From positions 1,039-65,038 of the forward strand of contig DATHOY010000041.1 of assembly GCA_035484435.1 (NCBI GenBank): a stretch of DNA of 64,000 bases. The letters run 5' to 3'. Below the pieces are notes generated by a model that was not told the DNA's origin, did not search any database, and saw nothing but the letters and a program-made list of their open reading frames with translations. Origin of the DNA: Vulcanimicrobiaceae bacterium (GTDB taxonomy: Bacteria; Acidobacteriota; Terriglobia; Acidiferrales; UBA7541). Shown here one piece after another: positions 1 to 64,000 of this stretch (its first letter is position 1; each line of letters starts with the position of its first letter). Position numbers and translations under genes: made by a program.

Positions 1-1937
1 GACCTATACTGGCGATCAAAGAACCCAAACTGATCGTCCGATTCAAAGACGTTGCTGAAGGTTCCCGTGCCGTTACCTGCGCTATCGAGGCCAAGGAGAA
101 AATCCGCCCAGCTGAGAAATCGTATGTTCGAATCGAAGCCCGCAAAATAAAGGTTGTCTTGCAACCGAGTAAGGGAACCCCCAAATCGCAAATCGTGGGC
201 GCCTTTAATCCAGCTGAAGACATCGCTGACGACAAAGGTGTTTTGCGTGTACGTCCGAGGAAAAGCGGGAGCCATGCTGACGGAGCCCAAGATGTTTAAA
301 CTGGGCAGTTCGTTTGACCTATTCATGTCGCTCTCGGACACTCCAACATCACTCCAGCTGAAAGGAGCTTGCGCTTCCGTCCCGGTTTGAGTTCGGACAT
401 AGCCGATGCGAAATTCATTCAGCGAGTTCTTGTTCAAGGCATAAGTATCAGCAAGAGAGAAGACCACGAAGCGAGAATTGCCCGGACTCGCGAACCCAGG
501 AATATTGCCGATCGGATTGAAGCCGTTGCTCGGAAATGTAACTGTCTGGCCGCTGCCTGAAATGAAGAATCGCGCTGCGATTTGGTTGTTCTGGGAAGCG
601 GCATAGTCGATATTGAACAGTCCCTGGTCTTCGTTGAAATGGCATGGTTCACTGAAAACCGAGAAACCCTGGGTTGCGAACGGCTTTGATGGGTCAATAG
701 TCTGAGGGTTAGGAATCAGATAGCTGCCGTCCGGAAGCTTGAAGTTCAAAAGCGTCAAAGCCACTGGATTGAGGTTTGATCCGTCTGAGTTAATCGCGAC
801 TCCCCCCAGCGCACCCTTCATGCCACCAAACAGTTTCCCAACCGCGGCGGCCGATCTGTCACTTGTGAGTGGAGGCTCGCTTAAGCTGGCACTACACGCG
901 ATCCGGGCCTGACCGGTGGCCAGGCCGTTTATCTGTCGCGTTCTTTGATAGGAACTAAAGAAAAACAGTCGGTCTTTGAGTATCGGCCCGCCTGCCGAGA
1001 ATCCGAATTGGTTCTGTTTCAGATTGGGCCGCGGGTGTCCGGTCTGGTTCAAGAAAAAGTCGTTCGCGTTGAGGACGTCGTTACGCAAGAATTCGAACGC
1101 GGTCCCGTGATACTGATTGCTGCCTTTCTTTGTGACGATGCTGACATTAGCTCCCACAGAACGTCCGAACGCTGCATCGTAAAGCGCGGTTTGCATCTTG
1201 AACTCTTCCAACGTGTCGGGATTGGGAATTGGGATCCCCCCGCTTGTCGCACCTGTACTCTGCACATCGCTCACACTGATTCCGTCTAACTGCCAGTTAT
1301 TGTCGTAGGATCGCGCCCCGTGTACGTAGATGCCGTCGTTAGACCTGCCAATTTGCGATTGCGCAGTAGCGCCAAGACCGAGTTCGCTCGCATTGCTGAC
1401 TCCCGCCGTGACCCCAGGAGAAAGGCTTACAATCTGTGAGAAGTTTCTCGTCACCAACGGTAGATCCTGAATGGCAGTTTCATTCACGACCCTGCCTAGC
1501 GCAGATCTATCGACTTGAGCCATCAACGGTTCAGCAGCTGCCTGAACTCGCTCGAGGTGCGTGTCGAGCTGCAGGTGCAGTTCGACACGCAACGTTTCCG
1601 TCACATGGACACGAATGTCCAACAGTTTCAGCTCTTTGAAACCGGTCTTAGATGCGTGTATGTCATACATGCCAGGTCGCACCTGGACAAAAGCGAATCG
1701 TCCGAGTTCATCTGATACTGCAAGCTGGCTTTGTGGGTTATTAGCTATCGAAAGACTAACAACGACCCCTGGAACCACCGCATTACTCTGATCCTGGGCA
1801 ATGCCAGTAACGGAACCGGTGGATGGCGTTTGTGCGGCTAAGCGTTCCGCGCATGCAAACGTAAAGATCACCACCGCGAGGCAAACCCTGCAGCCAGGCA
1901 ATTGGCCGCAGTGTCGTCTAATCGAGCCCTTGTACAT
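1..1937 (-). CDS. TonB-dependent receptor with N-terminal carboxypeptidase-regulatory-like domain (partial, runs off window start)
   Basis: Not in the ORF track (no stop within the window). Manual minus-strand translation from ATG 1937 (RBS GAGG): MYKGSIRRHC...AQTPSTGSVTGIAQDQSNAVVPG...LPLVTRNFSQIVSLSPGV...PNPDTLEEFKMQTALYDAAFGR...FEFLRNDVLNANDFFLN...QNQFGFSAGGPI, typical acidobacterial TBDR motifs. Confidence 0.9.
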   Translation of the reverse strand, partial: MYKGSIRRHCGQLPGCRVCLAVVIFTFACAERLAAQTPSTGSVTGIAQDQSNAVVPGVVVSLSIANNPQSQLAVSDELGRFAFVQVRPGMYDIHASKTGFKELKLLDIRVHVTETLRVELHLQLDTHLERVQAAAEPLMAQVDRSALGRVVNETAIQDLPLVTRNFSQIVSLSPGVTAGVSNASELGLGATAQSQIGRSNDGIYVHGARSYDNNWQLDGISVSDVQSTGATSGGIPIPNPDTLEEFKMQTALYDAAFGRSVGANVSIVTKKGSNQYHGTAFEFLRNDVLNANDFFLNQTGHPRPNLKQNQFGFSAGGPILKDRLFFFSSYQRTRQINGLATGQARIACSASLSEPPLTSDRSAAAVGKLFGGMKGALGGVAINSDGSNLNPVALTLLNFKLPDGSYLIPNPQTIDPSKPFATQGFSVFSEPCHFNEDQGLFNIDYAASQNNQIAARFFISGSGQTVTFPSNGFNPIGNIPGFASPGNSRFVVFSLADTYALNKNSLNEFRIGYVRTQTGTEAQAPFSWSDVGVSESDMNRSNELPSLNILGSVSMAPAFPRTYTQNTFVVSDVFSWIKGAHDLRFGGSLTRLQDNLYFAGFDSNIRFLSWADFLLGLDSAGNGTGTFSNVFESDDQFGFFDRQYR

Positions 1938-2224
1938 TGCAACCTCAATTGATGTCATCGCCTTCCCGTATCTTCGTCTGTGCTGTGGTGTTTGTCGAGT
2001 GAATTGCCTCCGCTCTCACTCCTCGGACGCTCTGACCGATTTTCCTACAGCCTTCATGCTGTGACAAAAAGAGCTTAAGAGATTACTAAGTTCATAAATT
2101 GGCGTAGGATGTTAACGCGCTAATTGAATCTGTGGAACCTGTTAATTCTGACAGGGGTATGTCGCGGAAGGTGGCCCAGAATGGCTGGTCGATACTCCTT
2201 AGGAAAGCCGTCGGATCTTCGGCA

Positions 2225-4084
2225 ATGAACGAGAGCTGCAGCGGTATTCGCTTCGTTCGACTTTCGCTTGGAAGTCGATGGCGCGACGCCGTAGTTCTTC
2301 AAACTCTGCTTCTATCGTTCTCTCTTCTAGCGGGCATTTCGGCTGCTCAGGTCAAACCAGTTCGGAGCGTTCTGATTATCCACCAAGTGGGCGCTTATTT
2401 GCCGCTCACCGATAACGTCGATCGAGGAATACGGACTAGCTTTGACAGTTCGCCTTACCGAATTGTTTTCCACCGCGAATTCTTGCAAGCAGGAATGTTT
2501 ACCGATTCAAATCAGCAGTTCCGCGATTTTATCGTTAGCAGGTATCGGAATTACCAGCCCGACGTGATTATCGTTGTCGGGCAAGCCCCGCTTCAATTCA
2601 TGGCGGAAACGCATGAGAAAGCGTTTCGCGGAGTGCCAATTGTTTTCTGTCTTCCCGACAGGCTGCTGGCCAATCTACCTGACGAGCTTCATTTCACAGG
2701 TGTAGTGGGTGACATTGCAGCAGCAATGACGCTCGATGCCGCGCTAAGGCTGCGTCCCGGCATAAAGCGCGTGGTTGTAATTGGCGGTCTGGGAGATATC
2801 GACCTGGAGCGAAACGCCGCAATTCAGAATCAATTGAAGAGCTATGAAAGCCATCTCGAGATCTCCTATTTCACCGGTATCCCGGTGCCTGATCTCGTGC
2901 AAAGGCTCCAGGATTTACCAAATGACACGATTATTCTTCTTGGTAATTTGGGGCTCGATTCCGCTGGGAATCTTTACTCCACAGCCGAATCGGGCGCCAT
3001 TGTAGCAGGCAACGCGAATGTGCCGGTTTTCAGCTTGATTGATAGGAGCCTCAATCATGGCGAAGTAGGAGGCAAAGTCTCTGACTCCATCGAACAAGGC
3101 AAGATTGCTGGAGGAATCGCATTACGAATACTCAACGGAGAGAAACCTCAAAACATCCCGATCATGACAGATGTAACCACCTACATGTTCGACTGGCGAG
3201 CGCTACAGCGCTGGGGATTCAAGGAGAGCAATCTCCCGGCGGGCAGCATTGTACTGAACCGCGAACCAACTCTTTGGGAACGCAGCAAATGGATCTGGAT
3301 CAGTGGGTTGCTCATCATCCTCTTTCTGTCCGCACTTGCCGCCTACCTTCACTTTAGCCGAAAACAACTTAGGCAGGCCAGAGACGCACAGTTGCAGCTT
3401 AGCGGCCTGTTGATCAACGCACAGGAAATGGAACGAAGCCGGCTGGCGTCAGAACTTCACGACGATTTTAGCCAGCGTCTGGCGCTACTCGCGCTCGAAT
3501 TGGAAAATGCTTCGGAGGCGTTACCCGATTCGTCGCAAGCCACGAAGCGACAGTTGCACAAGCTTTTGGATTCGGCCAGCGAGCTCGGCGCCGATCTACA
3601 CACCGTATCCCGTCGCCTGCACCCATCCACGCTTGAGAGTTTGGGACTTGTCCCCGGGCTGAAGGCTTTGTGTGATGAGTTTACCTCCCGGCAGGGCATC
3701 GAAATCGTTTTTTCTTCCAAGAATATCCCACGTGCTGTGCCTCCCAATGTGGCCCTGTGTTTATTCCGCGTCGCCCAGGAAGGCCTTCAGAATTTAAGAA
3801 AATATAGCGGAGCTTCACAGGGCAAAGTAGATTTGCGCAAGGCCGGGGACAGAGTGTTTCTTTCCGTGAGCGACAATGGGCGTGGATTCGATGCGAAGGA
3901 GATGAGGAATAGATTGGGTTTGGGAATCCGAAGTATGGGAGAACGTGCACGCCTGGTGGGTGGAAAATTCGAGATTCAGTCGGAACCCGGGAAGGGGACG
4001 CGGATCGACGTGTGCGTGCCCCTTCAGCCAGAAAATGAGATTGCTGAAGAGTTGAATATGCAGCGCAAGGCGGACGCTGTGTGA
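2225..4084 (+). CDS. Membrane sensor histidine kinase (periplasmic substrate-binding-like domain, NarX/UhpB-type HisKA_3 and HATPase)
   Basis: H-box ERSRLASELHDDFSQRL; LFRVAQEGLQN; G-boxes DNGRGF, GLGIRSMGER, PGKGTRI; TM WIWISGLLIILFLSALAAYL. Start uncertain (2132, 2159 or 2225). Confidence 0.9.
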   Translation: MNESCSGIRFVRLSLGSRWRDAVVLQTLLLSFSLLAGISAAQVKPVRSVLIIHQVGAYLPLTDNVDRGIRTSFDSSPYRIVFHREFLQAGMFTDSNQQFRDFIVSRYRNYQPDVIIVVGQAPLQFMAETHEKAFRGVPIVFCLPDRLLANLPDELHFTGVVGDIAAAMTLDAALRLRPGIKRVVVIGGLGDIDLERNAAIQNQLKSYESHLEISYFTGIPVPDLVQRLQDLPNDTIILLGNLGLDSAGNLYSTAESGAIVAGNANVPVFSLIDRSLNHGEVGGKVSDSIEQGKIAGGIALRILNGEKPQNIPIMTDVTTYMFDWRALQRWGFKESNLPAGSIVLNREPTLWERSKWIWISGLLIILFLSALAAYLHFSRKQLRQARDAQLQLSGLLINAQEMERSRLASELHDDFSQRLALLALELENASEALPDSSQATKRQLHKLLDSASELGADLHTVSRRLHPSTLESLGLVPGLKALCDEFTSRQGIEIVFSSKNIPRAVPPNVALCLFRVAQEGLQNLRKYSGASQGKVDLRKAGDRVFLSVSDNGRGFDAKEMRNRLGLGIRSMGERARLVGGKFEIQSEPGKGTRIDVCVPLQPENEIAEELNMQRKADAV

Positions 4085-4155
4085 ACACATTAAGTTCACC
4101 CGTGCGAATCGTGAATAGCAAGTACTCGATCGAACTATGTTCGGTACACGCAATG

Positions 4156-5211
4156 CTAGCGGTTGCCGAAAGTCCAGTTCAGTCCGGTGCTAGTCCCATA
4201 ATCGCTTCCCGATAAGCCAGGGGGAGGATGACTATCCCAGCTACCATAGAAAGTAATATTGAATCTAAAGTCTCCCCAAATTTTTACGTAGTAGGACGTG
4301 TTCAGGTTGAAATGGACTCGCCCTGGATCGGATAGGGCCGGCAAAAGGCTTGCCGCGACAGTAAGGTTTGTGCGGTCGAATTGGAATAGCTTCGCCTGTG
4401 TATTGACCCAACCAGAAGCTACATTTTGCCCGGGTGCGACCACGATATTTTGCTGATAATTGATGCGCTGGAAGGCAAACCCCCCGGCCACGCTGATCGA
4501 GGTGTGATTCGTATTCTTCAGATATCGGCCCACGCCGCCACCGAAAGTAGATTGCAGATTGATGCCCTGCTCGGAGCTTTGGAGAAAGCTGGCGAGGCCC
4601 GTGTAATACCAGAGATTCCAACGCAGCAGACGCTGGGCGGAAGCATCAATCTGATTGCGAGATGAGGCAGACGCCCCTTTATTCGAGGATAGGGTCGAAT
4701 TGTAGGCAACGGAGGCGGACCAGCGTTCTCGCGGGTAGTTCACATCTGTAGAGAGATCGTATTGGGTTGATTGATTCCCCTTGTTGTAGATCGCGCCAAG
4801 GCCGACGCTGCCGTTGAAGCGATGCCACCAATTCTCGAAAGACTGATCCATTTTGGCGATTTGGTCTCGCTCGAGCACTAGCTTCTCCCCAGGTTCATTG
4901 ATTACCTCGATCGAAGCTGGCCGAGCGCTATCCCTCTTTGGCATGGAAAGCGTGCCAGAATAGACCTCTCCGTCCTGGGTTTTGACGACAAACAGTTGAT
5001 TGCTCTCGAGGTGATCGACCTCAAACCAATTAATGGAGACGGTGCCCAGGGCATAATCGAGACTAATGTAGAGAACATCGGCACTGAGGCTTTTGATTTC
5101 GCAAGTAAGCCGATCACCGTTCTTCATTACGAGCACATCTGTCTTCTCTCTTGCTGTGAGAGGCCACGCGGCAAGCAGGATTGCTGACAGAACAATTCCT
5201 CGAAGATTCAT
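4156..5211 (-). CDS. DUF481-type outer-membrane beta-barrel protein
   Basis: Signal peptide MNLRGIVLSAILLAAWPLTA after GGAGG; DVLVMKNGDRLT N-domain; amphipathic strands; C-terminal GLNWTF. Confidence 0.75.
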   Translation of the reverse strand: MNLRGIVLSAILLAAWPLTAREKTDVLVMKNGDRLTCEIKSLSADVLYISLDYALGTVSINWFEVDHLESNQLFVVKTQDGEVYSGTLSMPKRDSARPASIEVINEPGEKLVLERDQIAKMDQSFENWWHRFNGSVGLGAIYNKGNQSTQYDLSTDVNYPRERWSASVAYNSTLSSNKGASASSRNQIDASAQRLLRWNLWYYTGLASFLQSSEQGINLQSTFGGGVGRYLKNTNHTSISVAGGFAFQRINYQQNIVVAPGQNVASGWVNTQAKLFQFDRTNLTVAASLLPALSDPGRVHFNLNTSYYVKIWGDFRFNITFYGSWDSHPPPGLSGSDYGTSTGLNWTFGNR

Positions 5212-5421
5212 CTGAGCCTCCACTGTGCGGCGTTGTGGATTCAAATCACGGGATACACCCGACTATGAAATAGGTCTTTAAAATCACAACTTGAATATGA
5301 GTCGGAGAAGAGCAATCCGTGCGAGTGCACTGGTTGGCCGGATAACAAGAGTTCTCAGAATCTGGTGGCTTGGAGTTGGGTGCACGATGACGAGCGATAC
5401 CTGAGAGTGATGATTCTTCAA

Positions 5422-6870
5422 CTACTGCAAACCAAGATCAGCTAGCAGTTTGGGATTTTCCTCCTGTACCGCTAGCAGGTTATGGCAGGCGCTACAATCG
5501 TTGGAAATCGTCTGGCCGTCCGCGCTGGTATGCGACCCGTCGTGGCATCGGAAGCAGCCCGGAAAGTCATTGTGACCAAGATTGTTCGGATGCACCCCCC
5601 AGGTCATCTTCATGTCTGGAAAAATGTTTCCGAGGTAGATCTTGGCGACGTTTTCGGCGGATTGTTCGATCAATGCGCGCTTGCTCGTATAAACGTCGGG
5701 GTACGAGGTGCGGTAGTAGTTCTCAATCCCCTCCACGATCTGTTTCTGTGCGCTATCGCGATCCGGATAATCGGCTTTCAGCAATTCCACGGCTTTTTTG
5801 TGGATGTACGGAAGCTCCGGGCTAATGAAGCCACGCGACATCCGCGAGTCAACTGCGTTTGCGGCCAACTCGAACGCGTGGGTTGGCCGGTTATGACAGT
5901 CAATGCAATCCATGGTTCGCTGCTCGCCCTTTTCGAGTTCCTGCTTGCTGACCTTGATGTCTGTCGAAACGTATTCCACTGTTTTGCCTTTGCTGTCCGT
6001 GTAATAAACGACGGGAATCACCTGGCGACGTTCGTCGGTCGAAATGTAGTGAATGCGGGAGCCATCGTCCAAATGTCTCCCGTGGATGCCCACAGAACCC
6101 GACGAGGCCCGACCGCCGATTTTCATCGCCAGTGCCGTGGTCATCGGGGAGTTTTTCTCATCGTCTTTGTAATTGGTCTTGAGGATGAGCTTGTCGCCCG
6201 AAAAACGTTGAGGCCAATGGCAATGTTCGCAGGTGTCCCGCGCGGGGCGAAGGTATTTCACCGGCGAAGGAATGGGCCGGGAATAGGTATGAAAGGTGAC
6301 TGCAAGAACCTGGCGCAGGCCGGAGAGCTTGGAGCGTATAAACCAGCCCGCTCCTGGCCCTATGTGGCATTCGACGCATTCGACCCGCGAGTGCGGGGAA
6401 TTCTGGTAGGCCGAAAATTCCGGGGCCATCACTGTGTGGCACGTCTGCCCACAGAACGTCGTGGTATCCATGTAGGACACGCCTTTGTAGGAAGCGAACG
6501 AAAAAATCAAGACGTTCAGCAATGTCGCGGCGCCGATGAACAGAAAACTATTCTGCACCATCGAAATCTTCAGATCGATTTCCGGATATACATGCGGAAG
6601 TTCGCCGGCATCACGCAACTTCCGCCGGCGCAACAGAATGCCCACGGGAATCAGCAACAATCCGAGAAGAAAAATCCCGGGCAACAGAAGGAAAAGCAGA
6701 ATTCCCACATACGGGTGCGGAGGCCCGGGCAGCATGAAATCATAAATCCAGAAACCGATGAGCGTGATCGCTGTGCTTGTCGTGAGAACCACGCCGATGA
6801 GGCTCAGTCTATTCTGGCTGAGGTAATAGAGCAGTCTCGCCCAATCTCTGACAGTGTTTTGCGGACTCAT
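5422..6870 (-). CDS. Inner-membrane multiheme cytochrome c, NapC/NirT-related, ImcH-like
   Basis: Three N-terminal TM helices; heme motifs CGQTCH (CX3CH), CVECH, CEHCH, CIDCH, CFRCH, CSACH; NapC-like YMDTTTFC...SPHSRVEC...KLSGLRQV. Confidence 0.85.
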   Translation of the reverse strand: MSPQNTVRDWARLLYYLSQNRLSLIGVVLTTSTAITLIGFWIYDFMLPGPPHPYVGILLFLLLPGIFLLGLLLIPVGILLRRRKLRDAGELPHVYPEIDLKISMVQNSFLFIGAATLLNVLIFSFASYKGVSYMDTTTFCGQTCHTVMAPEFSAYQNSPHSRVECVECHIGPGAGWFIRSKLSGLRQVLAVTFHTYSRPIPSPVKYLRPARDTCEHCHWPQRFSGDKLILKTNYKDDEKNSPMTTALAMKIGGRASSGSVGIHGRHLDDGSRIHYISTDERRQVIPVVYYTDSKGKTVEYVSTDIKVSKQELEKGEQRTMDCIDCHNRPTHAFELAANAVDSRMSRGFISPELPYIHKKAVELLKADYPDRDSAQKQIVEGIENYYRTSYPDVYTSKRALIEQSAENVAKIYLGNIFPDMKMTWGVHPNNLGHNDFPGCFRCHDGSHTSADGQTISNDCSACHNLLAVQEENPKLLADLGLQ

Positions 6871-7006
6871 ACGCCCTGTACCTTTTTTCGTTCGACGTTT
6901 CTTGCGTACACACAAAGAGAAAAGAGCCTTCGAAGAATCTGTCGGGCCCCGTACGGCATCGCCAGTCGTGCGCCTGCAGAAACAGGGCTGCCGGCTAAGA
7001 CACTAG

Positions 7007-7297
7007 CTACTTCAGAGTTGCCAGATAAGCGGCGATATTCTTCACATCCGCTGCCGCCAGGCTCTTTACGCTCGCGTGCTTCGGCGAAGCGGAGAACGCC
7101 TTGGTGATTTCGTCGGCGCTCTTGCCCTTGATCGAGGGCGACTTCGTTGCCGGTTTACCGGCACCATCCGCTCCGTGGCAACCGGCGCACTTTGCCTTGA
7201 AAGTTTTTTCGCCATTTGCAGAATCTTGAGCACGAGAAACGGACACGACAAGGCAAAACATTGCGGCGACGGCGATCACTGATAAAACCTTTTTCAT
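7007..7297 (-). CDS. Small periplasmic monoheme class I cytochrome c
   Basis: RBS AGGAGG, signal MKKVLSVIAVAAMFCLVVSVSRA, GEKTFKAKCAGCHGADG, C-terminal helix DVKNIAAYLATLK. Confidence 0.9.
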   Translation of the reverse strand: MKKVLSVIAVAAMFCLVVSVSRAQDSANGEKTFKAKCAGCHGADGAGKPATKSPSIKGKSADEITKAFSASPKHASVKSLAAADVKNIAAYLATLK

Positions 7298-7355
7298 TAC
7301 TTCCTCCTTTGTTTCTTCCTTTGCCCGAAGCGCACTGCACCACCACGTTGTTGAA

Positions 7356-9857
7356 CTAGAACGCGTACCTGACGGAAAGTGTGACAAGGTTGCCGTGGAA
7401 ATTCCGGGGCGCAAAAACATCCTGGAAAGCCGCGGTCGAGTCCTCGTGGTAGCTGTAGTAGCTCCAAAATGCCTTTCCCGTCCAGTGATTCGCAATGTGG
7501 TAGTCAAACCCGGCGTAGGGTTGGTACCAGCTTGAGTTTAGAGATCCGTCCACATTCGTCGGGATGGGATTCTCGGGAGTCAAGTTAAGTTGTGAGCCGC
7601 TCACACCGGTCATGCTCGTACCCCCGTGGAGGGTCAACCGGTTCATAGGATTCCAAGAGAAATCGAGGAATCCCGTGTTGACCTTGCTGGAGTAAGGGGA
7701 ATTCTGCTGCACAAGACCGGAGACGTTCGGACATGCGGGGAGTCCGGGAAGGGAACCGGTAGCCGTGAAGCAGACCAGGAGCGACGTGGAAATGTCGTTG
7801 TAGGAGTATCCCAAGTCCAGGCTGATTTTCTGGTTGGGAAGAAATTCCGCGGAGACCCCGTAGCTGTTGTTGTGCATCAGGTTGTTCACACCGGGCACAT
7901 TGTTCTGGCCATACCAAAGGCTGACAATCCCATTGAAGTTCAGCTTTTCCGAAGGCTTGTAATCAGCCTGAAAGCGGAGCTTTTGTGAGGTCAAGGGACT
8001 GAGATTTGTAAAGGTAGCGTTGGCGCTCATGATATCGCCGTCCACGTTGAGCCGGAATTTCGGCGAAGGACGAACCCACAGGCCAAAGACGGAGTGATTT
8101 TCGTTGATATCCGTCTCGCTGGGAGGAGCGGACGTGCCGGGGAAGGAATAGGAGATAGATCCATCGGCATTGAGGGTGCACCCTGGCGGGAGATTGCCCG
8201 GGCCGGGAGGAAGTGCCGGATCCAGAACGGTACAATTCCCACGTGCTGCGTTGTTGGGGAAATAGATCCCGCCGAAGCTATTGAAGAAGTTATCGGAAAT
8301 CACGCGGGCACGATATTCGTAGCCGAAATACGCGCCAGCTTTCAGATTAATCTGAACTCGAATTTGGATGGTGTTGGAGAGATCCTGCTGCTTCAGAAGG
8401 TTGCTGTCCAGATTCAGGGCAATGTCTCCGCCTGAACTCGTCGTATGAAGGGGAGTTGCGTTGGGCACGCCGTTGGCCGGAGCAGTGCACGTGCCTGGAA
8501 GCGCGGCGGTGGGCGAGAAGATGTTGGGGTTCACAATGAGGCTCGGACTGAAGAACGAGCAATCCGTCGCTGCAAACTGCGCCGGCTCTTTCCAATTGCT
8601 GAAGCGCACCGAATCAACCAGGCTGATGGTTTCGTTGATGTGCCAAGTGACGCCAAGATCGGCGAAAGCGGCGACATGGCGCCCGCTGATCGGTCCGGTT
8701 TCCGCGAAGTTGGAAAGGTTCGCCTTGGGGGTCAAACCCGAGAAATTCTGCTGGTAATCGTCAACGGTGAGGTCTCCGCCCGTATAGCTAAATGTTCCAG
8801 CGAATTCCACATTCTTGAAGTAGCTGGATTGCACGGTGACTTTTTCAGTAGGACTGTTCAACCGGGTTCGCCAGTGCAGCAGGTAGCTTGAAAAGGCGTT
8901 GCAAACGGGATTGACAATGCCACCAGGCGCAAACGCATTGCTGCACGGTTGACTGGTGCCATTCCAGGGTACGCCCAAGTCGACCAGAGGGAAGCCTGCT
9001 CCCGGAGAGAATTGCAGGTTGGTATCGGTGCTGCCCAGATCGTTCTTGAAATAACTCCAGATCTGGTCGTAGCTGATGGTTGTCCGAGGCAGAAAACGGA
9101 AATCCACGCCCAATCGATAGTTCCGATTGTGGTTCGAATAGTTCTGGGTCAGATATTGGTCGGTACCTTCGTGGGTGGTGCTGGCTCCCGGGCCGTACAT
9201 GGTGTTTTGATCGTAGCCAAGGCGAAAGCGAATCTTCGAATCGGGCAAAATTGTTATCCCATAATTCTGCATGTTTCTAGCGGTGTAGAAGGCTTGCGGA
9301 CTTGTGCCGATTACGGCGGTACCCACGACGTTGGAAGGGGCATTTACGATCGGATTGAAGTTCGGCGGGGTGTTGGGGAAAAGAGTTGGAGGGTTCAGCG
9401 GGTTTCCAAGCAGCGAGTAGTCCCAATGATTCTGGTCCTTGCGGAACATGCCGTTGAAGGCGTACCACTTGTTTTTGGTGATGCGCAACTGAGAAACGTT
9501 GTTGGGATCGCCGCCATACCCGAAGTTGCTGAAGAAGAAATGATCGAACAAAGTGCCGTGGTGGTCCAGGGAGTTCATATCGGTGCTGAAGTCGAGCAAC
9601 CGCGGCCCCTGCTGTAAATTAACGAAGGTGTCGTAAGTCTGCTGATTGCCAACAACATCCGTGAAGCGGTAACCGAATTCCACAGATTGCTTGATGTTGT
9701 AGTTGCCCTGGTCAATCCCCTTTTGCTCGTCCACTTGCTGAGCAAACGACACGGAGATACAAAAAGCCGCGAGCATCAAGGTTGACAGGAGAAACCGCGT
9801 CACGAGGAGTGTGAAGTTCTTGATGTTTGGAGTTTCTTCCATTCTTGTATTCCGCAT
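7356..9857 (-). CDS. mtrB: MtrB/PioB-like outer-membrane beta-barrel of a porin-cytochrome complex
   Basis: 833 aa, signal peptide, beta-strand pattern, terminal VRYAF; directly downstream of the decaheme cytochrome. Confidence 0.75.
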   Translation of the reverse strand: MRNTRMEETPNIKNFTLLVTRFLLSTLMLAAFCISVSFAQQVDEQKGIDQGNYNIKQSVEFGYRFTDVVGNQQTYDTFVNLQQGPRLLDFSTDMNSLDHHGTLFDHFFFSNFGYGGDPNNVSQLRITKNKWYAFNGMFRKDQNHWDYSLLGNPLNPPTLFPNTPPNFNPIVNAPSNVVGTAVIGTSPQAFYTARNMQNYGITILPDSKIRFRLGYDQNTMYGPGASTTHEGTDQYLTQNYSNHNRNYRLGVDFRFLPRTTISYDQIWSYFKNDLGSTDTNLQFSPGAGFPLVDLGVPWNGTSQPCSNAFAPGGIVNPVCNAFSSYLLHWRTRLNSPTEKVTVQSSYFKNVEFAGTFSYTGGDLTVDDYQQNFSGLTPKANLSNFAETGPISGRHVAAFADLGVTWHINETISLVDSVRFSNWKEPAQFAATDCSFFSPSLIVNPNIFSPTAALPGTCTAPANGVPNATPLHTTSSGGDIALNLDSNLLKQQDLSNTIQIRVQINLKAGAYFGYEYRARVISDNFFNSFGGIYFPNNAARGNCTVLDPALPPGPGNLPPGCTLNADGSISYSFPGTSAPPSETDINENHSVFGLWVRPSPKFRLNVDGDIMSANATFTNLSPLTSQKLRFQADYKPSEKLNFNGIVSLWYGQNNVPGVNNLMHNNSYGVSAEFLPNQKISLDLGYSYNDISTSLLVCFTATGSLPGLPACPNVSGLVQQNSPYSSKVNTGFLDFSWNPMNRLTLHGGTSMTGVSGSQLNLTPENPIPTNVDGSLNSSWYQPYAGFDYHIANHWTGKAFWSYYSYHEDSTAAFQDVFAPRNFHGNLVTLSVRYAF

Positions 9858-9875
9858 GATCGTGTCCCTCCTTCC

Positions 9876-10853
9876 TTAGGGTGTGAAAAATACCGGACTG
9901 GTGTTGGAACCATGAATCGCGACATGGCAGAGCGTGCAAGCCTGGTACTTGGTGGACTGGTTGTGGAAGCTTGGTGTGGCCGAGGGGCCAACGTTCGCAT
10001 TCAGCGAGTGGCAGCTGATGCAGAGCAGATTGACCTGATTTTGCTTAAGCATACGCTGATTGGTTGAGCCGTGTGGAGAATGGCAAGCGGTGCAGCCCTC
10101 CAGTTTGGCTTCGTGCTGGTAGACGAAGGGACCCTGCTTGTCGGCATGGCACTTGTAGCAGACCTCGTCATTGCCGTCGGCCCGGCGGAGTTGGTGAGCC
10201 AGGAAACCACCATGGGGGTTGTGGCAATCGCCACACTGCAGCAGCCCTTCATTGACCCGGTGATGGAACGGCCGTGCGAACTCCGCCCGCACATCCAGAT
10301 GGCATTTGTAGCAAAGCTTCGGCGAGGCTTCCTTTAGCAAGAATTCGCTTTCTTTTGCGTGGTGTGGAGAGTGGCAGTCAATGCAAGAGACGCCGCTCTG
10401 GAGATGCAGGGATCGTCCAAAGTTGTTCTGCTCGTGACTGCTTTGATGGCAATCCAGGCAGCGCGCACTGGTCTGCTGGGGAGTTGCGTCCTTGAAGGTG
10501 AAGATTTTGGATTTGTCGCCGCCGCCGTCGACGTGCTCCTTGCCGGGGCCGTGACAAGCCTCGCAGCCATGCCATTCCGCGCCCTTGTGCGCGTCGAGTT
10601 TCGCGTCCATGGTGGTGGCGAAATGGGGAGTCTTTTCAAAGTTTGCATAAATCTCGTCATGACACGTCTTGCAGGTGTCGGAGCCTACATACAACGCCGG
10701 ATCTGTCGGGCGCACATATGCTTTGGCTTGACCAGAGGACTTGGTCTGTTGTGCGCCATTCTTTTTGTCGTCGGAGTGGGCAAAGGGAACTACCAACGCC
10801 GGAATCAGCACTGCCAGAAGATAATAGATGGGGAGCCGCTGCGAATACTTCAT
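9876..10853 (-). CDS. mtrA: Periplasmic decaheme cytochrome c, MtrA/DmsE/MtoA family
   Basis: 10 CxxCH motifs (CKTCH, CEACH, CLDCH, CIDCH, CYKCH, CGDCH, CYKCH, CTACH, CISCH, CTLCH); YVGSDTC start, GPFVYQH, IHGSN end; signal peptide after AGAGGAG. Confidence 0.93.
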   Translation of the reverse strand: MKYSQRLPIYYLLAVLIPALVVPFAHSDDKKNGAQQTKSSGQAKAYVRPTDPALYVGSDTCKTCHDEIYANFEKTPHFATTMDAKLDAHKGAEWHGCEACHGPGKEHVDGGGDKSKIFTFKDATPQQTSARCLDCHQSSHEQNNFGRSLHLQSGVSCIDCHSPHHAKESEFLLKEASPKLCYKCHLDVRAEFARPFHHRVNEGLLQCGDCHNPHGGFLAHQLRRADGNDEVCYKCHADKQGPFVYQHEAKLEGCTACHSPHGSTNQRMLKQNQVNLLCISCHSLNANVGPSATPSFHNQSTKYQACTLCHVAIHGSNTSPVFFTP

Positions 10854-11071
10854 AGAACTCCTCTGGCTATTGGTGGACAGATTCCTGCGTCCACACGAAC
10901 CAGGTTGCATCCGCTTTCTTTCGAAGGACACGACAACCTCGAGAGCAGGGCGCCTCGCGAACTGTCGGAACCCGCCTCCATCGCTGGCCAAGCGGACACT
11001 TCAAGAGGGCAAAGAGTTTCTTGAAAATCCTTCCTGCCACAGAAGGTATTTTGAAAATTCTCGAATGTCAG

Positions 11072-11087
11072 CTAGGGATTTCCCTAG
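11072..11087. promoter_or_regulatory. Palindrome CTAGGGA-TT-TCCCTAG, putative transcription-factor site between divergent mtrA and fdnG
   Basis: 7-bp perfect inverted repeat in the intergenic region; GATTTCCCTA recurs at 26705-26714 and with one mismatch at 2038-2047. Confidence 0.5.
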
Positions 11088-11212
11088 TGGCACTCAGCGG
11101 GGCCAAACGTTACCTTCCACTCCGTAATGGGTCACCGGGGAGGCGAGCTTTCCGTCAATGGGGCGGTTCAGTTCTATATCCAGCGCTAAGATGCAATTCT
11201 GATTCATGAAGT

Positions 11213-14200
11213 ATGGAGCAAGCCTTGGATCTGAATAAGAATGAAGAACTTGGAGTGAATGGACAGATTGAAAGCACCGCTGGTGAGTCATCAAAGACTC
11301 TGAGTGGGGTTACTCGGAGGGAGTGGTTCAGGACGGCGGCTGGCGGTTGTGCCGGGCTGGCGCTGGGTACCTTTGTCGATGTGGAAGCCGTGCGGGCTAG
11401 CACGCAGATGCTGAAACTCTCCGACGTGAAGGAGTTCACTACTTCCTGCAACTTTTGTTCGTGTGGATGCGGGATGGTGGCGACGGTACGCGAAGGCAAG
11501 TTGATTAGCATGGAGGGCGACTACGACCACATTGTGAATCGCGGATCCCTGTGCGTGAAGGGAATATCCATGTTTGCGACTCACACCTCGCCGAACCGGC
11601 TCACAACCCCGCGTTATCGGGCGCCCGGCAGCGACCACTGGGAGGATATCTCCTGGAACGACGCGATCGAACGGGTCGCACAGAAGATTCGGAAGACGCG
11701 CGACGCGACCTGGATCTTCACCGAGAAGGTTGGCAACAAGGAGGTTCCGGTCAATCGGACCGATGCAATCGGCTTCCTCGGTGGCGCGCAGAACACGAAC
11801 GAGGAGTGCTACCTCTTCCAGAAGGCGGCCCGGCTGCTCGGCCTGGCTTACGTCGAGCACCAGGCCCGACTTTGACATAGCCCCACGGTCCCCGGTCTGG
11901 GGGCCTCGTTCGGCAGGGGAGCGATGACCAACCACTGGGTCGACCTCCAGAACTGCAAGACGATACTGGTGGAAGGTAGCAACGTAGCCGAGAACCATCC
12001 CATGGCCTTCAAGTGGATCCGGAAGGCACAGGAGAATGGGGCGAAGATCATCCACGTCGATCCACGATTCACTCGGACTTCCGCGGCCGCTGACGTGTAC
12101 GCGCGCATCCGGCCCGGAACCGACGCGGCATTCCAGAACGCGATGATCAACCACATCCTCGTCAACAAGCTGTACGATGAGGATTACGTCGTGACCCACA
12201 CCAACGCCCTCTTCTTGGGCGATGCGGCGTTCGAATTCAAGGACGGCGTTTTCAGCGGGTTTGACGCGGAGAACCACAAGTACCATACGGAGACTTGGGG
12301 ATATCAACTCGATGCGAGGGGAAAGCCACGTGTCGCCAAGAGCCTGGATGACCCGCACTGCGTATTCTCGCGCCTGAAGACCTTCGTCTCGCGATACACA
12401 CCGGAGATGGGCGAACAAATCACCGGCGTTCCGGCCAAGCAGATCCAGCAGATCGCGGAGATGATGGCGAAGAATCGGCCGGGATCGATTCTCTACGCAC
12501 TCGGGATGACGCAGCACACGACCGGTGTGCAAGGGATTCGGTCGTTCACGATTCTGCAACTCCTGCTGGGCAACATCGGCAAGCCGGGCGGCGGCGTCAA
12601 CGCATTGCGCGGCGAGCCGAACGTGCAGGGCGCGTGCGACATGGCGGTGCTCTACAACTACATGCCGGGCTATCTTAACTCTGCGTCGAACGCCGAGCCG
12701 ACCATCCACGACTATGTGCGCAAGAACGGGATCGCTGACAGCCGGTTTCTCGTCAACACGCTCAAGGCGTTCTTCGGTGAGGCGGCCACCGCCGAGAACG
12801 ATTATGCCTATGCCTGGCTGCCCAAGCGGAACGCTTCCAAGGACTATGGAACTCTGCCGATGTTCGAGGACGCCCTCGCTGGAAAGTTGAAGCTACTCTG
12901 GATCGTCGGCCAGAATCCCGCGGTTACCGTGCCCAACCTCAGGCTGATTTTCGACGCGATGGCAAAGCTCGAGACACTCGTGGTCCAGGAGATCTGGGAG
13001 ACCGAGACCCCGGCGTTCTGGCACCGGCCCGGCGTCGATCCGAAGTCCATCTCGACCGAGGTGATCTTGCTGCCCGCGGCGTTCTTCATGGAAAAGAACG
13101 GCACCATCAGCAACTCGGGCGGCATGGTGCAATGGCGCCACGCCGCCGTGAAGCCCCCGGGGCAGGCCAAGCCCGACGGGGAAATTGTGGACCTCGTTTT
13201 CCGCAGGGTGCGCGATCTGGTCAAGGACTCGAAGGAGCCGCGGGATGAGATCATCCGGAAGGCCTCCTGGAACTACACCACGGCCGAAGACGTCCTGCGC
13301 GAGATCAACGGATATGCACTGCGCGACAACCCGGAGACCGGCCTAAAGGCGGGCGATCTTGTGCGCAAGGTCAGCGATCTTCGCTCCGATGGTTCCACTT
13401 CGTCGGGCGCGTGGATCTACGCGGGCGTCTTCGCCAACGGCGAGAACCTCTCGAAGCGCCGCGACTCGCAAACGGATCCTGGAGGCCTCGGCCTCTATCC
13501 GGGCTTCGGGTGGACCTGGCCCAACAACATGCGCATCCTTTATAACCGGGCGTCATGCGACCGGAACGGCAAGCCCTATTCGGGTTCGAAGCCCATCGTC
13601 TGGTGGGACAAGCAGGCGAAGCGCTGGGCCGGATACGACGTGCCGGACGTCCCCGTCCAGACGGACGGACCGAACACGCCGAACGGCCAGCGGGCTTTTC
13701 ATCTGGGTGCGGAGGGCGTCGGGCGCCTGTTCGCGGCCGTCTATTCGGACCCGGACGAGAAGCATCCGGGGTATCCGCGCGACGTGGCCTACGTACCGAA
13801 GGACGGCCCGCTGCCGGAGATGTACGAGCCCGTCGAGAGCCCGGTGGAAAACATCCTTCACCCGCGGGTCAAGAGCAACCCGATGCTCAAGTATCCGCGC
13901 GTCGCGACGCATCAGCCCATTGGCACAGCCGACAAGTTCCCGTACGTGCTGATGACGTCGACGGTCGCGGAACACTGGTGCGCTGGCTCGACGACGAGGA
14001 ACATTCCCTGGCTCAACGAGCTCGTCCCCGAACCGGTGCTGGAGATGCCTGTCACCCTCGCCCAGAAGCTCGGGGTGAAATCGGGGGACAGTGTCAGGGT
14101 ATCGTCTGCGCGCGGTGAGCTGGAGGTGAAGGCCCTGGTCACGCCGCGCATGAAGGCGCTGAAAATCGGCGACCGCGAGGTCACTGTCGTTTGGATGCCC

Positions 14201-14365
14201 TACAACTGGGGTTTTAAAGGCCTTTCTACCGGCCCCAGCGTAAATTTTCTCACTATCGATGCCGCCGATCCGGGCGCGGGTACCCAAGAAACCAAAGCTT
14301 GTCTGGTTAATGTGATCAAGCTCCGCGAAGCCGATGCAAGATCCTCCGTCTCGCGAAGGGGGTAG
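11213..14365 (+). CDS. fdnG: Selenocysteine-containing formate dehydrogenase alpha subunit (FdnG/FdoG type, Mo/W-bisPGD), Tat-exported; TGA 11873-11875 read as Sec
   Basis: ORFs 11213..11875 and 11924..14365 are in the same frame; read-through gives QARL-U-HSPTVPGLGASFGRGAMTNHW (E. coli FdnG QARV-U-HGPTV...FGRGAMTNHW); Tat motif TRREWFR; [4Fe-4S] motif CNFCSCGC...C; ALRGEPNVQG. Confidence 0.96.
11887..11905 (+). promoter_or_regulatory. Bacterial SECIS element
   Basis: Hairpin GGTCCCC-GGTCT-GGGGGCC starting 11 nt after the UGA, with a GGUC-containing loop as in the E. coli fdhF SECIS. Confidence 0.85.
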
Positions 14366-14368
14366 TGC

Positions 14369-16561
14369 ATGAGTCAGTCTGCGAACTCAGGCTCCGTTAA
14401 AACGACGCTGGTCGACATCACGAAATGCATCGGTTGTCGTGCGTGTCAGGTTGCTTGCAAGCAGTGGAACGACCGCGATGGGGAAGCGACAGAGTTTCAG
14501 TGGGACCTAGGTTTTCAGAACCCGGCTACTCTCAGCGCAAAGACGCTTACTCTAATTACGTTTCATGAGCTGCCTAACGAGCAGGCACCCGGGGGGTTGA
14601 ATTACGTTTTCACCATGCGGCGATGCCTGCATTGCCTGGAGCCCGCCTGCGCCTCCGCTTGCCCGACAACCGCACTGACCCGGCAACCTGACGGACCCGT
14701 AACCTACGATGCCGACAAATGTATCGGTTGCCGCTACTGTATTTGGGCGTGCCCCTGGGGCGTGCCCACCGCGGAATGGGATTCGCTTGCTCCCAAGATT
14801 CAAAAGTGTACGCACTGCGCTGACCGCGAGGATCAACCCATCCCCATGGCCCGCAATGGGCAAGCGCTTACTCAGGAAGAGAGCAAACAGTATCGAGCCA
14901 ACATTGTCGAGCCGGCTTGCGTCAAGGCTTGCCCTGCTGACGCGCTGCAGTTCGGCACCAGAGATGACATTCTGAAGGAAGCGCGCACTCGAATATCCGG
15001 TCAACCTGAGAAGTATGTAGACCATATTTACGGCGAAAACGAAGCCGGTGGCACAAGTGTGTTGTACCTATCGTCCGTTCCTTTCGACAAGCTGGGTTTT
15101 CCCGATGTCGGCACGAAGGCGTATCCGGCAGTCTCCAAAATAGCGATACACTCTGTCCCGCCCGCGGTTCTGGCTGTGGGCGCGTTGCTTGGGGGCACCT
15201 ACGCTTTCTTGAAACGTAGAGCCTTCGCAGTAGCGAATGGGCCGGATGCAATTCCCGTTAGTGATGCTAGCCATCACCCGGAGTTCGAGCCTCTCCAGCA
15301 AAAGCTTCTGACTCCGTTCAATTGGATTCTTCTTGGACTCATGGCGTTCGGCCTGATCTCCCTTATCGCCCGCTTCGCCTTGGGCTTGGGTGGCAGCACA
15401 CATCTATCGAACACATATGCGTGGGGACTCTGGATCGTCTTCGATTTGGTCTGGATCGCCGTGGCTGCCGGGGCATTCGCGACTGCCGGCATCATCTATG
15501 TGTTTCAGCGTAAGGACCTCTACTCTATGGGCCGTTCAGCCGTGCTGATGGGCCTGTTAAGTTATTCGTTTGTTACAGTCACGCTGATCGCGGACCTTGG
15601 CTTGCCCTGGCACTTCTATCAGCTTGGCCTGCAGGCTCCCGAGGGATCGGCGATGTTCGAAGTGTCCTGGTGCGTCGGCCTCTATGTCTCGATTTTGCTC
15701 TTGGAGTTCCTGCCGGTGCCATTTGAGCGATGGGGATTGCAGAAGGCAAAGGATATCTGGCAGCGCTGGTCCGGCGCATACGTCGCTGGTGCGCTTACCT
15801 TGTTTGTCTACCTGCTCTCGCGCCAACTAACGTACGCGTTGCTGACCGCAATTTTGTTCTCTTTTCTTGCCTGGGCGTTCCGGGCCAAAGACAAAAAATC
15901 CGAACCGATCATGCTGGCCATCGCCGCAGTAACATTCTCGACGATGCATCAGAGCTCGCTAGGCTCGTTGTTTCTGCTGATGCCGGACAAGCTTGCTCCA
16001 CAGTGGTGGTCTCCTGTGATGCCTGTTTCTTTCTTCCTTTCTTCCATTGCGGCCGGCACGTCTCTAGTCGTTCTGTGCGAAATGTGGATGGCAAAGGCGT
16101 GGGGACGCCGCCTGCAGGTCCCGCAACTGGCAGCAATGGGTAAGATTTCATTTTGGTCACTGCTGGTCTACTGGTCGTTTCGGCTAGTCGATATGGTCGT
16201 TCGAGGCCAGTTCTCGGGCTCATTTTCAGACAGCCTGGGAGTCCTTTTCGCGGCGGAATTCTTACTGGGCGGGATCGTTCCTATGGTCCTACTCGGGACA
16301 GCACCGCTGAGGACTCGGCCTGTGGTTCTATTTCTCGGGGCCTTTCTCGCCACGGCTGGCGTGGTTTTCAATCGCGTGAATGTGGTTCTCCTGGCGATGG
16401 AATTAAAGGGGTCGATGCCGCAGATCGCACCGGCGTCCTATACCCCGTCAATCTTCGAGTGGGGAATCTCCGTTGGCCTTATCGCTGCAACTATCTTCCT
16501 TTTCGGGCTGGGCGCACGAATCATGCCGATACTCCCAAAGGAAGAGGTTGAACAGGAATAG
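14369..16561 (+). CDS. Fused formate dehydrogenase Fe-S subunit (FdnH/HybA-like, 4x[4Fe-4S]) and NrfD/HybB-type membrane subunit
   Basis: CIGCRACQVAC, CLHCLEPACASACP, CIGCRYCIWACP, CTHC...CVKACP, YGENEAGGTS; then a polytopic domain with WGLWIVFD, ADLGLPWH, SAMFEVSWC, STMHQSSLG (HybB motifs). Confidence 0.9.
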   Translation: MSQSANSGSVKTTLVDITKCIGCRACQVACKQWNDRDGEATEFQWDLGFQNPATLSAKTLTLITFHELPNEQAPGGLNYVFTMRRCLHCLEPACASACPTTALTRQPDGPVTYDADKCIGCRYCIWACPWGVPTAEWDSLAPKIQKCTHCADREDQPIPMARNGQALTQEESKQYRANIVEPACVKACPADALQFGTRDDILKEARTRISGQPEKYVDHIYGENEAGGTSVLYLSSVPFDKLGFPDVGTKAYPAVSKIAIHSVPPAVLAVGALLGGTYAFLKRRAFAVANGPDAIPVSDASHHPEFEPLQQKLLTPFNWILLGLMAFGLISLIARFALGLGGSTHLSNTYAWGLWIVFDLVWIAVAAGAFATAGIIYVFQRKDLYSMGRSAVLMGLLSYSFVTVTLIADLGLPWHFYQLGLQAPEGSAMFEVSWCVGLYVSILLLEFLPVPFERWGLQKAKDIWQRWSGAYVAGALTLFVYLLSRQLTYALLTAILFSFLAWAFRAKDKKSEPIMLAIAAVTFSTMHQSSLGSLFLLMPDKLAPQWWSPVMPVSFFLSSIAAGTSLVVLCEMWMAKAWGRRLQVPQLAAMGKISFWSLLVYWSFRLVDMVVRGQFSGSFSDSLGVLFAAEFLLGGIVPMVLLGTAPLRTRPVVLFLGAFLATAGVVFNRVNVVLLAMELKGSMPQIAPASYTPSIFEWGISVGLIAATIFLFGLGARIMPILPKEEVEQE

Positions 16562-16574
16562 GAATATCGATCCT

Positions 16575-17399
16575 ATGACACAAGACGTTTGGCTGGAGAG
16601 GCATCCATACCTGCAACCCGTTGCAGACTTTCACGCACAAGTCTCGGCTGCTGCAGCCGGCATCCCAATCGCTCGCGCTCACATTCCAAACTTCGACAGC
16701 TACATCGGCGACTATAAGGCAGGCATCCCGTTACTACAAAGCTCCCACGCAGCAATCGACCTCGAGCCTGCGGAAGCGATTCTTGTATCGCTAGTCGAGA
16801 GCATGGCTTCAAAGCCATTGCCGGAAAAACTGGCCATTGAGTGTCGAGATTCGGGGACTCATTTGCGCCGGGAACCGAGTGCGCCGCGTCGAGCGGTCGC
16901 TTGGTTATTCGGCGAGCAAACGTTCAATTCCGCGCACCCGGGTCTGCTGCGCTACTTAGGTTGGACGGCGCTGGCCCGATTTCTCTGCCCACTCGGAAAT
17001 GCTTTTGGCACCTGGCGCGAGGAAGAGCAGTGGCTCCGCAGCTACTGCCCGACTTGCGGTTCGCCTCCGGCAATGGCCCAGTTAGTTGGCAGCGATCCTG
17101 GCCGCCTGCGCTTCCTCTCTTGTGGGTGTTGCGGCACGCGCTGGCGTTTCCGGCGAATGGGGTGTCCGTTCTGCCAAAGCGAGGGCGATCACCGGCTCCA
17201 CGCGCTGTCAATTGAGGGAGAGACATCGCTTCGTATCGACTACTGCGAGTTCTGCCGCGCCTATCTCAAGACTTATCTAGGAGGGGGGAGCGAGGCTTTT
17301 TTTCTGGCAGATTGGACTTCGCTTCACCTCGATATTATCGCCTGCGATCGTGGACTAAAACGGTTGGCTGCATCCCTGTACGAATGGTCCACCCATTAA
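16575..17399 (+). CDS. fdhE: Formate dehydrogenase maturation protein FdhE
   Basis: YCPTCGSPP, RFLSCGCCGTRW, CPFC, DYCEFCRAYLKT, LADWTSLHLD. Confidence 0.92.
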   Translation: MTQDVWLERHPYLQPVADFHAQVSAAAAGIPIARAHIPNFDSYIGDYKAGIPLLQSSHAAIDLEPAEAILVSLVESMASKPLPEKLAIECRDSGTHLRREPSAPRRAVAWLFGEQTFNSAHPGLLRYLGWTALARFLCPLGNAFGTWREEEQWLRSYCPTCGSPPAMAQLVGSDPGRLRFLSCGCCGTRWRFRRMGCPFCQSEGDHRLHALSIEGETSLRIDYCEFCRAYLKTYLGGGSEAFFLADWTSLHLDIIACDRGLKRLAASLYEWSTH

Positions 17400-17491
17400 G
17401 TCCACCGCGTTAGTCAGGCGCAGGGTAAGTTATGGCAAGATGGGGTGGAATATGCCGTACTTTTGCTGTCTTCGGAAATGGAATCTCCTCA

Positions 17492-17505
17492 TTGATCTCG
17501 ATCAC
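17492..17505. promoter_or_regulatory. FNR/CRP-family-like box TTGAT-N4-ATCAC upstream of carbonic anhydrase
   Basis: One mismatch from the FNR consensus TTGAT-N4-ATCAA; ends 18 nt before ATG 17524. Confidence 0.35.
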
Positions 17506-17523
17506 TCCTAGGGGGAAAGTTCG

Positions 17524-18294
17524 ATGGATTCTCATTCATTCTGGCGAACAGTTCTCTTTGCTCCTATCCTAGGCATGGTTGGTTTGCCCTCCGTCAGCGA
17601 TGCTCAGGAAGCCCATCCGCCCCACTGGACTTACTCTGGGGCGGAAGATCCGAAACATTGGGGCAAGCTTGATCCAGCCTTTTCCGCCTGTTCGCTGGGC
17701 CACACCCAATCGCCTATCGATATCAAGAATGCCAAGTCCGCGGAACTCCCAGCCCTTAAACTGGACTATGAGGCTGTAGCGCTGAACATCATCGACAACG
17801 GGCACACAATTCAAGTGAACTACGCTCCTGGAAGCACGCTCACCGTCGGCGACAAAACCTACACTCTGAAACAGTTTCACTTTCACCACCCGAGTGAAGA
17901 GCATGTTGCCAACAAGGGCTTCCCCCTTGAGGCTCATCTTGTGCATGCGGATGCCAACGGAAACTTGGCTGTCGTTGCTGTTCTGTTTAGGGTGGGAAAT
18001 GCAAACCCACTAATCGACACGTTGTGGAAGAACATCCCATCCCAAAAGGAAAAGGGACAAGATGTTCCTTCGGTTTCGGTTCAGGTTCAGGATTTGCTCC
18101 CGAGTGATCGCGGCTACTTCACTTATGCCGGGTCGTTGACCACTCCCCCCTGCACTGAAGGCGTCACCTGGTACGTTCTGAAGGGCCATACCACGATCTC
18201 TCCCGAACAAGTGGCGGCGTTTGCCAAGATTTACCCGACGGATGCACGACCCATCCAAGCAACCAACGCACGCGAGATACTACAATCTAAATAG
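17524..18294 (+). CDS. cah: Exported alpha-class carbonic anhydrase
   Basis: Signal peptide; HWTY, QSPIDI, NGHTIQV, QFHFHHPSEEH, EAHLVH (Zn ligands), YAGSLTTPPCTEGVTW. Confidence 0.96.
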   Translation: MDSHSFWRTVLFAPILGMVGLPSVSDAQEAHPPHWTYSGAEDPKHWGKLDPAFSACSLGHTQSPIDIKNAKSAELPALKLDYEAVALNIIDNGHTIQVNYAPGSTLTVGDKTYTLKQFHFHHPSEEHVANKGFPLEAHLVHADANGNLAVVAVLFRVGNANPLIDTLWKNIPSQKEKGQDVPSVSVQVQDLLPSDRGYFTYAGSLTTPPCTEGVTWYVLKGHTTISPEQVAAFAKIYPTDARPIQATNAREILQSK

Positions 18295-18470
18295 TTGTTT
18301 GCCACCCAAAAACAGAGAAATACCTTTATCTGGAGTTGAGCTTCCTTTCGGGTATCTCCTACTCTCTTTTTCAGGTGCTTACCCGATTGTGAGGCAGGTC
18401 TTCTGTACTTGAAACTCCCCATGAAGGAAATACATCTCATTACAGGGGCTCCTTACCCAGGGGGGCCGGT

Positions 18471-18680
18471 ATGCCGTGCAAGTCGTGCGGGTCAGTCAAT
18501 CAGAGCAAGTTTGCAGGGGAGATAGGCATCCATTTTCCCGGACTGCAAAATCTTGACAATCCCGTCGTGTGGGTATTTCCAGAGCTTGTTGTCTGTTTGG
18601 ATTGTGGTACTGCGGAATTTGCTGTCCCGGAAGCTGAACTGCGCCAACTTGTGAAAGGTGACGCTGCTGCGGGGGGTTAA
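18471..18680 (+). CDS. Small Cys-rich (CxxC...CxxC) zinc-ribbon-like hypothetical protein
   Basis: MPCKSCGS...VCLDCGTAEF, G-rich RBS; resembles small proteins common in Acidobacteria. Confidence 0.7.
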   Translation: MPCKSCGSVNQSKFAGEIGIHFPGLQNLDNPVVWVFPELVVCLDCGTAEFAVPEAELRQLVKGDAAAGG

Positions 18681-18702
18681 CCTGGAATTGAGCCTTACTA
18701 TC

Positions 18703-19686
18703 TCACTGAGAATAAACGGCTGAGTGCTCCGCACAGATGCTCTGGAAAACGTGCTTGTCTTCCTCGCCGTGAAAGCTGCTCAAGGCGTACCCACAGAGGA
18801 TATCCACCCCCAGTGTTTTGCCTACCTCGTCCCAGAGTTGTTCGACACGAATCGCAGCGTCGGCCTTACCTTTAGCCCACAAGAGAGATGTACCTTCTCC
18901 ACATACCACAACGCCGTGATGCGGTTGCCTTGCTGCTTTGGCTGCGGCCTCAATAAGACCATTTACAGCCTGGAAAAATCGGGCCGAATCGGGCATATCA
19001 TTGACCATAAACGCGGAGAATGTTTTGTCAATATCCAATTCAATGTAAGTCCCCTGTTGGGTGCTGGCGTCAACATCTATGCCTTGTGCCTTCAACCTCG
19101 AAACAAGACCGTCTCGGTGTGACTCAGTAATGATAGCGATAGCTGCGCGCCCAGCCTTGATCGCAGCAGTGATAAAGCGAGCAAATGTGTCCAGAAGAAG
19201 TGCGTCATCGGAACAGAATTGAACCTCATGGGGGTGAGCGGCTTTCCGTACTGCGGTGTCGGTGAACTGGTGATTTCTTAAGCTGCTGCTGATGAATTGC
19301 TTACCCAGAAGAACCGCATCCATGGCAGGCAGCAGGTCCTGTTTGACGTCTGTCTTACGAACGTAACCCAGGGCGCCCTTGCTCAAACCTGCCTGCACGA
19401 CGTCTGGTGAGTTGTACATACTTAGGAACAATATTTTCGAGTTGGGGGAGAGTTGCCGTATCCGCCGGGCTGCTTCGATTCCACTCAATTTTGGGAGGCC
19501 GATGTCCAGAAGAATTAAGTCCGGTTTCAGTTCATCGGCCTTCTGAACGGTTTCCGGTCCATCGGCAGCTTCGGCTATGACTTGCCATTCTAGCCGCCCC
19601 TGAAGCAGCGAACGGACTTGGCGCCGCCAGCCTTCATGATCATCAGCAACTAGAATGCGAATCGTCGACAAAAGCGCCAGCCCCAT
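18703..19686 (-). CDS. Response regulator: NarL-type receiver domain plus MEDS domain
   Basis: IRILVADDH, LILLDIGLP, LSM, GYVRK; C-terminal HEVQFCSDD...VVCGEGTSLLW...AAIRVEQLW...ILCGY (MEDS pattern). Start uncertain. Confidence 0.85.
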   Translation of the reverse strand: MGLALLSTIRILVADDHEGWRRQVRSLLQGRLEWQVIAEAADGPETVQKADELKPDLILLDIGLPKLSGIEAARRIRQLSPNSKILFLSMYNSPDVVQAGLSKGALGYVRKTDVKQDLLPAMDAVLLGKQFISSSLRNHQFTDTAVRKAAHPHEVQFCSDDALLLDTFARFITAAIKAGRAAIAIITESHRDGLVSRLKAQGIDVDASTQQGTYIELDIDKTFSAFMVNDMPDSARFFQAVNGLIEAAAKAARQPHHGVVVCGEGTSLLWAKGKADAAIRVEQLWDEVGKTLGVDILCGYALSSFHGEEDKHVFQSICAEHSAVYSQ

Positions 19687-19937
19687 TACATCAGAACACA
19701 CCGCGTGCAAACTAGTTGCACAATCCTCTAAGCCCCCATGCCTGTTGGATTGGCCCCGAAATCTGTAGGCTGGATCGCGGCGCAGAGCGCGCCGCGGTGA
19801 GTCCAACGCTACCTCATTTCACCGTTTCCAGCAACAGGGTTACGGGGCTTGACTGGCAATTATTACACTTCCCAAAACCAAAACAATAAGGTACAACCCA
19901 CCCTCAAAGAGGCGATGGCTTGCAAATAGGTGACACG

Positions 19938-21626
19938 ATGAAATATTCCAATTCTCGATCAATGACTTTCGCCACCCCGAAAAAGATGCGCGACAGTCTT
20001 CCACCCGCGAACCGGTTGCGGCGGGTGGGAATGCTTATTGCCTTTTGCGCGTTTACCTTGGTTGCGCTCGCCAAAACAGACGAGCCCAAGCTTGTGCGTC
20101 TCTCGAAGCCGCAAACGCTTTCCTTCGCGGAGCTTGTTCTGCTCTCTAAAGAAGAGAAACCCGAAGCATCTGTGGCAAAGAAAATGGAAAAGCTTCTCAC
20201 TACACCATTCGTGAGTAACGAAGCTTCTCTGGATGGCGCGAAACCCCGTCGCCCTTCTTCGGATGCACTTGGCCCGTTCATTCGTGCCACACTCTGGAAT
20301 ATCGAGCGCGGAATCGAACTGGACGCGATAAAAGTCGCTCTGACCAAGCCGGATCAACTCGACAAGGTAATCGCTGACAAAAAGGATCCCAAGGCTAAAC
20401 CTCTCACCGCTGAAGAACTAGCCGCTGCCAAGGAGCAGATTGCCTTTCTCCAGCCTACGGACTTGTTAATCCTGAACGAGGTCGACAACGGTGTCACTCG
20501 CTCCGATTATCGGGACGTTGGGCGCGAGCTGGCTCAAGCCCTCAAGATGAACTATGCGTATGGAGTTGAGTTCATAGAGGTGGATCCCCTGAACCTGGGT
20601 CTCGAAAAAGTGAAACTGGACGACAAGGCCGCGCAGGAGGATATTCAGAAGTCATTTGTCGCGGACAAAGACCGCTACCTCGGCCTGCACGGCACGGCCG
20701 TCTTGAGTCGATATGCAATTCGCAGCGCAACAGTGCGAGCCCTGCCCGTGTGCCACGACTGGTATAACGACGAGAAGAAAGAAATTTCCAAGCTTGAGTC
20801 GGGAAAGCGGGCTTCCGCCAATCTGGTATTTATGGAACGCATCGCACGGGAAGTGCGCCGTGGCGGACGCATGGTCCTCGTTGTCGAATTGGCTGTCCCT
20901 GAGTCTCCCTCCGGCGCTGTAACGGTGGTCGCGGCGCACCTGGAGAACAAGTGCAAGCCGGAGTGCCGGCGCAAGCAGATGCAACAGATTTTGGACTGGG
21001 TCAAGGCTGACGCAAATCCGGTAATTCTTGCAGGCGACATGAACACTACAGCCACGGATTCGTCGCCAACGTCCATTTCAAAGGTGCTCAAGGATCGCCT
21101 CAAAGATCCCCACGCTTGGGCGAGATCCGCGATCAAGTGGTCCACCGGCGCTCCCACCGTTTTGCTCATGCCCGTGAACTTCATGCGCAGCAAGAACGAT
21201 CCTACCGGGTTCGATGTGCCCGTCCTCTCCCGGAAAAAAGAGGCGAAGCTGTTTGGCGATCTGGAGGATTTCCATTTTGCCGACGGTCACACATTTGACT
21301 TCCGCGGCGAAGACAAGCGAAGCGCTGAAGACAGGGGCGGAACGCTCAGCGATTCGAATCAGCGAGCTGGCAAGGGATTCCGTCCCACCTTTGCGATGGC
21401 ACGCACCTATGGCGGGCTCGTCGGACAATTCAAGCTGGATTGGTTTTTTGTTAAGGGCTATGCCACAGATTCAGAAAAGCCTGGCGGGAATTACGCATTC
21501 GCTCCGCACTTTGCACGTACTCTCCAAGAATTGAATGCTGCCCCGGACGATCCAATGTCTGACCACTCTCCGATGACCATAGACATTCCGCTTTCGGAAC
21601 CTCTTCTAAAACCAAGCCAGAAATAG
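19938..21626 (+). CDS. Exported endonuclease/exonuclease/phosphatase (EEP) family protein
   Basis: WNIERG, ILNEVD, AAHLE, AGDMNT, KLDWFFV, SDHSP; signal-like segment. Confidence 0.85.
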   Translation: MKYSNSRSMTFATPKKMRDSLPPANRLRRVGMLIAFCAFTLVALAKTDEPKLVRLSKPQTLSFAELVLLSKEEKPEASVAKKMEKLLTTPFVSNEASLDGAKPRRPSSDALGPFIRATLWNIERGIELDAIKVALTKPDQLDKVIADKKDPKAKPLTAEELAAAKEQIAFLQPTDLLILNEVDNGVTRSDYRDVGRELAQALKMNYAYGVEFIEVDPLNLGLEKVKLDDKAAQEDIQKSFVADKDRYLGLHGTAVLSRYAIRSATVRALPVCHDWYNDEKKEISKLESGKRASANLVFMERIAREVRRGGRMVLVVELAVPESPSGAVTVVAAHLENKCKPECRRKQMQQILDWVKADANPVILAGDMNTTATDSSPTSISKVLKDRLKDPHAWARSAIKWSTGAPTVLLMPVNFMRSKNDPTGFDVPVLSRKKEAKLFGDLEDFHFADGHTFDFRGEDKRSAEDRGGTLSDSNQRAGKGFRPTFAMARTYGGLVGQFKLDWFFVKGYATDSEKPGGNYAFAPHFARTLQELNAAPDDPMSDHSPMTIDIPLSEPLLKPSQK

Positions 21627-21876
21627 CGCCCGGCATCTGTCCAGGAGCAACGGGGCTCGTCGATAGTAAAAACTCGCCTATGCCATGGGTACTTTTGCCA
21701 ATTACGAGACCGACTGAACTCGACTAGTCTCCGCAGGGGCAAAGTACGGGGGTACAGGTGAAACATCACTTTCTACCAGATGGAGATCCCTACGCGTTCC
21801 AGTCTTTTGCTCGCCCCGAGAAGTAGAGTGCGGCGCAATCGCTGTCAGCAACATTTCCGCAGTACAGGAGGGATTC

Positions 21877-23820
21877 ATGAAAGGCAATATTCTGCTATTT
21901 CACCTCAGCTTGTTCCTGGGGCTGTTGTTCGCACTCTTGCTCCCAGCTGGCACTCTGGCCCAAGAACCCTCTCCCTCGGCGCAGGAGTTGGAAAAAGTAT
22001 TTCCAAAGAAACCGCCCTATTCGCCGTATGCCGACCGTAAGTTCCCAGAGCGTGTGTACTGGGGGGATACGCACCTGCACACCGCGATTTCTCTGGACGC
22101 CGGCGCTGCCGGTTGCCGGCTGGGCCCACGGGAAGCCTATCGCTTCGCGAAGGGCGAGCAAATCACCGCCTCCAGCGGCCAGCAAGTGAAACTTTCGCGT
22201 CCGCTGGATTTTCTAGTGGTCTCCGATCACTCGGACAATATGGGTTTCATTACCGATTTGTTTGCGGGCAAGCCCGAATTGCTCGCCGATCCCACCGGAC
22301 GCCGCTGGTACGACATGATCCAATCCGGCCAGGGCGGTGTGGCCGCCGTGGAAATCGTCGGCGCCTTTTCTCAAGGAAAATTCCCGAAAGCGCTGGTCTA
22401 CGCCCCAGGTACCCAAGGATATCGCTCGACGTGGGAAATCATTGTCAAGGCCGCGGAAGAGGCTAACGCCCCGGGTCGCTTTACTGCTTTCATAGGCTAT
22501 GAATGGACTTCGCTCGCGGCTGGCAATAACCTCCACCGCAACGTAATCTTCCGTGACGATGCAACCAAGGCCGGCGTTGTCGAGCCGTATACGACCACTC
22601 CTCCCTACGGCAGTAACAACCCGCGCGAACTCTGGAAGTGGATGGCGGCCTACGAACAGAAGACCGGTGGACAAGTATTGGCTATCGCCCATAACGGAAA
22701 TCTTTCGAATGGCACCATGTTTCCCATCATTGAATCTTTCACCGGCAAGCCCATTGACCGCGAGTACGCGGAACAGCGGGCGCATTGGGAACGCATATAC
22801 GAAATGACCCAAATAAAAGGTGATGGCGAGACGCACCCCTTTCTTTCTCCCAATGACGAGTTCGCCAACTACGAACGCTGGGACAAGGGCAATCTGGACA
22901 TGAGCCAGGCAAAGAAGAAGGAGATGCTGGAATACGAGTACGCTCGCTCGGCTCTTCGCAATGGTCTGAAACTGGAACAAGAACTCGGTATCAACCCATA
23001 CAAATTCGGCTTGATCGGTTCTACGGACTCGCACACGGGACTAGCCACTGCCGACGAAGATAATTTCTTCGGTAAAGCTAGTATTTACGAACCAAGCGCC
23101 ACCCGCGCAGACCATGCGTTTATGAAGGGTGCGGGCGGGACCGTAATGAGCTGGGAACAGACGTCCTCAGGTTATGCGGGTGTTTGGGCCACAGACAATA
23201 CCCGCGAAGCTTTGTTCGATGCCATGCAACGCAAGGAGACCTACGCCACAACTGGCCCACGCATGGTTGTGCGCTTTTTCGGAGGCTGGGAGTTCGAGGC
23301 GGGAGACGCTGGTACTCGCAGCCCCGCTGTCATTGGCTACACCAAAGGCGTCCCGATGGGGGGTGACCTCTCGAATGCCCCCGCCGGCAAATCCCCGACA
23401 TTCCTCGTTGCCGCTCTCAAAGACCCCATCGGCGCCAATCTGGACCGCGTGCAAATCGTCAAGGGTTGGCTCGATTCTAAGGGCGACACTCACGAGAAAG
23501 TTTATGACGTAGTTTGGGCCGGCGACCGGAAGCCCGACTCCAAGAGCGGCAAGCTTCCTCCCGTTGGAGACACAGTCGACGTTCCAAACGCCACTTACAC
23601 CAACAGTATTGGCGCATCGGAACTGATCAAAGTCTGGAAGGATCCCGAGTTCGACGCTTCACAGCGCGCTTTCTACTACGTCCGCGTCCTGGAAATTCCC
23701 ACGCCGCGTTGGACCGCCTATGACGCCAAGTACTTCGGAATCAAGATGCCTCCCGAAGTCCCGATGAAGGGCCAGGAGCGCGCCTATACTTCGCCTATCT
23801 GGTACACCCCGGCAAAGTGA
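21877..23820 (+). CDS. DUF3604 family exported PHP-fold metallohydrolase
   Basis: Signal peptide; YWGDTHLHT, SDHSD, GYEWTS, NLHRNV, HNGNLSNG, GSTDSH, YYVRVLEIPTPRW, QERAYTSPIWY. Confidence 0.9.
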   Translation: MKGNILLFHLSLFLGLLFALLLPAGTLAQEPSPSAQELEKVFPKKPPYSPYADRKFPERVYWGDTHLHTAISLDAGAAGCRLGPREAYRFAKGEQITASSGQQVKLSRPLDFLVVSDHSDNMGFITDLFAGKPELLADPTGRRWYDMIQSGQGGVAAVEIVGAFSQGKFPKALVYAPGTQGYRSTWEIIVKAAEEANAPGRFTAFIGYEWTSLAAGNNLHRNVIFRDDATKAGVVEPYTTTPPYGSNNPRELWKWMAAYEQKTGGQVLAIAHNGNLSNGTMFPIIESFTGKPIDREYAEQRAHWERIYEMTQIKGDGETHPFLSPNDEFANYERWDKGNLDMSQAKKKEMLEYEYARSALRNGLKLEQELGINPYKFGLIGSTDSHTGLATADEDNFFGKASIYEPSATRADHAFMKGAGGTVMSWEQTSSGYAGVWATDNTREALFDAMQRKETYATTGPRMVVRFFGGWEFEAGDAGTRSPAVIGYTKGVPMGGDLSNAPAGKSPTFLVAALKDPIGANLDRVQIVKGWLDSKGDTHEKVYDVVWAGDRKPDSKSGKLPPVGDTVDVPNATYTNSIGASELIKVWKDPEFDASQRAFYYVRVLEIPTPRWTAYDAKYFGIKMPPEVPMKGQERAYTSPIWYTPAK

Positions 23821-23831
23821 CCGGTGACTCT

Positions 23832-24689
23832 ATGAGAATTCTGCGCGAACCGCTGTTGCACTTCATCCTGCTGGGGGCCGCAATCTTCGCGGCCTACGGT
23901 TTTGTTAACAGACACCGAACCGATAAACCCGGCGAAATTGTCGTCACCCAGGGCACTCTGGAAAATATCATCACGGGTTTCACGCGCACCTGGCAACGGC
24001 CCCCTACGGAAGAGGAACTCCGCGGCCAGGTTCGGGATTATATTCGTGAAGAAGCGGCTTACCGCGAAGCCTTAGCCATGGGCCTCGACCGCGACGACAC
24101 CATCGTCCGCCGCCGCCTCCGCCAAAAACTCGAATTTCTCTCCGATGATCTCGCGACTCGCGTCGAACCCACCGACGCCGATCTGCAGACTTTTCTTAGG
24201 GCGCATGCCGACCTGTTCCAGTCCGAGCCCCTTTTCACGTTCCGGCAGGTCTACCTCAATCCCCAACTACATGCCGACAACCTCTCTTCGGACGAAGCTC
24301 GCCTTCTCGCTCACCTGCGGCACACCGGCCCCAATGCTGACCTGAGTTCTCTCGGCGATCCTTTTCTTCTTGCCCCGAGCTTCCAAAATGTTTCTCTCGC
24401 GGAGGTAAAACAGGTATTTGGCGACCAATTCGCCTCCGCTCTTGCCGTCCTGCCCACGAGTCAGTGGCAAGGCCGGGTAACCTCCGGCTACGGCACGCAT
24501 ATCGTTTTTCTATCCCAACGGACTGAACGCAGCCTGCCCGCGCTCGCCGAGATCCACGATCAAGTTCGGCGTGAATGGTTTAATACGAGGCGCAACGATG
24601 CCACCGAAAAGTTCTATCAGGCGCTTTTGAAACGCTATACCGTGAAAATCGAGCCGCCCGAAGAAAAGAAAGTGGCTCAGGTGCACTAA
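23832..24689 (+). CDS. Parvulin/PpiC-like peptidyl-prolyl isomerase (Rotamase_2 type)
   Basis: REPLLHFILLG anchor, YREALAMGLDRDDTIVRRRL, FGDQFA...WQGRVTSGYGTH. Confidence 0.8.
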   Translation: MRILREPLLHFILLGAAIFAAYGFVNRHRTDKPGEIVVTQGTLENIITGFTRTWQRPPTEEELRGQVRDYIREEAAYREALAMGLDRDDTIVRRRLRQKLEFLSDDLATRVEPTDADLQTFLRAHADLFQSEPLFTFRQVYLNPQLHADNLSSDEARLLAHLRHTGPNADLSSLGDPFLLAPSFQNVSLAEVKQVFGDQFASALAVLPTSQWQGRVTSGYGTHIVFLSQRTERSLPALAEIHDQVRREWFNTRRNDATEKFYQALLKRYTVKIEPPEEKKVAQVH

Positions 24690-24692
24690 TGC

Positions 24693-25727
24693 ATGCGTAA
24701 CCTAATGCAGGGATTCACGAGCGGGGTGTCACACAGAGCTATGCGGAGCGCGTGGTTCGCGCTGCTCCTTCTCGTTGCGTGCGCGCCCAACCTCAATGCT
24801 CACGAAATGCGCCCCGCCTATTTGCAGCTCCAACAAACCGGTCCCGAAACCTACAATGTCTTCTGGAAAGTTCCTGCCGTCTCGGACAACATGCGCCTCA
24901 GCCTGTACGTGCAACTTCCCGACGCCTGCTCCAATCTCGCCCCGCCGCGCGCCTCTTTTGCCAATGGTGCCTATACCGAGCAATGGAGCATCAACTGCCC
25001 GGGCGGGCTTAGTGGCTCCACAATCCGCATCGACGGCCTGAGTGCCACGCTCACAGACGTCCTGGTGCGCGTCGAACGCCTCGATGGTTCAGCGCAAGTC
25101 ACTCGCCTCGCCTCTTCTTCTCCTTCGTTCATCGTCGAGGCTGCGCCCCACCGCCTCGAAGTTGCCCGCACCTACTTGCTGCTCGGCATCGAGCACATCC
25201 TCACGGGCGTCGATCATCTTTTATTCGTCTCCGGCCTTTTGCTCCTGGTCACCGGCTTCCGGCGCCTGCTTCTCACCGTCAGCGCGTTCACGCTTTCTCA
25301 CACGGTTACGCTGACACTCGCAACTCTGGGCTTCGTTCACATTCCGCCCGCTCCTGTCGAAGCCGTCATCGCCCTAAGTATTTTCTTCGTTGCTTACGAA
25401 ATCCTGCGGAGAAAAGAAAATCCAGACGGCTTGGCCCAGCGCAAACCGTGGCTCGTGGCTTTTTCCTTCGGCCTACTGCACGGCCTGGGTTTTGCGGGCG
25501 GCCTCAGCGCAGCGGGTCTGCCCGTCGCGCACATCCCCCTCGCACTCGGATTCTTCAGCGCTGGCGTGGAAGTCGGCCACTTTTCTTTCGTGGCAGTAGC
25601 GGTGCTTCTCCTCGCTGCGGTCCGCCACTGGACTATCAGACTCCCCATCTGGTCCTGGCGCCTGCCGCCCTACGCCATCGGCGGCGTCGCCGCGTACTGG
25701 CTAATCGTGCGCTTCGCCGCATTCTGA
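24693..25727 (+). CDS. HupE/UreJ family membrane protein (putative Ni/metal-related)
   Basis: AHEMRP after signal peptide; LGIEHILTGVDHLLF, FTLSHTVTL, VEAVIALSI, FGLLHGLGFA. Confidence 0.88.
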   Translation: MRNLMQGFTSGVSHRAMRSAWFALLLLVACAPNLNAHEMRPAYLQLQQTGPETYNVFWKVPAVSDNMRLSLYVQLPDACSNLAPPRASFANGAYTEQWSINCPGGLSGSTIRIDGLSATLTDVLVRVERLDGSAQVTRLASSSPSFIVEAAPHRLEVARTYLLLGIEHILTGVDHLLFVSGLLLLVTGFRRLLLTVSAFTLSHTVTLTLATLGFVHIPPAPVEAVIALSIFFVAYEILRRKENPDGLAQRKPWLVAFSFGLLHGLGFAGGLSAAGLPVAHIPLALGFFSAGVEVGHFSFVAVAVLLLAAVRHWTIRLPIWSWRLPPYAIGGVAAYWLIVRFAAF

Positions 25728-25896
25728 GAGGGCGGTCATATAGGACTGAATGCCAGGGAAAAAGGTACCGTGCGCACGCAGAACTATCAGCGGCAAAAGT
25801 AGCACCTTGGCCGTGCTGTTTCGCGATAGCGCTGCCGGATGAGGATTATTTTGACTGCAAAATTTCGCGTCCGTCGGCCGGCATGGGCTGGAGTTC

Positions 25897-26520
25897 TTAT
25901 TTCACGGAGTAGTTGCGTGAATCCATGCATGCGGCGAATGCCCGCTGAAAGGTGTCCAGCCCCTCCTGATGTTCGCGCAGCAATTCCTCATCGGCTTTCT
26001 TCTGGGCCGCGGCAGTCTGCGTGGCTGCTTGCTGCTTGGATTGGGCGTTGGCGGAACGCTGGGTCATGCCGCCTTTCATTGTGCCCGCGACTGCACCGGC
26101 CGCAGCACCCTTGCCGGTGTCGCCTGCGATTGCGCCGATGGCGGCGCCTCCCGCGGCGCCGCGCGCCGCCCCGCGTACACGCCCCCCTTGTGCTTTCGGT
26201 GCGTTGTCCGCCGCTTGCTGTTGAGCGGCCTTTTTCTCTTCTTCACTCAATCCTTTTGGCGGCGGGGCTTGCGCGTCGATGCCAGTGCGCTGTTTGGCCA
26301 TGCCATAACACTCGCTCTCGTCCTTCAGTTGCTGGTCAGCGCTCTGCCCGTTCTTTGGAAACGCGAACATTCCAATGCTCTGTGACGGCGACCAGGCAGG
26401 GGCGGCCTGCGCCGCGGCAGGTTGAGCCGCTGGCGGCGCTTGGGCCGACGCGTAACACGTTGCCACCAGAATTGCCGATATGCTGATCACAGTCTTCACA
26501 GTAATAACCCTTGTTTCCAT
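25897..26520 (-). CDS. Exported glycine-zipper (YMGG-like) protein
   Basis: FAFPKNGQSADQQLKDESECY, GAARGAAGGAAIGAIAG, RAFAACMDSRNYSVK; RBS AGGAGG. Confidence 0.8.
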   Translation of the reverse strand: METRVITVKTVISISAILVATCYASAQAPPAAQPAAAQAAPAWSPSQSIGMFAFPKNGQSADQQLKDESECYGMAKQRTGIDAQAPPPKGLSEEEKKAAQQQAADNAPKAQGGRVRGAARGAAGGAAIGAIAGDTGKGAAAGAVAGTMKGGMTQRSANAQSKQQAATQTAAAQKKADEELLREHQEGLDTFQRAFAACMDSRNYSVK

Positions 26521-26743
26521 GGAATAAGCCCTCCTGGTGAATTCTACTGCTACTACATGGAGATGTCCTACCTTGAATCACTGCCGGTTAAGATCGGAGA
26601 AAGTAGCAGCCACAATGAGAAAAACTACTATGACCCGACACAGCTACCGCGCCATCATTCGGGCGACTGCCAAGCGTCTCTAAAAAGCTTAATTGTAGGC
26701 CGGTGATTTCCCTAACAAATAGCTGTGATGTAGACTTCCTCGC

Positions 26744-28837
26744 ATGCAAGAACCAAACCCAAATTACCAGGACTCCCACCTCGAAGAGAAGAAGGCACCG
26801 GAGTGGTTGGCTTCGAGTCAAGACTCGACCTCCAAAAACAACGGTGTTGAAGCTGAGGGACTTCAGTTGCGACGGATTCTGCAAGAATTCTGCGCAGAAT
26901 CGAGTCTTAATGGCCGCCTTCACTCATTTTCCAGACTGGTAAATTGGACCAGGTTTGATGGCAAGACGACTTCGGCGTCCGAGCGCATCGGACGCTTGAA
27001 CGAACTTCTGTCTTTGCTTGAAGCGGAAGTCCACCTACGCGTGCTGTTTCAGACGGCATTTCACGCAATGCTGGGAGAAACCCAAGCTATAGGGCTATTT
27101 GCGGAGGCGGGGTTGCACCCGCGCGAGAGTCTCTGGTCCGAATTGGCGCGAAGAATTGTAGAACGAATCTTACCTTCTGCTCGCGCGGATACGGATCTCT
27201 CGAAACTTGTTTTTCGGATACATCCCGACGATCGCTATGCCTCCGGATTTCTGGATTGGCCAGAGGAACTCTTTCAGCGAACGGTACGGGCACTCTCGCC
27301 AGACAATGACCCATACGTATGGAATCGGCAACGGGAAGATCTTCGGCAAGCCGTCGTTCTGCTGGGCACTCACATCGCCGGAGTGGGTTTGTCGCCCGAA
27401 GTTCGAGAGCGGTGCCACCCTTATATCGTGGAAGTCTCCCCATTTTATCGGGTCCAGCGCCTGGTTGGTGAACTTGTCCATAGCAGTTCAACTTCGGAGG
27501 CGCGAGGCCTGGTGGAGGCATTGCGGGAAGAGACGATCCGGTGCCGTGCCGAACTCGAATACATGCATGAGCGGATGGAGGAAGCCGGCGTCAGCACTGC
27601 ACTCGAATTCGACATGTTTACGATCGAACGAGGGTTACGGAGATTAACCTGCATAACGGACGTATTATTTCCCGAGGGTGTGGATAGTTATCAGGCTGTG
27701 AAAAAACTGATTGACGACGTACTGCGCGCCCGATTCGAAGACCTCAGCTTCTCGGCGCTGGTTCGCGAAAATGCGGGGCTGTTGGCGCGAAAGATCGTGG
27801 AGAGGACTGGGAAGACCGGCGAGCACTACATTGCCAACACGCGGAACGAATACTGGGGCATGTGGACCGCGGCGCTGGGGGGAGGATTGCTGACGGTTGC
27901 AACGGCAGCTACAAAAATAAGAATCACGATGGCGGGCTTCCCGCCGTTTGTTGAAGGCCTGTTGGTGGGCACGGATTACGCGGCTAGCTTTCTCATTCTG
28001 CAAACTTTTGGTCTGGCGCTGGCAACAAAGCAACCATCGATGACCGCTGCGACCTACGCCAAAATTGTCCGCACCACGCAAGGATCGGAACGCTGGGAAA
28101 AACTGACGGAGTTCATCAGCCGGATTACCCGTACGCAGCTCGCCGCCGCGTTGGGAAATCTGCTCACGGTTACCTTCGGAGGCATAGTCCTAGCCACATT
28201 TTGGTTGCACTGGTTCTCTGCGCCATTCGTCCCTTTGACGACCTCCCAATACGTATATCGGACGCTCAATCCTCTCGTCTCGGGAACCTTTTTCTATGCG
28301 GCGTTGACCGGAGTGATTCTCTGGATATCGGCATTGGCCGGCGGCTGGGTCGAAAATTTTGCGACGTATAACCGGTTGGCGGAAGCTATCGCTGACCATC
28401 CCGTGGGCTTCCGCGTCGGATTCGATCGAATGAGGCGCGTTGCCGATATTTTTGAACGTAACATATCCGGATGGAGCGCCAGCATCGTACTCGGTTATTC
28501 GTTGGGATTTATCCCGACATTAGGGCACTTCTTTGGCGTCCCTCTTGAGGTGAGGCACGTCACATTATCTACTGGAACTCTTGCGCTGGCGGCGACAAGT
28601 CTGGGGAAAGACTGGCTATATCGGAACTGGTTCTTCGACACCCTTTTTGGTATCGCCGGTATCTTTGTACTGAATCTCGGAATCAGTTTCGGGATCGCTT
28701 CCTGGGTGGCGTTGCGAGCGTATGACGTTCCTCCTGGCGATCAATTGCAATTGCTAAAATACGTTATGAAGAGTTTCTTTCGCTCTCCCTGGCGCTTCTT
28801 ATACCCGACGCGGCAAGGTCGTGATTCTGCGGGATGA
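26744..28837 (+). CDS. Gcr/SpecificRecomb (PF10136-like) polytopic membrane protein
   Basis: TGEHYIANTRNEY, ALGGG, TKQPSMTA, VRHVTLSTG; several C-terminal TM helices; no recombinase catalytic motif seen. Confidence 0.8.
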   Translation: MQEPNPNYQDSHLEEKKAPEWLASSQDSTSKNNGVEAEGLQLRRILQEFCAESSLNGRLHSFSRLVNWTRFDGKTTSASERIGRLNELLSLLEAEVHLRVLFQTAFHAMLGETQAIGLFAEAGLHPRESLWSELARRIVERILPSARADTDLSKLVFRIHPDDRYASGFLDWPEELFQRTVRALSPDNDPYVWNRQREDLRQAVVLLGTHIAGVGLSPEVRERCHPYIVEVSPFYRVQRLVGELVHSSSTSEARGLVEALREETIRCRAELEYMHERMEEAGVSTALEFDMFTIERGLRRLTCITDVLFPEGVDSYQAVKKLIDDVLRARFEDLSFSALVRENAGLLARKIVERTGKTGEHYIANTRNEYWGMWTAALGGGLLTVATAATKIRITMAGFPPFVEGLLVGTDYAASFLILQTFGLALATKQPSMTAATYAKIVRTTQGSERWEKLTEFISRITRTQLAAALGNLLTVTFGGIVLATFWLHWFSAPFVPLTTSQYVYRTLNPLVSGTFFYAALTGVILWISALAGGWVENFATYNRLAEAIADHPVGFRVGFDRMRRVADIFERNISGWSASIVLGYSLGFIPTLGHFFGVPLEVRHVTLSTGTLALAATSLGKDWLYRNWFFDTLFGIAGIFVLNLGISFGIASWVALRAYDVPPGDQLQLLKYVMKSFFRSPWRFLYPTRQGRDSAG

Positions 28838-29099
28838 ACATATTCCGAGTGGCCGCTTGCGGATAGTTCTGGATCAGTGGCGCGTTTCGAGCCGAGTCGA
28901 TTTGATTCCAGCAAACCGCCCCACGAATTGACCATCCGCTGAGAGGCGCAATCAGGCGTTCCTGCATACGATGACTTCAAACCCCGGCTACTAGGGTTGA
29001 GTGGATTTCTTGGCGGCGTCTTCTTTGGCGGATTTGCAGGTTCATAAAATCCTGTCCGTTCGAAGAATCAACAACTTGTGAAGTTTCAACAGCGCTTTT

Positions 29100-29122
29100 G
29101 GTTCGATCCCCCCGCCCCTACC
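29100..29122 (+). other. Degenerate tRNA 3'-end-like fragment (possible att-site scar)
   Basis: GGTTCGATCCCCCCGCCCCTACC resembles T-loop plus acceptor stem; no matching 5' half upstream; AT-rich flank. Confidence 0.35.
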
Positions 29123-29681
29123 TGGAACTCCAATAAAATGAAATAAATGCTAAAAAGCCTTCTAATAACCTGTTTCCCCAAAAACCAACTCTAGCGAAAA
29201 ACATCACGATTTTCTTGAAACAACAAAAAACGCCGGAAAGGGCCGAACTTGCTTACCTTGAAGGGAGAAGGTAGGCTCCTGCAGGAAAGGAGTCGCAGCA
29301 TGGTCTTTCCTCGCCGTGTTCAAACCCCTTGCTTTTTTATGATGAGTTGGCTGGCAGTTTGGGGTTCCCTGCCGTTTGCCGCGCTTTTGCTCGGTCAGCA
29401 GCCGTCCTGTCGCTGAGCGCTACTTTCGCACCAGCGCCAACTGCGGCAGCACCGCACCATTCGAAGACACCGCACCATCCGCATTGTGCGCGGCATTGTG
29501 GTACGTCAGCGTGCACGTATTCGAGACTCTCTTTGACTTCCCGATCGAATGCTCAATAGATTTCAAACCCCGCACACATTGCTCTGGGTGCGCTGTATGC
29601 CTCCGTACGTATTCATTCGTGCTGCCGGCCAGCACACGACTCCTGGCCGATGTAGGAGAGAAGGCGGAAAAAAAAGGGAGA

Positions 29682-29734
29682 TTGACAACGGAAGTAAATG
29701 AAAGTAAAAGAAAGGAATCGAAAGTTATCGGAAG
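29682..29734 (+). promoter_or_regulatory. Sigma70 promoter (TTGACA-N17-TAAAAG) overlapped by five 10-bp-phased G(A/G)AAG repeats, an AgaR-type operator
   Basis: GGAAG 29690, GAAAG 29700/29710/29720, GGAAG 29730; reverse complement CTTTC matches the described AgaR motif; agaR-like gene lies in the operon. Confidence 0.75.
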
Positions 29735-29776
29735 CGCGCCAAATACTTTCCCATCGGAGCGCGCCGGGGGTGATAG

Positions 29777-32700
29777 ATGCGCTTGGCAATTCAAAGCTCT
29801 CGGATTTTGCATGCACTGCTCCTCGCCATCCTGTTCTTCCTATCTGGCGTGGGAACGCGACTCGCCGGACAGTCCACATACACGGCCCAGTTGACGGGGG
29901 TCGTCACAGACGCTTCCGGCGGCGTGGTGCCCGGCGCAAAGGTGACACTCACCGATCAAGCCACTAGCGTCAGCCAATCCTATGCGACCGATGGCCGAGG
30001 CGTTTACGTGTTCACGGGGGTCCGGCCGGGGACATACAACATCCGCGCGGAGGCGCCGAATCTCGCGACGCGGGAGCGCAAGGGCATGGTGCTGGCGGTC
30101 AGCCAGCAGGCCACTCTCGATTTCACTCTGTCCCCCAGAGGCGTCTCTGAAAGCGTTACGGTGACGGGCCAGGCGCCCTTGCTGGATACTGGTAACGCCA
30201 GCCTGGGTACGGATGTGACTAATGAATATGTGCGGGACATTCCGCTTCCCGATCGTAGTTTCTTCGGGCTGGTTTTTCTCGCCGGCGGCGTGACGGAATC
30301 CGCCGGTTCCGGAATTCAGGACTCTTATCCTTCGGGAACAAACTTTGTCTCCAACGGCCAGCGCAATGCCACCGCGGAGGTGCGTATGGATGGAGCGTTG
30401 ACTAGCGCACCGGAACAGGGCGAAGGAGGTACAACCAACGTTTATTACCAACCTTCAGTGGAGATCGTTCAGGAATTCAAAGTTGAGAACAATAGCTTCT
30501 CCGCGGAATACGGCAACAACGGCGGCACGGTCGTCAATCTCGTATTGAAAGAAGGTGGGAATCAGTTTCACGGCAGCGGATGGTGGTTCGGGCAACGTTC
30601 CGCTCTGGATGCCAACGATTTTTTCAATAATGCGGCAGGAATTCCCAAGCCAGACCACTTGCGCGATCAGTACGGCTTCTCTTTGGGCGGCCCGATTCGC
30701 AAGCAAAAGACTTTTTTCTTTCTTGATCTTGAAAAGGTCCGCGACAACGTCGCCGTCAATTTTTCGGGTAATGTGCCCACCGCTGATGAACGGCTTGGCA
30801 ATTTCTCCGCGGACAGTACTTCCATCTTCAACCCGTCTCAGTGCTTGACCCACGATCCTACGACTATGCAATGCACTCAGCGACAACAGTTCGTCGGAGA
30901 TAGCACAAATTTTGACGCAAATCACAATCCCCTTGCTGGGGTGCCCAATGTCATCCCCACTGGGATGATTGACCAGATTGGCCGGAAAATCATCAATCTA
31001 TATCCGCTCCCGAACGTTCAAGGAAATCCCAACTTCAACTACCGTCAGTCTACAGTCGCATCGAGTTCCGGCTATCAATACGACATAAAAATCGACCATA
31101 ACTTTAGCGACAAGATGCACCTTTCTGGCCGCTACAGCCATTTGTACTCAGATTTCTCCACACCCTTTTTCCTTGCCGATGGCACAGATGCCGTTGGAAA
31201 TACGATCAACGATGGCTTGGCGGGTGATACCGTGGTTCACAACGGCGGGGCGGAGTTCAATTGGACCCTCACGCCAACGACACTTTGGAGCAGCCGCTTC
31301 GCTTTGGATCGGGTAAGTTCCCCAGGGCACTCTCTTGGACCCACGCTCTCATCTGTGGGGTTTCCTCCGATCCTCGAACAGGCAAATGGGCTCGACCGCA
31401 TGCCCACGATTCAGATGGATTTCGGTGCGCCGATGAACCAATTGTCGCTCTTCAATCAGTGCTGCACGGATGTGACTTTTGGCCACACCTTGTTTTCGTA
31501 TTCCTCTGCTATTTCGTTCATACGTGGAAGGCACACCCTGAAAACAGGATTCGAACAGCGCCAGTTTCTCAACAACTTTGGCCAGCCAAACAATCCGACG
31601 GGGCTCTTTTACTTCCCCCAAAATATCACTGGCGTGTCTCCAACGGACACGACAGGGCAAGGCAATTCTTTTGCCGACCTGCTCCTAGGCTATGGAGATC
31701 CCGGCAATAGCCAGATCAACATTCAGCCCAGCGTTGCTGACAAGTCTTGGGAAACCGCGTTTTATATTCAAGATGACTTCAAGGTCAGCGCACGTCTGAC
31801 TGTGAACCTGGGGCTCCGTTATGAGTGGAGCACACCATACACGGAGCGCCACAACCATCAGCAGTACAGCGATTTCACAGGAAATACTGGAATTTCCGTC
31901 CCACTTCCGTCTGCGATGGATCCTTCAACGCTGACACCAACTGCACTCACTGGTACCACCCTGTTTGTCGGTCAGGGTGGATTCGGACGGCATTTGCCGG
32001 TGGATCACAATAACGTCGCTCCCCGGTTGGGCTTTGCATATTCCTTGAATCAGAAAACGGTAATTCGAGGGGGAGCTGGAATTTATTACGGATTGAATCC
32101 TGCCACAAACTTTCAGTACACGGGTACGGCGTTCAGTTCGAGTGGAAACGTGTTTTTTACCCTGGATAATTTTAATACGCGGTACGCCACCCTGGAGAAT
32201 CCGTTTCCGAATGGGCTGCCAGTTCCGCAGGGAATGCAGTACGGCGCAAATCCCAATTGGGGCTTCTCCAACAGTAATAATCTTGGCACTGAAACAGCTC
32301 GCAATGCGGAGATTTATCAATGGAACGTGGGCTTTCAAAGGCTTCTCCCCTGGGAAATCACGATTGGTGTCGACTATTCGGCCAGCCGTAGTACTCATCT
32401 TCCCTGGGGTGGTGATAACGTCACCACGACGCGCAATCGAAATTTCCTTTCATCCGATCTGCGTTCACAAATCTCAGCTGCCCAGCATGCGGCGGACCCG
32501 AATTGCGATGCGGATGGCTGCGTCACGGCTTATTTGACTCAGTTGGTGGACAACCCCTTCCAATCTCTTTTTGTCCAGGTTCCGGGGCAGCCCGCGCCAA
32601 TGTTCAACTCGCCTTCGTCTCTCTACACCCAACCGCAGGTCTCGCTGATCAATCTGCTACGCCCTTATCCCCAATTTCCCGGTTCGTTCACGGGACTTCC

Positions 32701-33502
32701 TAACTTGGGTGCCAATGCGTCTTATAACTCGATGCAGGTACGGTTTCAGAAACGCGCGAACCACTACCTGAGCTTCGAAGGCAACTATACGCTTTCCAAG
32801 GCTACTGATGACTCCTCCGCTGGATTCAACGCATTTGTTGGAACCCTCAATGCCGGAAACGTGCAGCAGCTCGATCGGCTAAAGAGTGAGCATGCCATTA
32901 GCGCGAACGACGCTACCAACCGCTTCGTGCTGGCCGCCATAGTGGATCTTCCTGTTGGGCGAGGCCGATGGATCGGCAGGGATATGAATCGGATTTTCGA
33001 CGGCGTAGTCGGAGGCTGGGCGGTCGCGGCCCTCATCACGCGTCAAACTGGCCAGCCTCTCGCGTTCAGCACTGCGGAAGGGGCAAACGGGCTCTTCCTC
33101 GATGGCAATCAACGGCCAAACATTCTTTGCAATGCCTCCCAGCTCGGCAGCGGGATCAGCTATCATCAGGCCGCTGCAAATGGACTGAGCGGAATTGGTA
33201 ACCCTTCTGTGTTCAATAATTCCTGTTTTTCATTCCCCGGCGACGAAGTTCCCGGCAACGCTTCTAGGTACATTCCAACGTTGCGAACGGACGGGGTTCA
33301 CAATATGGACCTCTCCTTTACGAAGGAGTTTCAGATTAAGGAACACATGTCGCTCCAGGTGCGAGGCGAGTTTTTCAACTTCACTAACACGCCACGCTTT
33401 GCGGCCGCGAATACCAGCGTGGATAGCGGGAGCTTCGGTACGGTGACAAGCACGGCGAATTCACCACGCCATACACAGTTTGGCGTCCGGTTCCAGTTTT
33501 AG
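29777..33502 (+). CDS. TonB-dependent receptor (acidobacterial type)
   Basis: Signal peptide; TGVVTDASGGVVPGA, VQEFKVENNSFSAEYG, RDQYGFSLGGP, FYIQDDFKV, NNVAPRLGFAY; terminal RFQF. Confidence 0.93.
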   Translation: MRLAIQSSRILHALLLAILFFLSGVGTRLAGQSTYTAQLTGVVTDASGGVVPGAKVTLTDQATSVSQSYATDGRGVYVFTGVRPGTYNIRAEAPNLATRERKGMVLAVSQQATLDFTLSPRGVSESVTVTGQAPLLDTGNASLGTDVTNEYVRDIPLPDRSFFGLVFLAGGVTESAGSGIQDSYPSGTNFVSNGQRNATAEVRMDGALTSAPEQGEGGTTNVYYQPSVEIVQEFKVENNSFSAEYGNNGGTVVNLVLKEGGNQFHGSGWWFGQRSALDANDFFNNAAGIPKPDHLRDQYGFSLGGPIRKQKTFFFLDLEKVRDNVAVNFSGNVPTADERLGNFSADSTSIFNPSQCLTHDPTTMQCTQRQQFVGDSTNFDANHNPLAGVPNVIPTGMIDQIGRKIINLYPLPNVQGNPNFNYRQSTVASSSGYQYDIKIDHNFSDKMHLSGRYSHLYSDFSTPFFLADGTDAVGNTINDGLAGDTVVHNGGAEFNWTLTPTTLWSSRFALDRVSSPGHSLGPTLSSVGFPPILEQANGLDRMPTIQMDFGAPMNQLSLFNQCCTDVTFGHTLFSYSSAISFIRGRHTLKTGFEQRQFLNNFGQPNNPTGLFYFPQNITGVSPTDTTGQGNSFADLLLGYGDPGNSQINIQPSVADKSWETAFYIQDDFKVSARLTVNLGLRYEWSTPYTERHNHQQYSDFTGNTGISVPLPSAMDPSTLTPTALTGTTLFVGQGGFGRHLPVDHNNVAPRLGFAYSLNQKTVIRGGAGIYYGLNPATNFQYTGTAFSSSGNVFFTLDNFNTRYATLENPFPNGLPVPQGMQYGANPNWGFSNSNNLGTETARNAEIYQWNVGFQRLLPWEITIGVDYSASRSTHLPWGGDNVTTTRNRNFLSSDLRSQISAAQHAADPNCDADGCVTAYLTQLVDNPFQSLFVQVPGQPAPMFNSPSSLYTQPQVSLINLLRPYPQFPGSFTGLPNLGANASYNSMQVRFQKRANHYLSFEGNYTLSKATDDSSAGFNAFVGTLNAGNVQQLDRLKSEHAISANDATNRFVLAAIVDLPVGRGRWIGRDMNRIFDGVVGGWAVAALITRQTGQPLAFSTAEGANGLFLDGNQRPNILCNASQLGSGISYHQAAANGLSGIGNPSVFNNSCFSFPGDEVPGNASRYIPTLRTDGVHNMDLSFTKEFQIKEHMSLQVRGEFFNFTNTPRFAAANTSVDSGSFGTVTSTANSPRHTQFGVRFQF

Positions 33503-33514
33503 GTTGAGGGCTCG

Positions 33515-35407
33515 ATGCAGCTACTCGTCAAAATATTCGTTTGTGGAATGGTCTATCTGAATTTGCTGGTGGGGGCCGGCGCACAGGAACAGAACTGGTC
33601 CCATTTCGCGCGCATTGGCGCCTACGGTTTGCGGGCTGACAATGCGGAAGCAATTGTTCGCGATGCCACCAGCAGTCACGTCTTTGGCATTGAAGTCGAC
33701 AACGACATTCCCGGGCGGTACGAGAGCTACCTGAATCCTGCTGAAAAACTTCAGGCGATCCGGGCCGTGGCGGAGGCTGCGCACAAAGCGAAAAACTACG
33801 CTTTTGTGTACATCGCCGGCACCGAATGCATCACCGCGAACGCGGAGAAGTCGCCGCATTCCGTGATGAAAGACCATCCCGACTGGTTGCAACGCAAAAT
33901 CACCGGCGAACCCGCCGTCTTCACTTCGGGAGCGGCGTTTTGGATCAGCCCTGGCGACGAGGACGTGTGGATCAGCCCGTACGCGAAAGAATGGCGCAAA
34001 ACTTACATGCAACGTGTTCGGCAAATAGCCGAGACGGGGATCGATGGAATTTACGTCGACATTCCTTACTGGATGACCCACTTCGACGGCTGGGAAAACA
34101 CGTGGGCGAGTTTCGATGATGCCACCGTCGCGGCGTTTCACGAAAAGACCGGCCTCGACGCGAAAAAGGATCTCAAGTTGGGTGATTTCCAGGACTCCAA
34201 TTTCCGCAAGTGGATCGATTTTCGCATCGAGACCATGACGGATTTCGTCAAAGAGATCCGCGACAACGCGCGAACCGTCAACCCGCGGATTTTTATCATC
34301 CCGGAAATTTATCCGGGAATCGAGCAGGAATCAACCCGCGTCGGCGCCGACGTCTACCAGATGTATGGCGTCATGGATGCCATCGCCCATGAATACGAGT
34401 TCGGCGAGGGAGAACACATGGCCTCCTCTCGCTCGCAGCTTGACTGGTTCCTGTACCAGGCGGGGATGTTGACGTTTCGTGCTTTCGCGGCTGGAAAGGC
34501 AACCTGGATTTTGAACTACTCGTGGGACGGCGACAAGAATGTTGATCCCCGGGAAGCTATGAAGAATCTCGCGATGTCGCAAGTCGTGGACGGGGCAAAC
34601 TTCTGGGATGCTCCCGGGCACTCCATGGCGGGATCCAACGACAAAGCCACGCGCACGGAAATTTTCCAATGGATCGAGAAGAACGAAAAGATCCTCTACT
34701 CGCCTCGGCTACCAATGCATCCTGTGGGGGTGTACTTCTCGCCCAAGAGCCGGGACTATGATCCGGGCGGATTTCTCCCTTCGTATCGCGGCGTGTTGGT
34801 AATGCTCCTGCAATCGCACCTTGAATTTCAGGTGATCTCGCCCAAAACGCTCGCGGAGTTTCACGGCCAGGTCCTGGTGCTTCCAAACGTTACCGTCCTC
34901 ACCGACGCCGAAAGGCGTTCGCTTAAACGCTTGGCGGAGAATGGCACCCGCCTCGTAATAACAGGGCACAATACAACCGGCCTTGCGGGTTCCGGTCAAA
35001 TTGTGTCCCTTGATAATTGCCCTGCGAGTCTGTATTTGGGCAAACTGGGAAAGAACTTTCTAGCCGGGTCTCAGGATATGCCGGGGGAATTTGTAACACT
35101 GATGAAAGTGAAAAGTGATATTCGAATTGAGGCGCCGCCAACGGTTGCCGTGAACTTCGCGCAAGTCAACGGCACGCCACATCTGTTTCTCGCGAATTTC
35201 AGCGGACTGGTTCCCGGGGAAATCGCGACTCCATCGGCGGTCTCGGGGAGCAAAGTCAGTATTCCCGCCGGTATGGGAAATTCTTTGGCGTATCTTCCTT
35301 TCCTGGGCCAAACACAAATTCTTCATGGAACAAAACACGGCGACACGATGCAATTTGAGCTGCCCCCGATCGAACGGGGCGCGGTCGCCTGGGTCGTTGG
35401 TAATTGA
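33515..35407 (+). CDS. Exported putative glycoside hydrolase (TIM barrel plus GH42-trimerisation-like domain), family unassigned
   Basis: Signal peptide; HPDWLQ, WISPY..EW, GIDGIYVD, later VGVYFS...VLVLPNVTVLTD; directly follows the TBDR in a sugar operon. Confidence 0.6.
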   Translation: MQLLVKIFVCGMVYLNLLVGAGAQEQNWSHFARIGAYGLRADNAEAIVRDATSSHVFGIEVDNDIPGRYESYLNPAEKLQAIRAVAEAAHKAKNYAFVYIAGTECITANAEKSPHSVMKDHPDWLQRKITGEPAVFTSGAAFWISPGDEDVWISPYAKEWRKTYMQRVRQIAETGIDGIYVDIPYWMTHFDGWENTWASFDDATVAAFHEKTGLDAKKDLKLGDFQDSNFRKWIDFRIETMTDFVKEIRDNARTVNPRIFIIPEIYPGIEQESTRVGADVYQMYGVMDAIAHEYEFGEGEHMASSRSQLDWFLYQAGMLTFRAFAAGKATWILNYSWDGDKNVDPREAMKNLAMSQVVDGANFWDAPGHSMAGSNDKATRTEIFQWIEKNEKILYSPRLPMHPVGVYFSPKSRDYDPGGFLPSYRGVLVMLLQSHLEFQVISPKTLAEFHGQVLVLPNVTVLTDAERRSLKRLAENGTRLVITGHNTTGLAGSGQIVSLDNCPASLYLGKLGKNFLAGSQDMPGEFVTLMKVKSDIRIEAPPTVAVNFAQVNGTPHLFLANFSGLVPGEIATPSAVSGSKVSIPAGMGNSLAYLPFLGQTQILHGTKHGDTMQFELPPIERGAVAWVVGN

Positions 35408-35419
35408 CCGGTGGACCCG

Positions 35420-36442
35420 ATGCCATCTCTACTCAGCGCTGGAAAGCGGAAGGGCCTAGAGTCGGTCGCCGATTCGCGCGGAATCATCGCCGCCCTGGCG
35501 ATCGACCAGCGCAGCGCCCTCCGCAGTTTGTTTTCAAGGGCCCTAGGCGTCGAAGCAGCGGACGTTTCTCCGGACAAACTCTCCCAGTTCAAAGAGGCCG
35601 TAAGTTCGATCCTGACGCCGCACGCGAGTGCAATTCTATTGGATCCGGAATATGGTTTACCGGCGGCTACGAAGCGAGCCGCAAACGCCGGGCTTCTGCT
35701 GGCCTATGAGCAAACTGGATATGATAAAAATGTGCCTGGTCGGCTCCCGCGCCTGCTCAATGGGTGGTCCGTCAAACGCCTGATCGAGGCTGGCGCAAAT
35801 GCGATCAAACTGCTCTTGTATTATTCAAGCCGTTCGTCCGCGGAAATCAACGGCGCTAAATATTCATTTGTGGAAAAAGTTGGAGCGGAATGTGCTGCCG
35901 CCGATGTGCCTTTCTTCTTGGAACTGGTGAGCTATGCGGAGGACATGGACGAAAAGGGAATCGAGTTTGCTCGCATCAAGAATGAAACCGTGGCCACAGG
36001 CATGACCGAATTTTCAAAGCCGCAATACCAGGTGGACGTGTTGAAAATCGGCATGCCCGTCAATCTTTCCTTTGTCGAAGGCGCGCCTTCCTCCGCCGCA
36101 GAAATTCTTCATACGCGCGAGCAAGCGAAGCAGCAGTTCTTGTCTGCCGCAGCGTGCGCTTCCATTCCGTTCATCTACTTGTCCGAGGGCGTCAGCAATT
36201 CCGCTTTTCAGTTTGGGTTGCAACTTGCTTCCGAAGCCGGTGCCGGATTTTCGGGTGTGCTCTGCGGAAGAGCTACGTGGAAAGACGGCGTCGAGATTTT
36301 CGTCAAGCAGGGGCCTGCCGCTCTAGTGGATTGGTTGGGGCGCGAGGGTGTAAGCAACATCGAGAATGTGAATAAGTGCCTGGCCGCGGCAATCCCGTGG
36401 TTTGATGCTTGCAGGCTTGCTGTTCCCGGCAGGAATCAATAA
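35420..36442 (+). CDS. lacD: Tagatose-1,6-bisphosphate aldolase (class I, LacD)
   Basis: ALAIDQRSAL, SAILLDPEYGLPA, LLLAYEQTGYD, VDVLKI, GVLCGRATWKDG. Confidence 0.9.
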   Translation: MPSLLSAGKRKGLESVADSRGIIAALAIDQRSALRSLFSRALGVEAADVSPDKLSQFKEAVSSILTPHASAILLDPEYGLPAATKRAANAGLLLAYEQTGYDKNVPGRLPRLLNGWSVKRLIEAGANAIKLLLYYSSRSSAEINGAKYSFVEKVGAECAAADVPFFLELVSYAEDMDEKGIEFARIKNETVATGMTEFSKPQYQVDVLKIGMPVNLSFVEGAPSSAAEILHTREQAKQQFLSAAACASIPFIYLSEGVSNSAFQFGLQLASEAGAGFSGVLCGRATWKDGVEIFVKQGPAALVDWLGREGVSNIENVNKCLAAAIPWFDACRLAVPGRNQ

Positions 36443-37383
36443 TGTTTCTCTGCGTCAGCCTGAATCCCGCGGTGGACAAACGCTTGCGACTCGAAAGATT
36501 GCAGGTGGGAGGCGTGAACCGCGTGATTGAAGCAATTCCCGCTCCCGGTGGTAAAGCGGCTCACGTTGCCATGACATTGAAAACTTTGGGAGCGGATCCT
36601 CTGTGGTTGGGTTTTGCAGGTGGAGCAACAGGTAAACAGCTTGTCGAAGGTCTGCGCGGACTCGCCATTCGCGTCCACGATATCCCCACCAGCGGCTCGA
36701 CTCGAACAAATCTGGAGATTGTCGAGGACATGGGCGGTGTAACGGAAATCCTGGAGCCAGGCAAATGCATTGCCCCTGAGGAACTTCAACGGTTCGTGGA
36801 ATCTTTTACTGCACTCTTGAACGAGGCCAGTGAACAGCCAACGGTGATACTGTCAGGGAGCCTTCCGGAAGGAGTTCTGCCGGACCAGTACAGGAAGCTC
36901 GTCGAAGTGGCACACGAATTTGACAGCCGCGTGTTTCTGGACAGCAGCGGCGACCCATTCAAATTCGCCTTGGCGGGCAAACCGGACTTTGTAAAGCCCA
37001 ACCGGGCGGAAGCGGAGTCCTGGAGCGGGCAGGCGATCAGCGGTCCGTCCTCCGCGAATGAAATTCTCGGCGCTATGCTGAAAGCAGGAGCAGGTGCTGG
37101 TGCAATCACCTTGGGTTCGGCCGGATTGATCTGGCATTCTTCGACAGGTGATGCGCTTATTGCCAATGCGCCAAAGCTGTCTGCTCGATCCTGCGTCGGC
37201 AGCGGCGACTCGACATTGGCGGGATTCGCGTTTGCCGCGCAACTGCAGCTGCTTCCTGTCGACGCGGTGCGCCTTGCGGCCGCATGTGGAGCCGCCAACT
37301 GCATCGCCCCGGGGCCTGGATGCGCCCGTGCGCAAGACATCGCCAGTCTCAAAGACCAGATTCGAGTGGAAAACTTGGCGTAA
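36442..37383 (+). CDS. lacC: 1-phosphofructokinase/tagatose-6-phosphate kinase family (LacC-like)
   Basis: SLNPAVDK, PGGKAAHVA, ILSGSLP, VKPNRAE, VGSGDS; TAATG stop/start overlap with lacD. Confidence 0.8.
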   Translation: MFLCVSLNPAVDKRLRLERLQVGGVNRVIEAIPAPGGKAAHVAMTLKTLGADPLWLGFAGGATGKQLVEGLRGLAIRVHDIPTSGSTRTNLEIVEDMGGVTEILEPGKCIAPEELQRFVESFTALLNEASEQPTVILSGSLPEGVLPDQYRKLVEVAHEFDSRVFLDSSGDPFKFALAGKPDFVKPNRAEAESWSGQAISGPSSANEILGAMLKAGAGAGAITLGSAGLIWHSSTGDALIANAPKLSARSCVGSGDSTLAGFAFAAQLQLLPVDAVRLAAACGAANCIAPGPGCARAQDIASLKDQIRVENLA

Positions 37384-37413
37384 TTCATTAAGAAAGGCTG
37401 GAGCCACCATCTC

Positions 37414-38175
37414 ATGCTGAGCGAGGAACGCCGCCGCGAAATCCTGGAACTTTTGCGCACGGATGGCCGCGTCCTCGTGCGCGATCTTTCCAAACACTTT
37501 CGCACGTCGCAAATTACCATTCGCAAGGATCTGGAATCTCTTCACCATGAAGGCCAGTTGGAAAGAACCCATGGTGGAGCGCTCCCCAAAGAGACCGGCG
37601 CCCTAAAAGACAGCCCGCTTCGGGAAAAAGAGCGCCAGCACCGCCAGGAGAAAATCCGGATTGCCGCGGCGGCTGCGCGCAAGCTGCGCCCCGGGCAGGT
37701 GATCATTCTGGATTCCGGCACCACCACCACTGCGATTGCGCGAGCCTGCCGGAATATCAAGAATCTTACGATCATCACTAACGCCACAAACATCGCCGCG
37801 GAACTTGCGGACTCCTCCGTTGAGGTAATCCTCACCGGAGGAGTCTTGCGTCAGAACTCGTACTCGCTCGTCGGCCCGCTGGCGGAAGACTCGCTTCGGA
37901 AACTCAGCGCCGATCTCCTCTTCCTGGGAGTGGATGGGTTTGACGTTCGTTATGGATTGACCACGCCCAATCTTTTGGAAGCACGCGTAAACCGGGCGAT
38001 GGCGGAAGCTGCCCGGCGCACGGTCATCGTCTGCGATTCCAGTAAATTTGGACGCCGGAGCCTGTCGCTGATTATGCCCGCATCCTCCGTGCACGAAGCA
38101 ATAACCGACAAGAATATTTCCAAGCATGACCTTAAGTCGCTCCGCGAAGCAGACATTGAAGTGACACTGGTATAG
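37414..38175 (+). CDS. agaR: DeoR-family transcriptional repressor, AgaR-like
   Basis: ERRREILE...SQITIRKDL HTH, RTHGGA, ILDSGTTT, LFLGVDGFD, DSSKFGRRS. Confidence 0.85.
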   Translation: MLSEERRREILELLRTDGRVLVRDLSKHFRTSQITIRKDLESLHHEGQLERTHGGALPKETGALKDSPLREKERQHRQEKIRIAAAAARKLRPGQVIILDSGTTTTAIARACRNIKNLTIITNATNIAAELADSSVEVILTGGVLRQNSYSLVGPLAEDSLRKLSADLLFLGVDGFDVRYGLTTPNLLEARVNRAMAEAARRTVIVCDSSKFGRRSLSLIMPASSVHEAITDKNISKHDLKSLREADIEVTLV

Positions 38176-38207
38176 CGTCGAAAATCCAGCATCTGGAAAG
38201 AGCATCA

Positions 38208-39284
38208 ATGGCGATCAAACCGACAGGCTACGCCCGATCAGAAACCTACAATGAAATTCTGTCCCAGGGTGACGTCTGGCAATCCGTCTTGCAGCAACTG
38301 AAGCAAGGCGGGGCCGCGGAAACAATCTTGCAGACCGGCAACCAGAAGGCGTCATGGCTGTTTGTCGGATGCGGCACCAGTTTCTATCTGGCGGACGCCG
38401 CCGCAACTTCGTGGACCTTGTTAACCGGTGAGCCGGCCCGGGCCGTTCCGGGTTCTGAGGTTTTGCTGTACCCCGCTTTGACACGTTCGGGCTCAACCGA
38501 TTTGCGCGCGATTGTGATTTCGCGTTCTGGACGCACCTCGGAAGCCGTTCGTGCCGCCCATGTGCTTCGGAAAAAAATGCAGATACCCACAATTGGGATT
38601 ACCTGCGCTGAAAAGAGCGAGCTGGAAGCCGAGTGCGATACGACCTTGGTGTTAAAGGCAGCGGATGAGAAGAGCACGGTCATGACCCGATCTTTTACGT
38701 CCATGCTAATCAGTCTGCAATGGACGGCGGCGCGGCGAGCGGGAAACGCTGAGTTCTGCAGCTCCCTGCAAGAGATGGCCATCCAATTCGCTACTCGGAT
38801 CGGTTCTCTGGCGGAATACATGGAGGCCTTTGTCGAGCGACGATCCTTTGAAGATTATGTTTTTCTTGGCCAGGGCCCTTTTCACGGCATCGCGCGCGAA
38901 GCTGCTCTTAAAGTGATGGAGATGTCCTGCTCCTACAGCCAGTCTTTTCACACCCTGGAATTCCGTCACGGCCCGAAAGCGATCGTAACGCCCCGCACGG
39001 CCCTGACGTTTTTCTTGAGCCAATCGGGGATTGCATCCGAAATCGAGGTTCTGGAAGAAATGAAGGAATTGGGAGGGGTTACGATCTCCATCTGCAATGC
39101 GGCGAATGAAGATATCCGGCGGGCTTCCGATCTTATTCTTGAACTGAACTTGCCGGGCGATGAGTTGACGCAGCTTGCGTCGCACATTGTGCCCTCGCAG
39201 TTGATGGGGTTTTTTACAGGAGTGGGCAAGGGACTCAATCCGGACCAACCGAAAAACCTTACCCGCGTTGTGGTGCTGGACTAG
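38208..39284 (+). CDS. agaS: Double-SIS-domain sugar-phosphate deaminase/isomerase, AgaS-like
   Basis: FVGCGTSFY, ISRSGRTSE, VMTRSFTSM, EAALKVME, EFRHGPKAIV, NPDQPKNLTRVV. Confidence 0.75.
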   Translation: MAIKPTGYARSETYNEILSQGDVWQSVLQQLKQGGAAETILQTGNQKASWLFVGCGTSFYLADAAATSWTLLTGEPARAVPGSEVLLYPALTRSGSTDLRAIVISRSGRTSEAVRAAHVLRKKMQIPTIGITCAEKSELEAECDTTLVLKAADEKSTVMTRSFTSMLISLQWTAARRAGNAEFCSSLQEMAIQFATRIGSLAEYMEAFVERRSFEDYVFLGQGPFHGIAREAALKVMEMSCSYSQSFHTLEFRHGPKAIVTPRTALTFFLSQSGIASEIEVLEEMKELGGVTISICNAANEDIRRASDLILELNLPGDELTQLASHIVPSQLMGFFTGVGKGLNPDQPKNLTRVVVLD

Positions 39285-39304
39285 CTGGATAAGGAGACGA
39301 TCTC

Positions 39305-40279
39305 TTGGCCCCTTTCGACGTCAGCGTCATCGGTGAATTGAATCTCGACTTAATCTTGTATGGACTGCCGCAAAACCTGGTCCCGGAACGCGAACACCTG
39401 GCCACGGACTTGAGCATCACCCTGGGCAGTTCGTCGGCCATCTTTGCTCACAACCTTTCCTATCTGGGGAATCGGGTGGGTTTCAACTCGTGCATTGGAG
39501 ACGATCCCTTCGGCGAGATCTGCGTGCAACGCCTTTCCGCTAGCGGCGTCGACGTTTCTCATATCAAGAAATTGCGGGGGAAAACGACCGGACTCACCGT
39601 CATCCTGCCGCAGCGGAAAGATCGCTTCATCCTCACCTATCCTGGCGCGATGTATGAAATGACGGAAAGGGAATTGGACCAAAAGTTTGTCTTCAACGCG
39701 AAGCATCTTCACTTGTCTTCGTATTTCTTGCAGAAAGGGATTCGCCCGCAACTCATCCACATTTTTCGCAAGGCCAAGGAGGCGGGTCTTACTACCTCGC
39801 TGGACACCAACGATGATCCGGAGGATCGCTGGAGTGGTGACATTCAACTCTTGCTTCGATACGTGGACATTCTTCTGCCGAACGAGAGGGAGCTATGCAA
39901 GCTGGCGCAGGTGAACGATTTCGAAAAGGCGGTCGAGTCGCTCTCGCAAAAGGTGCGCATCCTGGTAGTCAAACGCGGCTCGCAAGGCGCTATGGTTCGC
40001 GTTGGAAAAGAAAAATTCCTTGCGTATCCACCCGTCGTGGATGTCGTGGATCCCGTCGGTGCTGGCGATACGTTTGACGCGGGTTTCGTTCACCAGTTCA
40101 TCCGCGGGGCCAAGATTGAAGACTGTTTGAAATTTGCAAACTGTACCGGGGCGCTTTCGGTCACCCGCGCGGGGGGCACGGAAGCATTTCGCGACGCAAC
40201 CCACCGCGAAGCTTTTTTGCGTAAGCACGCCGCGGGTCTTGGCACGTCAGGCGGCCAGACTTCCAGGCCAACCAGTTAG
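39305..40279 (+). CDS. PfkB family carbohydrate kinase
   Basis: VIGELNLD, LGSSSAIFA, LPNERE, DPVGAGDTFDAGF; TTG start after AAGGAG. Confidence 0.9.
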   Translation: MAPFDVSVIGELNLDLILYGLPQNLVPEREHLATDLSITLGSSSAIFAHNLSYLGNRVGFNSCIGDDPFGEICVQRLSASGVDVSHIKKLRGKTTGLTVILPQRKDRFILTYPGAMYEMTERELDQKFVFNAKHLHLSSYFLQKGIRPQLIHIFRKAKEAGLTTSLDTNDDPEDRWSGDIQLLLRYVDILLPNERELCKLAQVNDFEKAVESLSQKVRILVVKRGSQGAMVRVGKEKFLAYPPVVDVVDPVGAGDTFDAGFVHQFIRGAKIEDCLKFANCTGALSVTRAGGTEAFRDATHREAFLRKHAAGLGTSGGQTSRPTS

Positions 40280-40289
40280 GAATTGCCTT

Positions 40290-42527
40290 CTAGGGTGCTG
40301 GCGCCGCTTCCACAAGCAAACTGCCGTCGAACTCCACATTCAGCTTTCCGACCGGGCCGGTCACCGTTCCAAGTTCCTTGTGATGCACGTAGTCGGTGAC
40401 CCGGAATGTTCCGGCTGGAAGTCCTCGCAGCTCGACCTCGCCCTTCCAGACCGCTCCGTTTGCCGGAGCCTGTTTTCCGCCGCCTCCTTTTTCACCACTG
40501 TAGAAGGCATAGTAAAAGTGATTATTCTTTTCGATCGCATAGGCTTCCGGAAAATCGAATCCGTAGACATACAAGTCCAGAAATTTGCCCTTCGAGAGCA
40601 TCTTGTCGTTGTACAAACCGATCCATTCTTTCCAATGCGCTTCTTTTTCCCGATTCAAATACACGGTTTTGAATTTTGGACCGTAGTCCGGCCAGGTAAA
40701 CTTGGTTCCCAGCACGCCACCCGTACCCAGGGTCGAAGCGAAGTCTTCTCCCAGGTCCTGCTCGTCGCCCCCGGACGCGTTCTTGATTCGGGTCAGTTCG
40801 ACGTGATCGCCATACACCGCCGCTTCCGGCCCCAGCAGGGCTTTATACATCTTCACGCGGCGGCGAACCTGAATCGACCCCACCGGATCGGCGGTCACGG
40901 CTTGATCCATGTAGCGAAGCCACGCGAGATTCGGCGGCGTACCGCACGGGCAGCTTTGCGTCACGCTATCCGGTTTCAAGGCCCGGGTCGTTTCGAAAAT
41001 TATTTTGTAGACGTCAGCCATCGCGTACACCGAATCATAGGGTGACTTGTGGTGGTGCTTGGGGTTGTAGCAAAGCGGCGTCGACCAGATATTATCCAGT
41101 TTGTGCCCGTCGAATCCCCAGTCCCGGATAAATCGCTCCGTTACCCCTTTGTAGTATTCCTGTACGCCGGGAACGGCGGGGCACAGCGTTGCCAGATTTC
41201 GCGCCATTCGCGCGGGCTTTCCATTCTTGTCGAGAATCAGCCAGTCGGGATGCTGCTTCACCACCTCGGAAACGACGTATTTTCGCCCGCCATATCCGAA
41301 GTGTCCGTCCTCGACCCCAAGCGGCAGCCACCAAACCTGCATCTTCATTCCCTGGTCATGAAATTTCTTGACCATGTCGGGAATCGCGTCACCCGTAAAT
41401 GCCTTTGAATTCGCCTGCCAATCCCCGTAATTGTTGAACCACCCGTCATCCAGCGTGGCCCAGTGGATGCCCAGCTCCTTCAGCTTAGGGATTGTGTCGA
41501 GCATCTGCTTTGGCGTCACGCCGAACTCGTAGCCCCAGCCGCACCAACTCACCGCGTAGTTCTCATCATTGTTGCGCGGCTTATCCAGTCCTTCCTTCGC
41601 CAGCACTCTCGACCACAGGCTAAGCGGCTGATAGAAATCGCCGCGATAAACGGCAAGAAACGTTCGCGGCGTGGAAAAAACCTCTCCCGGTTTCAGAATC
41701 GTGTTGGCCGGAACACGCACCGCGGTCTCTACGTTCCCCACGGCAGTTGTCTCGACCGGAATCGACAGCGTAAACGGAACCGTCTCTACGTGGCCAATGG
41801 CCTCGCCTAAATCGCGGCTCCAGAACGCAACCACAGGAATCCCTCCTCCGACTGCGCCGAGGTCGTCCTTCGTTGGCACTGGTGCGCCGAATGGATTTTC
41901 CTGGCTGAATTTCGCAGGCATCGCGAAAATTTCGTCCTTCCCCCACTTCAAGCTGGCGCCTTGAAACGTCCACAGCCGTTCCACGCGCGATTTGGATTCG
42001 GAAGTCGCGGAGAACTGATGCCGCTGCAGCTTTACCCAATCCAGCGGAACATCCGCCGGCCCCGGGTTGCGGATACTCAGCGAAACCAGCGCAAGATTTG
42101 GAAAGTCATCATAAATCTCCATCTCCAGCGTTTCCGCCAGGTTCGTCTCCGGAATCGTTGCGGTTATCTCCACGTGCTTTCCCAACGCTCCCAGCTTTCC
42201 GGACGTGTCGCGCACTTTCGCTCCGGCCAGGTCGAATCGTGCCCCGGCGTGCTCCTTCTTCGATACCGAAATTATCTGGGAGACATCGAGAGCTTTATCC
42301 TCCAACGAAGACCGCCAGCTTGCACCCACCAGCGTGGCTGTAAAGGCTCCGGAAGGCCCCAGCCGAAACTCCGCCGTAGGGGTGCTAGCGACAATACTCT
42401 CGTTCGAAATGTTTACCACCACTGCGGATTTTGCGGCGGCAGCGGGCACTACCTTAGCCTCTTCTTTTTTCTGGCACCCGGCTGCGAAGAGGCTCACTGT
42501 CAGTCCCAACAAAAGCCATTCCTTCAT
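40290..42527 (-). CDS. GH36/GH27-clan alpha-galactosidase or alpha-N-acetylgalactosaminidase, lipoprotein
   Basis: Lipoprotein signal MKEWLLLGLTVSLFAAG-C; TLDDGWF, WGFDGHKLD (nucleophile region), QSCPCG. Confidence 0.8.
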   Translation of the reverse strand: MKEWLLLGLTVSLFAAGCQKKEEAKVVPAAAAKSAVVVNISNESIVASTPTAEFRLGPSGAFTATLVGASWRSSLEDKALDVSQIISVSKKEHAGARFDLAGAKVRDTSGKLGALGKHVEITATIPETNLAETLEMEIYDDFPNLALVSLSIRNPGPADVPLDWVKLQRHQFSATSESKSRVERLWTFQGASLKWGKDEIFAMPAKFSQENPFGAPVPTKDDLGAVGGGIPVVAFWSRDLGEAIGHVETVPFTLSIPVETTAVGNVETAVRVPANTILKPGEVFSTPRTFLAVYRGDFYQPLSLWSRVLAKEGLDKPRNNDENYAVSWCGWGYEFGVTPKQMLDTIPKLKELGIHWATLDDGWFNNYGDWQANSKAFTGDAIPDMVKKFHDQGMKMQVWWLPLGVEDGHFGYGGRKYVVSEVVKQHPDWLILDKNGKPARMARNLATLCPAVPGVQEYYKGVTERFIRDWGFDGHKLDNIWSTPLCYNPKHHHKSPYDSVYAMADVYKIIFETTRALKPDSVTQSCPCGTPPNLAWLRYMDQAVTADPVGSIQVRRRVKMYKALLGPEAAVYGDHVELTRIKNASGGDEQDLGEDFASTLGTGGVLGTKFTWPDYGPKFKTVYLNREKEAHWKEWIGLYNDKMLSKGKFLDLYVYGFDFPEAYAIEKNNHFYYAFYSGEKGGGGKQAPANGAVWKGEVELRGLPAGTFRVTDYVHHKELGTVTGPVGKLNVEFDGSLLVEAAPAP

Positions 42528-42528
42528 G

Positions 42529-43731
42529 TCAGTGCCACCCTTTGAACTGGGCGAAAATCTTGTCCGCATTTTTATGGTAGACCTTTTCCAAGACTCCATC
42601 CGGCAGTTCCATTCCATAAATCTCCCATCTTCCCTGGCCCGGGTATCCCCAATAGGGAAAATACTCGTCCCCGGTTTCGAGCCAGCGGAAGTAGTTCGCG
42701 TACATCGCTTCTTCCGGCTCGCTGTCCGTTCCGAAAAGGATTCTGTCCTGGTAATCGACGAAGAATTTGCGGGACCTCCGCGGTTGCCTTCCCAGTTCCG
42801 CCTGGCGCGCACCGAATTCCACATACATGTTCGGATATTTGTCGAGCCACGCGGAAACCGCGTTCAGATTCTCCGGCCAATTGGCGACGTGCAAGGCGAT
42901 AAACGTGGTTCGCGGATGTTTTTCGATGATGTGATTCCGTTGTGCCAGCAGTGTTTCTTTGGAGGGGAACTGCGGCCCGAAGAAACTCCACGAAGGATTC
43001 GTAATTAGTTCTTCATAACGCTCATTGTGATTGTCCAGCGGCGTGAAAAATGCTTCCGGGTCCGTCGAATGGATGGCCACCGGGATTCCCAGTCTTCCGC
43101 ACTCCTCCCAGACCGCATCCAGCCGCGGATCGTCGATAGCAATCAGTTTCCCCGTCCGGTCCTTCACTCCCAGGCCAAGATCCTTCAGCACCTTCAGCCC
43201 GCGTGCGCCGCGCCGCACCGCGTCATCCAGTTGCGCTACCATCTCCGCGGTGAAATTTGCGTCGTCGATCTTGCTCCAGTCGTATTGCGCGAAGACGATG
43301 AAGCGATCGGGGTAAGGCTTTACCATCTTGTCCAGCACGCGCTGCAATCGGTCGCCCCACATCCCGGTGAGAATGACGATCTTTTCCACGTTGGCGCGGT
43401 TCATTCGCCGCACTACTTCCTCCGGGGGAATCTCTTCTCCGTGAATGCCTCCGGCGTCGTCCACATGATTGTGCATGTCAATCACCGGGAACTTTGCGCG
43501 TGGAACTTCGTGCGCTTCCGCATGCATCATCGACTTCGGATCGAAATCCTTCAGCAACAGGGTCATGTTCTTGGAAGCATTCGGATCCTGGCTGTATTTG
43601 ATCTCTTGCTTCGAATTGGCATCCTGGGCCTGGCTGTTGTCCTGGGCGAGCAAAAAAGCCGGCGCGAAAACCAGCGCAGCCGCCGTGGATAGAACAAAAA
43701 TTACTTTGGAACTGGCAACCGAGGTGCGCAT
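42529..43731 (-). CDS. Exported amidohydrolase-2 family metallohydrolase
   Basis: Signal peptide; VIDMHNH, VAIHSTD, IALHVAN, LFGTD, VYHKNA. Confidence 0.85.
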   Translation of the reverse strand: MRTSVASSKVIFVLSTAAALVFAPAFLLAQDNSQAQDANSKQEIKYSQDPNASKNMTLLLKDFDPKSMMHAEAHEVPRAKFPVIDMHNHVDDAGGIHGEEIPPEEVVRRMNRANVEKIVILTGMWGDRLQRVLDKMVKPYPDRFIVFAQYDWSKIDDANFTAEMVAQLDDAVRRGARGLKVLKDLGLGVKDRTGKLIAIDDPRLDAVWEECGRLGIPVAIHSTDPEAFFTPLDNHNERYEELITNPSWSFFGPQFPSKETLLAQRNHIIEKHPRTTFIALHVANWPENLNAVSAWLDKYPNMYVEFGARQAELGRQPRRSRKFFVDYQDRILFGTDSEPEEAMYANYFRWLETGDEYFPYWGYPGQGRWEIYGMELPDGVLEKVYHKNADKIFAQFKGWH

Positions 43732-43804
43732 TTCTGGGGAAGCCCCTTTCCGGAAACCTGTGATGCGGCCCTCTCAGGGCAAGCACGGCTTAAAGCCAGC
43801 AAGG

Positions 43805-43854
43805 ATTCTACGCACATGCGAAAGGAAAAGAAACAAAAAGTAACAAAAAGAAAT
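43805..43854 (-). promoter_or_regulatory. Second AgaR-type 10-bp-phased repeat array with a -10 box (TAGAAT), upstream of amidohydrolase/GH36
   Basis: GAAAG 43820, GAAAC 43830, GTAAC 43840, GAAAT 43850; ATTCTA at 43805-43810 reads TAGAAT on the minus strand. Confidence 0.6.
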
Positions 43855-43899
43855 TTGCCGCCGGCACCCTCTTTCGCGCGCCACTCCCTATCAGGCCAT

Positions 43900-44562
43900 T
43901 TACGCGTGTGATTTTATTTGCGCTTTGTGTTTGTGAACAATCGCTGCAAGCAATTTGGCGGCCTCAGTGAGCTTGTGTGCTTCATTCCTGCGGAGTGCCC
44001 CAAGATCGGCCAGTTCCGCGCCTATTCCCAACGCGAAGGCACCGGCTGCGAAATATTCTTCCGCATTCTTCAGATTGACCCCGCCCGTGGGGATAAATCG
44101 GCAATCGGGGAACGGCGCCCTCAGCGCTTTGATGTGACCCGGGCCTCCTCCGCTGCCACACGGGAAAATCTTGATGACGTTCACACCCAAGTCCTTCGCC
44201 GCCATCACTTCGGTTGGGGTGAACGCGCCGGGAATGGCCAGCACTCCGTGCTTCGCAGCGGTATGAATGACCTCGGGAGCGAGGCCCGGGCTGACCAGGA
44301 ATTGTGCACCTGCATCGATACAAACCTCCGCTTGCTTGGCATCCAAGACCGTTCCAGCCCCGATCAACAAATCGCAGTTCGCGCGCGCGACCTCGCGCAG
44401 CACTCGAGGTGCATCCGGCACGGTCATCGTAATTTCCACAACGGGAATTCCCCCCGCGCAGACCGCTTCCACCGCCCGCGATGCCTCGGCCGCATTTGCC
44501 GCGCGAATCACCGGCACAATGCCGATCTCGCCGATTCGCCGGATGATTTCTTCTACGTTCAT
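43900..44562 (-). CDS. eda: KDPG/KHG aldolase
   Basis: IVPVIR, VEITM, IGAGTVL, FLVSPG, GAFTPTE, KIFP, PTGGVN. Confidence 0.93.
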
Positions 44563-44595
44563 CTCTTGCTCCGCGGAGTGATTTTCGTTAACGCA

Positions 44596-45687
44596 TCAGC
44601 GCGAAATGCGCGCCGTTCCGCCTTTCATTGCCTCCAAAACCTCCTGCAAGCTGGCCATCGAGGCATCCCCAGGCGTCGTCATTGCCAGCGCGCCATGAGC
44701 CGCGCCGCACTCCAGCGCCCACGCGATGTCTTTTCCCGACAGCAACCCGTAGATCAGGCCGGAAGCGAAAGAATCGCCTCCCCCCACGCGATCGAAAATC
44801 TCCAAATTTTCCCGGTTCGCCGCTTGATAAAACTCCCCCTCCGAATAGGCGATGGCGCCCCAATCGTTGCGGGTTGCCGTTTTCGCGTTGCGCAACGTTG
44901 TAGCCACCACGGAGAGATCGGGAAAATCGCGCTTCACCTTCTCAATCATCTTCTGGAAGAATCCCGGAGCGAGTTGGGAGTGAGCCTCATCGACTCCTTC
45001 CACTTCGTAGCCCAGAGCGGCCGTAAAATCCTCTTCGTTCCCGAACAAGACATCCACCTTGGAAACCAGCGCCCGGTTCACGGCTTGCGCCTTTTCCTTG
45101 CCTCCATTCGACGACCACAAGGACGCCCGATAGTTCAGGTCATAGGAGACGATGGTTCCCGCGCGTTTTGCCGCTTCCATCGCTTCCCGCGCGATGACTG
45201 GCGTAGTTTCCGAAAGGGCGCAGAAAATCCCTCCCGTATGAAACCAGCACGCCCCCTGCTCCGAAAAAATCTTCTCCCAATCTATCTCTCCGGGCTTTAG
45301 TTGCGATACCGCCGTGTGTCCGCGGTCAGAGCAGCCCAGTGCCGCACGGATCCCAAATCCGCGCTCGGTAAAGTTCAAGCCATTTCGCACCGTGCGTCCC
45401 ACGCCGTCGTACTTCACCCAGCGCAATTGCTCCAGACTTACGCCGCCTTGCAACATGAGGTCTTCAATTAACCGGCCGATGGGGTTATCGGCCAGAGAGG
45501 TAACGATTGCGGTCTCCATACCGAAGCATCGCCGCAGCCCGCGGGCCACGTTGTATTCGCCTCCGCCCTCCCAGGCCCGAAATTCGCGCGCGGTGGAGAT
45601 CCGCGTTTCTCCTGGATCCAGTCGCAGCATGACCTCGCCCAGGCTGACCAGGTCCCAACGGCAGTGTTCCTTTGATTTGATTTTCAT
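44596..45687 (-). CDS. kdgK: 2-keto-3-deoxygluconate kinase (PfkB family)
   Basis: LGEVMLRL, GGGEYNVA, WFHTGGI, SYDLNYRASLW, DRVGGGDSFASG; adjacent to eda. Confidence 0.88.
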   Translation of the reverse strand: MKIKSKEHCRWDLVSLGEVMLRLDPGETRISTAREFRAWEGGGEYNVARGLRRCFGMETAIVTSLADNPIGRLIEDLMLQGGVSLEQLRWVKYDGVGRTVRNGLNFTERGFGIRAALGCSDRGHTAVSQLKPGEIDWEKIFSEQGACWFHTGGIFCALSETTPVIAREAMEAAKRAGTIVSYDLNYRASLWSSNGGKEKAQAVNRALVSKVDVLFGNEEDFTAALGYEVEGVDEAHSQLAPGFFQKMIEKVKRDFPDLSVVATTLRNAKTATRNDWGAIAYSEGEFYQAANRENLEIFDRVGGGDSFASGLIYGLLSGKDIAWALECGAAHGALAMTTPGDASMASLQEVLEAMKGGTARISR

Positions 45688-45706
45688 GCTTCGTTCCGAT
45701 TTCCCA

Positions 45707-47044
45707 TCAGGACACCACTTTCGTGGTTGGGATCAACCGGCGCTCCGGATCAACCACAAGCCAGGCAATCGCACCCGCAACACTCAATACCGCGGCTACA
45801 AGAAAGGAGGAAGTCCAACCGTATTGCTGTGCAATCGCCGGCGTGAGCGACGCGGTCAAGGCACCGCCGAACTGCCCGCCCATGTTCATGAATCCAGAAG
45901 CCGAGCCCGCGCTATCCCCGGCAATATCCGCGGTGATCGACCAATACGAGCTTTGCGAGAGATACAGCGCGCCGGCGCCGCCGGAAAGGACAATGCTCGC
46001 CACAGGAGCGCTTGTAGCCCGCGAACCTAAGACCAAAAAAGCCGAGGCGAGAAGCAGCGCCAGAAAGGCGACTCCGCAGCGTCCGACGCGTTTGCCATAA
46101 GCACGTGAGAGCGCGTCATTGATCGCACCCCCAGACAGGCTGCAAGCAACTATGGCCAGCGGGGGGAGGGTGCTATACAGAGCGCTGGCCTTCAGGTCCA
46201 TACCGCGTACCTTGGCCAGATAGATGTAGAACCAACTGAAGAAAATCCAGGCAACGTAGCCGAAACAAAAATAACTTGCCGTGACGGCCAGAATGCTTTT
46301 GCTGGTGAGGATGCTGCGCCAACTGATAAGGGAAACGGACGAAACCTCGCTCTCCTTATCAGTAGAGTTTTCCATGCTTGAGCCAACCGGCGCGGCATGC
46401 GCGCGGTACTTCTGGATTAACGAAAGCTCCGAAGCGTTCACCGATGGATGTAGTTCGGGCTTGTCTCGCGCGATGAGATACCAGACGATTCCCGCGAGCA
46501 ACCCGACGAGTGCGCTAACCCAAAAAGACGAGCGCCATCCGTAGTGGATCATCAGGTAACTGACAACGAGTGGGGCTATTCCCGCGCCGGCTCCAACGCC
46601 TGCGAAGATCAACCCGTTAGCCTTGCCGCGCTCTTGCGAAGGTATCCACTGGGACACGAACTGGTTCGAGGAGGGATAGATAATGGCCTCACCGGCTCCG
46701 AGAAGAAATCGCACCAGGATGAAGAAGACCACGGCGCCCCAGACTTTGGTCGGCAACGAAGCCGTCAGCGCCGTAAAGATTCCCCACCACACCACGCCAA
46801 ACGTAAGTATTCGCCGCGGGCCGAACCGATCCACCAGCCACCCGCCGGGCGTTTGAAACAATGCGTAGCCCAGCAGAAACGCAGTGAACACCCACCCCAG
46901 CCGCACCTGGCTCAGGTGGTATTCCTCCGCCAGCGAACTCCCCGCAATCGAAATATTAACCCGGTCCAGGTAGGAAATTCCGCTCAGCACGAACAGCCAG
47001 AACACCAGCAGCCAGCGAACTCGGCTCGCTGCCTGCCCGCTCAT
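45707..47044 (-). CDS. MFS transporter, anion:cation symporter (DgoT/GudP-like sugar-acid importer)
   Basis: ISYLDRVNISIA, GWLVDRFGPRR, RFLLGAGEA, WIPSQERG, GFMNMGGQFGG. Confidence 0.88.
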   Translation of the reverse strand: MSGQAASRVRWLLVFWLFVLSGISYLDRVNISIAGSSLAEEYHLSQVRLGWVFTAFLLGYALFQTPGGWLVDRFGPRRILTFGVVWWGIFTALTASLPTKVWGAVVFFILVRFLLGAGEAIIYPSSNQFVSQWIPSQERGKANGLIFAGVGAGAGIAPLVVSYLMIHYGWRSSFWVSALVGLLAGIVWYLIARDKPELHPSVNASELSLIQKYRAHAAPVGSSMENSTDKESEVSSVSLISWRSILTSKSILAVTASYFCFGYVAWIFFSWFYIYLAKVRGMDLKASALYSTLPPLAIVACSLSGGAINDALSRAYGKRVGRCGVAFLALLLASAFLVLGSRATSAPVASIVLSGGAGALYLSQSSYWSITADIAGDSAGSASGFMNMGGQFGGALTASLTPAIAQQYGWTSSFLVAAVLSVAGAIAWLVVDPERRLIPTTKVVS

Positions 47045-47127
47045 GAAAGCCACCGAGCAAATACCCGGAGCTTGTTCCGTCCATTCGTGATCAAAAAGTC
47101 CTCGTTTGCGTGAAGGGCGTCCATTCG

Positions 47128-48387
47128 TCAGGCGGCGTGCGCTTTCAAAACTGCCACCACCGCGTTGGCTATGATCTTGTCTTCACCGGGTTGCAGCATG
47201 AAAGAGTTCAGCGAGAGGACTTCGCCCTCTTCTCCCGCACTCAGCACAATCGCGGGCTTGCCCTTGCGCAGAGCCCCGGCGATCTCCCTGGGAGTTGCCG
47301 CGATCTTTTTGTCCCACAGTATTTTCAGGTGTGGAACGTGATTGGCGATGTCCGGAACAAAAAATTTCGTCGTGACGCCCGGGACTTTTGAAATTTCCGC
47401 TGAGATGAGTTCCAGGCGATGCTGCCATTCCTTGTTGAGCGCTTCGTGGTCTTCCTGGAGGTAGCACTCCAACGCTTTCACCATGCCGACGATCTCCTCT
47501 TTCCCGACTTTTTGGCTGCGGCCGATCGTGTCTTCATGCGGGCTGTTGTTCAGAAGCGCGTAGCTCACCAGGTCTTTGCGCCCAACCAGCAGTCCTGCGC
47601 ATTGCGGGCCGCGAATGGCCTTGCCTCCGCTGAACGCGATCAGGTCGTACCCCATGCTGGCGTAGTCCCAAAGGTGCGACACAGGCGGAGTGTCCGCCGC
47701 GGCGTCAATAAACGTGGGAACCTTGTATTCCTTTCCCAATTTCGCCCACTCCTCCACCTTGATCTGCCCCGCGGCGTTCGCGAAATTCGAAAAATGCATC
47801 ATCGCCGTTTTTTCGTTGACGGCCTTTCGCAAATCGTCGCGATCCACAACTTCGACCAGCCGGATCCCGGTGGCACGCAATTGGTGATCAAACGGATTGC
47901 GGTGTGATTTTTGGATGATCACTTCGGACTTCATGCCGGTCAGATCGGGAAGTTGCCGGATGAATTGGGGATTGTCCTTCGTCAGGATTCCCGCCAGCCC
48001 CGAGAGCATCGCAGCCGCGGCTCCCGAAGTCACCAGCGCGGAATAATCCGGCGGTAGCTTCAACATTTCCGCGATTCGTTTTCCGGCGGCCACCTCAAGT
48101 TCCGGAATGTTTACGAAATGCCGCCCGGCCAGGGCCATCACCGCTTCCACCTCCGGGCGCATCAGTGATCCGCCCAGCATGGTCATGGTTCCTTGACCGT
48201 TGATCACGGTCGTAACGCCCAGCTCGTCATACACGTTTCCTGTCTGGCCAAAACCCTTGACGGCGCCGTCGTTCACTGGGCCGGCCGGGTTTGCGGCCGG
48301 CAGCTTTCTCGCGCCCAGAATCATTGCCGCCAGCGAACTAATCCCGGTCATGAAGCCGCGGCGGGTCCATTTCGCACTGAAGTTCAT
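47128..48387 (-). CDS. SelA-like/DgaE-family PLP-dependent enzyme with twin-arginine signal (copy 1)
   Basis: TRRGFMT Tat motif; YDELGVTTVING.GTMTMLGGS, VTSGAAAA, FIDAAAD, FSGGKAIRGPQ (PLP Lys), KVGKEEIVG. Confidence 0.85.
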   Translation of the reverse strand: MNFSAKWTRRGFMTGISSLAAMILGARKLPAANPAGPVNDGAVKGFGQTGNVYDELGVTTVINGQGTMTMLGGSLMRPEVEAVMALAGRHFVNIPELEVAAGKRIAEMLKLPPDYSALVTSGAAAAMLSGLAGILTKDNPQFIRQLPDLTGMKSEVIIQKSHRNPFDHQLRATGIRLVEVVDRDDLRKAVNEKTAMMHFSNFANAAGQIKVEEWAKLGKEYKVPTFIDAAADTPPVSHLWDYASMGYDLIAFSGGKAIRGPQCAGLLVGRKDLVSYALLNNSPHEDTIGRSQKVGKEEIVGMVKALECYLQEDHEALNKEWQHRLELISAEISKVPGVTTKFFVPDIANHVPHLKILWDKKIAATPREIAGALRKGKPAIVLSAGEEGEVLSLNSFMLQPGEDKIIANAVVAVLKAHAA

Positions 48388-48414
48388 GGTTCCTCCTGGT
48401 CCAAATATTCTCGA

Positions 48415-48921
48415 TTACTTGCGAACCACAGCGGCCGTGCAGTTGATTTCCACCAGGGACTGACCGGGCAACGCGGCGACGGCAACCGTTGTTCTTGCCG
48501 GCCCACCATTCGGAAAATAAGTCTTGAAGACCTTGTTCATCCCGTCGTAGTCCTCGATCTTGGTCAGGTAAACGGTCAGTTGCAAGATGCTGTCCATCGC
48601 GCCGCCGCCGGTTTCCACCAGGGTCTTCACATTGTCCATCACCTTTTGCGTGTGGGTCTCAATGTCGAAAGCGAATTTGCCTTCGGGATCATGCGAATGA
48701 GCGCCCTGGCCGGCGATGTAGATCACCCCGTTGTGAATGATCAGCGGCGTGATGAATCCGGTGCCCGCGGCTTTGCCCTCATAATTCAACTTCTGAACAC
48801 CGCTTGGAGCCTGCGCGGCGGCCGGAGTCGAACCGGAAAATAAACTCGCAAAGCCGGTGCCTGCCAACAGGGAAGCGAACTTTGTTGCGAAACCTCTGCG
48901 ATTGCTGAGTGTTGAAGACAC
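48415..48921 (-). CDS. RidA/YjgF family imine deaminase with twin-arginine signal
   Basis: GTG start after AGGAGG; SNRRGFATK; IYIAGQG, MNKVFKTYF, PARTTV (catalytic Arg), LVEINC. Confidence 0.88.
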   Translation of the reverse strand: MSSTLSNRRGFATKFASLLAGTGFASLFSGSTPAAAQAPSGVQKLNYEGKAAGTGFITPLIIHNGVIYIAGQGAHSHDPEGKFAFDIETHTQKVMDNVKTLVETGGGAMDSILQLTVYLTKIEDYDGMNKVFKTYFPNGGPARTTVAVAALPGQSLVEINCTAAVVRK

Positions 48922-48952
48922 AGTATCCTCCTGAACGAACATGGACTTCGAT

Positions 48953-50587
48953 TCACAAACGAAAACAGAAAACGTCACTTCCCGCGGCGATCGCGACCTG
49001 TTGATTCCCATTCACAGCGAAACTCATGGGCGAGGCAGTGATGCTCTGGCCGGTAGAGAAATGCCAGAGGGGAGCGCCCGTGCTTGCGTCCACCGCTTCG
49101 AACGACTCGGCGTCGTCTCCGAAAAAGACCAGGCCGCCTGCCGTGGTCATCGTGCCGGCGCTCGATCGCCCGGATCCTACTTGCGGGTATTTCCAGGCCG
49201 GCTTGGAGGAGGAAAGGCCGTACGCCAGCAGAATTTTTCTGCCCGTGTCGCCAGGACTCCGTTTCGCGCCGGTCGCGTAGTACATGTGCCCGGGAACGAA
49301 TTTTTGTTCGCCGCGAAAATAAAGGCTGCAGTTTTCCGACGCCAGAAAATAAAACAGGCCGGTCGACGGATTGTAGGAAGGCGCGTACCAGTTCGTCGCG
49401 CCGGAAAATCCCGGGCAAACGCGAGAGCCTTTCTCCGTCGGGATCACTCCCGTAAGAATAGGCCGTCCGTTCCTATCGATTCCCTTCGCCCAATTCAATT
49501 TCTCCACGAACGGAACCGCGGAAAGAAATTTTCCATCCACGCGATCCAGAATGTAGAAATAACCGTTGCGGTTTGCTTCGACCAGCAGTTTCCGCGCTTT
49601 CCCCTGGTATTCCGCATCAACCAGAACGGGAGTCTCCGTCGCGTCGTAGTCGTAGAGATCGTGCGGCGTGAATTGGAAGTGCCACTTCAGCTTGCCCGTG
49701 TCCGGATCCAGGGCCACGACGCAGTCCGTGTACAGATCATCGCCGGGCCGCGTGTCTCCGTTGAAGTCCGGAGCGGGATTGCTGGTTCCCCAAAACAGGG
49801 TGTTCAATTCCGGGTCGAACGTACCCGGCATCCATGTAGTGCCGCCGCCGAGAAGATAGGCTTTGCCAGGCCAACTTTCCGATCCTGGCTCGCCGGGACC
49901 CGGTATGGTCCAGAATCGCCACGCCAGCTTTCCCGACTCCGCATCGTACGCCGAAACGAATCCGCGAACGCCGTCATCGCCGCCGGACGTCCCCACGATC
50001 AACTTGTCCTTTACCAGCAAGGGAGCGCTGGTGGCGCCGTAGTTTTTGTTGCCATCCGTGTAAGCAACATCCCAAATCAAATTGCCCGAACGCGCATCGA
50101 GGCACAGCAAGTGGGCGTTGTCCGTCTCCATGTACACGCGCGAATGCCATATCGCCACGCCGCGGTTGTGATGCTCTGCCGCGTCGTCGATCAATCCTTG
50201 CGTGACAGGCCGCGCGTAGTGCCAAACGATCCGTCCCGAGAGGGCATCCAGCGCATACGCATCGTTGGCCGACGTCACGAACATCACGCCTTCGTACACG
50301 ACAGGCGTTACCTCTAACGCGCTCGAATTGGGCGCATGAAACACCCAACTCACCCGCAATCGGCCCACGTTATTCTTGTTGATCTGATCCAGAGAACTAA
50401 ACCGTCTCCCGGTGTAGTCTCCATTGTAGGAGAGCCAATTCGCACCGATTGGTTGGGAAAGCAATTTTTCAGGCGCAAGATCAACTTTGGCGACGGCCGA
50501 ACTTTGCTCGGACGGTGCAAGATTTCCCGGCAACGCCAGGCACCCGGCCAGCACCGCCTCCGCAAGGAAGTACCCTCTCCGGCTCAT
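48953..50587 (-). CDS. PQQ-type beta-propeller dehydrogenase (acidobacterial quinoprotein-like)
   Basis: NWLSYNGDY..RRFSSLDQIN, EVTPVVYEG, NRGVA, ATSAPL, WGTSNP, FQFTPHDLYDYD, ANRNG, CPG..GATNW. Confidence 0.9.
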   Translation of the reverse strand: MSRRGYFLAEAVLAGCLALPGNLAPSEQSSAVAKVDLAPEKLLSQPIGANWLSYNGDYTGRRFSSLDQINKNNVGRLRVSWVFHAPNSSALEVTPVVYEGVMFVTSANDAYALDALSGRIVWHYARPVTQGLIDDAAEHHNRGVAIWHSRVYMETDNAHLLCLDARSGNLIWDVAYTDGNKNYGATSAPLLVKDKLIVGTSGGDDGVRGFVSAYDAESGKLAWRFWTIPGPGEPGSESWPGKAYLLGGGTTWMPGTFDPELNTLFWGTSNPAPDFNGDTRPGDDLYTDCVVALDPDTGKLKWHFQFTPHDLYDYDATETPVLVDAEYQGKARKLLVEANRNGYFYILDRVDGKFLSAVPFVEKLNWAKGIDRNGRPILTGVIPTEKGSRVCPGFSGATNWYAPSYNPSTGLFYFLASENCSLYFRGEQKFVPGHMYYATGAKRSPGDTGRKILLAYGLSSSKPAWKYPQVGSGRSSAGTMTTAGGLVFFGDDAESFEAVDASTGAPLWHFSTGQSITASPMSFAVNGNQQVAIAAGSDVFCFRL

Positions 50588-50648
50588 GAACCCTTCACGC
50601 CTCCGTATTCGGACCTCGGGTATTCCGCATTCGATCGAGAAAGTTCAA

Positions 50649-51521
50649 TTACTTCGCGGCGACCTTTCGGCGCGAAACAGGACGCTCTCGTCGCACTTTC
50701 CGCGCGTGCTGCACAGTCGCCCGCCCAATGGCAACTGGATGATATTTAGTCCCTTGAAACCCGAGTTCGCGCGATATTTTTATTCCGGCATCGCGCACCA
50801 GCGGCGCAATTTCGCGGAGACGGTTTGTGGACATCCGTACGGCCGGGCCGGTCACGCTCAAGCTGGCATTTACCGCGCCCGTGTGGTCCCAGATCGGGGC
50901 CGCAATGCAGCGGATATGCGGTTCGTGTTCCTCAAGGTCGCAGGCAAAACCGTCTTTTCTTACTCTCATCAGTTGTGCATGCAGTTCCTGAATGCTCCCG
51001 ACCGTATTCTCTGTAAAGCGGCGCAACTCCAGTTCATTGACAACTCTCTCCTGCTCCTCCGGCTCAAGATAGGCAAGCATCACCTTGCCCACCGCCGTGC
51101 AGTAGAGTGGAACGCTGGCTCCAATCCGCGAGTGAATCCGCAGCGGCTCAGGAGATTCCATCTTTTCGATATATACGGCCGTCAACTTGTGCCTGACCGT
51201 AAGGTGAACAGTTTCCCGCGTGCTCCGGTTCAACTGTTCCAGGTGAGCGAAGCTCGCCTTTCGAACATCCAGTTGTTCCCGGGCTGCCTGTCCAAGCGAT
51301 ACACAAGCCACGCCCAGGTGATAGTTGTTCAGCTCATCCTTGGCAAGAAACCCGCCCGCTTCCAAATTGACCAGGAAGCGGTGGACCGTGCTCACAGGCA
51401 AAGCGGAGAGTTTCGCAATTTCTGAGGCGGGGAGCCCTCGCCCGGCCTGGCCCATTAGTTGCAACATGCGCAGGCCGCGTTGAAGGGAGGTGATGTTGTA
51501 TTCCCGCTTTTGGACACTCAT
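50649..51521 (-). CDS. IclR family transcriptional regulator (KdgR-like)
   Basis: SLQRGLRML, LPVSTVHRFL HTH, ETVHL, PLYCTAVGK, CIAAPI, LSVTGP. Confidence 0.93.
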   Translation of the reverse strand: MSVQKREYNITSLQRGLRMLQLMGQAGRGLPASEIAKLSALPVSTVHRFLVNLEAGGFLAKDELNNYHLGVACVSLGQAAREQLDVRKASFAHLEQLNRSTRETVHLTVRHKLTAVYIEKMESPEPLRIHSRIGASVPLYCTAVGKVMLAYLEPEEQERVVNELELRRFTENTVGSIQELHAQLMRVRKDGFACDLEEHEPHIRCIAAPIWDHTGAVNASLSVTGPAVRMSTNRLREIAPLVRDAGIKISRELGFQGTKYHPVAIGRATVQHARKVRRERPVSRRKVAAK

Positions 51522-51557
51522 GAGAAATGGTCCGCCCCGGTGAAAAATGAAAATCCA

Positions 51558-51572
51558 ATTCACTGCATGAAA
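51558..51572. promoter_or_regulatory. Putative IclR-type operator ATTCA-N5-TGAAA
   Basis: Imperfect palindrome upstream of the IclR gene, matching the sites at 52618 and 54754. Confidence 0.5.
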
Positions 51573-51637
51573 ACATATACTACAGACGCGGAAGAGAATC
51601 CAGTCGCAATTCCGGCCGCTCGGAAGCAAGCAATCCC

Positions 51638-52423
51638 CTATAGACGGCCTAACTGCTTTACACCCTCCATGATTGACCGCGCCTTCTCGATGATCGGGTA
51701 CATGGAGTGTTCTTTAAAGTCCAACTGCTGGGCCAGGGCAAGAACCTTCTCCGCCGCCTCACGGGGAACAACCGCCACACCATCTGGGTCAGCCACCACA
51801 ATGTCGCCGGGTCTCACCGCAACTCCGTCGCACTGGATCGGCACATTCGCGCCCGCAAACCGGTAGTGATGCACAGAGGTAGACGGGACGATGCCCGTTG
51901 CGAACACCGGGAAGCCAATTTTCCCTAAGTACGCCACATCTCTCACCCCGCCGTCGATTACTGCGCCTGAGAAATTGCGCGCGGACATAGCGGTTCCCAT
52001 CAACCCGCCCATTCCGGCGATGTCGGCTCCCTCATCCACCTGCATCACGTACACCGAATTCCTCGGCCCTTCGTCAATAGCGGTCAGCATTCCATTCAGC
52101 GCCGCGGCGTCTTCATTTTCCTCTTTCTTCAAATGCACTGTCAGCGCAAATCCCGCGAACTTGCTCGGGAAGATCGGCCGCATCCGGTGCGTCATGTAAA
52201 GCTTCTTGCCAAGGATCTGTTCCGCCGCGTCAGAGACCGAAGCGACTTCGACGTGCCGGAACGATTCGATCAGGGCGGCGTCATCTTTCTTCGACGCGTC
52301 CTGCGTGGCCTCGGCTCGCACCCTTTTGCTCAAGAAAACTACGCCGGTAATCGCAAAAATGGAGAGTGAAAATATTAGGAATACTCGGCCAGTGGTTCGC
52401 CGGGAATTCAAGAACGGTTTCAT
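51638..52423 (-). CDS. RraA/HMG-aldolase family protein with N-terminal signal or anchor
   Basis: VASVSDA, FAGFALT, GGLMGT..AVIDGGVRD, VRPGDIVVADPDGVAVVP; hydrophobic leader ending VRA. Confidence 0.85.
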   Translation of the reverse strand: MKPFLNSRRTTGRVFLIFSLSIFAITGVVFLSKRVRAEATQDASKKDDAALIESFRHVEVASVSDAAEQILGKKLYMTHRMRPIFPSKFAGFALTVHLKKEENEDAAALNGMLTAIDEGPRNSVYVMQVDEGADIAGMGGLMGTAMSARNFSGAVIDGGVRDVAYLGKIGFPVFATGIVPSTSVHHYRFAGANVPIQCDGVAVRPGDIVVADPDGVAVVPREAAEKVLALAQQLDFKEHSMYPIIEKARSIMEGVKQLGRL

Positions 52424-52617
52424 GGTTCCTTCCTTTGTACTTCGCCTTTCATGCGGCGATTTCTTGCAATCAGACAAAACCCTTCACCAGGTTTGTTGGA
52501 AATTGCCCGCCACATAAAACTCAATCCAACGGCTTCTCGTAGAAAATGGTTGACACATCCCGTGCGGCTGGGCTATCTGCTTACAGACCCGGAGAGTTTT
52601 TATCATTAGAGCGCAGG

Positions 52618-52632
52618 TTTCACCAGTTGAAA
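52618..52632. promoter_or_regulatory. Putative IclR-type operator TTTCA-N5-TGAAA
   Basis: Perfect half-site palindrome in the divergent intergenic region; TTGACA at 52550-52555. Confidence 0.6.
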
Positions 52633-52730
52633 ATCGTGTTTCCTCGCACTGATGCTTGATTTCTGCCGGGTATCTCAGCTTGGCTGCGTCCTTTTTTTCA
52701 TACCTATGGGCTTCATTCGAGGAATTTCGA

Positions 52731-53612
52731 ATGTCCGTTGCTAGCCGCAGTAATCATTTAATCGTTGCGCCTCCGTCAAAAATCATGCGCCGACTGACGA
52801 GTTTTGCCGCCGTTGCTTCGTTCGCGGCCTTTGCCTTGCATGCTGACTCGCCGCAGGATGCGCAGAAATCTCCGGCGAAACGCCCGCTACCCACTGCCTC
52901 GTCATCCGGCGGTCAACAAATCTTCGACTCCTCCTGTGCGTCCTGCCACGGATTGGATGGCAGAGGTGGTGAACGCGCACCCGACATCGCAACCCGACCG
53001 GAGATCGCGCGTCTCTCCGACCAGGACCTCTTGAAAGTCCTACGCTCGGGCATTCCCGAAAAAGGTATGCCTTCCTTTGCGGGGCTCGGATCAGCCAAGC
53101 TTTCCGCTTTGTTGAGTTACGTGCGATCTCTGCAAGGAAAGGGAACTGCGATGCCCGTTGTTGGCAACACGGAAAAGGGCAAGGATCTCTATTGGGGCAA
53201 AGCCGGTTGTTCGGATTGCCATATGGTTAACGGTGCCGGCGGATTTCTGGGGCCTGACCTTTCAAAGTACGGCGAGAACCATTCCGTTACAGAAATTCAT
53301 GCCGCAATCGTGAAACCGGAGAAAATTCCCGGGACGCGCGGCCATGTTGCCGAAATTACCGCCAAAGACGGGAAGGTGTACTCCGGCTTGGTGCGCAACG
53401 AGGATAACTTTTCCCTGCAATTGCTTTCTCTGGACGGAACCTTTCACCTCTTCTTGAAGTCCGATTTGGCTGAGATCCATTTTCGCCAGGAATCTCTCAT
53501 GCCCGCCGACTACGGCTCCAGGTTGAGCGTCGCGGACCTGGACGCATTGGCCGCGTATCTGGCAAGCCTTTCGCGTACGAAGCAGAAGCGTGGCGATGAG
53601 TTTGAGTTCTAG
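52731..53612 (+). CDS. Diheme cytochrome c, likely electron acceptor for the quinoprotein
   Basis: CASCH and CSDCH, GMPSF, GPDLS, G..RNEDNFSLQL, SLMPADY; signal peptide. Confidence 0.88.
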   Translation: MSVASRSNHLIVAPPSKIMRRLTSFAAVASFAAFALHADSPQDAQKSPAKRPLPTASSSGGQQIFDSSCASCHGLDGRGGERAPDIATRPEIARLSDQDLLKVLRSGIPEKGMPSFAGLGSAKLSALLSYVRSLQGKGTAMPVVGNTEKGKDLYWGKAGCSDCHMVNGAGGFLGPDLSKYGENHSVTEIHAAIVKPEKIPGTRGHVAEITAKDGKVYSGLVRNEDNFSLQLLSLDGTFHLFLKSDLAEIHFRQESLMPADYGSRLSVADLDALAAYLASLSRTKQKRGDEFEF

Positions 53613-53714
53613 AGGGGCGAGTCCCAAATGATGAATTGGATGCCGGCGAGACTTGATAAAAAGCCCCTAATACAAAGGGTTTTGCGCGCTGGAAAAAAGT
53701 GGGCGCCTTCAGTA

Positions 53715-54695
53715 ATGCGCGGCTTTTCGCTTGTCTTCCTCACTATGGGAGTCGCCACGCTTTGGGCCGCGAAGACCCATCCCGAGCAACGCAAGTTCGA
53801 ATTGAAAGCTGAATCATCCGCGTTTTGGAAACTGATCCCGCCCGACGCCGCGCTCGCAACTCTTGCCACTGGATTGGGTTTTACTGAAGGGCCGGTATGG
53901 GACCCATCGGGTTTTCTCTATGTGAGTGACGAAGAGCTCAACAAAATTTTCCGCATCTATCTGGACGGCCGCAAGGAAGAGTTGATCTCACTCGGGGATC
54001 CCGACGGAAATACCTACGACAGCCAGAATCAACTTCTCGATTGCGCGAGCTACCTTCGCGCGATTATTCGCATCAGCCCCGCCGGAAAGATTCAGGTGCT
54101 GGCGGACAAGTTTGAAGGCAAACGGTTCAACAGTCCCAACGACATCGTTATGGGGCCGGACGGCGCGATCTATTTTACCGACCCAACTCTCGATTTGCCG
54201 CCGGGCCAAAAAAAGGAGCTCCCCTATCAAGGCGTGTATCGCCTGGACTCCCGCGGCCGCGTAACCTTGCTCACTTCGGAGCTCTCCCAGCCCAATGGTC
54301 TGGCCTTTTCTCCGGACGGCACCAGGTTCTACGTGGACGACAGCGAAAAGCGAAACATTCGCGTCTACGACTTTCGGCCCGATGGCACTTTGGCGAACGG
54401 CCGCATCTTTGGCGAGGAGCCGGGCACCAAAGGCGACGGCGTGCCGGACGGGATGAAAGTGGATCTAGCCGGCAATCTTTTCGTCACCGGGCCCGGAGGA
54501 ATTTGGGTTTGGGACCCACACGGGCGCCATTTGGGCACGATCCTCTTGCCGGAGCAACCCGCGAATCTCGCGTGGGGCGATGCGGACCTCGCCACTCTCT
54601 ACATAACCGCCACCACCTCCGTGTATCGCCTGAAAACCGGTACGCGAGGTTTCGTACCCTACTCAGTAAGCAAATCGAACAGTAGCCGCAAGTGA
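53715..54695 (+). CDS. Exported SMP-30/gluconolactonase family protein
   Basis: FTEGPVW, FNSPNDI, YFTDP, PNGLAFSPDG, PDGMKVD; signal MRGFSLVFLTMGVATLWA. Confidence 0.92.
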   Translation: MRGFSLVFLTMGVATLWAAKTHPEQRKFELKAESSAFWKLIPPDAALATLATGLGFTEGPVWDPSGFLYVSDEELNKIFRIYLDGRKEELISLGDPDGNTYDSQNQLLDCASYLRAIIRISPAGKIQVLADKFEGKRFNSPNDIVMGPDGAIYFTDPTLDLPPGQKKELPYQGVYRLDSRGRVTLLTSELSQPNGLAFSPDGTRFYVDDSEKRNIRVYDFRPDGTLANGRIFGEEPGTKGDGVPDGMKVDLAGNLFVTGPGGIWVWDPHGRHLGTILLPEQPANLAWGDADLATLYITATTSVYRLKTGTRGFVPYSVSKSNSSRK

Positions 54696-54745
54696 ACGGG
54701 CGCTGCGCCGCCCGCGCCTCCCTTTCCGGAAATATTATTCCGGGC

Positions 54746-54774
54746 TTGACAGGTTCCATCAGGTGGAATATGTT
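54746..54774 (+). promoter_or_regulatory. Sigma70 promoter TTGACA-N17-TATGTT with palindrome TTCCA-N5-TGGAA in the spacer
   Basis: Read directly; operator at 54754-54768 lies between -35 and -10. Confidence 0.7.
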
Positions 54775-54918
54775 TTCGCCCAATGGGAGTGGCGCTCGAC
54801 AGGTGAAATACCTTCTCGAAGAGGAACAAACCTGCCCGCGCCGTTGGGGTCGCGAATCTCAGTCGAGAGTTTCTCGGCAGGCTTCAAAACTATCGATTGC
54901 CCGCACCGGGGAGGGTTA

Positions 54919-57900
54919 ATGCGAAAGTGCAATTGTTTCTTCGCTCTTTTTATTTTTTTGGCTGCTGCGATGATTTTTAACGCGGGACTTGTGCGCGCGG
55001 ACGTGACTGGTTCGGTTCTCGGCACCGTGCGCGACAGTTCGCAGGCGATAGTTTCTGGCGCGCACGTCACCATCACGAATGCACAAACGAACCTCAAGCA
55101 GGAAACGGTTTCTGGGGCTGACGGCACCTACCGGTTCCTCGCACTCGCCGCTGGCGTGTACAAACTCACCGTCACCGCCCCTGGATTCAAAACCTACAGT
55201 ACGACAGCTATCGACGTGAAAGTGAACGACCAGTTGCAGGTCGATGTGACCCTCAGCGTGGGCTCGGCTACCGAAGTTATCAGCATTGAAGCCAACGCCG
55301 TCCAGGTGCAAACCGAGAGCACGCAACTTGGCGACGTTATCGATTCCAAGAAAATGCTCGCTCTTCCCCTGAACGGCCGCAGCTTCATCGATCTGCTCGG
55401 CCTACAGGCGGGCGTGGCTCCCGCCACCGCCGAGACGATCCAGCAGGACCGTCCGGTATCGGGCGGCTTAAGCGCCGGTAACATCTCCGTGAATGGCCAG
55501 CGCGAAACGGCGAACGCTTTCCTGGTGAATGGCGGCGACGTCAGTGAAGGGCGCAACCTCGGCGCGGGCATGGTGCCCAATTTGGATTCCATCGAGGAAT
55601 TTCGCCTCATCACCAATAGTTTTGACGCGGAGTATGGGAAATTCAGCGGCGCGGTCGTAAATGCCATCACCAAATCCGGCACCAACAGCTTTCATGGGGA
55701 CGCCTTCGAATTTTTGCGAAACGACAAGCTGGATGCCAAGAATTTCTTTTTCGGGTCCAAATCCGAGTTGCGGCGCAATCAATTCGGCTATGCGGCGGGA
55801 GGGCCTGTCTGGAAGAACAAAATCTTCTGGTTCTCGGACTACCAGGGCACACGCGAGGTGAAAGGCGCGGAAGCCAGCCAGGTTACGGTACCCACGACAG
55901 ACCAGCGTGGAGGTAACTTTAATTTAGGATCGTTCGAAACGACCGACTCCAATGGAAACCCGATACCTACAACAGTAGACGGCGGGTACTGGGCCCAGGT
56001 GTTGTCGACGCGCTTAGGTTACTCCGTTACACCGGGAGAGTCATATGCCGAAGTGCAGGTACCGGACAGCAGCCCACTTGGGTACCACATGGCATTCTGT
56101 ACCAGCAATACTCAATGCGTGTTTCCTAATGGCATGGTCCCACAGACAGCTTGGTCAGCTCCCTCCAAGGCCATACTTCCGTATATTCCGGCGCCGACGG
56201 TTGCAGGAGTAAGCGCAAATAACTATTCGAATAACAGCGGGAAAAACATAACCAACGACGACAAAATTGGCGAGCGCATCGATTTCAACAACCAGAGGAC
56301 GGGGAATTGGTCCTGGTATTACCATTTCGATCGCTCCAACCTAGATGCGGCGCTGTTACCGTCCTCACAGGGTGGTTTCGCCTCTGTGCCGGGCTTTCCC
56401 ACAGTCTCGCCTTCGCGAGCGCAAGAGTTCGTGATGAGCAACACCAAGACTCTGGGAGCGACAGCGGTCAACGAGGCGCGGTTCAGCTTATTCCGTACTG
56501 CTCTGCGTTTAAACAACCCGGCTGGGAGTTTCGCCCAGCTTTCTGACCTGGGTTTCAACAATGCTAATGGCCTCGGCATTATCCCGCTGGCCGGATATCC
56601 GCAGTATGTGCCGCAGATCACCTTTCCCAACATCGGCAACAACGGCTTGAACATTGGCGTGCCCACGCTGAATACCTTCCAACCCAATACCACCTACGCA
56701 GTTAGTGACGTATTTTCGAAGAGCCAGGGCAAACACACCTGGAAGGTTGGCGGGGAATTTCGCTACCTGCAAGTGAATGAACGTAACTTTGCCAATCCGA
56801 ATGGTGGCTTCACATTTGATGGCACGGTGACAGGAGCCCCTTTTGCGGACTACCTGCTTGGCGCGACTTCAACCACCAGCGCGCCGTACACCCAGGCCGC
56901 GGAACAATTCCTGGATTCGCGCACACGTTATGGTGGCGCCTTCTTCCAGGATTCCTGGAAGGTAAAATCCAATCTCACGCTGAACCTGGGGCTGCGCTGG
57001 GAAGTCAGTATGCCGTGGTACGATACGCAAGGAAAGATCCAGACCTTTGTCCCCGGGCTTCAGTCAACCACTTTCCCGCTTTCTCCTACCGGCTTGGTAT
57101 TCCCAGGAGACCCGGGCATTCCGAAAACTTTGGCTCCAACGAAATATAACAACTTCGGTCCTCGACTGGGTCTGGCGTATTCGCCGGGATTTTCCGACGG
57201 CATACTGGGCAAAATATTTGGCGGCCCTGGCAAATCCAGCGTCCGAGCGTCCTACGGTCTGTACTACACCTCGGTTGAGGACCTGAACCTGTTTTACGAA
57301 GTGGCGGATGCGCCGTTCGGCCTCTATTGGACCTCGCCTGTCTCGGTCATGTTTGACGAACCTTTCCGAGTTAGAGCCACCGGGGCCTCCTTGAACCAGC
57401 GCTTTCCCTTCACTGCGCCGGTTCCGGGCGCACCATCGAACCAGACGCTGGATTTTTCCGTGTACGAGCCCTTCAATTTTTTCCCGGGCTACGACATTCA
57501 CAACAAGCTGCCTTACGCGGAGCACTTCAATCTTTCGATCCAACGCGAGCTAACCAAGTCAACGGTGCTGACCGTGGCTTACGTCGGGACCGAGGGGCAC
57601 CGCCTTATCACTCAGAAGGACGCGAATCCTGGGTCCGCCGCACTATGCCAGCAACTCACGGCGGAAAATGCGATAGACGTGACCGCGGGAGGAACCCTTG
57701 GCTGCGGACCTGGCAACGAGAACGACGTTTTCCAAGTGACACCTGGCGCCCCATGTCTGCCAGCGGCTGGTCAGCCATTTAGTCCTACCCCTGTCCCGGG
57801 ATGCGTTTACAGCACCCGGCAGTCCATCTTAAATCCAAACTTCTGTCCCGGCGGGGCGCAGGTTTGCTTCGGCTCCAACAACACCAATACCCTTACGAGC

Positions 57901-58656
57901 GCCAATTCCATCTACAACGCCGCCCAAATCACGGTCGAGCGCAAGGCCAACGATTTTACATTCCTGGCAGCGTATACGTTCGCGAAAGGCCTGGATGATT
58001 CTTCGGCGTTCAACGACCTGGTGAACTTCGAAAACCCCAAGTTGAGCCGGGGGCTTTCCTCGAGCGACATCACGCACAATTTTGTCGTCAGTTATATTTG
58101 GGCCGTCCCATTTGATCGGGCTTTCGCCAACGCGCCCAAGCGCTTGACCCAAGGCTGGCAGATTCAGGGAATCACGCGGTTCTCTACCGGTTTCCCCATT
58201 CAGTTGAACCAGGGCAGCGATGATATTTCGTTGGCCGGAAGCTCCGCGACAGACATGCCGGATCGCGTGGGGCCGGTTGTCAAGTGGGACCCGCGAAAGC
58301 GGAGTACCTCTTGTGACTCCTACGATCCCACCGCTCCGGATCCGAGCCAGACTGGTTATGGATGCTACTTCCTGACCGGTGCATTTGCCCCCAACACAAC
58401 TCTGGGAACGTTTGGCACCGCCAACCGGCGCTTCTTCCACGGCCCCGGCTTCAACAACACCGATTTCGGAATAACAAAGCGAACGCAAATTAAAGAGAAT
58501 TTCGCTTTCGACCTGCGATTCGAATTTTTCAACATCTTCAACCATGCGCAATTCAAGAATCCAGATGGAAACATCAACGATACGGGCGGCTTCGGAGTCG
58601 TCACGTCCGCGCGTGATCCGCGTATTGGGCAGGTCAGCGCGAAGTTCTACTGGTAG
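54919..58656 (+). CDS. TonB-dependent receptor (acidobacterial type)
   Basis: Signal peptide; LPLNGRSF, IEEFRLITNSFDAEYG, FEFLRND, RNQFGYAAGGP, FFQDSWKV, NNFGPRLG; terminal KFYW. Confidence 0.93.
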   Translation: MRKCNCFFALFIFLAAAMIFNAGLVRADVTGSVLGTVRDSSQAIVSGAHVTITNAQTNLKQETVSGADGTYRFLALAAGVYKLTVTAPGFKTYSTTAIDVKVNDQLQVDVTLSVGSATEVISIEANAVQVQTESTQLGDVIDSKKMLALPLNGRSFIDLLGLQAGVAPATAETIQQDRPVSGGLSAGNISVNGQRETANAFLVNGGDVSEGRNLGAGMVPNLDSIEEFRLITNSFDAEYGKFSGAVVNAITKSGTNSFHGDAFEFLRNDKLDAKNFFFGSKSELRRNQFGYAAGGPVWKNKIFWFSDYQGTREVKGAEASQVTVPTTDQRGGNFNLGSFETTDSNGNPIPTTVDGGYWAQVLSTRLGYSVTPGESYAEVQVPDSSPLGYHMAFCTSNTQCVFPNGMVPQTAWSAPSKAILPYIPAPTVAGVSANNYSNNSGKNITNDDKIGERIDFNNQRTGNWSWYYHFDRSNLDAALLPSSQGGFASVPGFPTVSPSRAQEFVMSNTKTLGATAVNEARFSLFRTALRLNNPAGSFAQLSDLGFNNANGLGIIPLAGYPQYVPQITFPNIGNNGLNIGVPTLNTFQPNTTYAVSDVFSKSQGKHTWKVGGEFRYLQVNERNFANPNGGFTFDGTVTGAPFADYLLGATSTTSAPYTQAAEQFLDSRTRYGGAFFQDSWKVKSNLTLNLGLRWEVSMPWYDTQGKIQTFVPGLQSTTFPLSPTGLVFPGDPGIPKTLAPTKYNNFGPRLGLAYSPGFSDGILGKIFGGPGKSSVRASYGLYYTSVEDLNLFYEVADAPFGLYWTSPVSVMFDEPFRVRATGASLNQRFPFTAPVPGAPSNQTLDFSVYEPFNFFPGYDIHNKLPYAEHFNLSIQRELTKSTVLTVAYVGTEGHRLITQKDANPGSAALCQQLTAENAIDVTAGGTLGCGPGNENDVFQVTPGAPCLPAAGQPFSPTPVPGCVYSTRQSILNPNFCPGGAQVCFGSNNTNTLTSANSIYNAAQITVERKANDFTFLAAYTFAKGLDDSSAFNDLVNFENPKLSRGLSSSDITHNFVVSYIWAVPFDRAFANAPKRLTQGWQIQGITRFSTGFPIQLNQGSDDISLAGSSATDMPDRVGPVVKWDPRKRSTSCDSYDPTAPDPSQTGYGCYFLTGAFAPNTTLGTFGTANRRFFHGPGFNNTDFGITKRTQIKENFAFDLRFEFFNIFNHAQFKNPDGNINDTGGFGVVTSARDPRIGQVSAKFYW

Positions 58657-58786
58657 AATGCAAGTGCGGTCAGGGGTGCTCCCCTGCGCTCCTGATTCCA
58701 CTTCGCCACACACTGTTGAATAGTGGCCTGGCGGAGGGCGCAGAGGTGCACGCGCGCCAATTCCGACAACTGGAAGCAGCCGCAAA

Positions 58787-60463
58787 TTGGTCACGCGTAA
58801 ACTAAAGACGAGTAGCAAATTTCTCCCTCGCGGAATTTTTCTGACTGCGGCCGTACTGGCTCTGGTCGTGCTTCTCCCGGGGCCGTGCCGCGCCCAGACC
58901 GCGGAAACATTCCGCAAGCAGGCCCTCGAGTTTTCCAAATCAAAGTCCTGGGACCAAGCCATCGCTAATTACCGCGAAGCTCTCGCCCTTGAGCCCAACG
59001 ATCCTCTCACTCACTTCGACTTGGCACTCGCGCTGAAATACAGTGGCAGCCCGGCGCAGGCCTTGCCGGAGTTCCAGGCTGCCCTGCAACTCAAACCCAA
59101 ATGGGCAGCGGCTCACTACGGGTTGGGCTCAGCCTATTATGATTTGCACGATTCATCCGCCGCAGCCAAGGAATTAAAGGCGGCGGTGGGCCTTGATCCC
59201 GCAAACACAGAGGCGCACAGGCTTCTCGCTCGAATCTATGTCCAGCAGAATGATCCCCAGGGCGCGGCGCGCGAATTGCGCCGTGCGCTCGCCGCAAAGC
59301 CTTCGGCAGAGGTCTGTTTCGAGTTGGGACTCGCCGAAGCGCAACTTGGCAACTCCGAAGCAGCCACCCAGCAATTCCGCCGCGTCCTGCAATTCAATCC
59401 GCGCTACGCCAGTGCGCACCTGATGCTGGGCATAATTCTTCGCCGCCAAGGCGATCATGCCGGCGCGCTCGCGCAATTCCAAAAGGCCGCGGAACTCGCT
59501 CCGGAGGATCCCGAAGCTCAATTCAATCTTGGCAAAGAGCTGAAGGCCAAGGACGATAAAGCAGGCGCGATCGCCGCCTTCCGGCGCGCCATCGAACTCA
59601 AACCCGATTTTGAACAAGCGCACTACAACCTGGGAATTACTTTGCGTTCGCAGGGAGAAGATGCCGAGGCCAAAAAGGAGCTTAGCGAACTGAAGGGCCT
59701 CCATGAATTCCGCACGCGACTGGCGCAATCCAAATACTTGATCCTCCAGGGCGTGGAAGCTCTGAAGCAGCAAAAAGTGGACGAAGCCCTCCGGCTGTTT
59801 CAGGAAGCGGCCGAACAAAGTCCCGAACTTCCTACCAGCTACTACTACCTGGGCCTCGTCTGGGAGCATAAAAACGATCCGGCTTCCGCGTCCTCCTCTT
59901 ATGAAAAAGCCATCTCCCTGCAGCCGGATTATGCGCAGGCCCACACCAGTTATGGCTCGCTGCTGTGGCGGATGAACGATCGCGAACGCGGGCTCCAGGA
60001 GTTTCAGCGGGCCGTTATGTGCGACCCCGACTTGCGGGAAGCGCATTACAATCTTGGTCTGGCGCTCGCGCAACTGCAGCGCCTTGACGAAGCCATCCAG
60101 GAATTAAACCTCGCCATCAGCCTCGATCCGCATTATGTTGACGCGCGCGTGCAACTGGGTCTAGTTCTCAGCGAGAAAAACGATTTTGTCGGCGCGGCAA
60201 ATGTGTACAAGGAACTTCTGCGGCGCGATCCCAAATTTGCGGAGATTCACAACAATCTAGGCCTGCTGCTCCTGCAGTCCGGCGATGCGAAAGGCGCGCA
60301 GGTTGAGTTTCTGGAAGCGGCGCGACTGAAACCGCGCTATGCAGAAGCTCACTACAATCTTGCCCTGGCTCTCCAGAAAGCGGGAAAAGATGCCGAGGCG
60401 AATGCCGAATTCGAGAAGGCGTATGAAATTATGCCGGAACTCCGGAACTCCTCACCCCGCTAA
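58787..60463 (+). CDS. Exported tetratricopeptide-repeat protein
   Basis: Many TPR units (AHYNLG, AHYGLG, A..L.P); signal-like leader. Confidence 0.9.
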   Translation: MVTRKLKTSSKFLPRGIFLTAAVLALVVLLPGPCRAQTAETFRKQALEFSKSKSWDQAIANYREALALEPNDPLTHFDLALALKYSGSPAQALPEFQAALQLKPKWAAAHYGLGSAYYDLHDSSAAAKELKAAVGLDPANTEAHRLLARIYVQQNDPQGAARELRRALAAKPSAEVCFELGLAEAQLGNSEAATQQFRRVLQFNPRYASAHLMLGIILRRQGDHAGALAQFQKAAELAPEDPEAQFNLGKELKAKDDKAGAIAAFRRAIELKPDFEQAHYNLGITLRSQGEDAEAKKELSELKGLHEFRTRLAQSKYLILQGVEALKQQKVDEALRLFQEAAEQSPELPTSYYYLGLVWEHKNDPASASSSYEKAISLQPDYAQAHTSYGSLLWRMNDRERGLQEFQRAVMCDPDLREAHYNLGLALAQLQRLDEAIQELNLAISLDPHYVDARVQLGLVLSEKNDFVGAANVYKELLRRDPKFAEIHNNLGLLLLQSGDAKGAQVEFLEAARLKPRYAEAHYNLALALQKAGKDAEANAEFEKAYEIMPELRNSSPR

Positions 60464-60480
60464 AAGCGTCCGCTCTTTCC

Positions 60481-61746
60481 TTAGCGGGGCGAACGTCTCT
60501 GTACTGCGATCAGTGAGACCTGCTCAAAATCCGGATAGTGTCCTTCGCTATCGGGGTTGCGTTCGCCCGGGCTGATCTGCTCGATGGTCGTCCGCGCAGG
60601 CATGATCGGGCCCAGATATTCTCCGTAAACCTTGTCGAACTCCATCGAGTCGGCAAGATCATCCAAATAGACGTTCGTGGACACGACCTGGCTGAAATCC
60701 ATTCCAGCCTCTTCCAAATTATCCAGGAGGTTGCGCATTGTTTGCCGCAACTGCGTCGCTGTAGTGGAGGCATACACTCCGCCGTGGGGCCCGGGGATAA
60801 AGCCGCTCTTCGCCGAACAATATAAGGTCTCCCCGGCAAACACGCAGGGACTCGCGGTCGGGCTCGGCGGCATGTTCTTCGGACGCACCGCCTTGCGAGC
60901 TTGGAGATCCCGCACCGCCACGCCCGTATATTCAATGTGCGCCCCGCCCGGCAGGCTGGCCACTTCGATTGTTGCGCGTGCCGGAGTATTCCCAAATTCA
61001 AACCGGCGCGCATAGTGCTGATTCATCACCCGCGCCAGAATCTCTTTGGTCAGGTATGGGTTCACAAACACCACATTGCTAAGTTCCAGCCCCGCGGCAT
61101 TTACGACCGCCTTCATGCCATCGAGCGCCAGATCGACCTGTGCGGCCGGATCGTCCGGAATTTTCCCGCTCGTTGGATCCGCGCCGGCCATGCTGGAAAT
61201 GAACAGCCGGTCGTGGGTCAATATCCCGGGAGAAAAGGAATCGCTATGCGGATAATTTGCCGGAGAAACGGCGCGCCGGCCTTCCAGATTGCGCACCGCA
61301 ACTGCGTTGATCTGCACCGGGGGATCCGGCAGGTTCGCCACTCCAAGCACGGCTCGTGCTGGCGGAACCTTCGAAAAGTACTTTGCAAAAGCGCCATCCA
61401 CTTCCTGTAGTTTGCTCACATCCGTCAGATAGACTTGCGTGTACACCACGTTATCCATCGTCAACCCGGCCGCCACAACAATTGCCTGGATGTTTTCCAA
61501 CGCCTGCCGTACTTGCTCGCTGGTCGTCGCCGGCAAACTACCTTCAGCGCCGCGCGGTCCCTGGCCGGAAATGTAAACGTAATCCCCGGCATCAACCGCC
61601 GGCGATACAAATTGGCTCGGGCTCTTAATTTGCTGCGGGGCGACGGCGCGAACACGCTCTTGCGCAGTCAGCCCATGCGCCAACCCGGCCATCAGAAACA
61701 ATACTCGCGCCGCCTGAATGGTTCGCTTCATGATCACAAGCCGCAT
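60481..61746 (-). CDS. Exported protein with three tandem RidA domains
   Basis: ATG after AAGGAG; signal ending LTA-QE; three repeats (VYISGQG..PARAV; LFISSM..PARAT; LYCSAK..PARTT). Confidence 0.88.
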   Translation of the reverse strand: MRLVIMKRTIQAARVLFLMAGLAHGLTAQERVRAVAPQQIKSPSQFVSPAVDAGDYVYISGQGPRGAEGSLPATTSEQVRQALENIQAIVVAAGLTMDNVVYTQVYLTDVSKLQEVDGAFAKYFSKVPPARAVLGVANLPDPPVQINAVAVRNLEGRRAVSPANYPHSDSFSPGILTHDRLFISSMAGADPTSGKIPDDPAAQVDLALDGMKAVVNAAGLELSNVVFVNPYLTKEILARVMNQHYARRFEFGNTPARATIEVASLPGGAHIEYTGVAVRDLQARKAVRPKNMPPSPTASPCVFAGETLYCSAKSGFIPGPHGGVYASTTATQLRQTMRNLLDNLEEAGMDFSQVVSTNVYLDDLADSMEFDKVYGEYLGPIMPARTTIEQISPGERNPDSEGHYPDFEQVSLIAVQRRSPR

Positions 61747-61768
61747 TCTCCTTATTGCCCAGTCAACC

Positions 61769-63055
61769 TCATGCCCGCTTTTTCTGCGCCGCGCCAAGCA
61801 CCGTGCGCAGTCTTTCTCCCACGATCATTTCTTCCCCCGGCTGGATGGTCATGGACACCAGCTCAATGTGGTCCGGCGCTTTGCGTTCTTTTCGTGTCGG
61901 TACCGGATTCCCCTCGCGAACCGCCGTCACCAGGCTGGGATTGTCCGTCCCAAGCACCTCGATAACCGGATCCCCCGCGCGCAACTCGCGCACGCAATCG
62001 GCAATCGTGTACCCCCACGCTTGCTGATCCCACGAAACTTTCAATGTCGGATACCGGTTTCCATCGTCGGGTACGTACGTGCTCGTTTTTACCTGCGGAA
62101 CCGTCTCCACAAGTTTTCGGATTCGCTCTATCCGCGCATTCCACTCTTCGTAAAGTTTCTTCTCGTCAATCTTTAACCACGTTTCTAGCGCGGCCACGCA
62201 CCCGATGACCTCTTCTTTGCCGACCTTCATCGGGCGACAGACGGCGCCTTCGCGCGGACTGCTATTCAGCAGCGCTGCCTCGATTAAATCCTTCCGGCCC
62301 AGCAGCAAGCCGCTGCACTGCGGCCCGCGCAATCCCTTGCCTCCTGAAAAACAATACAGATCGATTCCCATCCTCGCATAGAGTTTGGCGTTATCCACGG
62401 GAGGAATTCCCGCCGCATCATCCAGCAACAGGGGAATTTTGTGCTCCTTGGCCACCTTCAATTGCTGCTGCAGTTTTTCGCCCAGGTCCGTCGTGTAAAT
62501 CATCGCGGTGTTCTCGCCGATCGCCTTGGAGAGTTCTTCCGGCGAATATACGAGAACCAACTTCGCCCCGGTCAGCCGGATGGCGCTGTCAAACGCGCTG
62601 CGCCCTCCCATCATGATCACTTCGTGTTTCAGACCCGTCGTGTCCGGCAGTTGCCAGATCTTGTGGTCGTCCGTGCCGGCCATGCATCCGGCCGTCGCTG
62701 CCGCCATGGCCCCCGCGGAACCCGACGTAACGATGCCGGATTCGGCACCGGTTAATTCCGCCAATCGCCGCCCCACGCCACGCTGCAATTCGATCATGTT
62801 GACGAAATACTTGGAGGCCTCCTCCTGCGCCTCGCGAACCTCCGGAAATTCCAGCGAACCGCTCAGAAAAGTCCACGTTCCTCGGCAGTTGATTACCGTT
62901 TTCACCCCAAGCCGCGCGTAAACGTTCTGCCCCTGATCCACACCGATGGCCGTGGCCGCGTGTGCATAAAGGTTGCGTGCGGCTATCTGGCTCAGCAGCG
63001 GCGCAGCCGCCAACATCTTAAAAAAGGATCGCCGACTGGAATTTTCTCTGGACAT
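61769..63055 (-). CDS. SelA-like/DgaE-family PLP-dependent enzyme with twin-arginine signal (copy 2)
   Basis: SRRSFFK Tat motif; YARLGVKTVINCRGTWT.LSGS, LDDAAG, FSGGKGLRGPQ, MKVGKEEVIG. Confidence 0.85.
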   Translation of the reverse strand: MSRENSSRRSFFKMLAAAPLLSQIAARNLYAHAATAIGVDQGQNVYARLGVKTVINCRGTWTFLSGSLEFPEVREAQEEASKYFVNMIELQRGVGRRLAELTGAESGIVTSGSAGAMAAATAGCMAGTDDHKIWQLPDTTGLKHEVIMMGGRSAFDSAIRLTGAKLVLVYSPEELSKAIGENTAMIYTTDLGEKLQQQLKVAKEHKIPLLLDDAAGIPPVDNAKLYARMGIDLYCFSGGKGLRGPQCSGLLLGRKDLIEAALLNSSPREGAVCRPMKVGKEEVIGCVAALETWLKIDEKKLYEEWNARIERIRKLVETVPQVKTSTYVPDDGNRYPTLKVSWDQQAWGYTIADCVRELRAGDPVIEVLGTDNPSLVTAVREGNPVPTRKERKAPDHIELVSMTIQPGEEMIVGERLRTVLGAAQKKRA

Positions 63056-63133
63056 TGCCAAGCCTCCTTGGATTCTTGCCGTACACCTTCATCATCTTGT
63101 TGCTAGGATCTACCCATGTTCGGGGCGAAACTC

Positions 63134-64000
63134 TTAATCGACGTCTTCAGGCAGGGGAATCCGCGAACGTACTGCCAGGATGTGTGCTTGCGCTCCCGGT
63201 TTGTTCTGATTGTAGAAGCCAACCGTGCAGTTGGGACGGAAATAATACGCATCCCCCGCTTTCGCCGGAAATCGGCCTTCGATTCCGTCCATTCCGCTTC
63301 CTGCCGCCATTTCGCCATTTCCGTCCATGATGAGATAGATCTCTTCTGCAGCTTCATGGTGGTGGGGAAAGTTTGTCCCGCCCGGAGCGAAGTTCATCCA
63401 GAAAAAGCTCGTCACCACATAAGCCTCATCTAGGGCGTCCCGCTTTCCGTTTCGTGGCCCTATCAATAATTTGTAAAGCACCGAAGAGGGGTGACCGCCG
63501 ACGGTCTCCTCTTTGACCTCATCCAGGTTCACGATCTTTGGCTGTGCGCTCGGCGTGTTAATCGCGATTTTGGAGGGGATCTTAAAGCTCATCGCCAACA
63601 CCCGCAATGGCTCGCCAAATTCGTTCGAAATCGAATGTTTCACGCCCGGCGGCAAATAGGTAAAGTCGGACTGCCGCATCGCGTGCGGCTCGTCGCCATA
63701 GTGCAGTACTCCGCGGCCGCTCATCACGAAGTAAATCTCTTCTTCGCGGGCGTAAAGCTCGGGTTGGCAATTTCCGTGCGCTGCGATTTCGATCTCCCCG
63801 AACCGCGAAACACTCTGGAGAGTCCGGGCTTCGGGGTCCCCTTCGCCGAACAAAGGTTTGTAGCGGCAAGTGTCGGTCGTGAACCCGGCCGCAGACTCTT
63901 TCGCTTCGGGCAGCTTACGGTGCAGCCAGGTGGGGTCGATCTTCCGCTCCTGCGCAGCCAGGCAGGGAAGCAGCAGCAATGGCAGCAAGCCGGTTATTAA
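63134..64000 (-). CDS. Exported bicupin protein (start lies beyond the window end)
   Basis: Frame open to the window end (LITGLLPLLLLPCLAAQ); EEIYFVMSGRG...PGVKH and PHHHEAAEEIYLIMDG. Confidence 0.8.
   Translation of the reverse strand, partial: LITGLLPLLLLPCLAAQERKIDPTWLHRKLPEAKESAAGFTTDTCRYKPLFGEGDPEARTLQSVSRFGEIEIAAHGNCQPELYAREEEIYFVMSGRGVLHYGDEPHAMRQSDFTYLPPGVKHSISNEFGEPLRVLAMSFKIPSKIAINTPSAQPKIVNLDEVKEETVGGHPSSVLYKLLIGPRNGKRDALDEAYVVTSFFWMNFAPGGTNFPHHHEAAEEIYLIMDGNGEMAAGSGMDGIEGRFPAKAGDAYYFRPNCTVGFYNQNKPGAQAHILAVRSRIPLPEDVD

Follow-up and report, generated by a model that had tools for sequence, protein, structure and literature searches.

The window analysed here, a stretch of 64,000 nucleotides from a soil acidobacterium, carries at positions 43,900–64,000 a locus for two SelA/DgaE-like PLP enzymes (lyase 1 and lyase 2) and for Rid proteins, all of which are, judging from their predicted leaders, very probably exported. 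There is a reasonably good case that the lyases catalyse a β-elimination from an amino-aldonate, and about an even chance that the whole chain runs as proposed below: oxidation of an amino sugar (glucosamine or an epimer), opening of the lactone, deamination in the periplasm, import, and degradation by KdgK and Eda. The chemistry resembles that of the cytoplasmic ong and dga pathways, of which no exported version was found in the literature searched.

All the genes named in the initial annotation were recovered in this region from the list of open reading frames and the Pfam/NCBIfam profiles. Eight of them form a minus-strand unit running from 52423 to 43900, with the genes for an RraA-like/HMG-aldolase-fold protein with a hydrophobic leader (51638..52423; Pfam and alignment), an IclR-family regulator (50649..51521; Pfam/NCBIfam), a PQQ-type β-propeller dehydrogenase predicted to be exported (48953..50587; TIGR03075, 497 bits over a cut-off of 480), Rid1 of the RidA family, with a GTG start and the twin-arginine leader NRRGFA (48415..48921; Pfam and motif), lyase 1 with the leader TRRGFM (47128..48387; profiles, alignment and structure model), an MFS transporter related to those of D-galactonate, i.e. 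sugar acids (45707..47044; TIGR00893, E 8.5e-67, under the cut-off), a KdgK-like PfkB kinase (44596..45687; best PDB match 2AFB, 2-keto-3-deoxygluconate kinase, E 3e-57) and Eda, a KDPG/KHG aldolase (43900..44562; TIGR01182, 199 bits against a cut-off of 156). The plus-strand unit (52785 to 60463) encodes a diheme cytochrome c with two CxxCH motifs and a leader (52785..53612; profiles; start at 52731 or 52785), an SMP-30/gluconolactonase-family protein with a leader (53715..54695; PF08450; PDB 3E5Z and 3DR2; start at 53628 or 53715), an outer-membrane barrel of the acidobacterial TonB-dependent-receptor (TBDR) type (54919..58656; PF25183 and PF13620) and a TPR protein predicted to be exported (58787..60463; Pfam and leader heuristic). 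The second minus-strand unit consists of a bicupin with a hydrophobic leader (63134..64000; Pfam), the start of which lies 51 bases past the end of the window, lyase 2 with the twin-arginine leader SRRSFF (61769..63055; profiles, alignment and tree) and a triple-domain Rid protein with a Sec-like leader (60481..61746; PF01042 in three stretches). A predicted exported Amidohydro_2 gene lies downstream of eda, and the contig end (C41) overlaps the start of contig C48 by 141 exact bases, so that the locus runs on into the latter, where a second quinoprotein is encoded together with a NagB-like protein, an ExuT-like MFS transporter and KduD. A separate SelA-like gene is located on contig C86.

In the proposed pathway, the amino sugar would enter via the TBDR, and the quinoprotein would oxidise its C1 with PQQ, passing the electrons to the diheme cytochrome c; the families of the two proteins are recognizable from their profiles, the substrate being a prediction. 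The lactonase may then open the lactone to a 2-amino-2-deoxy-aldonate, from which, unphosphorylated, the lyase would remove the C3 hydroxyl in a reaction modelled on that of DgaE; as a Tat substrate, the enzyme would fold and bind PLP in the cytoplasm, ahead of its export. Having no His163 equivalent, the lyase would, by analogy with the DgaE variant H163A, release an enamine, to be hydrolysed by the exported Rid proteins to KDG or KDGal and NH3, after which the acid would be imported by the MFS transporter, phosphorylated by KdgK and cleaved by Eda. The deamination would be a non-oxidative β-elimination, and the C1 oxidation a separate, earlier step. The RraA-like protein, the bicupin and the TPR protein have no place in the scheme.

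Concerning the lyases, the model of lyase 1 (pLDDT 96.9) has DgaE and Cap15 as its closest solved structures, with TM-scores of 0.83 to 7LC0 (DgaE) and 0.86 to 8T7J (Cap15). The PLP lysine is present in all three sequence sets compared (85/85, 12/12 and 37/37), the SelA-like PLP fold with its Schiff-base lysine—Lys-217 in PMC9529869, Lys213 in the 7LC0 sequence count—being thus found for the lyases (TM 0.83; 85/85 and 12/12). The His162-His163 pair, described as strictly conserved in DGL in the available part of the DgaE report (PMC9529869), occurs in none of these sequences (0/85, 0/12 and 0/37), while the controls from Clostridioides difficile and Rhizobium carry it. The same part of that report places the DgaE phosphate at Arg301/332/346 and describes H163A as still active but releasing the free enamine. 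All three arginines are absent from the lyases as judged by sequence alignment rather than residue-level superposition: the profile alignment to 7LC0 has a non-Arg consensus at positions 332 and 346, the C-terminal columns of the large lyase alignment being gappy, and the pairwise alignment has His at position 301 in lyase 1. This loss fits an unphosphorylated substrate, with Rid clearing the released enamine, and it supports, together with the lack of a PTS, the earlier claim of such a substrate; in the 82%-complete assembly, there was no match to the mannose-family EIIC (PF03609) and nothing over the cut-off for enzyme I. It should be pointed out that the leaderless relatives mostly have neither the His-His pair (0/60) nor the arginines, so that the loss is not specific to export, and that the Rhizobium homologue has the pair yet still adjoins a RidA gene. 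Lyase 2, 42–44% identical to lyase 1, forms a separate subclade and lacks also the His112 equivalent (12/12 orthologues); the two probably differ in substrate.

By profile, neither lyase could be assigned to the DgaE family (NF047797, 135 and 130 against 600 bits; TIGR01437, 177 and 162 against 385) or to the selenocysteine synthases SelA (TIGR00474, 48 and 23 against a cut-off of 268 bits). No assayed member of the exported lyase clade was found in the literature.

These low scores and the identity of about 26% to 7LC0 speak against the proposed pathway, as does the fact that Cap15 fits the lyase model as well as DgaE does, yet is an oxidative decarboxylase. The lyases may act on a different substrate or by a different chemistry, such as a Cap15-like decarboxylation that uses oxygen and gives an aldonamide, or an elimination from another β-substituted amino acid (a glycosylated serine or threonine, an amino-uronate or a nucleoside amino acid), with a co-product left to the sugar-acid genes. 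Every tested DgaE specificity residue is changed, the 2–5 paralogous lyases in many genomes and the missing His112 equivalent of lyase 2 suggest several substrates, and the neighbourhood includes ExuT-like, KduD and exported amidohydrolase genes. Cap15, of the same fold and 26% identical, is however a biosynthetic oxygen- and PLP-dependent monooxygenase-decarboxylase converting a sugar-bearing β-hydroxy amino acid to an amide, whereas the present setting is catabolic, with Rid partners; it also keeps the DgaE-like C-terminal Arg pattern. Both DgaE and Cap15 can be read as acting on amino sugar-acids with a hydroxyl beside the amino-bearing carbon, in favour of the proposed pathway. Rid adjoins the lyase in 73 of 80 related loci, and this tight pairing with Arg-bearing Rid proteins suggests that an imine or enamine is formed; the reaction of Cap15 gives off neither. 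With deacetylase and NagB-like neighbours also pointing to amino sugars, a different substrate or chemistry appears unlikely.

As far as the Rid proteins are concerned, the catalytic-type arginine lies in a PART/PARA motif (PART in Rid1 itself; 73/74 Rid1 orthologues) and is kept in each domain of the triple Rid protein; we take it to correspond to Arg105 of Escherichia coli. The claim of two RidA proteins with leaders holds for the leaders, the second protein being a three-domain fusion rather than a single RidA. The hexosamine theme is supported by a NagB-like gene, present both on the adjoining contig and in 7/80 loci, albeit the protein encoded on C48 scores under the cut-off (119 against 237 bits), which counts against the reading. 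A predicted exported deacetylase-family enzyme pairs with an exported lyase and Rid in 8 of 20 distant regions, and such a pairing is seen in Chondrinema; in the assembly, there was no full match to the deacetylase profile NF006689, used as a stand-in for the OngB sequence. The genome has also NagA and an adjacent Aga-type locus, and ordinary hexosamine routes may therefore exist in it.

The quinoprotein resembles the type I PQQ alcohol dehydrogenases and the "acido-empty-quinoprotein group A" (TIGR03075, over the cut-off as given above; TIGR04528, 535 bits, under 650), sharing the eight-bladed PQQ propeller and mostly aligned PQQ-contacting motifs of 1KV9 and 1KB0. It differs from them in having no vicinal Cys-Cys (AAEHH in place of CC) and in the replacement of the metal-binding Glu by Asp, with D-x-D in 50/50 orthologues. 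The Asp at the metal site counts against the proposed pathway, as does the fact that the closest solved relatives are alcohol dehydrogenases. PQQ synthesis is encoded in the genome, PqqC being over the cut-off there and in 16/24 genomes of the genus. The cytochrome c occurs with the quinoprotein in 48/80 loci, the lactonase is found in 47/80 and all three together in 41/80; that the module is absent within 10 kb in 24/80 counts against the reading. In L137, a distant locus from the acidobacteria, cytochrome c and quinoprotein are fused into one protein next to the lyase. The comparison of these 80 related loci, 64 of which have the MFS gene, supported the conservation of the gene set.

KdgK had been taken as evidence that the substrate is deaminated unphosphorylated before import, and this argument is weaker than claimed: kdgK, of which the assembly has no second close copy, belongs to the single-copy core of the genus (20/21 genomes, including 6/7 without a strong lyase match) and adjoins the lyase in 13/80 loci, with Eda doing so in 24/80. 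Deamination before import is indicated by the leaders, not by KdgK. The RraA-like protein, for which the initial annotation proposed no role, is a commoner partner (53/80). Periplasmic deamination might accordingly be followed by cleavage of the 2-keto-3-deoxy acid by the exported RraA-like protein to pyruvate and glyceraldehyde, or by its dehydration or decarboxylation, in which case the quinoprotein may oxidise the aldehyde, the MFS transporter import small acids, and KdgK and Eda be a later, optional addition. The leader of the RraA-like protein in 52/52 orthologues agrees with this, as do the genus members having KdgK without a lyase and the Chondrinema cluster, which has RraA with no kdgK or eda listed within 10 kb. 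The RraA fold includes, besides the HMG/CHA aldolase, FlDet, acting on 2-keto-3-deoxy-glucarate in the accessible portion of its description (PMC8563752). On the other hand, MFS, kdgK and eda follow lyase 1 with intergenic gaps of 19 and 33 bases, KdgK and Eda are adjacent in 7/25 and 9/25 lyase clusters cut at 85% identity, and the lactonase points to aldose oxidation upstream. The motif of the HMG/CHA aldolases is presumably Asp-X20-Arg-Asp; the RraA-like orthologues have Gly-X20-Arg-Asp, Asp102 of the Pseudomonas putida aldolase being replaced by Gly in 52/52 (residues read from 3NOJ). Since Arg-Asp is kept, the protein may still be active, but such a route seems rather improbable.

The leaders were called by a regular expression combined with a hydropathy heuristic (twin-arginine motif and uncharged hydrophobic stretch). 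Those of lyase 1, lyase 2 and Rid1 each follow an AGGAGG-type ribosome site, and the genome encodes TatC. The strict twin-arginine motif is present in 86/88 lyase-1-type frames of relatives, the remaining two having no 5' end, and in 12/12 lyase-2 orthologues, while 72/74 Rid1 orthologues have RR, 59 in the strict form. Hydrophobic Sec-like leaders were called by the same heuristic for RraA, cytochrome c, lactonase, TBDR, TPR, triple Rid and bicupin; the stretch recurs in relatives of RraA (52/52), quinoprotein (49/51), cytochrome c (51/51) and lactonase (46/46), as compared with KdgK (0/12), Eda (0/24) and IclR (2/22). The leaders proposed for both lyases, Rid1 and the oxidation genes, as well as their lack in KdgK, Eda and IclR, were thus borne out. 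The RR of the quinoprotein leader does not recur among the ortholog rows listed, and this protein is probably rather a Sec substrate. A tree of the mature parts, with the leaders excluded, places 45/46 of the homologues that have a leader on the same side of a split (support 90, not starred). It is very improbable that the leaders are unused and the MFS transporter imports the amino-aldonate for deamination inside: the localisation is a heuristic prediction and the characterized relatives DgaE, OngC and OngD are all described as cytoplasmic, but the canonical twin-arginine motif with its uncharged stretch persists throughout Acidobacteriota and in one Bacteroidota locus despite divergence elsewhere in the leader, leaderless lyase relatives begin at fold residues 2–15 and for the most part branch apart from the leader-bearing ones, the ribosome sites ahead of the leaders are strong, and PvdN, as described in the part of PMC6411801 available, is a precedent for a periplasmic PLP enzyme.

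With regard to regulation, the pattern WTYCA-N5-TGRAW occurs in three intergenic palindromes: ATTCACTGCATGAAA upstream of iclR (51558..51572), at a position kept in close relatives, TTTCACCAGTTGAAA between the divergent rraA and cytochrome c genes (52618..52632) and TTCCATCAGGTGGAA upstream of the TBDR gene (54754..54768). Genome-wide, the pattern, itself derived from these three sites, occurs 129 times in 4.9 Mb, or 0.53 times per 20 kb. Intergenic recurrence was seen in 16/22 related loci with iclR against 9/58 without it, the loci being kin and not independent. The palindromes, of the IclR type, are real and conserved, yet they link two of the three transcription units and not, as had been supposed, all of them, with no strict palindrome found upstream of the bicupin-lyase 2-Rid unit. 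The palindrome ATTCACTGCATGAAA is likely an IclR operator.

Compared with known systems, the lyases share with DgaE the fold, the PLP lysine and a product predicted to feed the Entner–Doudoroff aldolase, and differ in the low identity, the twin-arginine leader and the missing histidines and arginines, the locus having Rid partners, MFS with KdgK and an oxidation module where the DgaE system has the PTS dgaABCD. The ong pathway of Pseudoalteromonas prydzensis (OngB deacetylase, OngC deaminase, OngD RidA and KdgK), in the part of PMC9537276 available, shares with the locus a TBDR, a PLP deaminase for unphosphorylated glucosaminate, RidA, KdgK and often a KDPG aldolase; RidA and KdgK are both present in our cluster. 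OngC is, however, a cytoplasmic fold-type III enzyme, served by an SSS importer and oxidation by an LPMO, whereas the locus has a SelA-like lyase with an export leader, an MFS importer and a quinoprotein-cytochrome c-lactonase front end; the lyases, matching the SelA/DgaE fold, are not of the OngC type. For Natrarchaeobius, a likewise hypothetical route from glucosamine via glucosaminate to KDPG has been predicted (PMC12343721), the chitinase clusters containing a DgaE homologue, a sugar dehydrogenase, IclR and a gene of the RutC/Rid family; in the sections available, phosphorylation is assumed to precede deamination, and no export is proposed.

In a wider sense, it is tentatively suggested, at somewhat less than even chances, that a widespread clade of Tat-exported SelA-fold lyases forms with exported Rid proteins a periplasmic deamination module of Acidobacteriota and Bacteroidota, fed in soil acidobacteria with oxidised hexosamine by PQQ quinoproteins—possibly lanthanide-using—in which the lyase has lost the enamine-protonating His, RidA takes over that step, and RraA may yield pyruvate. 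If so, the "empty" acidobacterial quinoproteins would gain a function, and the nitrogen of amino sugars would leave as ammonia outside the cytoplasm.

The initial annotation of the 43900..64000 region had listed the genes of a candidate amino-sugar pathway, and every one of them was recovered by ORF listing and family scans in the 4.9 Mb, 82%-complete assembly that carries the window. They lie in three runs: a minus-strand run of rraA, iclR, the quinoprotein gene, rid1 (48415..48921, a single-domain RidA-family protein), the gene for the SelA/DgaE-like PLP enzyme lyase 1 (47128..48387), an MFS importer gene, kdgK and eda; a plus-strand run coding for a diheme cytochrome c, a lactonase, a TBDR and a TPR protein; and a second minus-strand run with the genes for a bicupin, lyase 2 (61769..63055) and a triple-domain Rid fusion (60481..61746). 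The end of the contig has 141 exact bases in common with the start of contig C48, whose positions 1-5363 continue the locus with genes for a DUF4380-like exported protein, a second quinoprotein (67% identical to that of the window), a NagB-like protein (under the family cut-off), an ExuT-like MFS and KduD (above it); the join is supported because several relatives share the bicupin-DUF4380-quinoprotein neighbourhood. After kduD, at 5542-13682 of the same contig, consecutive ORFs named by sequence reading are heme-peroxidase-like, GMC oxidoreductase-like, ferritin-like, PLD-like and flavin amine oxidase-like. On the other side adjoins an Aga-type locus (window 29777-43731) with a TBDR, an exported GH-like protein, a LacD-type tagatose-bisphosphate aldolase, a 1-PFK-family kinase, an AgaR-like regulator, an AgaS-like SIS protein and a PfkB kinase, and then, encoded on the minus strand, a GH36-like lipoprotein and an exported Amidohydro_2 protein; it is probably a conventional galactosamine/tagatose route. 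This locus, the GH36 and the amidohydrolase were rejected as constant cluster members, being adjacent in 3-4 of the 80 related loci only.

The reading favoured here, held at about even confidence for the chain as a whole, is that a free hexosamine would be oxidised at C1, the lactone hydrolysed, and β-elimination followed by Rid-assisted hydrolysis carried out in the periplasm, before import via the MFS protein and processing by KdgK and Eda. The best solved relatives of the lyases are DgaE (7LC0) and Cap15 (8T7J), the model of lyase 1 (pLDDT 96.9) reaching TM 0.83 and 0.86 to them, respectively, at 26% identity. In the available text on DgaE, the substrate phosphate sits at Arg301/332/346, His162/163 are strictly conserved, and the H163A variant keeps full activity, yet releases the free enamine (PMC9529869). 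The PLP lysine is retained in the window lyases, the His-His pair is absent throughout the lyase alignment (0/85, 0/12 and 0/37) and the three arginines are missing as well, all these residues being retained in the C. difficile DgaE control. Since both the pair and the arginines are lost, the window lyases are, on alignment, not DgaE; a DgaE-like action on the unphosphorylated acid could be their function. The absent histidine offers a reason for a Rid partner, although His-His is also missing in leaderless relatives (0/60) and a Rhizobium homologue has both the pair and RidA. Selenocysteine synthesis was ruled out by family scores and a separate SelA in the genome, as was a recent duplication giving rise to the two lyases, which share 42-44% identity and fall into different subclades of the FastTree tree.

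The fold alone leaves the reaction unfixed, because Cap15 is described as performing an oxygen-dependent decarboxylation (PMC6411801, available text), and that the lyases act on a different substrate, or by a different reaction, is the foremost of the alternatives, albeit an improbable one. The best structure match of KdgK is a KDG kinase; kdgK is, however, a core single-copy gene, present in 20/21 genomes, including six of the seven lacking a strong lyase hit. The next alternative, cleavage by RraA in the periplasm, is likewise considered unlikely. RraA retains the Arg-Asp pair and has Gly at the Asp102 position, and one RraA-fold enzyme is reported, in the text available, to act on 2-keto-3-deoxy-glucarate (PMC8563752).

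For the favoured chain, the oxidising front end would be the quinoprotein, which scores above the TIGR03075 cut-off, lacks the vicinal cysteines and has the metal-binding Glu replaced by Asp, with a D-x-D motif, a feature linked to lanthanides, in 50/50 orthologues. PqqC is above cut-off in the genome, in an apparently complete pqqABCDE run on another contig (C242, 1467-5006) whose other genes we name presumptively from gene order and motifs, as well as in 16/24 same-genus genomes, in conflict with the family label 'acido_non_PQQ' of the quinoprotein. A prediction of the quinoprotein-cytochrome c complex made without alignments scored 0.00 and carries no weight for or against the pairing. Both Rid1 and the triple Rid retain the catalytic-type Arg. 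Neither a mannose-family PTS permease nor enzyme I was found in the 82%-complete assembly, nor was the NF006689 deacetylase; NagA is encoded. Across four soil metatranscriptome runs, contigs touch 30, 17, 25 and 27 of the 30 bins, but they are short, many come from relatives and no DNA control exists, so that expression or co-induction is not readable from them.

As to localization, leaders were called by regular expressions and hydropathy heuristics. Lyase 1, lyase 2 and Rid1 carry twin-arginine (RR) motifs, each preceded by a strong ribosome site, and TatC is present in the assembly. The strict motif occurs in 86/88 lyase-1-type ORFs of the 80 loci (the two exceptions are without a 5' end), in 12/12 lyase-2 ORFs and in 59/74 Rid1 ORFs, 72 of which have RR. 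A hydrophobic leader is kept on RraA (52/52), the quinoprotein (49/51), cytochrome c (51/51) and the lactonase (46/46), whereas the heuristic found none on KdgK (0/12) or Eda (0/24), its 2/22 calls on IclR being counted as false hits; the lyases and Rid proteins are predicted to be exported. A cytoplasmic pathway, the arrangement described for ong, where unphosphorylated glucosaminate is converted to KDG via a fold-type III enzyme, RidA and KdgK (PMC9537276, available text), is very improbable. The Tat route was rejected for the quinoprotein, probably a Sec substrate, as RR is not kept among the orthologues listed.

From a 50%-identity library, 101/112 full-length representatives were kept (nine partial or mis-started ones and those >560 aa were dropped). 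RR leaders are found on 37 of those kept, four have a long leader without RR and 60 are leaderless. The FastTree tree of mature sequences places 45/46 leader-bearing sequences on one side (support 90, unstarred), together with seven leaderless ones, several of which are probably 5'-truncated. A longer RR-leader SelA-like subclass of about 520-560 aa (L127, L129, L133, L134, L135 and L136) has an extra C-terminal region of ~120 aa without match to any query used. Rid proteins are normally homotrimers; the triple Rid has a Sec-like leader on its three fused domains, in contrast to the twin-arginine leader of Rid1, and such a single-chain pseudo-trimer may make folded export avoidable. A further Rid-family gene on contig C82 (about 31770-32330) also has a Sec-like leader, the one on C53 none.

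Lyase 1 has its closest named relatives in Candidatus Acidiferrum/Acidoferrales and further Terriglobia MAGs. Among the 80 loci, taken with flanks of 10 kb and 55 of them full length (numbers for distal genes are lower bounds), Rid1 is present in 73, MFS in 64, RraA in 53, cytochrome c and the quinoprotein in 51 each, the lactonase in 47, Eda in 24, IclR in 22, TBDR in 18, KdgK in 13 and lyase 2 in 12; quinoprotein, cytochrome c and lactonase occur all together in 41 and are all missing from 24. Clustering lyase 1 at 85% identity left 25 clusters, with Rid and MFS in 21 each, RraA in 18, lactonase in 17, quinoprotein in 16, Eda in nine and KdgK in seven. A lyase homologue (E 1e-40) was found in 34/301 sampled Acidobacteriota genomes, many having 2-5 paralogues; 20 regions from 17 of them contain an RR-leader lyase (18), Rid (11), a deacetylase-family hydrolase (8), RraA (5), KdgK plus Eda (1) and a fused cytochrome c-quinoprotein (1). 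Chondrinema (Bacteroidota) has the order susC-susD-RidA(RR)-lyase(RR)-deacetylase-RraA, and only one of the seven deacetylase-bearing loci among the 80, which as kin are not independent, also has the quinoprotein. These counts, with the small overlap between deacetylase and quinoprotein, indicate that the core of the cluster is lyase plus Rid, to which either a deacetylase or an oxidising front end is added. In eight loci (L022, L035, L041, L043, L046, L123, L128 and L139) a DUF362 protein and ApbE flavin transferases lie beside lyase, Rid and deacetylase, possibly as an alternative periplasmic redox module replacing the quinoprotein; those DUF362 proteins that were checked have an RR leader. 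Near the cluster, 15-17/80 loci also encode a secreted ~730-aa protein bearing an F5/8 type C domain (e.g. L068:12599-14806).

Shared palindromes had been proposed to link the transcription units. Three intergenic WTYCA-N5-TGRAW sites (51558, 52618 and 54754) are real, against a genome background of 129 sites (0.53 per 20 kb) for a pattern itself derived from these three, and recur between genes in 16/22 related loci with iclR versus 9/58 without it; the link does not extend to the lyase-2 unit, ahead of which no site was found. IclR presumably binds the three palindromes.

A glucosamine-to-glucosaminate route is known in Pseudomonas. The pathway chemistry is also known, from ong and from dga, which performs it on the 6-phosphate, and a version predicted for haloarchaea includes a DgaE homologue (PMC12343721, available text). 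Precedents exist for a periplasmic PLP enzyme, PvdN (PMC6411801), and, in the text available, for a periplasmic oxidase-Rid pairing. The term 'glucosaminate' is absent from the main text of the GapMind carbon paper, and the literature searched, covering few subscription papers, yielded no description of an exported SelA-like lyase, nor of one combined with exported Rid and a quinoprotein front end.

In soil, where Acidobacteriota are abundant, the amino sugars of chitin, chitosan and cell walls make up a large pool of nitrogen. Pathway annotation would overlook the route, because its lyase genes are labelled 'L-seryl-tRNA selenium transferase' or 'uncharacterized PLP enzyme' in the source annotations. 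The system offers testable functions for the exported SelA-like clade, the exported Rid proteins and the acidobacterial quinoproteins without Cys-Cys, all three of them orphan groups, and probes the need for RidA where PLP-enzyme targets are few. If true, a periplasmic oxidise-then-deaminate route would free ammonium ahead of uptake.
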